NCBI RefSeq assembly: GCF_000284115.1
Contig: NC_017080.1
Location: 420,001 to 452,000 of the forward strand
Reading direction: 5' to 3'
Source: Phycisphaera mikurensis NBRC 102666
GTDB taxonomy: Bacteria; Planctomycetota; Phycisphaerae; Phycisphaerales; Phycisphaeraceae
DNA length: 32,000 nt
The notes beneath the pieces are model-generated. The model had not been told where the DNA came from. It saw only the letters and a list, made by a program, of their open reading frames with translations, and made no database searches. A program made the translations under genes and the position numbers. This document shows positions 1 through 32,000 of this stretch, in pieces. Positions within the stretch are counted from its first letter, which is position 1. Each line of letters opens with the position of its first letter.

Positions 1-254
1 TCACGCGGCTGCACGAGGGCCCCGAGCCGCCCGCCGTCGTGCTCATCACCCACCACGTCGAGGAGCTGCCGCCGCACACGCACGCGGCGTGGCTGCTGGA
101 GAGCGGCCGGCTCAGCGGGGCCGGGCCGCCGGCGGCGGTCCTCACGGGCGAGAACCTCACGCGGGCGTTCGGGCTCCGCGTCCGCGTGAGGCACGCGGGC
201 GGCGGGTTCTCGCTCCAAGCCGGGGCGGCGGACACCGGGCCGGGCTCGCGTTGA
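1..254 (+). CDS. ABC transporter ATP-binding protein, C-terminal fragment (5' end outside window)
   Basis: Frame 3 is open from the window edge and reads TRLHEGPEPPAVVLITHHVEEL, the H-loop region of ABC ATPases. A short tail (GENLTRAFG...) follows and the stop is TGA 252-254. It resembles ModF/YlmA-type ATPase C-termini. Confidence 0.6.
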   Translation, partial: TRLHEGPEPPAVVLITHHVEELPPHTHAAWLLESGRLSGAGPPAAVLTGENLTRAFGLRVRVRHAGGGFSLQAGAADTGPGSR

Positions 255-260
255 CGCCGC

Positions 261-288
261 TTGCAGGCGCCCCGGAGCTCCCTACACT
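261..288 (+). promoter_or_regulatory. Candidate sigma70-type promoter for rpmI-rplT (TTGCAG-N16-TACACT)
   Basis: TTGCAG at 261-266, a 16-nt spacer, then TACACT at 283-288 (T1, A2 and T6 of the -10 consensus are kept). It lies about 100 nt upstream of the rpmI ATG. This is a motif match only. Confidence 0.3.
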
Positions 289-391
289 GCCCGCCGCGCC
301 GGACGCCGGCGGGTGACGCTGTCGCGCCGCCCGAACCATCACGCCGGCATCGCTCCCGTTCCTCCGCGTCCGAAGCGGACGCCCCCCCGCC

Positions 392-670
392 ATGGCACGA
401 CTCCGCACCAAGAGCAAGAACACCTCCAAGCCCAAGCCCACCAAGGGCGTGTTGAAGCGGGGGCGGATCACCGCGAGCGGGAAGCTGCGTTTCTCGCGCC
501 AGGGCAAGCAGAAGCTCAACGGCCACGAGCGGGGCGAGACGCTGCAAGACCGGCGGGGCTACGTCCTGGTGGGCTCGCACTCCGCGAAGATGGTCAGCCG
601 GCAGCTGAAGCGCAAGATCGTGCCCGCCAACACGGGCCAGCCCGGCGGCGACGGCAAGACGACCCGCTGA
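392..670 (+). CDS. rpmI: 50S ribosomal protein L35
   Basis: The 92-aa basic protein contains KRGRITASGKLRFSRQGKQKLNG, matching the L35 pattern KRFK.T.SGK...R..GK.H. It sits directly upstream of rplT as in the usual rpmI-rplT pair. It has N- and C-terminal extensions relative to the typical ~65-aa L35. Confidence 0.8.
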   Translation: MARLRTKSKNTSKPKPTKGVLKRGRITASGKLRFSRQGKQKLNGHERGETLQDRRGYVLVGSHSAKMVSRQLKRKIVPANTGQPGGDGKTTR

Positions 671-793
671 AGCGGCGGCGACGCCGCCCATCCGACTTTT
701 CACCGACCGCGTTGCGGGTGAGCCTCGCCGGAGGCTCGCAAGCGGGGCTCGTGGCCCCCTCCGACTCCGCGTCCAACCCCCAAGGAGCACGGC

Positions 794-1165
794 ATGCCTC
801 GTGCAAGCAAGGGCGCCGCACGGCGTCAGTCCAAGAACCGCTGGTTCGCCAAGGCCAAGGGCAACCGCGGCTTCCGCCGCAAGAACTGGCGGACGGTCAA
901 GCAGACCGTCATCCGGTCCGGCGTCTACGCCTACCGCGACCGCCGGCTGGTCAAACGAGACTACCGCCGCCTCTGGATCGTCCGCGTCAACGCGGCGGCC
1001 CGCGCCCACGGCGTGAGCTACTCGCGGTTCATGCACGGCCTCAAGCTCGCCGGCGTCACGCTCAACCGCAAGATGCTCTCCGAGCTGGCCATCCATGACG
1101 AGGCCGCTTTCGAGGCGATCCTCAAGAAGGCCACCGACGCCCTGGACACCGCCAAAGCCGCCTGA
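794..1165 (+). CDS. rplT: 50S ribosomal protein L20
   Basis: MPRASKGAARRQSKNRWFAKAKGNRG...YAYRDRRLVKRDYRRLWIVRVNAAARAHGVSYSRFMHGLK is a textbook L20 sequence. AAGGAG lies 8 nt upstream of the ATG. Confidence 0.95.
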   Translation: MPRASKGAARRQSKNRWFAKAKGNRGFRRKNWRTVKQTVIRSGVYAYRDRRLVKRDYRRLWIVRVNAAARAHGVSYSRFMHGLKLAGVTLNRKMLSELAIHDEAAFEAILKKATDALDTAKAA

Positions 1166-1167
1166 AT

Positions 1168-1213
1168 CCGCGGACCGCGGCCTCCGGAGCCGGCAAACGA
1201 CGACGGTCCGCGG
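1168..1213. repeat. 46-bp palindromic element, copy 1 (CCGCGGACCG-N26-CGGTCCGCGG)
   Basis: Exact arms at 1168-1177 and 1204-1213 with a 26-nt spacer. The perfect inverted repeat extends to 12 bp (ATCCGCGGACCG 1166-1177 / CGGTCCGCGGAT 1204-1215). It starts immediately after the rplT stop (1163-1165). Confidence 0.9.
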
Positions 1214-1634
1214 ATCCCGCGGCCGCGTTCTGCTGCGCCCCGGGACTGCCGGATGGGCAGCGCGGCAGGGGGTTCGTGTGCTCGACGGCAACCGGGTGCG
1301 AGCGGTCGCTGCGTTCTGCCGCGAAGGGGGAAGGCGCGGAGGCCGCGAAGGAGCAGAAGGCAGAAGCGCTCCTGAAGGCACGCGACACCGGGTTCGATCC
1401 GCTTTGCGCTCGGGCACGGCGTCGGCTCGATCTCGCCTTCGCGACCTTCGCGCCTGCTCCTCGTCCGCGGTCGGCGGAGCGCTGCTCGTGGATGCCCGGC
1501 CCTCTGGCACCCCTGTTGCAGTGCTTGAAGCCACGCCCAGAGTCCGGAAGACCCGACGCGTAGCCTCTCTACGGCCCCGGTCCCCCGGCGGTCGATCCAA
1601 TACGACGAGCCCCCCTCCCGAAGAGGAACCCACC

Positions 1635-4268
<2,634 letters not shown>

Positions 4269-4321
4269 TCGCCACGACCCGCCGCCGCACCGGGTGCGGC
4301 GGCGGCCCGGAAGCACCGCAA

Positions 4322-4343
4322 GCCCGCCCGCCGGCGGGCTTTT
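4322..4343 (+). terminator. Rho-independent terminator downstream of clpC
   Basis: GCCCGCC-cgcc-GGCGGGC is followed by TTTT (4340-4343). It is preceded by a second perfect 12-bp hairpin, CCGCCGCCGCAC (4279-4290) / GTGCGGCGGCGG (4294-4305). Confidence 0.7.
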
Positions 4344-4408
4344 GGTTGCGCCCGTCTTCCGGGGCCCGACCGCTTACAGCGGGGGGGAGCAAAGGCCGAT
4401 AGGCGGGC

Positions 4409-5974
4409 ATGGAGCAGGCTTCGGGCGAGAATGCAGACGCGGGGGCGGCGCTTCTGGAGCGGCTGTTGGGCTCGCCGCGGATGCCCTCGCTGCCCGCCGT
4501 GGCCGCGGAGGTGCTGGACCTGGTGGAGGAGGAGGAGGTCGACCTGGCCCGGGTGGCCGAGACGATCACCAAGGACCCCGCCCTGGCCACCCGCGTGCTG
4601 CGCACGGTGAACTCGAGCTTCTACGGGCAGGCGTATGCGGTGGGCACCGTCAACCACGCACTGGTCGTGCTGGGCCTCCGGGCCGTCAAGACCCTGACGC
4701 TGGGCTTCTCGCTGGTGGGCGTCTTCAACGAGGGTTCGCAGAGCTCGGAAGCCTTCGACGTCCCGGGCTACTGGCGTCGCAGCCTGCTGTCGGCGGTGGC
4801 GGCGAAGCAGCTCGCGGAGGCGGCGCGACTGGAGAGCACCGAGGAGTGCTTCCTCGGCGGCTTGCTGCGCGACGTCGGCGTCCTGTGCCTGCAGCAGTCG
4901 CTGGGGGCGGAGTACGAGGAGGTGCTGGCGGAGGGGGCACCGCCGGCCGGCCCCTGGGGCGAGCCCCTGGCGCGGGCCGAGGCCGGCGCCCTGGGGGCCG
5001 ACCACGCGACGCTCGCGGCCGACCTGTGCAAGCGCTGGCGGCTCCCGGTGCTGCTCACCGCGCTCATCCGTCACCACCACCGGCCCCAGGAAGCGCCCGA
5101 GGACCACCGCCTCGCCTGCGCCTGCGTGCACGCCGGCGGCCTCGCGTCCAGCGTGTTCATGGCCGCCGACGCGGAGGGCACCGACGGCGACGCGACCGCA
5201 GCGGGCACGGCGCTGGCCCGCTTCCGCGAAGCCGTCGACGGCCTCGCAGACCAGGCCGGCTTCCCCATGGACGCCGAGGCCATCATCGACGGCGTCCACA
5301 ACCGGACCGCGGAGATGCGACGCCTCTTCGACCTGCCCGCCACCGAAGCGATCGACGGGGCGGACCTGCTCCGCCGGGCCCGCGCCGCCCAGGAGGCGGT
5401 GGCGCTCGCGAGCGCCCGCCAGGCGGACCTGCTCGAGCGGGAGAGCCAGCAGCTGCGGGAGGACGCGGAGGTCGACGCGCTGACCGGGCTGCCGAATCGG
5501 CGGCGGTTCGACCGCGAGCTGGCGGGCTACTGCAGCCACAGCGACGGGAGCTTCGCGCTGGTGATGCTCGACATCGACCACTTCAAGTCGGTGAACGACA
5601 CGCACGGCCACGACGCGGGCGACGCCATCCTCTCCGCGGTGGCCTCCATCACCGAGGCCGCCGTCGCGAGCGAGCCGGCGAGCGAGGGCGGGCCGATCGT
5701 GTGCCGGCTCGGCGGCGAGGAGTTCGCGCTGCTGGTCCCCGGCGTCGACCTGCTCGCCGCCGCCCGCCTCGCCGACCGGGTGCGGCGGGCCGTCGAGGCC
5801 GCGGTCACCCCGCTGCCCGCCGGCGGCGACCTGGGGGTCACGCTGTCGGCGGGCGTGTGCGCGGGCAGGAGCGGGGCGATGCCGCGGGAGCTGTACAAGC
5901 TCGCGGACCGCGCCCTCTACGCCGCGAAGGACGGCGGGCGGAACACGATCCGCGCCTTCCGCGAGGCGGCCTGA
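4409..5974 (+). CDS. HDOD domain - GGDEF domain protein (putative diguanylate cyclase)
   Basis: The N-terminal half matches HDOD (LPSLPAVAAEVLDLV...ITKDPALATRVLRTVNSSFYG...LGLRAVKTLTLGFSL). The C-terminal half matches GGDEF (DALTGLPNRRRFD...LDIDHFKSVNDTHGHDAGD...RLGGEEFALL...LYAAKDGGRN). Confidence 0.9.
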   Translation: MEQASGENADAGAALLERLLGSPRMPSLPAVAAEVLDLVEEEEVDLARVAETITKDPALATRVLRTVNSSFYGQAYAVGTVNHALVVLGLRAVKTLTLGFSLVGVFNEGSQSSEAFDVPGYWRRSLLSAVAAKQLAEAARLESTEECFLGGLLRDVGVLCLQQSLGAEYEEVLAEGAPPAGPWGEPLARAEAGALGADHATLAADLCKRWRLPVLLTALIRHHHRPQEAPEDHRLACACVHAGGLASSVFMAADAEGTDGDATAAGTALARFREAVDGLADQAGFPMDAEAIIDGVHNRTAEMRRLFDLPATEAIDGADLLRRARAAQEAVALASARQADLLERESQQLREDAEVDALTGLPNRRRFDRELAGYCSHSDGSFALVMLDIDHFKSVNDTHGHDAGDAILSAVASITEAAVASEPASEGGPIVCRLGGEEFALLVPGVDLLAAARLADRVRRAVEAAVTPLPAGGDLGVTLSAGVCAGRSGAMPRELYKLADRALYAAKDGGRNTIRAFREAA

Positions 5975-6080
5975 CCGCGGCGCTCCCGATCGCGGCGGGG
6001 TGCCCCTCGGTCCGCTCCTCCGCAAGCGACACCCGGCGGCCGCGTCGGGCGGCGTCGCGGCGGAGCGCCAGGAACCGTCG

Positions 6081-7163
6081 CTACGCGATCAGCAGCTCCG
6101 CGATCTGGACGGCGTTCAACGCCGCCCCCTTGCGGATCTGGTCCCCGCAGAGGAACAGGTCCAGGCCGCGGCCCGCGGGCCGCGAGAGGTCGCGGCGGAT
6201 GCGGCCGACCTGCACCGGGTCGGTCCCGCTGGCGTCCAGCGGCGTGGGGAAGGTCTCGGTCGCGCGGTCGTCGACCACGACGACGCCGGGCGCGGCGGCC
6301 AGCAGCTCCCGGGCTTCGTCCTCGTGCAGGTCGCGCGTGAAGGCGAGGTTGAGCGACTCCGCGTGGGCCCGCATCACCGGGACGCGGATGCAGGTGGCGG
6401 TGATCCCGGTGCGGGCGGCTTCGGGCAGCGCGTCCTGCCGCCAGATCTTGTGGGTCTCGTGGACCATCTTCAGCTCTTCCTGGTTGTAGCCGTTGGGCTG
6501 CAGCGGGGAGTTGTGGCTGAAGAGGTTGAAGGCGTAGGTGCGGCCGAAGACCGCCTTGCTCCTGACCTCGCGGCCGCCGGCTTCGTCCAGCGACTCGCGC
6601 GTCTGCTGCTCGAGCTCGCTCATCGCCGCCGCGCCGCCGCCGGAGGCGGCCTGGTATGTGCTCGCGACGATCCGCTCCACGCCCGCCGCGGCGTGCAGCG
6701 GGTGGACGACCACGAGCATCAGGATCGTCGAGCAGTTGGGGTTGGCGACGATGCCGGAGCGGCCGCCGGCACCCAGGCCGATGCCGGCCTGCGCGATGGC
6801 GTCGGGGTTCACCTCGGGGACGACCAGCGGGACGCCCTCGGCCATGCGGAAGGCCGAGGAGTTGTCGATCACGGTGCAGCCGGCGTCGACGGCGAGCGGC
6901 GCGAACGCCTTGGAGACGCCGCCGCCGGCGGAGAACAGCGCCAGGTCCACCCCCTCGAAGGAGTCTTCCTTCAGCTCCTCGATGGTGTGGGTCTTCCCGC
7001 CGTACGCGACCTCGCGCCCCGCGGACCGGGCGGAGGCGAGCAGCTTGAGCCTCCCGATCGGGAAGTTCCGCTCGGCGAGCACGGCGAGGAACTCCTGGCC
7101 GACGGCGCCGGTGACGCCGGCGATGGCGACGGAGGGGGATTCGAGGGCGTGGGTTCGGGCCAT
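6081..7163 (-). CDS. asd: Aspartate-semialdehyde dehydrogenase
   Basis: VAIAGVTGAVGQEFLAVL...DNSSAFRM...VPEVNP...IVANPNCSTI (active-site Cys) ...STYQAASGGG. I start it at the internal ATG (complement of 7161-7163, MARTHALESPS) rather than the 54-codon upstream extension. Confidence 0.93.
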   Translation of the reverse strand: MARTHALESPSVAIAGVTGAVGQEFLAVLAERNFPIGRLKLLASARSAGREVAYGGKTHTIEELKEDSFEGVDLALFSAGGGVSKAFAPLAVDAGCTVIDNSSAFRMAEGVPLVVPEVNPDAIAQAGIGLGAGGRSGIVANPNCSTILMLVVVHPLHAAAGVERIVASTYQAASGGGAAAMSELEQQTRESLDEAGGREVRSKAVFGRTYAFNLFSHNSPLQPNGYNQEELKMVHETHKIWRQDALPEAARTGITATCIRVPVMRAHAESLNLAFTRDLHEDEARELLAAAPGVVVVDDRATETFPTPLDASGTDPVQVGRIRRDLSRPAGRGLDLFLCGDQIRKGAALNAVQIAELLIA

Positions 7164-7269
7164 GGGGCGGAGAGGGTACGGAGGCCCCGGCCCGGCGCGG
7201 GCGCCTCGCCGCTCGACAGCGAGGCGTCCGGCAAGCGGCGAGCGGCCGGGGGGCGGGATCCCGACGCCG

Positions 7270-7315
7270 CCGCGGACCGTCGGCTCCGGGCCTGCGTCAA
7301 GCCGACGGTCCGCGG
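7270..7315. repeat. 46-bp palindromic element, copy 2
   Basis: Arms at 7270-7279 and 7306-7315 with a 26-nt spacer. The palindrome extends inward to 16 perfect bp (CCGCGGACCGTCGGCT / AGCCGACGGTCCGCGG). It lies 24 nt downstream of the PfkB-kinase stop and about 107 nt upstream of the asd start (both on the minus strand). Confidence 0.9.
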
Positions 7316-7338
7316 GAGCTGGCACCCGCGCAGGCCCT

Positions 7339-8313
7339 TCAGGCCCGGACGAGGCGGAGGATCCGCTCGGGCAAATCGGGCGTCGCCCCCGCCCGGCCCG
7401 CCACGAACGCGCCCATCGCGTTGGCGACCGTCAGGGCGTGCTCCATCGGGTGGCCGGTCACCAGCGCGGAGAGCAAGCCGGCGCTGCAGGCGTCGCCCGC
7501 ACCCACGGAGTCGGCGTCGCCGTCGGGATCGAAGACGCCCGGCTCGCCGCGCAGCTCGGCCTCGGCGGTCAGCGCCACCGTGCCCTCGCTCCCGAGCGTG
7601 AGGACGACGGCGTCGAGCCCGAAGCGCTCCCGCAGGCCGGCGGCGTCGGCGACGCCGGTCAGCGAGCAGACGGTGCCGAGCTCCTCGTCGTTGAGCTTCA
7701 CCAGGCTGGCCAGGGTGCAGCCCGCACGCAGCACCTCGGCGTCGTAGAAGCTCCGGCCGTCGGAGGCGCGGAGGTTCACGTCGAAGAGCCGGACCGCGCC
7801 GCCGCCCACGCCGCCGACGCGGTCGACGAAGCGGCGGAGGGTCGCGGCGGACACGGGGTTGCGTTGGGCCAGCGAGCCGAAGGCGACGGCGGAGCACGAG
7901 CCGGCGAGCGCGTCCAGCGCCGGCGTCGCCGCGAGGAAGTCCCAGGCCGACTCCTGCGCCACGTGGAAGGCGTGCCCGCCCTCGCCGTCGAGCTCGACGT
8001 CCACCCGCCCGGTCGGGTGGTCCGGATCGCTCTGCACGAAAGCGTCGTCGAGGCCGCGGGCATGCAGCTCGTCCCGCAGCCTCCGCCCGAGGTCGTCAAC
8101 GCCCACGCGGCTGACGACGACGCCGCGCCCGGCGGGCTCGGCCGCGCCGAGCAGCCGGTGGGCGTGGACGGCGACGTTCAGCGGCGCCCCCCCGAGGCGC
8201 GGGCCCGAGGGGAACACGTCGAACAGCGCCTCGCCGAGGCCCGCCACGACGGGCCCGTCGGCGTCGCGGGCGCGGGGCGGCAGGTCGGATCCGGCGGTGT
8301 CGGTGTCGTTCAT
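7339..8313 (-). CDS. PfkB-family carbohydrate kinase (fructokinase/ribokinase-like)
   Basis: N-terminal GEALFDVF...GGAPLNVA and the C-terminal PfkB signature SVGAGDACSAGLLSAL. Substrate cannot be assigned from sequence alone. Confidence 0.85.
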   Translation of the reverse strand: MNDTDTAGSDLPPRARDADGPVVAGLGEALFDVFPSGPRLGGAPLNVAVHAHRLLGAAEPAGRGVVVSRVGVDDLGRRLRDELHARGLDDAFVQSDPDHPTGRVDVELDGEGGHAFHVAQESAWDFLAATPALDALAGSCSAVAFGSLAQRNPVSAATLRRFVDRVGGVGGGAVRLFDVNLRASDGRSFYDAEVLRAGCTLASLVKLNDEELGTVCSLTGVADAAGLRERFGLDAVVLTLGSEGTVALTAEAELRGEPGVFDPDGDADSVGAGDACSAGLLSALVTGHPMEHALTVANAMGAFVAGRAGATPDLPERILRLVRA

Positions 8314-8394
8314 GGTGGTCTCTCGGCGGGCGCCCGGAAGCTACGCGGGTGCGGGTCCACCGGGGCCGGGCGGGGTGTCTCCTAGGCTGGGCCG

Positions 8395-11300
8395 ATGCGG
8401 ATCCGCGACGCGAGCGTGCTCCGGGCGGGTTCGGTTTTGGCGGTGATCCCGGCGGTGCTGGCCGCCGCGCCCGCCGCGGCGGACGCCGTCCCGCTGGGGT
8501 CCGCGGTGTACGTGGAGGACTCGCCGACGGCGGTGCAGCAGCTGCTGCGGGCCGAGGAGCTGGCGGCGGCGGGGCGGCTGCAAGACGCCGCCGCGGCGCT
8601 CGATCGCGCGGTCGAGAACCACGGCGGCGACCTCGTTCCGGCGGGCGGCGATCCCGCGGAATTTGGCGACGCGAGCCGCCGCTTCGTGGAGGTCCGCAGC
8701 CGGGTCGCGGAGCGGCTCGCGGCCGATCCGCCCCTCGCCGCGGCGTACCGCGTGGCCTTCGGCGACGAGGCGCAGCGGCTGGCGGACCGGGCGGGCCGGC
8801 CGGCGGACCCCGCGGATCGCCGCACGGCCCTGGGCGAGGTCGCCCTCCGCTACGGCGCGACCGCCGCGGGGCGGACCGCCGCCCTCGACGCGGCGGGGTA
8901 CGCGCTCGAGGCGGCGGATCCCGCGGACGCCCGGCGCTGGCTGGCGGTCGCGGGGTCGGTCGCCGGCGAAGAGGCGGGCGATGCCGGACGCGGTGCGGAG
9001 CTGCACGCGGCGGCCGACGCGGTGGAGGCGGCCGCCCGTGCCGCGGCGGCCGCGGCGGCCGCGGCCGGCTCGGACGCCGCGTCCGCCCCCCTCGCGGCGG
9101 GCGGAGCGGAGCCCGGCCTCGGCGCGGCCTGGACCTTCTGGTTCGGCCCGCTGGGGGTGGAGCCCGGCGTCGACCAGAGCCGGAGGCTGGGCAGCGGCCG
9201 GCGTGCCGCGTCCCCGCCCCTCGTCGCGGCGCGGGGCTCCGCCGTGTTTCTCAACACCGGTGCGCTGCTGCTGCGGCTGGACCGTGACGCGGGCCGGCCG
9301 GTCTGGTCGGTGGATCCGCGGGGCGTGCCCGTGCCGCCGGTCGCGGGTGCCGCGGAGGGCGGGCGGGGCGTCCTGCTGCGGGGTGACGCCGCCATCGCGG
9401 TGCTCGGCGAGAGCCCCGACCCGCGGCAGCGACGCTTCGGCCTCGTCGAACCCGGCCGCGAGCCGACGCGGCTGGTGGCGGTGGACGCCCGGACCGGCGC
9501 GGCCCGGTGGTCGGTGACCCCCGAGGCGCTCGACCCGAGCCTCGCCCGCGCCGCCCTGGCGGGCACACCGATCGGGGACCCGGCCGACGCCGCCGGCCAG
9601 CCGCTGGTCGTGCTGCTGCGGCGGGCGGGCCGCGCCGGCTTCGTCGACACGCGGGTGGCGGGCGTCGACCCGGCGACGGGCGCGCTGCGGTGGACGCGGC
9701 CGCTCTCGAGCGTGTCCAGCGACGCCCGCTTCGGGAATCCCGATGAGCCCGCGCCCGTCGGTGTGGCCGCGGGCGGGCGGGTGTACGTGGACGCGGGGCT
9801 CGGCGTCACCGCCGCCCTGGACCCGCGGACCGGCCGCATCGCCTGGCTGCGGGTCGATGAGCCGGACCCGGGGGCTGCGGGCCGCGGCACGCGTTCCCGC
9901 GCCCCGGTGGCGGGCCCGTTTGCGCCGATCCTCACCGGCGCCGGGCTGATCGTCGGTCTGCCCGACGGCGGCCACGCGCTGCTGGATCCCGGCAGCGGCC
10001 GGCGGCTGGCGATGCCCGGCCCGCTCGGCGTCTCGCACGACCGGGCGGAGCTGCAGGCGGTCCGCGACTGCGGCCGCCTCGTCGGGCTCGTCGCGACGGC
10101 GGGCGGCGAGGCCGTCGCGCTCGACCCCGACACGCTGGCCGAGCGCTGGCGGGTGCCCGCGGGCGAGGCCCTCCCGCGGCCGGACGGGGAAGCCCGGCCG
10201 GCCGGGCCGGAGGTGGTCCTGGTGGCGGGGCGGGACGCCTTCCGTCGCCGGCTCTCCGACGGCGCCTTGCTCGCACGCGAGCCCGGAGGCGCCGGATTCG
10301 CCCGGGTCCGGCTGCCCGGCGGCGGCTGGATCCAAGCCTCGCCCGCGGCCGTCCGCCTGCACGACCGGCCCGGCGCCGCGGCCGAGCGGCTGGCCGCACG
10401 CGTGGCCGCCTCGCCCGAAGATCCCTCCGCCGGCCTCGCCCTCGCGTGGCTCGGCCTCGAGCGCGCCGACCCGGCGTGGCTGCTGGCGGGCACCGACGCC
10501 GCGCTCGACGCCGCGGCCGCCGCGGGCGGCCAGGAGGCCGGCCCGGTCGCGGCGGAGCTGCTCGAGCGGGTGGCCACGGCGGGAGCGGACCGCGCCTTCG
10601 ACGGCGTCCGGCGGGAGGTGCTCTCCCGCATCGCGGCCTCCGGCGCGGCCGATCCGATCGCGCTCGCGATGGTCTCCTCCGAGGCGGCACGCTCCGAGGG
10701 TCGTCTCGCCGACGCCGTCGCGCTGCTGCAGGAGGTCATCGACGACCCGGGCCTGGCGGACCGGCTGTTCGTGCTGCGGGGGACGACCCGCCGGGCCGGT
10801 CTGGAGGCGCGGGAGCGGCTGGCGGGGCTCCTCGCCGAGGGCCGCGAGCGGGGGATCGACCTCTACGCGACCCAGCGGGACCGGGCCGACGCCGCGTTCG
10901 TCGCGGCACGCGAGGCGGACGATGCGGCGGCGCTGTCCGAGGTCGCGCGACGCTTCCCCTTCTCGGCGGCGGCCGCCGGCGCCCTGGCCGCCGCCGCCGA
11001 GAAGGCCGGCGGCGCGGCCGATCCCGCGGGCGTCCGCGCGACCCGGTCGCTGTGGCGCTCCGCCTACCGCGCCGCCCTCGCCGCGAGCGAGAGCGGCGAC
11101 GCGGCCGCGGACCAGGTGGCGGCGCGGGCCGCCGCGGCGCTGGTGGCGGGAGAGGCCGCGGCGGGACGCCCCGCCGCGGCCCGCGGCTGGGCTCGCCGCT
11201 TCCGTCGGGAGCTGCCCGGCGTTGCGCTGCCGCTCCGGGGGCTGGAGACGGCGACCGCCTCGGCGGCCGACCCGGTGGAGGCCTGGATCGACGCGGCCGC

Positions 11301-12864
11301 GGCGGGGGGAGGCGACGCCGCGGACGGGCTGCCTCGCCTGCCCGGGGTGTGGACGGTCCGCGGCCGGCGGCCCGGGGCGCTCGTGCCCGCGCTGCCGGCC
11401 GCGGCCGCCGACGCGGGGGCCGCGCGGCTCGGCGCCGCCTTCGGGGAAGCCGATCCGGCCGCCACCCCCGCCGGCCGCGCCGGGGGCTCCCGGGTCGTCG
11501 TCACCGGCGGCGACGCGGCGGCGGCGTGGTCGGTGCTCGTGCCCGCTGCCGGCGGGCGCACCGAGCGGGGCTTCGACTTCCCCCCGCCGCCGGGCGACGC
11601 CGTCCTCCTGCTCGACGACGGCGACCTCCTCCTGCTGTTCAGCGCCGCCTCGGGCACGCTCCACCGCGTGCGTCCGCCCGGCGGGTCGGGCGGGGCCTTC
11701 GCCGCCGGCGACGCGGGGACGCTGGAGCTCTTCGATCCCGGGCCGCTGCTGGCCTCCGTCCCCGAAGCCGCCGCCGAGCCCGCCGCCGCCGCCGGCACCG
11801 TCGGCGGCGTTGCGCAGCGGATCGAGGCCGAGGGTCGGCGCGACCGGGCCCAGCAGGAAGCCATCCGGAGGCTGCGTGAGAACCGCGCCGCCCGCGTCGG
11901 CGACCGCCTCGGCCCCCGCGTGCTCGTGAACGGCCGCGTCCTGGCGAACGGCCGGGCCGTCGACGACGGCACCGTCGCGGTCCGCGGCGAGCGGCTCGCA
12001 GCCGCCACCCCCGGCGTCGTCGTGGTGGCCGGGGCGGACGGTCGGGTCGTCGCGGCCGATCCCGGCACGGGCCGGGTGCAGTGGGCGCGGCGGGTGCCGG
12101 TGGCGTCGCTGGATGGGCTGTACCTCGACGAGGAGAACCTCGTCCTCCGCGGCATGGACGCGCCCGGCGCCGAGTCCGCCGCCCACCGGCTGCTCCGCCT
12201 CGACCCGCTCACCGGCGAGACGCTCGCGCCCGACGTGGTCGAGGCGTCCCAGCGGCCGCTCGGCGTCGCCGTCGGCGGCGGGCGGCTCGTCGTCGCCTTC
12301 GAGCGCTTCGTGGCCGCCTACGGGCTGCCCGGCGGCGGCCTGCTGTGGCGGGCGCCGATCGCCGAGGACGAGGCGGCGGGCTTCTCCGGCCGGCTCATCG
12401 CCGGCGATGACGTCGTCGTCGCCGGCACCGCCGCCGGGGGTGTCACCCTTTGCGTGTACGACGCCGCGACCGGCGAACCGCGGGCCCGGCCGCTGGTGCC
12501 CGAACCGGGACGCGGTGCTCTGCCGCCGGGGGGCGCCCTGCTCTTGGGCGACCGGCTCGACCTGCCCGGTGGCCGCGCCGTCGACGCCCGCGGGCGTCGC
12601 CTCTTCGAGACGCCCGGCGTGGACGCCGCCCCCGCCCGCGTCGACGTCTCCGCCACCGAGGTCCTCGTCGCTTCCGCGGACGGCGGCGGCGCGGCCGTCC
12701 TCCGGCTGGACCGCGAGACGGGCCGCATGAGCGGGCGCTTCGACCTCCCGGAGCCGCCGGGCGGCCGCTCCGCCGGTGTGCCTCTGCTCCGCCTGGTTCA
12801 GCGGCTCCTGGTCGCCGAGGACGCCGCCGGCCTGCTCGTCGTCGACGCGGAGCCCGCCGATTGA
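8395..12864 (+). CDS. Large secreted Ala-rich protein with PQQ-like/BamB-like beta-propeller repeats
   Basis: Signal peptide [31 protein letters not shown]. An N-terminal helical (TPR-like) region is followed by recurring D(P/A)xTGxxxW-type blades ([59 protein letters not shown]). GC3 is high in this frame, whereas the equally long antisense ORF is Arg/Gly/Pro junk. Confidence 0.75.
11318..11363. repeat. 46-bp palindromic element, copy 7 (intragenic, one mismatch)
   Basis: CCGCGGACgG at 11318-11327 and exact CGGTCCGCGG at 11354-11363, with exactly 26 nt between them. It lies inside the 1489-aa CDS and encodes ..[18 protein letters not shown].. Confidence 0.55.
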
Positions 12865-12938
12865 GGTGGAGCCGCCCGGACGCGACCTACGCTCTGCCCC
12901 GTTTCGCACGACCGCCAGCCGCCGCCGGAGCCCACGCC

Positions 12939-14285
12939 ATGCCCTCCCTCTCCGTCTCGCTCGATCCCGCCAAGCCGCTTCTCTCCGTGAAAGCGGGCGT
13001 GGGCGAGCCCGCTCCCGCGGGAGTCTCGGCCCTGCAGGCGAGCGATCCCGAGATCGCCGCGCTCGTCGCCCAGGAGAAGGACCGCCAGCACCGCACCCTG
13101 GAGATGATCGCCAGCGAGAACCACGCGAGCCACGCGGTGATGGAGGCCCAGGGCAGCTGCCTCACCAACAAGTACGCCGAGGGCTACCCCGGCAAGCGCT
13201 ACTACTCGGGCTGTGCGTTCCACGACGAGGTGGAGACCCTCGCCATCGAGCGGGCCAAGCGGCTCTTCGGCTGCGGGTACGCCAACGTGCAGCCCCACTC
13301 GGGGGCCTCGGCGAACCTGGCCGTGCAGCTGGCCCTTTTCGACCCCGGCGACACCTTCGCCGCGATCGAGCTCTCCGACGGCGGCCACCTCACCCACGGC
13401 AGCCCGGTGAACCTCTCGGGCAAGTGGCTCAACCCCGTCACGTACAACCTGGTCACCGACGAGTCGCGGGAGGACTGGGGCCACCTGGACTACGACAGCG
13501 TCGACCGCGTGTGCGCCGAGCACAAGCCCAAGGTCCTGATGACCGGCTACTCGGCGTACCCGCGCACGATCGACTTCGCCCGCTTCCGCGAGATCGCCGA
13601 CCGGCACGGCGCGATCCTCTGGGCCGACGTGGCGCACATCGCCGGGCTCATCGCCGGCGGGGCGCACCCCTCCCCCTTCCCGCACTGCCACGTCGTGACC
13701 ACCACCACGCACAAGACGCTGCGTGGTCCACGCGGCGGCATGATCCTCACCGACGACGCGGACCTCGCGAAGAGGTTCAACTCGGCCGTCTTCCCCGGCA
13801 CCCAGGGCGGCCCGCTCATGCACGTCATCGCCGCCAAGGCCGTCGCCTTCGGCGAGGACCTGCAGCCCTCCTTCAGGGCCTACGCCGAGCAGGTCGTCGC
13901 CAACGCCAAGCGCCTCGCGGGCGAGCTGATGGACCGCGGCTACAAGCTCGCCAGCAACGGCACCGACAACCACCTCATCCTGGTGGACCTCCGCGCGACC
14001 GACCCCGAGCTCACCGGCAAGGACGCCGCGTCCTGGCTGGAGCGGGCCGGCATCATCGCCAACATGAACACCGTGCCCAACGAGACCCGCAGCCCCTTCA
14101 AGACCAGCGGCATCCGTCTGGGCACCCCCGCCTTGACCACCCGCGGCCTCCGCGCCGACGACCTCGCCGAGGTCGCCGGTTTCATCGACCGCGTGCTGAC
14201 CAGCCGCGGCGACGCCGCCGTCATCGACGCCGTCCGCGCCGACGTCGAGTCCCTCTGCGACCGCTTCCCCCGGCTCTCCGCCTGA
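12939..14285 (+). CDS. glyA: Serine hydroxymethyltransferase
   Basis: [57 protein letters not shown]...[16 protein letters not shown] (PLP-lysine motif). GGAG lies about 10 nt upstream of ATG 12939. Confidence 0.95.
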
Positions 14286-14372
14286 GCCGCTGCGCGGCGT
14301 GCCCGGCGCACCCCGTGTGCCGAGTGTCCCTTTCCTCGACTCCTTCTCGCGCACCGCCGGGCCGCCAGGCCG

Positions 14373-14418
14373 CCGCGGACCGCCGCCCCAACGGGTCGAT
14401 CCCGTCGACGGTCCGCGG
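14373..14418. repeat. 46-bp palindromic element, copy 3
   Basis: Exact arms at 14373-14382 and 14409-14418 with a 26-nt spacer. The right arm is extended as GTCGACGGTCCGCGGATCC. It lies in the 283-bp gap between convergent glyA and the DUF2721-like gene. Confidence 0.9.
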
Positions 14419-14568
14419 ATCCGGCGGCGGAGGGGTCCGCCGGGGTCAGCTCGGAGCCGCGTCGCGGCGCGGCCGCCTCGCCTGCCGGCCGCCGCTGGCA
14501 GCCTGGCAGAGCCAGCCGCTGGACGCGGGTTCTCTCGCCCTCGCCCGCGGCCGCCTGCCGATCGGGAT

Positions 14569-14964
14569 CTACCGCTTCTGCATGTCGGCGAGGTGAAGCT
14601 CCAAGCTCCTCACCGAGATCGTGATCTCGTAGAGCGAGACGCCCAGCGAAGCGGCGAGCAGGAGCAGCGCGACGCCGAAGGCGTAGGCGGCGACAAGGTC
14701 TTGGCCGACGTAGACGAGCAGCATCGACGCGACGCAGAGGAACAGGCTCGCGACGCCGAGGACCTGCATGTTGCGGGTCAGGTAGATCCGCCGCCGCAGG
14801 TTCGCGATCTGCGCCTCCAGCACGCTCGCGGGGTCCTGCTGGAACCGCTCGTAGAGAGTCCGCACCAGGTTCGCGTAGCCCATGAAGCGGTTGGTGTAGG
14901 CCAGCAGCAGCAGCGAGATCGCCGAGAAGAGCAGCGCCGGCGTGGAGAGCGAGAGGTCCTGCAT
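14569..14964 (-). CDS. Small membrane protein, DUF2721-like
   Basis: A 131-aa protein, MQDLSLSTPALLFSAISLLLLAYTNRF...LRRRIYLTRNMQVLGVASLFLCV..., with three predicted TM segments. The LLLAYTNRF plus basic-loop pattern matches my memory of DUF2721. The long upstream extension of the ORF is junk. Confidence 0.7.
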   Translation of the reverse strand: MQDLSLSTPALLFSAISLLLLAYTNRFMGYANLVRTLYERFQQDPASVLEAQIANLRRRIYLTRNMQVLGVASLFLCVASMLLVYVGQDLVAAYAFGVALLLLAASLGVSLYEITISVRSLELHLADMQKR

Positions 14965-15101
14965 GCCCGGGGAACGTAGCGCCGGCTCCGTTCCACGCTC
15001 GGGCCGCTCCGGGCCGCTCCCGGCCGCCCGCGCGGCTGGCTTGAGCGGCGCTGCGGATCCGCGTCGCGGCCCGCCGCGACGGTCCGAGAGGCGCATCGCG
15101 T

Positions 15102-15971
15102 TCAGGCGTAGCGGACGGTGGTGACGAGCGGGGAGGAAGCGTGACCGAAGCGCAGCCCGCCGCCGGGCGTCGTCTCGATCGTCGGCAGGACGTGGAGGTG
15201 CGGCTCGCCGTCGCCGGGGAAGTAGTCGGCGTCGGTGTGCGTGCCCGACACGGCCGGGCACCAGCGGAAGAGGGTGGGGCCGACCCGCCGCTCCCGCCAG
15301 CGGTGCACGTGCCCGTTGCACACGGCGGCGACGCAGGGGCGGTCGAGCAGGGCGAGCACCCGATCGCGGGCGGCGGGCTCGGGGCACCAGTACAGCTCGC
15401 GGCCGGTGCGTCGCTCGTCGGGCTCGCGGAGGAAGAGCGGAGCGTGCTGGAAGAGGGCAACCTTCTCCCCGGCCCGCTCCGCCTGGTCGAGTTCCTCCCG
15501 CAGCCAGGCTTCCTGCTCGGCCTCGGCCGCGAGGCCGCTGCCCCAGACCTGGCTGTTGCAGCCCAGGAGGCGGAGGCCGTCGGCCGCGAACGAGAAGCGG
15601 TCGGGCCCGAAGGCTTCGGCCCAGGCGGCGAGGCGGTCGGCGTTCACCGGCCAATCGGTCAGCGACGAGGGGAAGTTGCCGGCGTCGTGGTTGCCGGGCA
15701 CGAGGTGCACCGACGCGACCGCCGCGGACCGCGTCGGCAGACCGCGGAAGAAGGCCGCGATCCGCGGGTACTCGGTCGGGTCCCGGAAGCCGAGGTCGGC
15801 GAGGTCGCCGGTGACGACCACCCGCCAAGGCTCGCCGGCGGGGAGCGCGTCGAAGCCGCCGGTGACGAGGCGTTCGAGGTGGGCCCAGGCGAGGCGGTTG
15901 GGCGCGGCGTGGTCCGGGTCGGTCGGATCTTCGTGGCCCAGGTGGAGGTCGGAGATCTGGACGACGCGCAT
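15102..15971 (-). CDS. Metallophosphoesterase (calcineurin-like)
   Basis: The canonical motif series is present: ISDLHLG, VVVTGDLAD, VPGNHD, GHVH. Confidence 0.85.
   Translation of the reverse strand: MRVVQISDLHLGHEDPTDPDHAAPNRLAWAHLERLVTGGFDALPAGEPWRVVVTGDLADLGFRDPTEYPRIAAFFRGLPTRSAAVASVHLVPGNHDAGNFPSSLTDWPVNADRLAAWAEAFGPDRFSFAADGLRLLGCNSQVWGSGLAAEAEQEAWLREELDQAERAGEKVALFQHAPLFLREPDERRTGRELYWCPEPAARDRVLALLDRPCVAAVCNGHVHRWRERRVGPTLFRWCPAVSGTHTDADYFPGDGEPHLHVLPTIETTPGGGLRFGHASSPLVTTVRYA
15722..15767. repeat. 46-bp palindromic element, copy 8 (intragenic, one mismatch)
   Basis: Exact CCGCGGACCG at 15722-15731 and CGaTCCGCGG at 15758-15767 with a 26-nt spacer. It lies inside the metallophosphoesterase CDS and encodes PRIAAFFRGLPTRSAA on the minus strand. 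Confidence 0.5.
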
Positions 15972-16077
15972 GCGGCGAGGCTACGGGTGCGCCGCCGCGA
16001 CCCCCATCCGCCTCGGACCGATCCGGGCGCGCGCCGGGCGGGTGTCGCTCCGCAGCCGAACGCCCGATACTGCCGCC

Positions 16078-17016
16078 ATGAAGATCCTCCTGACCGGCGC
16101 CTCCTCCTTCACGGGAGCCCACTACGCGGCGACGCTCGCGGCCCGCGGCCACGAGGTGACGGCGACGTTCACGCGCGGGGAGGGCGACTACGCCGACGGC
16201 GGGGTGCGGCAGGACCGGGTCGCCCGGGTGACCGGCTGCGCCAAGCCGCTCTGGAACGCTTCCTTCGGCGACGACCGCTTCACCGACACGCTCGCCTCGG
16301 GCGGCTTCGACGCGTTGTGCCACCACGCGGCGGACGTCACGGACTACAAGTCGCCCGCTTTCGACGCGGCGGGCGCCATCGCCAACAACACCCGCAACGC
16401 CCACGCCGTGCTGGCGAGCGTGGCGGCCGACGGCGGCGTGCTCATGCTCACCGGCTCGGTCTTCGCCGGCGGCCGCGGCGCGGGCAGCGACGGTCTCCCG
16501 CACTTCTCGCCGTACGGCCTCTCCAAGGGCCTCTCCAACGAGCTGCTCGCCTACCTCGCGGCGGCCGCGGGCGTGCCGTGCGGCGAGGTCGTGATCCCCA
16601 ACCCCTTCGGCCCGCTGGAGGAGCCGCGCTTCACCGCCTACCTCGTCAAGACGTGGATGAAAGAGGAGGCGGCGGGCTGCAACACGCCGCTTTACGTGCG
16701 CGACAACCTCCACGTCGGCCTGCTGGCGCTGGCCTACGCCGACGCGGTGGAGCGGCTCGCGGCCCGGCGGCCGGCTTTCGAGCGGCTCGAGCCCTCGGGT
16801 TACATCGAGAGCCAGGGCGCCTTCGCGCAGCGCTACGCGCGGGAGATGTCCGGCCGGCTCGGGAAGCCGTGCGTGCTGAACCTGGCCGACCAGACCGCAT
16901 TCAGCGAGCCGCGGATCCGCGTGAACACCGACCCGCTGGACGAGGCGGCGCTGGGCTTCGACGAGGCCGCGGCTTGGGACGAGGCGGCCGCGGACTACCT
17001 CCGGCGGCTGGGCTGA
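16078..17016 (+). CDS. NAD-dependent epimerase/dehydratase (extended SDR)
   Basis: MKILLTGASSFTGAHYA is a Rossmann motif and SPYGLSKG is a YxxxK catalytic motif. The gene is divergent from the metallophosphoesterase. Confidence 0.8.
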   Translation: MKILLTGASSFTGAHYAATLAARGHEVTATFTRGEGDYADGGVRQDRVARVTGCAKPLWNASFGDDRFTDTLASGGFDALCHHAADVTDYKSPAFDAAGAIANNTRNAHAVLASVAADGGVLMLTGSVFAGGRGAGSDGLPHFSPYGLSKGLSNELLAYLAAAAGVPCGEVVIPNPFGPLEEPRFTAYLVKTWMKEEAAGCNTPLYVRDNLHVGLLALAYADAVERLAARRPAFERLEPSGYIESQGAFAQRYAREMSGRLGKPCVLNLADQTAFSEPRIRVNTDPLDEAALGFDEAAAWDEAAADYLRRLG

Positions 17017-17029
17017 GGGACCGCGACGG

Positions 17030-17045
17030 CCTCGCCGCGGCGAGG
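17030..17045. other. 16-bp perfect palindrome CCTCGCCGCGGCGAGG
   Basis: Self-complementary over all 16 nt and centred on CCGCGG. It lies 14 nt after the epimerase stop and 3 nt before palindromic element copy 4. Confidence 0.8.
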
Positions 17046-17048
17046 GCG

Positions 17049-17094
17049 CCGCGGACCGCGGGCGGTTCGAGGGGAAAACGGCGGCGGTCCGCGG
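17049..17094. repeat. 46-bp palindromic element, copy 4
   Basis: Exact arms at 17049-17058 and 17085-17094 with a 26-nt spacer. The inverted repeat extends to 11 bp (CCGCGGACCGC / GCGGTCCGCGG). It lies between the epimerase stop (17016) and the lipoprotein start (17130). Confidence 0.9.
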
Positions 17095-17129
17095 GTGGGC
17101 CCGGGTCCGGCCGCCGCTTACGCTCCCGG

Positions 17130-18341
17130 GTGGCTTCGCTCCTCCGCTCCTCGCTGGCGACCCGCTCCCGCCGGGGCTTCCGCCTCCTGCTCGTGGCCGC
17201 CTGCCTCGCGCTGGCGGGGTGCGGGTACCCCAACCGGGGGGCGACGCTCGACCGGATGGGCGCATCGCTGGGGCTGGCGCCCGAGACCGCGGCCTTCGAC
17301 CCCCCGACGCTCCGGCTGGGGGTGATGCCCTTCGACGCGTGGTACTCGCCCTGGGAAGCGCTCGACGCCGACGCGCTGGGGAACCACCGGCACGAGGCCG
17401 CCGGCCTGCTCGGCACGCCGCTGGGCTCCCCGCGCGGCGCGGAGGTCTCCCGCGGGATCCTCTACACGCAGCGGGGCGGCTTCCTCGACATCGCGCACCT
17501 GCGCAACGCGGTCGACCTCACCCGCTTCGTCCACCGGCAGGTGGCGCCGTGGCTGCGGGAGGACCAGCCGGTGACGCTGGAGATGCTCGCCGCCGAACCG
17601 GACCTCTACCGCGTGACGCTGACGCCGCCGCCAAACGCCACCCCCGGCGAGCGGGACGCGGCCGCCGTGGAGATCGCCGGCCGGATCGCGTACCTCATGA
17701 CCACCTGGCACGAGGTGCTCACGTGGTTCGGGTACCGGGGGCTGGGCGTCATCACCGAGCGGCCGTCGGCGTTCAGCTACGACGACGCCCCGAGCCACCG
17801 CGTGGGCGTGGAGCTGGCGATGGCGGTGCTCCGCGAGGTCGCGCCCGACCCGCTCGGGGCGCGGGAGCCCGGCGGCGAAGAGATCGACGGAGCCGTCTTC
17901 GACGCCGCCATCACCGCCGCGCTGCCCCGGCGTCTGCACGCGCTCGGCGTGGTCGCGCCGGCGGAGGCGACCGCTCGGATGCGGGCGATGGAGGGGCTGT
18001 GGTGGGATCACGGCCGGCCGCTGCTGCGCGTCGTGGATCTGGGCCTCGACGGCTCGCCGCTGCGTGCCCACCTCACGCCGCGGCCCGCCGCCGTCGGCGA
18101 GGCGTCGCTGCTGCTCGCCCGCGCCGACGCGGCGCCCGCGGGCGTGGTGTGGGACTTCGACCCGACGCTCCGCATCGCCGGCGTGCCGCTGCGGGATTGG
18201 TTCGGCGTGGCGATCGAGCCGCGGAGCTTCGAGGCCGCCGCCATCCGGCACGCCGCGGGCGTCAGCGGCGGGGAGCCGATCCGGCCGCGGGCCCACTTCC
18301 CGACGCTGGAGGCGGCGCTGCTCGCGATGCCGGTGCCCTGA
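17130..18341 (+). CDS. Uncharacterised lipoprotein
   Basis: A GTG start gives VASLLRSSLATRSRRGFRLLLVAACLALAGCGYP, with a basic n-region, a hydrophobic core and a LAGC lipobox. The rest has good coding character (YTQRGGFLDIAHLRNAVDLTRFVH...) but I do not recognise the family with certainty. The start codon is uncertain. Confidence 0.6.
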   Translation: MASLLRSSLATRSRRGFRLLLVAACLALAGCGYPNRGATLDRMGASLGLAPETAAFDPPTLRLGVMPFDAWYSPWEALDADALGNHRHEAAGLLGTPLGSPRGAEVSRGILYTQRGGFLDIAHLRNAVDLTRFVHRQVAPWLREDQPVTLEMLAAEPDLYRVTLTPPPNATPGERDAAAVEIAGRIAYLMTTWHEVLTWFGYRGLGVITERPSAFSYDDAPSHRVGVELAMAVLREVAPDPLGAREPGGEEIDGAVFDAAITAALPRRLHALGVVAPAEATARMRAMEGLWWDHGRPLLRVVDLGLDGSPLRAHLTPRPAAVGEASLLLARADAAPAGVVWDFDPTLRIAGVPLRDWFGVAIEPRSFEAAAIRHAAGVSGGEPIRPRAHFPTLEAALLAMPVP

Positions 18342-18375
18342 GCGTCGGGCCCGCCGCCGCGGGGGCTCTGCTGCG

Positions 18376-19146
18376 TCAGCGGCGGCGTGGCACGACCGCG
18401 GCGACGGCGACCTCGACGGGGCCGTGGCCGGCGGCGCGGAGGGTCGCGGAGGCGGCGCGGAGCGTCGCGCCGGTGGTCAGCACGTCGTCCACGAGCAGCA
18501 CGGGCCCGGCGGGCGCGGCGGGCCGGCCGGGCCAGGGGCGGGCCGCGGCGAAGGCGCGCGACATGCGCCGCAGCCGTTGCTGGCGGCTCATGCCGCGTTG
18601 CGGCGGCGTGTGGCGGCGGCGGCGGAGCAGCGGCACGACCCGCAGCGGGACGCCCCCCGCCGCCGCCTCGGCGGCGAGCGCGTCGGCCATCAGCCGCGCC
18701 TGGTTGAAGCCGCGGTGCCAGCGGCGTCGCAGCGGCATCGGCACGAAGGCCACCGCCGGCGTCGGGGCCTCCGGGCCGGGGCGGGCGGCAAGCCAGGCGG
18801 CGGCGAGCCGGGCCCCGAAGAAGCCGCTCCAGGCCCACTCGCGCCGGAACTTCATCCGCGCGATCCACGCCGACAGGTCGCCCGCGTAGGGCCCGAGCTG
18901 GTGCAGCCGCGACCACGGCGCCCCGGCCGCGGGGCAGTTGGGGTCCTCGGGCCCGCGGCAACCCGGGCCCAGCGCTTCCCCGCAGCGCGGGCAGGCGGTG
19001 GCGGGGTCGGCCGCCTCGAAGCCGCCGGCCGCGGACACGGCGGCCTCGACGAGGCGCGGAACCGCGGCGTCGAACAGGGCGGCCGCGTCGCCCCGCCGGC
19101 TCTGCAACCACCCGCGGCGGGGCTCGGGGGGCGGGAAGCGGAGCAC
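18376..19146 (-). CDS. comF: ComF-family protein (phosphoribosyltransferase domain)
   Basis: N-terminal Cys cluster CPRCGEALGPGC...NC and the C-terminal PRTase motif VLLVDDVLTTGATL. The start as listed is a GTG (complement of 19144-19146), so the exact start is uncertain. Confidence 0.8.
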   Translation of the reverse strand: MLRFPPPEPRRGWLQSRRGDAAALFDAAVPRLVEAAVSAAGGFEAADPATACPRCGEALGPGCRGPEDPNCPAAGAPWSRLHQLGPYAGDLSAWIARMKFRREWAWSGFFGARLAAAWLAARPGPEAPTPAVAFVPMPLRRRWHRGFNQARLMADALAAEAAAGGVPLRVVPLLRRRRHTPPQRGMSRQQRLRRMSRAFAAARPWPGRPAAPAGPVLLVDDVLTTGATLRAASATLRAAGHGPVEVAVAAVVPRRR

Positions 19147-19319
19147 GACGCCGCGAGGCTACTCCGCGCACCGCGCCTCATTTCCTGCCGCCCCCGCGGT
19201 CGGGCTTCCGCCCCGGCCGCGTCGGTCTGCAGCGCCGTGCCGGGGCACGGCGGCTTCGACCTCCTCGCCAGAGCGAAAGCTCGCGGACGCGGGAACGGCA
19301 GGAGACGAGGCGCGCTGCG

Positions 19320-20345
19320 CTAGCTCGGGCCGGAGAGCGCCGGGTTCTCGACCACGTTCAGCTTGCCCCCGCGGACCCAGGCACTGTGCCGGGCGAAGTC
19401 GCGGACGAAGCGGTCGGGGAGGCCGGTCGGCTTGCGCGTGAGGAGCCGGCGGCCGAGGCGGACGAGCAGCCCGGCGGCGTGCGCGGCGTCGGCGGCGAGG
19501 GCCCCCGCGAAGCCGTGGTGCTTGAGCCAGTAGCGGCGGCGGGCCTGGAACCAGTAGCCCGGCCGACGCTTCGCCTTCGCCGCGACGCCCTTGGCGTGGG
19601 TGATGCCGGTGGTCTGGCCGACGAGGTGGACGACGCGGGAGGCCGGCACGTACCAGGTCGGCCAGCCGGCCTTCTTCGCCGAATGGCAGAGGTCGATGTC
19701 GTCGAAGTAGGTGTAGTAGTCGTCGTCGAGGGGGCCGATGGCGTCGATGACCTCGCGGCGGATCAGCAGCGAAGCCCCCGCGACCCAATCGACCTCGGTG
19801 GGCTCGTCGTACACCGGCAGCGGGACGACGGCGTGCCGCACCAGCTTCGTGACCGGGCCGAAGCGGGCGACGGTGTCGAACTCGTTGCGGAGGTTGAAGA
19901 ACCGGAAGGCGGAGACCTGCGGCGTGCCGTCGGGGTCCTCGAGGCGCGAGCCGGCGAGGCCGGCGGCGGGGTTGCGGTCGAGGAAGCCGACGAGCTCGCG
20001 GAAGGCGCCGGGCCGGACGATGGTGTCGTTGTTCAGCAGCAGGACATGCTCGGGCGGGTCGTCCAGGGCCAGGGCGGGGCGGATGACCGCGTTGTTGCCG
20101 CCGGTGAAGCCGAGGTTCGGGGAGATCGTGGTGAGGCTGCACCAGCCGCCGTAGCCGCGGTCCGCGATGAAGGCGGCGAGGCGGTCGGCGTCGCCGGGGG
20201 CGTCCGCGGTGCCGGGCCGGCTCCCGTTGTCGCAGACGCCCACGCGGGTGCCGGGAACCTCGTCGACGATCCCGGCGATGGAGTCGAGGCAATCGGCCGT
20301 GAGCTGGAAGCCGTTGTAGTTGACGAGGACGACGAGCAGCTTCAT
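19320..20345 (-). CDS. Glycosyltransferase family 2 (WbbL/rhamnosyltransferase-like)
   Basis: MKLLVVLVNYNG...CDNGS...NLGFTGGNN...LLLNNDT...YFDDIDLC. The start is the internal ATG (complement of 20343-20345). Confidence 0.85.
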   Translation of the reverse strand: MKLLVVLVNYNGFQLTADCLDSIAGIVDEVPGTRVGVCDNGSRPGTADAPGDADRLAAFIADRGYGGWCSLTTISPNLGFTGGNNAVIRPALALDDPPEHVLLLNNDTIVRPGAFRELVGFLDRNPAAGLAGSRLEDPDGTPQVSAFRFFNLRNEFDTVARFGPVTKLVRHAVVPLPVYDEPTEVDWVAGASLLIRREVIDAIGPLDDDYYTYFDDIDLCHSAKKAGWPTWYVPASRVVHLVGQTTGITHAKGVAAKAKRRPGYWFQARRRYWLKHHGFAGALAADAAHAAGLLVRLGRRLLTRKPTGLPDRFVRDFARHSAWVRGGKLNVVENPALSGPS

Positions 20346-20528
20346 GGCGGGGCGGGGCGAACGGGGTTCGGTCGGGCGGAGCGCGGCCGGCCGGTGCAGT
20401 GTGCCCGACGGGGCCTTCATCGGTCGATGGAGGCGACCGATGGAAGCCGCTCCCCGGTTGCCGTAGAACCTCCCGCTTTGCCCGACGCGACGCCTCCTCC
20501 CACCGCCACGCCCACGCTGCCCGAGGGC

Positions 20529-21044
20529 ATGGGCCTCCGCGCGCTCCTGCGCGAGGACCTCGCCGCCCACGGCGGCGATTGGACGCGGCCGGGCTTCCGC
20601 GCCGTGGCGGTGCACCGGTTCGGGGTCTGGCGGATGGGGGTGGAGCCCAAGATCCTGCGGGCGCCGCTGTCGATTCTGTACCGCTGGGCGTACCGGAAGG
20701 TCCGCAACGGCTACGGCGTGGAGCTGCCGTACGACGCGAAGCTGGGCCGCCGCGTGGTGTTCGAGCACCAAAGCGGGATCGTCATCCACGGCTGCTGCGA
20801 GATCGGCGACGGCTGCGTCATCCGACAGGGCTGCACGCTGGGCAACAAAACGCTGGACCGGCCCTTCGACGCGCCCAAGCTGGGCAGGAACGTGAACGTC
20901 GGCGCCGGGGCGAAGCTGCTCGGAGCGATCACGCTCGGCGACGGCGCGGCGGTGGGGGCCAACGCGGTGCTCACGCGAGACGTGCCGGCGGGCGGGCTGG
21001 CGGTGGGCGTGCCGGCGGTCCTCAAGGAGCGGAGGCCGGCGTGA
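20529..21044 (+). CDS. Hexapeptide-repeat O-acetyltransferase (CysE/WcaB-like)
   Basis: LREDLAAHGGDW...HRFGVW is followed by left-handed beta-helix repeats (IGDGCVIRQGCTLG, VNVGAGAKLLGAITLGDGAAVGANAVL). ATG 20529 fits the family length; an alternative upstream ATG lies at 20427. Confidence 0.8.
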   Translation: MGLRALLREDLAAHGGDWTRPGFRAVAVHRFGVWRMGVEPKILRAPLSILYRWAYRKVRNGYGVELPYDAKLGRRVVFEHQSGIVIHGCCEIGDGCVIRQGCTLGNKTLDRPFDAPKLGRNVNVGAGAKLLGAITLGDGAAVGANAVLTRDVPAGGLAVGVPAVLKERRPA

Positions 21045-22135
21045 GCGACGCGACCCCGCAGACCGCACCCGCCCCGCGGATCGGCCTGGTCGCCATCGGC
21101 CGCAACGAGGGCGACCGCCTGCGCGACTGCCTCGACTCGGTGCTGGGCGAGGGGGCCGACGGCCGGTGGAACGGCCAGCCCGAGGCGGTCGTGTACGTCG
21201 ACTCGGGCTCCACCGACGGCAGCGTGGAGCTGGCGGAGAGCCGAGGCGCTTCGGTGGTGGAGCTGGACACCTCGATCCCCTTCACCGCGGCACGGGCACG
21301 CAACGAGGGCCGCGAGCGGCTGCGGGAGGTCGCTCCCGATCTCGGCTTCGTGCAGTTCGTCGACGGCGACTGCACGCTGCGGGCGGGGTGGCTGGAGGCG
21401 GCGGCGGCGACGCTCGCGGCCGAGCCGGACGTCGCCGTCGTGTGCGGGCGTCGACGCGAGCGGTTCCCGCAAGCGACGCGCTGGAACAAGCTCTGCGACA
21501 TGGAGTGGGACACGCCGGTGGGCGAGGCGGCGGCCTGCGGCGGCGACGCGCTGTACCGGCTGCCGGCTTTCGACGCCGTCGGCGGCTTCGATCCGACGTT
21601 CATCTGCGGCGAGGAGCCGCAGCTGTGCCTGCGGCTGCGGCGCGCGGGCCACCGGGTGCTGCGGATCGACCAGGAGATGACGCTGCACGACGCGGCCATG
21701 ACCTCCTGGCGTCAGTGGTGGAAGCGCAGCACCCGCGGCGGCTGGGCCTACGCCGAGGGGGCCGACCGCTACGGCAACGGGCCCGAGGCGTACAACGTGA
21801 AGCAGGACAAGAGCAACGTCTTCTGGGCTTGGGTCTTCCCCGCGATCGTCGGGGTCAGCACGCTGCTGGGGCTGTTCTTCACGCTGTGGTCGCTGCTGCT
21901 CCTGCTGCTGATCCCGGCCGGCTACGCGGTGCTCGCCTGGCGGGTGCGCGGGTACCGCATCGGCCGCGGCGACGGCCCGCGGGACGCGCTGTCGTACGGC
22001 GTGCTGACGGCGCTGGGCAAGTTCCCCTCGGCGGCGGGCCACCGGCGGTACTTCCAGCAGCAGCGGCGCGGCGGGCCGGCGACGCTCATCGAGTACAAGC
22101 CGTCCGGCGCAGCCGGGCAACCGGAGGCCGGATGA
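21041..22135 (+). CDS. Glycosyltransferase family 2 with C-terminal TM segments
   Basis: The GTG start overlaps the previous stop (GTGA). Motifs are IGLVAIGRNEG...VYVDSGSTDGS...FVDGDC. C-terminal hydrophobic helices are present (VFWAWVFPAIVGVSTLLGLFFTLWSLLLLLLIPAGYAVL). Confidence 0.8.
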   Translation: MSDATPQTAPAPRIGLVAIGRNEGDRLRDCLDSVLGEGADGRWNGQPEAVVYVDSGSTDGSVELAESRGASVVELDTSIPFTAARARNEGRERLREVAPDLGFVQFVDGDCTLRAGWLEAAAATLAAEPDVAVVCGRRRERFPQATRWNKLCDMEWDTPVGEAAACGGDALYRLPAFDAVGGFDPTFICGEEPQLCLRLRRAGHRVLRIDQEMTLHDAAMTSWRQWWKRSTRGGWAYAEGADRYGNGPEAYNVKQDKSNVFWAWVFPAIVGVSTLLGLFFTLWSLLLLLLIPAGYAVLAWRVRGYRIGRGDGPRDALSYGVLTALGKFPSAAGHRRYFQQQRRGGPATLIEYKPSGAAGQPEAG

Positions 22136-23286
22136 AGCTCGCGATGATCGGCTGCGGCTACGTGGCGAACATGTACCGGCTGACCCTCCCGCTCCACGCG
22201 GAGCTGGAGCTGGTGGGCGTGTGCGACCGCGACGCGGACCGGGCCGCCAAGATGGGCGAGCTGACGGGTGCCCGCGTCTACGCGGACCACGCCGAGGCCT
22301 GCGCCGACCTGTCGGTGGAGCTGGTGCTCAACCTCACCAACCCGGCGAACCACGTGCCGGTGACGCGGGCGGCGCTCGAAGCCGGGAAGCACGTCTTCAC
22401 CGAGAAGCCGGTGGCGCTGGACCAGCAGGAGGCGGCGTCGCTGGTGGCGCTCGCGAGAGAGCGGGGCGTGATGCTGTCGTCGGCGCCCTGCACGCTGCTC
22501 GCCGACGCCGCGCAAACGCTCTGGCGAGCGGTGCGGGAGGAGGAGGTCGGGAAGATCCGGCTGGTGTACGCCGAGATGGAGGACGGGCCGGTCCACCAGA
22601 TGCCGCTGCGGAAGTGGGTGAACGAGGCGGGCGTGCCCTGGCCGTACGTGGACGAGTTCGAGACCGGCTGCACGGTGGAGCACGCCGGCTACGTGCTGTC
22701 GTGGCTGTGCGCGATGTTCGGGCCGGCGAGGAGCGTCACCGCATTTGCGGCGGAGCTGGTGCCGGTGGAGGAGAAGATGCAGCGGCTGCCCGAGGACGCG
22801 TCGGCGGTGAAGGCGGTGGACGACTTCTCGGTCGCGTGCATCCGCTTCGCCTCCGGGCCGGTGGCGCGGCTGACCTGCGGGATCTACGCCAGCCACGACC
22901 ACCGGCTGCGGCTCTTCGGCGACGCGGGGGTGCTGGAGGTCGACGATCCGCGGAGCGACCGCTCCCCGGTTCGGCGGCGGCGGTACCACCAGATCCGCCG
23001 GAAGCGCTTCCTCTCGCCGCTGGCCAGGAAGCTCCCGCTGATCGGGGCCAAGCAGGAGAAAGTGGCCTACCGCGGGAGCCAGAGCCGGGACTTCTGCCGC
23101 GGGATCGCCGAGATGGCGGCGGCGCACCGGGCGGGGCGGCCGCCGCGGCTCGGCGCCGACTTCGCGCTCCACGTCAACGAGCTGACGATGGCGACGCAGA
23201 ACGCCCGGACGACCGGCATGCCGCACGAGCTGGCGACCACCTTCGAGCCGGTGCGGCCCGGCGGGTACCCGGAGGTGAATCCTTGA
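22132..23286 (+). CDS. Gfo/Idh/MocA-family oxidoreductase
   Basis: The ATG overlaps the previous stop (ATGA). MKLAMIGCGYVANMY is a Rossmann fold and HVFTEKPVAL is the EKP motif. Confidence 0.85.
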   Translation: MKLAMIGCGYVANMYRLTLPLHAELELVGVCDRDADRAAKMGELTGARVYADHAEACADLSVELVLNLTNPANHVPVTRAALEAGKHVFTEKPVALDQQEAASLVALARERGVMLSSAPCTLLADAAQTLWRAVREEEVGKIRLVYAEMEDGPVHQMPLRKWVNEAGVPWPYVDEFETGCTVEHAGYVLSWLCAMFGPARSVTAFAAELVPVEEKMQRLPEDASAVKAVDDFSVACIRFASGPVARLTCGIYASHDHRLRLFGDAGVLEVDDPRSDRSPVRRRRYHQIRRKRFLSPLARKLPLIGAKQEKVAYRGSQSRDFCRGIAEMAAAHRAGRPPRLGADFALHVNELTMATQNARTTGMPHELATTFEPVRPGGYPEVNP

Positions 23287-23339
23287 ACGCGTTGCGTCTG
23301 CGGCATCGGGCTCGTCTGCGGACACGGGGTGTGGCGGAT

Positions 23340-23385
23340 CCGCGGACCGCCGGGGGTTGGGTCTGTTGTCGTCGACGGTCCGCGG
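23340..23385. repeat. 46-bp palindromic element, copy 5
   Basis: Exact arms at 23340-23349 and 23376-23385 with a 26-nt spacer. The extended arms are GGATCCGCGGACCG / CGGTCCGCGGATtCC. It ends 10 nt before the ATG at 23395. Confidence 0.9.
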
Positions 23386-23394
23386 ATTCCGCTC

Positions 23395-24300
23395 ATGGGT
23401 GATCCCGCCCCCATCGCGGTCACCGGCGCGGCCGGGTTCCTCGGCTCGGCGATCCTCGACGCGGCGGCGGAGGCCGGCGTGCCGGTGCGGGCGGTGCTGC
23501 GGGAGGGCTCGACGCTGCCGGGCGGGGGGCGCGAGGGCGTGGAGGTGATTGCCTGCGGGCTCGACGATCCCGAGGCGCTGCGGGCGGCATTCCGCGGGTG
23601 CCGGGCGGTCGTCCACGCGGCGGCGTCGATGCGCGGCGACGGGCGCGACCCGACGGCGACGGTGCTCGACGCGGTCCGGGGGGAGGATCGGCCGCTCGTG
23701 CTGATCAGCTCGCTGAGCGTCTACGGCTTCGAGGCCCTCGAGCCCGGCGACGCGCTCACGGAGGATCGCCTCCGCTTCGACTCCGCGGGCGAGACCGGCC
23801 GCGACGCCTACGCGGCGCTCAAGCTCGGCCAGGAGCGGCACGCCGAGGCGCTGGCGGAGCGGCACCACCCGGTGGTCGTGCTGCGGCCGGGGGTGATCGT
23901 CGGGCCGGGCCGGAGGTGGTCGGCGCGGCTGGGCGTGGCGAAGGGGCCGCTGGCGGTCCGCATCGGCGGCGGGGCGGCGGTGCCGCTGATCGACGTCGCC
24001 GACTGCGGCCGGGCGGCGGTGCGGGCGGCGGTGCTGGAGCCCCAGCCGGGCTTCCGCGCCTTCAACCTCGTCGGCGACGACACGCCGACCCAGCGGGCGT
24101 ACCTGCGGCGGATCCGGCGAGAGGCGGGCGTGAAGGCGATCCTGCCGGTCCCCGCCGGGCTGATCGCCCGGGCCGGCCGCCTGCTGCACCCGCTCCTGGG
24201 CCGCCGGCTGCCCGGCATCCTCCGCCCCGCGGCCTTCGACGCGCGGTTCAAGCCGCTGCGTTATCCCAACGATCAAGCCAGAGCCGCCGGCCTGCTTTGA
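23395..24300 (+). CDS. NAD-dependent epimerase/dehydratase (SDR)
   Basis: MGDPAPIAVTGAAGFLGSAIL (GxxGxxG) and DAYAALKLG (YxxxK). Confidence 0.8.
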   Translation: MGDPAPIAVTGAAGFLGSAILDAAAEAGVPVRAVLREGSTLPGGGREGVEVIACGLDDPEALRAAFRGCRAVVHAAASMRGDGRDPTATVLDAVRGEDRPLVLISSLSVYGFEALEPGDALTEDRLRFDSAGETGRDAYAALKLGQERHAEALAERHHPVVVLRPGVIVGPGRRWSARLGVAKGPLAVRIGGGAAVPLIDVADCGRAAVRAAVLEPQPGFRAFNLVGDDTPTQRAYLRRIRREAGVKAILPVPAGLIARAGRLLHPLLGRRLPGILRPAAFDARFKPLRYPNDQARAAGLL

Positions 24301-25538
24301 GCACGACCCCGACCCCCAGCACCGCGCGGATCGCCTACCTCACCGGCGAGTACCCGCGCGCCACCGACACCTTCGTGCAGCGCGAGGTCGACGCGCTGCG
24401 CCGGCGGGGCATCGAGGTCCTGACCTTCAGCGTCCGCGCGACCGACGCCAGCCACCACGTCGGCGAGGAGCAGAGACGCGAGGCGGCGGCGACGTTCGCG
24501 CTGCTTCCGGCGGCGAAGAACCCGCTGAAGCTGCTCGCCGCCCACGCCCGCTGCCTCGCGGCCTCCCCGGGCAGCTGGTTCGCGGGCTTCGCCGCCGCGT
24601 GGGGCCTGCGCTGGCCCGGCCTCGCCGGCGCGGCGTACGCGCTCTTCTACTTCCTGGAGGCCGGCGTGCTCGCGGACCAGCTCCGCCGCAGGAGGGTCTC
24701 GCACCTGCACAACCACTTCGCCAACTCCAGCTGCTCGGTGGCGCTGACCGCGGGGAGGATCGCCGGCATCCCCTTCAGCTTCACGATGCACGGCCCGGCG
24801 ATCTTCTTCGAGCCGCACCGCTGGGCGGTCGGGAAGAAGATCGCCGCCGCCCGCTTCGTCGCGTGCATCAGCCACTACTGCCGCAGCCAGGCGATGATCC
24901 TCTGCGGCCAGGCGCACTGGCCCAAGCTGCACATCGTCCGCTGCGGCATCGAGCCGGAGCGGTACGCGGCGGTCGAGCACCGGGATGCGGGCGTCCGCGG
25001 CGACGGAACGATCCGGCTGCTGTTCGTGGGCCGGCTGGCGGCGGTCAAGGGGCTGCCGGTGCTGCTGGAGGCCTTCGCCAAGCTCCCCGAGCGCTTCCAC
25101 CTCTCGCTGATCGGCGACGGGGCCGACCGGAACGCGCTGGAGGCGGCGGCCGCGGCGCTGCCCGGCTCCGCCTCCGGCCGCGTCGCCTTCGAGGGCTACA
25201 AGAGCCAGGACGAGGTGGCGGCGGCGCTCGCGGAGACCGACGTCTTCGTGCTGCCCAGCTTCGCCGAGGGCGTGCCGGTGGTGCTGATGGAAGCGCTCGC
25301 GTCGGGTGTGCCGGTGGTGGCGACCCCGGTGGCCGGCGTGGGCGAGCTGGTGGGCGATCGGGTCTGCGGGCGGCTGGTGCCGCCGGGCGATGTGGCCTCG
25401 CTCGCGGAGGCCCTGCGGGGCCTGGGCGAGGATGCAACGGTCCGCACCGCCTACGGTTCCGATGGGCGGCAGCGTGTCGCCTCTGCCTTCCACGCCGACC
25501 GCGAAGCCGCGACGCTCGCGAAGCTTCTGCGGCACTGA
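24297..25538 (+). CDS. Glycosyltransferase family 1/4 (WcaL-like), paralog A
   Basis: The only start upstream of the conserved N-terminus (RIAYLTGEYPRATDTFVQREVDAL) is TTG 24297, which overlaps the previous stop (TTGA). Motifs are FSFTMHGP, FVGRLAAVKG and LPSFAEGVPVVLMEALASGVPVVAT (the EX7E motif). Confidence 0.8.
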   Translation: MSTTPTPSTARIAYLTGEYPRATDTFVQREVDALRRRGIEVLTFSVRATDASHHVGEEQRREAAATFALLPAAKNPLKLLAAHARCLAASPGSWFAGFAAAWGLRWPGLAGAAYALFYFLEAGVLADQLRRRRVSHLHNHFANSSCSVALTAGRIAGIPFSFTMHGPAIFFEPHRWAVGKKIAAARFVACISHYCRSQAMILCGQAHWPKLHIVRCGIEPERYAAVEHRDAGVRGDGTIRLLFVGRLAAVKGLPVLLEAFAKLPERFHLSLIGDGADRNALEAAAAALPGSASGRVAFEGYKSQDEVAAALAETDVFVLPSFAEGVPVVLMEALASGVPVVATPVAGVGELVGDRVCGRLVPPGDVASLAEALRGLGEDATVRTAYGSDGRQRVASAFHADREAATLAKLLRH

Positions 25539-25607
25539 AAGGCAAGCCTCCCGCCGATCCTGCCGATAGCCACGCCGGGTGCCTTCGCTGTCCGGGCGGC
25601 TCCCAAG

Positions 25608-25634
25608 GACCCGCCCCCCCCCCGGGGGCGGGTC
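25608..25634 (+). promoter_or_regulatory. 11-bp perfect GC hairpin containing a C10 homopolymer (possible attenuator/terminator or phase-variable tract)
   Basis: GACCCGCCCCC (25608-25618) pairs with GGGGGCGGGTC (25624-25634) across the loop CCCCC. The uninterrupted C run spans 25614-25623. It lies 70 nt after the GT1 stop and 36 nt before ATG 25670, with no U-tract. The structure is certain; the function is not. Confidence 0.4.
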
Positions 25635-25669
25635 GGATCCTCCTCCCGACGCCCGGCCCGAACCGCGAG

Positions 25670-26743
25670 ATGAACCCCGGAGCCCCCTCCAGCCGCCGCT
25701 ACTGCCTCATCAGCCCGGTGCGGGACGAGGCGCAGCACATGCGCCGGACCCTCGACAGCGTGCTCGGCCAGACCGAGCCGCCGACGAAGTGGGTGATCGT
25801 CGACGACGGCTCCACCGACGAGACGCCGAAGATCCTCGCGGCCTACGCCGAGAAGTACCCCTGCATCCAGGTCGTCCGGCGGAACCACCGCAGCGGGCGG
25901 CGGGTGGGGCCCGGGGTCATCGAGGCGTTCTACGAGGGCTACCGCGCGATCCGGCCCGAGGACTACGACTACCTCTGCAAGATCGACCTGGACCTCGACC
26001 TGCCGACCGGGTACTTCGAGGTGCTCATCGATCAGATGGAGGCCAACCCGCGGCTGGGCACCTGCTCGGGGAAGCCCTACTTCCCGGCCCCCTCCAACGA
26101 GGAGAAGACCTTCGCGGGGGAGCTCGTCAGCGAGAAGTGCGGCGACGAGATGTCCGTGGGGATGATCAAGTTCTACCGGCGGGAGTGCTTCCTGGAGATC
26201 GGCGGCTTCGTGAGCCAGGTGATGTGGGACGGCATCGATTGCCACCGCGCCCGCATGCACGGCTGGATCGCCTGCTCGTGGGACCACCCTGCGCTCCGCT
26301 TCATCCACCTCCGCCCGATGGGCAGCTCGCAGAAGAGCATCTTCACCGGGCGGATGCGGCACGGCTTTGGTCAGTGGTACATGGGCACGGGCCTGGCGTA
26401 CATGACCGCGAGCACGCTATACCGCCTCAGCCGGCCGCCGATCGTCGTGGGCGGGCTCGCGATGTACTGGGGCTACCTCAAAGCGATGCTCGACAGCCGG
26501 CCGCGCTACGAGGACCCGCTCTTCCGCCGCTTCCTCCGCAGCTACCAGTGGAGCTGCCTGCTCCGCGGGAAGGCGGGAGCGACCCGCCGGATCAACGAGG
26601 CGCAGGCGCCGATCTGGATCCGCGAGCACGGCGGCGTGCGTCGCACCGCGTCGGGTGCCTCCCCGCAGCCCGGCGCAGCGGGCACGCAGCCCCGCGGCTT
26701 CGGCGACGGCACCCTCTACGCCGAAGGCGCCTCCCCGGCCTGA
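25670..26743 (+). CDS. Glycosyltransferase family 2, membrane-associated
   Basis: YCLISPVRDEAQHMRRTLDSVLGQT, VIVDDGSTDET and KIDLDLDL (DxD), plus the C-terminal hydrophobic segment PIVVGGLAMYWGYL. Confidence 0.85.
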   Translation: MNPGAPSSRRYCLISPVRDEAQHMRRTLDSVLGQTEPPTKWVIVDDGSTDETPKILAAYAEKYPCIQVVRRNHRSGRRVGPGVIEAFYEGYRAIRPEDYDYLCKIDLDLDLPTGYFEVLIDQMEANPRLGTCSGKPYFPAPSNEEKTFAGELVSEKCGDEMSVGMIKFYRRECFLEIGGFVSQVMWDGIDCHRARMHGWIACSWDHPALRFIHLRPMGSSQKSIFTGRMRHGFGQWYMGTGLAYMTASTLYRLSRPPIVVGGLAMYWGYLKAMLDSRPRYEDPLFRRFLRSYQWSCLLRGKAGATRRINEAQAPIWIREHGGVRRTASGASPQPGAAGTQPRGFGDGTLYAEGASPA

Positions 26744-26807
26744 CCCCCGGCGGTCGCGGCCGGTCCTCCTCCCGGACCGGGCCGCTCCCGCTTGCTCCTT
26801 CCGTCCC

Positions 26808-28163
26808 ATGCCCGCTCCCGCCGCCGAACCCGCTGCCGACGCCGCGCCGGTGGCGTACCTGGTCAACGCGTACCCGAAGGTGAGCCACGCGTTCATCCGC
26901 CGCGAGATCGCGGCGCTCGAGGCGCTCGGGCAGCCGGTGCAGCGGGTGTCGATCCGGGCGGCGGAGGGCCTTGTCGACCCCGAGGACCTGGAAGAAGCAG
27001 GCCGCACGCGGGTCCTGTTCGAGCCGGCGCGGCTCGTGGGGCCGGCGCTGCGGGCGGCGCTGCGGCCGGGGCGGCTGGCGCGCGCCCTCGGGCAGGCGAT
27101 GGGCATGGCGGCGGCCCGCGGTGGCGGCCTCGCCGGCCGGCTCCGCCACCTGGTCTACCTGGTGGAGGCCTGCCGGCTGCGAGAGCTCGTCGACGCGGCC
27201 GGCGCCCGCCACGTGCACGCCCACTTCGGCACGAACCCCGCGGCGGTGGCCCGGCTGTGCCGGACGCTCGGCGGCCCGCCCTTCTCCTTCACGGTGCACG
27301 GCCCCGAGGAATTCGACCGGCCGGTGGGGCTCTCGCTGGCGAGCAAGGCGGCGGACGCCGCTTTCGTCGCCGCGGTGTCGAGCTTCGGGCGGAGCCAGCT
27401 GATGCGCTGGATCGACCCGCGCGCTTGGGACCGCATCGCCGTCGTGCGGTGCGGGCTCGACGCGGCGTACCTCCAAGCGGGCGACGCGGGGGCCTCCCGG
27501 CCCGCGAAGGCGGACCTCTTCGTGTGCGTCGGGCGGCTGTGCGAGCAGAAGGGCCAGCACCTGCTGGTGGAGGCGGTGGCCCGGCTGGCGGAGGGTGGCT
27601 CGCCGGTCCGGCTCCGCCTGGTCGGAGACGGCCCGATGCGGGCCGACCTGGAGGCTTTCGCCCGCGAGCGCGGAGTCGCCGACCGCGTCGAGTTCACCGG
27701 CAACGCCTCGGCGGAGGCGGTCCGCGGCCACCTGCTCGACGCCCGCGCAATGGCATTGCCGAGCTTCGCCGAGGGGCTTCCGGTGGTGCTGATGGAGGCG
27801 CTGGCGCTGGGCCGGCCGGTCATCAGCACCTACATCGCCGGCATCCCCGAGCTCGTCGACGCCGGGTGCGGCTGGCTCGTGCCCGCCGGGGATGCCGACG
27901 CCCTCGCCGAGGCGATGCGGGCGGCGCTGGCCGCGCCCGCCGCGGACCTGGACGCGATGGGCCGCGAGGGCCGCCGCCGCGTGCTCGAGCGACACGCCGC
28001 GCCGCGAATCGCAGCCCAGCTGCTCGGGCTCTTCGACGACGCCACACCCGCCGGCGAGCGCTCCGCGGCGGTGGCCTCGGCGGAAGCCGAAGCCCACGCG
28101 ACGCCCGAGGACCGGCCCGCGGCGGCGGCCGCCTCCCGTGTGGCCCCCGCGCCCGCGGCCTGA
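26808..28163 (+). CDS. Glycosyltransferase family 1/4 (WcaL-like), paralog B
   Basis: VAYLVNAYPKVSHAFIRREIAAL, FSFTVHGP, CVGRLCEQKG and LPSFAEGLPVVLMEALALGRPVIST. It is clearly homologous along its length to the GT1 at 24297-25538. Confidence 0.85.
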   Translation: MPAPAAEPAADAAPVAYLVNAYPKVSHAFIRREIAALEALGQPVQRVSIRAAEGLVDPEDLEEAGRTRVLFEPARLVGPALRAALRPGRLARALGQAMGMAAARGGGLAGRLRHLVYLVEACRLRELVDAAGARHVHAHFGTNPAAVARLCRTLGGPPFSFTVHGPEEFDRPVGLSLASKAADAAFVAAVSSFGRSQLMRWIDPRAWDRIAVVRCGLDAAYLQAGDAGASRPAKADLFVCVGRLCEQKGQHLLVEAVARLAEGGSPVRLRLVGDGPMRADLEAFARERGVADRVEFTGNASAEAVRGHLLDARAMALPSFAEGLPVVLMEALALGRPVISTYIAGIPELVDAGCGWLVPAGDADALAEAMRAALAAPAADLDAMGREGRRRVLERHAAPRIAAQLLGLFDDATPAGERSAAVASAEAEAHATPEDRPAAAAASRVAPAPAA

Positions 28164-28179
28164 AGACCCGGCGTCCGCC

Positions 28180-28230
28180 CACCCGCCCACCCGCACCCGC
28201 ACCCGCACCCGCACCCGCACCCGCACCCCG
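28180..28230. repeat. Hexanucleotide microsatellite (CACCCG)n
   Basis: Six perfect tandem CACCCG units span 28188-28223. A further unit at 28180-28185 and an imperfect unit at 28224-30 flank them. The tract is intergenic, between the GT1 stop (28163) and the GT2 start (28252). Confidence 0.9.
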
Positions 28231-28251
28231 CTCGCTCCCGTCCGACCGCCC

Positions 28252-29493
28252 GTGATCTTCGCCCTCGCCCTCCTGACCTCCGCCGCCGCCGTCGCCGTTT
28301 CGGTGCCGATGCTGGTGTTCGTGGTCGAGTGCCTCGCGGCGTTGACTCCGCCGCCGCGGCGGGCCGTGGAGGCCAACCCGCAGGCCCGCCCGAGCCTGGG
28401 CGTGATCGTGCCGGCGCACAACGAGGAGCTCACCCTGGCCGAGTCGCTGGCGGCGCTGATCCCCCAGCTCTGGCCCGGGGACCGCGTGGTGGTGGTCGCC
28501 GACAACTGCACCGACCGCACGGCCGCGATCGCCCGGGCCGCGGGCGCGGAGTGCGTGGAACGCTCGAGCACGACCGAGGTGGGCAAGGGCCACGCGCTCG
28601 CCGCCGGGCTGGACCACCTCCGCGACGCCCCGCCGGCGGTGGTCGTCATCATCGACGCCGACTGCCGGGTGCTCCCCCGGGCGTTGGGCCGGCTCGCCGC
28701 CGCGGCGGCCGCCAACAACGCCCCGGTCCAGTGCGTCTACCTGCTCGAACCGGACCGCGACGGCAGCCCGCTCTCGCGCATGTCCAACTTCGCCTTCCTC
28801 GTGAAGAACCTCGTCCGGCAGCGTGGCCTGATGGTGCTCGGCCAGCCGGCGTTGCTCCAAGGCACCGGCATGGCCTTCCCCTGGATGGTGATCGACGCCG
28901 CCCAGCTTGCCACCGGCCACATCACCGAGGACCTGGTGATCGGCTTGGAGATGCTCGAGCGCGGGCACTCGCCCCGCTTCTGCGACACCGCCCGCGTCGT
29001 CTCGGATCAGGCCGCGCCCGACGCGGAGGTCGCTCAGCGCACCCGCTGGGAGCACGGCTACCTGTCGACGATGATCTCCCGCGGGCCGCGGCTGCTCATC
29101 AAGGGCCTCACCGGGCGGCCCGAGCTGCTGGGGATGGCGGCCGACCTCACCGTGCCGCCGCTCTCGCTGCTGATGATGCTCTACGCGGGCGTGACCGCGC
29201 TGGCCGGGGCCGCGACGCTGGTGACCACCCTGCTGAACCACCCGCTCGCGCTGGCGATGCAGATCGTGCTGGCGTGGCTGGGGCTGCTCGGCGTCGCCTT
29301 CGCGGTGGTGATCACCGCCGTGTGCCGGGTGTTCGCGCGGTCGGTGATGCCGGCATCGACGCTGCTGCAGGCGCCGCTCTACGCGCTTTCGAAGCTGCCG
29401 ATCTACTTCGGCTTCCTCGCGGGCCGCGAAACCCGCTGGGTCCGCACCGAGCGCCACGCCGCGGAGAAGCCGGGCGCCGGGAGCGTCGCGTGA
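28252..29493 (+). CDS. Processive synthase-type glycosyltransferase family 2 (COG1215-like)
   Basis: The GTG start gives an N-terminal TM helix (IFALALLTSAAAVAVSVPMLVFVV). Motifs are VIVPAHNEE, VVADNCTDRT, VVVIIDADC (DxD), ITEDLVIG (TED) and QRTRWEHG (QxxRW). Several C-terminal TM helices follow. An alternative in-frame ATG lies at 28309. Confidence 0.8.
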   Translation: MIFALALLTSAAAVAVSVPMLVFVVECLAALTPPPRRAVEANPQARPSLGVIVPAHNEELTLAESLAALIPQLWPGDRVVVVADNCTDRTAAIARAAGAECVERSSTTEVGKGHALAAGLDHLRDAPPAVVVIIDADCRVLPRALGRLAAAAAANNAPVQCVYLLEPDRDGSPLSRMSNFAFLVKNLVRQRGLMVLGQPALLQGTGMAFPWMVIDAAQLATGHITEDLVIGLEMLERGHSPRFCDTARVVSDQAAPDAEVAQRTRWEHGYLSTMISRGPRLLIKGLTGRPELLGMAADLTVPPLSLLMMLYAGVTALAGAATLVTTLLNHPLALAMQIVLAWLGLLGVAFAVVITAVCRVFARSVMPASTLLQAPLYALSKLPIYFGFLAGRETRWVRTERHAAEKPGAGSVA

Positions 29494-30671
29494 GCGGTGC
29501 CTTCCCCTCGGTCCGCGTCCCGCACGAGCGGCGCGGCGGCGGCGGCGCCGAGCGCATCGACGTGTCGGTGGTCGTGCCGGTTTACAACGAGGAGGGCGCG
29601 GCGGCGCAGCTGGTCTGCGAGGTCGTCGCCGTCCTCGACGAACAAGCGGCCCGGGGCCGCCGCTACGAGGCCCTCTTCATCTCCGACGGAAGCCTCGACC
29701 GCACGGTGGAGCGGCTGCGCGAGGCCGCGGGCGACGACCCGCGGGTGGCCATCGTGCAGCTGATGCGCAACTTCGGGCAGACCGCGGCGACCGCCGCGGG
29801 CTTCGACCTGGCACGCGGGGCCGTGGTGGTGCCGATGGACGGCGACCTTCAGAACGATCCCGCCGACATCCCCAGGCTCGTCGCCAAGCTCGACGAGGGC
29901 GGCGACGCGCCCGGCCGGTGGGACGTCGTCTCGGGCTGGCGGCGCGACCGGCAGGACCGGCTGCTGTCGCGGCGGCTGCCCTCGATCGTGGCGAACCGGC
30001 TGATCAAGCGGCTGACCTGGACGCGGGAGATCCACGACTTCGGCTGCTCGCTGAAGGCCTACCGCCGCGAGATCCTCGACGACGTCACGATCTACGGCGA
30101 GATGCACCGCTTCCTGCCGGCGATCTGCAAGTGGCGGGGGGCCCGGATCACCGAGCTGGAGGTGAACCACCGGCCCCGGGCCCACGGCAAGAGCAAGTAC
30201 GGGCTCAAGCGGACCGGGAAGGTCCTGCTGGACCTCATGACCGTGAAGTTCCTGGGCGACTACCTCACCAAGCCGATCTACTTCTTCGGGAAGCTCGCCG
30301 CGATCTCGCTGCTGGTCTCCGGCGTGGGGGTGGTCTTCGCGCTGGTCCAGAAGCTCGGCCACCTCACCGAGCACGGCCAGCCGGTGATGCTCAACGACAA
30401 CATCCTGGTTCTGCTGGCGCTGCTCACGTTCATGATGACGGTGCTGTTCCTGGTGATCGGCGTGCTCTCGGAGCTGATGGTGCGGATCTACTACGAGAGT
30501 CAGGACCGGGCGCCGTACAAGATCCGATCGCTGGACCGCGGCCTCGGCGGCGGGCCCGACGGCGGCGGGGCGGTGCCCGCGGACCGCGGCGCGGGGGAAC
30601 CGTTCGCGGCCGCGGTCCGCGGGCATGCGGCGGCGGCCGGGCCGCTGGAGCGGGCGCCGGGCGCCGCCTGA
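29490..30671 (+). CDS. Polyprenol-phosphate glycosyltransferase (GT2; GtrB/ArnC/DPM1-like)
   Basis: The GTG start overlaps the previous stop (GTGA). Motifs are VSVVVPVYNEE, FISDGSLDRT, RNFGQTAA and VPMDGDLQNDP. Two C-terminal TM helices end in MVRIYYESQ. A 44-aa low-complexity tail follows. Confidence 0.88.
   Translation: MSGAFPSVRVPHERRGGGGAERIDVSVVVPVYNEEGAAAQLVCEVVAVLDEQAARGRRYEALFISDGSLDRTVERLREAAGDDPRVAIVQLMRNFGQTAATAAGFDLARGAVVVPMDGDLQNDPADIPRLVAKLDEGGDAPGRWDVVSGWRRDRQDRLLSRRLPSIVANRLIKRLTWTREIHDFGCSLKAYRREILDDVTIYGEMHRFLPAICKWRGARITELEVNHRPRAHGKSKYGLKRTGKVLLDLMTVKFLGDYLTKPIYFFGKLAAISLLVSGVGVVFALVQKLGHLTEHGQPVMLNDNILVLLALLTFMMTVLFLVIGVLSELMVRIYYESQDRAPYKIRSLDRGLGGGPDGGGAVPADRGAGEPFAAAVRGHAAAAGPLERAPGAA
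30577..30622. repeat. 46-bp palindromic element, copy 6
   Basis: Exact arms at 30577-30586 and 30613-30622 with a 26-nt spacer. The palindrome extends inward to 14 perfect bp (CCGCGGACCGCGGC / GCCGCGGTCCGCGG). It lies inside the low-complexity 3' tail of the GtrB-like ORF. Confidence 0.9.
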
Positions 30672-30738
30672 GCCGCACCGCCGCGCCGCCGACGCCCGCG
30701 TGCGCACGCGGTCTCGCGTGGCGGCACCCCGAAGACCG

Positions 30739-31674
30739 ATGGTGAACCCCTTGGCGCTGCTCCTTTCCCCGAACCCGCCAGTCGGCGTGCCCGCCGCGAC
30801 GCCCGACGCCGCGGCCCCGCTGGAGCCGGTCGCCGCGCTGCCCGGACCGATCGCCGTGGACACGCACGCGCACCTGCACGCGGCGTGGCCGCTGGCGTCG
30901 GCGCTGCGCAGCTCGCTGCGCCACGCGCAGCGGGCCGGTGCGGGCGCGGCGGTGCTCTGCCTGGCACGCGGCCCGGGGGAGGGCGGTTTCGAGCGGCTCG
31001 CCGGCGGCGGGGTGGCGGGGTTGCCGGCGCTTGCCCCCACCGCCGAGGCGGGCGTGCTGCGGGCGCCGCCGGAGGGCCCCGGCGGGATCCCGCTGGCGGT
31101 GGTCGATGGCCGGCAGCTGGTGACCGCCGAGCGGATCGAGGTGCTCGCGCTCGCGCTGGACCCCAACGCGGCACTCCGCGGGGGCCTGCCCCTGCACGAC
31201 ACGCTGGCCGCCGTCGCGGCGGCGGGGGCCGTGCCGGTGCTGCCGCACGGCGTGGGCAAGTGGCTCGGGCGGCGCGGCCGGCTGGTGGCCCGCGCCATCG
31301 ATCAGGCCCGGGGGGGCCGCCGGGCGCCGGCCTGGGGGCCGCGGCTGTGCGTCGCCGACAACGCCGGCCGCTTCACGCTCGGGCCGCGGCCGGCCGTCCT
31401 CGACCAGGCCGCCGCGCTGGGCATGACGATCCTCGCCGGCTCCGACCCGCTGCCGGTCCCCGGGGCCGGCGCCCGGCTGGGCGGCTTCGGGGTGGTGCTG
31501 CCCGGTCCGGTGCCCGTGGACGCGGTCGCGGCCTCGCTCCGCCGGCTGCTCCCGCTGCTGGGGCCGACGCCGCAGCGCTTCGGCGGCCACGCGGGAACCG
31601 CCCGCTCGCTCGCCGAGCAGGCCGCGCTGCGCCTGCTCGGGCGGCGGCAGAAGGCTGGGCGGTGTCCGGTTTGA
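30739..31674 (+). CDS. Hypothetical protein with weak PHP/amidohydrolase-like metal-binding motif
   Basis: GC3 is high throughout. The N-terminal IAVDTHAHLH (DxHxH-like), later PHGVGKW and LAGSDPLP hint at a PHP-type fold, but I cannot confirm the family. I start it at ATG 30739 (MVNPLALL) rather than the Arg-rich extension from 30625. Confidence 0.45.
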   Translation: MVNPLALLLSPNPPVGVPAATPDAAAPLEPVAALPGPIAVDTHAHLHAAWPLASALRSSLRHAQRAGAGAAVLCLARGPGEGGFERLAGGGVAGLPALAPTAEAGVLRAPPEGPGGIPLAVVDGRQLVTAERIEVLALALDPNAALRGGLPLHDTLAAVAAAGAVPVLPHGVGKWLGRRGRLVARAIDQARGGRRAPAWGPRLCVADNAGRFTLGPRPAVLDQAAALGMTILAGSDPLPVPGAGARLGGFGVVLPGPVPVDAVAASLRRLLPLLGPTPQRFGGHAGTARSLAEQAALRLLGRRQKAGRCPV

Positions 31675-32000
31675 GCGCGGCCGGCGACGACGCGCACGCG
31701 GGCGCCGGCCTGGCGGTGACCGCCTCGGCCGCGGCGGCGCGCAGCCACGGGCTCATCGTCGTCGGCGGCGGGATCCAGGGTGTGATGGTGGCGCTCGAGG
31801 CCGCCCGCCGCGGGCACCGCCCGCTGCTGCTCGAAGCCGGGGATTTTGGCGGCGCCACGACCGCGGCGTCGCTCCGCATCGTCCACGGCGGGCTGCGGTA
31901 CCTGCAGTCGGCCGACGTCCGCCGCTTCCTGGAGAGCGTCAACGAGCGGCGTTGGTTCCTGCGGCACTTCCCCGACCTCGTGCGGCCGCTGCCGTGCCTG
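31662..32000 (+). CDS. FAD-dependent oxidoreductase, glycerol-3-phosphate dehydrogenase/oxidase (GlpD/GlpO)-like, N-terminal fragment (3' end outside window)
   Basis: It reads GLIVVGGGIQGVMVALEAARRGHRPLLLEAGDFGGATTAASLRIVHGGLRYLQ, the GlpD-family dinucleotide fold plus the HGG(L/I)RYL motif. It is not in the ORF track because it runs off the window. The start is ambiguous: GTG 31662, TTG 31671 (TTGA overlap with the upstream stop) or GTG 31716. Confidence 0.8.
   Translation, partial: MSGLSAAGDDAHAGAGLAVTASAAAARSHGLIVVGGGIQGVMVALEAARRGHRPLLLEAGDFGGATTAASLRIVHGGLRYLQSADVRRFLESVNERRWFLRHFPDLVRPLPCL

Follow-up and report, generated by a model that had tools for sequence, protein, structure and literature searches.

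The 32,000-nt stretch of Phycisphaera mikurensis DNA analysed here (the window; G+C content 75%) contained six perfect and two one-mismatch copies of an inverted repeat of the form CCGCGGACCG-N26-CGGTCCGCGG. Gene positions were those of the gene calls of the public assembly. The eight 46-bp copies with 10-26-10 geometry were found exactly where the original prediction had placed them, as were all 18 exact arms, including the four without a partner. The features are the following.

1168..1213, copy 1, perfect; outer extension from 1164 to 1215 (GAAT...AT); intergenic, 2 nt after a stop, the rplT stop TGA (1163-1165) overlapping the GAAT extension; predicted hairpin −31.7 kcal/mol; best profile match on the minus strand; orthologue at L128:414-459 with identical arms and 18/26 interior positions identical
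7270..7315, copy 2, perfect; palindrome extended inward to 16 bp; predicted hairpin −42.3 kcal/mol; intergenic, 24 nt past the stop of pfkB (minus strand) and 107 nt ahead of the start of asd (minus strand)
11318..11363, doubtful copy; left arm with one mismatch (CCGCGGACGG); inside a PQQ/BamB-like gene (8395..12864)
14373..14418, copy 3 of the perfect set; intergenic between convergent genes, 88 nt past the stop of glyA (plus strand) and 151 nt past that of a DUF2721 gene (minus strand); predicted hairpin −37.1 kcal/mol on one strand and −40.6 kcal/mol on the other
15722..15767, imperfect copy; right arm CGATCCGCGG; inside a metallophosphoesterase gene (15102..15971, minus strand)
17049..17094, copy 4 of the perfect set; intergenic, 33 nt past an epimerase stop (17016) and 36 nt ahead of a DUF4056 start (17130); predicted hairpin −39.1 kcal/mol; best profile match on the plus strand
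23340..23385, copy 5 of the perfect set; extended outward to span 23336-23389 (GGAT...ATTC); intergenic, 54 nt past the stop of a GFO-family gene and 10 nt ahead of an epimerase ATG (23395); orthologue at L139:922-967 with identical arms and 20/26 interior positions identical
30577..30622, copy 6 of the perfect set; palindrome of 17 bp per arm (30574-30590 and 30609-30625); predicted hairpin −52.8 kcal/mol; in the low-complexity C-terminal tail of a called GT2 glycosyltransferase gene (29490..30671); the next gene follows after 117 nt
7019..7028, plus strand, unpaired exact arm inside asd, with no partner arm at any spacing; probably no element
9823..9832, plus strand, lone exact arm within the PQQ gene, where it codes for Pro-Arg-Thr; probably no element
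11978..11987, minus strand, lone exact arm within the PQQ gene, where it codes for Ala-Val-Arg-Gly; probably no element
27718..27727, minus strand, lone exact arm within a gene for a GT4 glycosyltransferase; probably no element

The core of the element is 46 bp, in which a pair of invariant, inverted 10-nt arms encloses a 26-nt interior. On about a quarter of the element sides, an outward extension of the arm to (G)AAT or ATTC brings the total to as much as 54 bp, and some full-length copies read TGAAT...ATTCA, i.e., they have TG...CA ends. The palindrome runs further inward or outward in many copies, as had been described, and the presence of GACGGTCCGCGGAT on the right side of copies 1, 3 and 5 was likewise confirmed. 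The arms, 10–14 bp long and perfectly inverted, contain palindromic sub-sites (CCGCGG and CGGWCCG in each arm), and some of them are full 13-bp palindromes, CCGCGGWCCGCGG.

The 18 exact arms of the window compare with 1.33 ± 1.08 in dinucleotide shuffles, and 14 of them were taken up by N26 pairs. With up to two mismatches allowed, eight pairs were counted at N26 against 0.01 expected, the one-mismatch copies being those at 11318 and 15722, with one mismatch each. A scan of the window with the gap left free between 11 and 41 nt yielded six N26 pairs and nothing else. For spacers of 5–60 nt and up to three mismatches, N26 gave eight pairs and each other spacing 0–3; in the spacer-length histogram proposed with the original prediction N26 was the sole peak. 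The histogram was flat in other high-GC genomes. Codon-preserving shuffles of the window, a control proposed in the same place, gave 1.37 ± 1.21 arms inside genes, where eight were observed; ten more arms lay within its 3.6 kb of non-genic DNA. A ninth copy was located 5 kb upstream, and the density was nine copies per 39.9 kb of P. mikurensis DNA, or about one site per 4–5 kb as extrapolated from 40 kb.

Five of the six perfect copies in the window are intergenic and lie 2–88 nt past the nearest upstream stop, and one is in a gene 3′ tail; both imperfect copies are intragenic. The five intergenic copies had been said to lie mostly just past stops, in agreement with the distances of 2, 24, 88, 33 and 54 nt obtained for those at 1168, 7270, 14373, 17049 and 23340. 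Among the 13 copies with public gene calls, nine occupy tandem spacers, three convergent spacers and one a 3′ tail, while none is in a divergent spacer (about 2.4 expected by chance), and the stop is often only a few bases away, its TGA being overlapped by the GAAT extension five times. This position suggests a host function at gene ends. Orientation relative to transcription was without clear bias (three co-directional versus two anti-directional), so that a role at the RNA level is not favoured. The mismatch of the copy at 15722 is a G-U wobble on the mRNA strand, and its profile match had E = 8e-5. The copy at 11318 matched the profile in its arms only and showed no insertion relative to the L177 orthologue; it may be a copy that has decayed or a rare chance match.

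The predicted hairpins are stable stem-loops, as expected of REP elements, with folding energies between −32 and −53 kcal/mol and z-scores between −2.5 and −6.3. Of the interior pairs, only 11–36, immediately within the arms, shows covariation (38 Watson-Crick pairs versus 22 expected); the interior is otherwise almost without structural constraint (MFE z-score against interior shuffles −0.66). A loop of 24–26 nt would be unusual if the hairpin acts as RNA, and a fixed loop length is not obviously needed by a hairpin. No T-tract follows any copy, and a terminator scan of the window flagged none of them; canonical T-tract terminators numbered five in the window against 4.2 expected, without enrichment. 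A plain intrinsic (Rho-independent) terminator consists of a G+C-rich short-loop hairpin and a T/U tract, and the bidirectional terminator hairpin of the original prediction, taken in this sense, does not fit because of the missing T-tract. An Rfam search, also proposed there, gave 0 matches at gathering score and, in E-value mode, nothing at the element coordinates.

The suggested scan of relatives found identical arms in the sister genome and in the more distant L176 and L177. In L176 and L177, whose orthologous protein is 74% and 66% identical, five copies are at N26 and one at N25. As compared with P. mikurensis, some of their copies take another position in the shared spacer and other spacers lack a copy; copy 2 (7270) has no counterpart in the orthologous asd-pfkB spacer of L177. 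In L176, two copies bracket a degraded toxin-antitoxin island. The element recurs in independent assemblies and metagenomes, and no copies were found in Planctomycetota MAGs outside the clade (L180, L181). The family is lineage-specific, belonging to a narrow clade of Phycisphaera mikurensis and close relatives, within which, on the evidence of sequence comparison, copies have been gained and lost in different intergenic spacers since the species split.

The spacers had been described as unrelated, and here the original prediction did not hold. Over 66 copies, the mean best pairwise identity of the interiors was 10.18 of 26 positions against 8.59 in shuffles, 69 pairs agreed at 16 or more of the 26 positions where 1.8 were expected, and a weak consensus, tsGCCGgTTTCGGsC..., was recognised. 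The retention of this consensus and the similarity above shuffled sequences indicate that all copies are descendants of one ancestral sequence, and a mechanism creating free sequence of fixed length is therefore not needed. The paralogue interiors are close to saturated, and near-identical ones were absent among the 66 copies.

Two window copies (1168 and 23340) have orthologues in the sister genome, which comes from a marine metagenome. In these two orthologous copies, 0 of 40 arm positions differed, as compared with 14 of 52 interior positions and 19 of 72 synonymous/codon third positions (Fisher p = 1.9e-4). The left edge of the copy at 23340 is the point at which homology with the sister genome starts (a synteny breakpoint). 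Counts of N26 pairs with 0, 1, 2, 3, 4 and 5 mismatches were 7, 2, 0, 0, 2 and 15, whereas the average of the other spacings was 0, 0, 0.15, 0.8, 3.0 and 13.3; the arms are thus all-or-none, and degenerate copies with 2–6 arm mismatches are absent. Since the orthologous arms are kept at 40/40 positions, the interiors diverge at the synonymous rate and degenerate copies are lacking, the comparison indicates strong purifying selection on the arm sequence and the 26-nt spacing, with the interior sequence drifting at a neutral rate. The fixed spacing is under selection and no accident: the paralogue interiors are near saturation, but a spacer of exactly 26 nt is retained in about 70 of 71 copies.

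The data support a real, highly non-random family of extragenic palindromes of the REP kind at gene 3′ ends, in accordance with the REP/BIME-like character first proposed. In the broad sense a REP is a short palindromic repeat with many dispersed, mostly extragenic copies, and the 46-bp element is such a repeat. Like the REP/BIME elements (REP dimers and REPINs among them) of Enterobacteria and Pseudomonas, it is short, high-copy and extragenic, with stable hairpins, conserved stems and variable centres, is lineage-specific and varies in presence among related genomes. Those elements lie between tandem or convergent genes and are rare in promoter-only spacers, and the same may be true here. 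REP dimers are likewise reported to have spacers similar in length but different in sequence (PMC3733652). The element differs in its long, neutrally evolving 26-nt interior, in its host, a planctomycete of the class Phycisphaerae, and in that no RAYT was found in 274 kb. The tagged REP superfamilies carry an unpaired GTAG or CGTC at one end and have stems of 5–13 bp and loops of 2–20 nt (Di Nocera 2013); membership was ruled out, the flank (G)AAT/ATTC being paired, the tag absent and the loop 24–26 nt. A REPIN-RAYT doublet, each half of which should be a REP hairpin, was also rejected: the arms, 10–14 nt without internal stem-loop, cannot each fold into a hairpin, so that the element forms a single hairpin instead of a REP doublet.

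A motif pair near gene 3′ ends of Bradyrhizobium japonicum, GAATCCAT(N)23ATGGATTC, was described by the Mrazek group, with tens of copies, about 90% of them lying between genes, some 50 bp from a gene 3′ end (PMC5217627). It shares with the present element palindromic short arms and a fixed gap in the twenties of bases, and its outer bases GAATCC are those of the extended arm; it differs in arm sequence, in gap (23 versus 26) and in its alphaproteobacterial host. To our knowledge, no evolutionary analysis of its arms versus its interior has been published. Because other phyla are known to have REP-like palindromes whose centres are constant in length and variable in sequence, the element is a new lineage-specific REP-like repeat and no new kind of system.

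The preferred interpretation, to which a probability of about 0.55 is assigned, is a lineage-specific REP-like extragenic palindrome with selected arms and spacing, a putative sequence-specific partner and a host role at transcript or operon boundaries. A conserved trans-acting partner would read the arms sequence-specifically, either in the stem of a very stable hairpin formed by single-stranded DNA or RNA, or as a pair of half-sites set a fixed distance apart in duplex DNA; orthologous arms identical at 40/40 positions beside interiors diverging at the synonymous rate fit such a partner. The service to the host may be protection of 3′ ends, or bidirectional termination or insulation, and would resemble that of the REP/BIME elements of enterobacteria. 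Copies may spread through a dedicated transposase or through recombination. The original prediction had argued from the invariant spacing to a length-measuring partner; the spacing is indeed selected and the arms agree with a sequence-specific partner, but the spacers are related by descent.

A possible, though doubtful, alternative is that of a MITE or REPIN-like mobile element, selfish, non-autonomous and without host function, the arms being transposase terminal recognition sequences conserved for mobility and the RAYT/HUH-Y1 or DDE transposase gene lying elsewhere in the genome, where it would be flanked by or end in GAATCCGCGGACCG. MITEs likewise have terminal inverted repeats round a short non-coding interior, many dispersed copies and insertion polymorphism between species, and mobility would accord with the common descent of the copies, the variation of orthologous spacers in presence and position, the copy exactly at the synteny breakpoint, the toxin-antitoxin island of L176 between two copies and the TG...CA ends. 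A rare family reported mainly from Planctomycetes also speaks for it: class 3 TnpA-Y1 genes, known from Planctomycetes, Acidobacteria and Legionella, are flanked by REP-like hairpins that are G+C-rich, in some hosts high-copy, and contain CCGCGACCGT, which differs from CCGCGGACCGT by one base (PMC6006769). Those hairpins, however, measure about 26 nt, have internal bulges and a loop of 4 nt, and carry a CnGA foot at the 5′ end, whereas here the partner arm is 26 nt away, the CnGA foot is absent and no class 3 gene was seen. At 46–54 bp the element is smaller than typical MITEs, and inspection of full-length copies showed no consistent direct repeat beside them as a target-site duplication. Immobile selfish relics should decay neutrally, but copies in place since speciation keep perfect termini over a drifting interior; neither relics with 2–6 arm mismatches nor, among 66 copies, near-identical paralogous interiors were seen. 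By themselves, the arms cannot form the foot-plus-hairpin structure to which RAYTs respond. In 274 kb of DNA carrying the element, a motif scan detected no RAYT/HUH transposase and no ORF with the HUH-Y1 motif, the neighbours of double copies are not transposase-like, the examined loci contained no autonomous IS with the same termini, and viral contigs gave no matches.

Unlikely, too, is a bipartite duplex-DNA site for a host protein (nucleoid-associated protein, topoisomerase or roadblock-type terminator/insulator) with half-sites 36 bp centre to centre and the hairpin irrelevant. Strictly fixed spacing, a neutral and largely unstructured interior, palindromic sub-sites in each arm and an arm sequence invariant across copies and species beyond mere complementarity are consistent with it, and BIME-type REP pairs of E. 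coli bind gyrase and IHF. Nevertheless, 36 bp is about 3.4 helical turns, placing the half-sites on nearly opposite faces; the covarying pair 11–36 points to some selection on the stem, which many copies extend inward or outward, and the tight placement against stop codons is more easily tied to transcripts. The over-representation of a 10-nt motif in inverted pairs at gene 3′ ends recalls an uptake signal in terminator pairs, as USS in Haemophilus and DUS in Neisseria, for which USS pairs acting as terminators are a precedent (PMC5217627). This origin, also raised in the original prediction, is very improbable because single arms are few (4 of 18, against 1.4 expected in genes from codon-preserving shuffles), the majority occur in pairs and the spacing is fixed at 26; USS/DUS are present as thousands of mostly intragenic single copies, with pairs a minority of short and variable spacing. 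The missing T-tract and the shared ancestry of the interiors also tell against it. An explanation by chance, from extreme G+C content together with codon bias, would draw on the 75% G+C of the window and on the match of intragenic single arms to common peptides such as A/T-V-R-G, but its probability is practically nil: the shuffles refuted it, the N26 pairs and the non-genic arms exceed expectation, and independent assemblies and metagenomes carry the same element.

A more far-reaching reading, in which the element is the cis-site of an undescribed sequence-specific, length-measuring factor marking gene or operon 3′ boundaries in Phycisphaera, is put forward as rather unlikely. If true, the factor would be a protein-dependent bidirectional terminator/insulator or a chromosome-architecture system requiring solely the arms and a 26-bp ruler, and its site would replace canonical T-tract terminators in a planctomycete of 73–75% G+C. 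Dense repeat families with resident copies demonstrably under purifying selection are rare, and selection on arm sequence and spacing together with a neutral interior points to a conserved partner protein and a host-level role. As a practical marker, the motif singles out Phycisphaera-like contigs in metagenomic data, and at least one synteny breakpoint coincides with it. Little is understood of how planctomycetes terminate transcription and organise their chromosomes, and the element offers an easily testable handle.

The arm sequence CCGCGGACCG or its complement was present 18 times in the window (75% G+C), versus 1.33 ± 1.08 in dinucleotide-preserving shuffles. Eight arms were intragenic, versus 1.37 ± 1.21 in a control preserving amino acids and codon usage, and the non-genic DNA, just 3.6 kb, contained the 10 further ones. 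The pair CCGCGGACCG-N26-CGGTCCGCGG, in which N26 is the 26-nt spacing between the left and right arms, was found eight times at up to two mismatches (0.01 expected). Six of these copies, named by their window start, were perfect (1168, 7270, 14373, 17049, 23340 and 30577) and two had one mismatch (11318 and 15722). Both this count and that of the exact arms were accurate in the original prediction, and the two controls that it had proposed, a spacer-length histogram and codon-preserving shuffles, came out in its favour within the window. When the gap was left free at 11–41 nt, six N26 pairs and no others were obtained from the window; with gaps of 5–60 and up to three mismatches, N26 gave eight pairs and each other gap 0–3. 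A ninth perfect copy was found in intergenic DNA about 3–5 kb upstream of the window. By extrapolation, a copy number of about 900 would be predicted for the complete genome. In unrelated high-GC genomes the spacer histogram was broadly flat, with N26 in 3/120 among the matches listed.

The copies were placed relative to genes using the gene calls, with Pfam support, of the public assembly GCA_014207395.1 (contig JACHEL010000014.1, identical to the window).

Location of the element copies in the window according to the public gene calls
Copy 1168: 2 nt past the rplT stop codon
Copy 7270: 24 nt past the pfkB stop codon
Copy 14373: between glyA and a DUF2721 gene, a convergent pair
Copy 17049: 33 nt past the epimerase stop codon
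Copy 23340: 54 nt past a GFO-family gene, with the next start codon 10 nt downstream
Copy 30577 (eighth in the window): within a GT2 glycosyltransferase ORF, in a low-complexity tail beyond the conserved domain; called start of the downstream gene at 30739
Copies 11318 and 15722 (imperfect): intragenic

The predicted location, mostly intergenic and just past stop codons, was thus found for five perfect copies. At 30530–30671 the called GT2 gene runs through copy 30577 into a Gly/Ala/Pro-rich tail after the conserved C-terminus (...YKIRSLDRG), and the annotated ORF has apparently incorporated this copy. An in-frame insertion was ruled out for copy 11318, since it aligns with the orthologue without an indel. 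In copy 15722–15767, located in a metallophosphoesterase gene, the single mismatch becomes a G-U wobble when read on the mRNA strand. The PQQ/BamB-like gene at 8395–12864 (1489 aa) reaches 80–82% G+C, especially at 9005–9108, and is rich in long, imperfect palindromes made up of repeats of the GCGGCCGC type; it also contains three of the exact intragenic arms of the window. On metagenome contigs, context and orientation were sought from GC3 periodicity, which left 48/66 copies unclassified, and loci with public gene calls were used instead. In five copies the extended arm (cTGAATCCGCGG) has a TGA directly before its AT: window 1163–1165; 8065–8067 and 13181–13183 (− strand) of L176, a locus from a more distant relative; about 529 of locus L124; and about 917 of L139, a contig of the marine metagenome ORXU01. 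According to the gene calls, this TGA is the stop codon of the upstream gene in window copy 1168 and both L176 copies; from the sequence we infer the same for L124 and L139. The element may provide the stop codon or constrain it, or may preferentially insert at that point.

A fixed-N26 scan of metagenome contigs resulted in 53 loci, about 35 of them from ORXU01; no other spacings were found in their flanks. The interiors of 66 unique copies showed a mean best identity of 10.18/26, versus 8.59 in composition-matched shuffles, with 69 pairs at 16/26 or better (1.8 expected), and gave the orientable consensus (A)AT-CCGCGGACCG-tsGCCGgTTTCGGsC...aaGrGCsr-CGGTCCGCGG. This resemblance, which contradicts the earlier description of the spacers as unrelated, together with the shared consensus, shows that the copies have diverged from one sequence, and common descent explains the shared length without a mechanism generating free sequence. 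Outward extension of the arms is a minority feature (AT on 33/130 sides, background 2.8%; GAAT on 14); the core thus measures 46 bp, and the fully extended element 54 bp.

Selection was assessed by comparing parts of the window with orthologous DNA of two ORXU01 contigs, L128 (element at the stop codon of rplT, 95.5% amino-acid identity) and L139 (element 10 nt upstream of the epimerase start). Codon third positions differed at 19/72 sites (26%), element interiors at 14/52 (27%) and arms at 0/40 (0%; arms versus interiors, Fisher p = 1.9e-4). Across 39.9 kb from P. mikurensis, the N26 pairs with 0–5 mismatches numbered 7, 2, 0, 0, 2 and 15, versus means of 0, 0, 0.15, 0.8, 3.0 and 13.3 at other spacings; this spectrum indicates that a pool of decaying copies is absent. 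The interiors of paralogous copies are near saturation, a divergence at which at least one indel per copy would be expected from the general frequency of indels relative to substitutions; exactly 26 nt were kept in about 70/71 copies, the sole exception being an N25 variant in L176. Taken together, the invariant arms, the spectrum and the retained length show that arm sequence and spacing are under purifying selection in resident copies, with a neutral interior sequence. The suggestion that the fixed length reflects a length-measuring partner holds as regards a selected spacing, but the shared length as such is already explained by common descent.

All copies form hairpins of very high stability (−32 to −53 kcal/mol). 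Within the element only pair 11–36 covaries (38 Watson–Crick pairs versus 22 ± 3.3 expected), which rules out base-pairing of the interior as the cause of its fixed length. Positions inward of this pair are paired at chance level, comparison with shuffled interiors gives an MFE z-score of only −0.66, and the interior is structurally barely constrained. A terminator scan of the window revealed no T-tract after any copy, and T-tract terminators were not enriched (5 versus 4.2 expected). An Rfam search, which had been recommended for the element, matched zero families. The sub-threshold Rfam match to CRISPR-DR16 at 16955–16998 (− strand), in the epimerase gene (26.8 bits versus a gathering threshold of 35, E = 0.027), was judged to be due to chance, array context being absent. 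In the rplT-clpC spacer, a conserved non-coding block at 1228–1275 (TTCTGCTGCGCC...CTGCCGGATGGGCAG...GGCAGGGGGTTCG) contains an invariant small hairpin, CUGCC-GGAUG-GGCAG, kept in three genomes (the window, L128 and L177, the latter from another distant relative) within an otherwise diverged spacer. This block, for which Rfam gave zero matches, may be either the terminator native to rplT or a leader element of clpC. A different intergenic hairpin, on a C10/G10 run (AGGACCCGCCCCCCCCCCGGGGGCGGGTCGGATCCT), is located at 25606–25641 between two glycosyltransferase genes.

Identical arms were found in more distant relatives, with five elements in L176 and one in L177, whose HDOD-GGDEF orthologues are 74% and 66% identical to the P. 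mikurensis protein, respectively. In the syntenic rplT-clpC spacer of L177 the copy sits elsewhere than in P. mikurensis, and the asd-pfkB spacer of L177 is devoid of the element. Comparison of L139 600–1090 with window 23100–23500 revealed homology whose start coincides exactly with the left boundary of the element, and the DNA upstream, which carries a second copy, is unrelated to P. mikurensis; the element thus marks a rearrangement junction. In L176, a short island at 8066–8934 with degraded PIN-toxin and antitoxin-like ORFs has element copies at both ends, one of them the N25 variant. The element was absent from the Planctomycetota MAGs of 62–64% G+C that were searched and gave 0 matches in viral contigs. 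For the MreB-like gene of locus L144, no P. mikurensis orthologue was found among the matches listed. Kitasatospora genomes, among the matches listed, carry the same 10-nt arms, spaced at N40, as part of a distinct repeat of actinobacteria (L006:6396, L036:7516, L056:4702, L062:6473, L078:4439, L088:2102 and L091:6666). This repeat, cacgaaccac-CCGCGGACCG-cgacggcagtcccgcaccc...gtgcggactcgccgtcg-CGGTCCGCGG-tcgtttccgg, has conserved flanks and a conserved interior, itself a long palindrome, and looks like an independent REP-like family with the same arm sequence.

In its behaviour the element resembles extragenic palindromes of the REP type: its copies are dispersed, form hairpins, lie at the 3′ ends of genes, are specific to the lineage and vary in presence. 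The proposed REP/BIME-like nature was supported by these traits but not in the narrower sense: lacking a GTAG or CGTC tag, the element falls outside the tagged REP superfamilies, and since its arms cannot fold separately it is not a REPIN doublet. The suggested search for a RAYT, the transposase class tied to REP repeats, yielded no HUH-Y1 motif in a regular-expression scan of 274 kb of element-bearing loci, a weak result because a single-copy gene is easily missed. Its nearest counterparts in the literature are REP dimers whose spacers are alike in length and unlike in sequence (PMC3733652), uncharacterised GAATCCAT(N)23ATGGATTC pairs close to gene 3′ ends in Bradyrhizobium (PMC5217627), and REP-like hairpins beside class 3 TnpA-Y1 genes in Planctomycetes (PMC6006769), the last differing from the element in structure. 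In agreement with the original statement that no described family was recognised, searches of the literature brought up only primers and cloning sites for the arm sequence, and nothing relevant on Phycisphaera palindromes or repeats.

That the arms stay conserved where copies reside speaks against a merely selfish MITE, that is, a non-autonomous mobile element (an IS sharing its termini would be expected to end in GAATCCGCGGACCG), and in favour of a conserved partner with sequence specificity and of a role at the level of the host. This putative partner would read either the hairpin stem, as single-stranded DNA or RNA, in keeping with the covarying pair adjoining the arms and the frequent extensions of the palindrome, or a pair of half-sites in duplex DNA, 36 bp from each other, in keeping with the rigidity of the spacing and the lack of structure in the interior. 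The element family is real, strongly selected and previously undescribed, and is not a new kind of system. With constraint confined so neatly to arms and spacing, and the interior neutral, the putative partner would be experimentally tractable.
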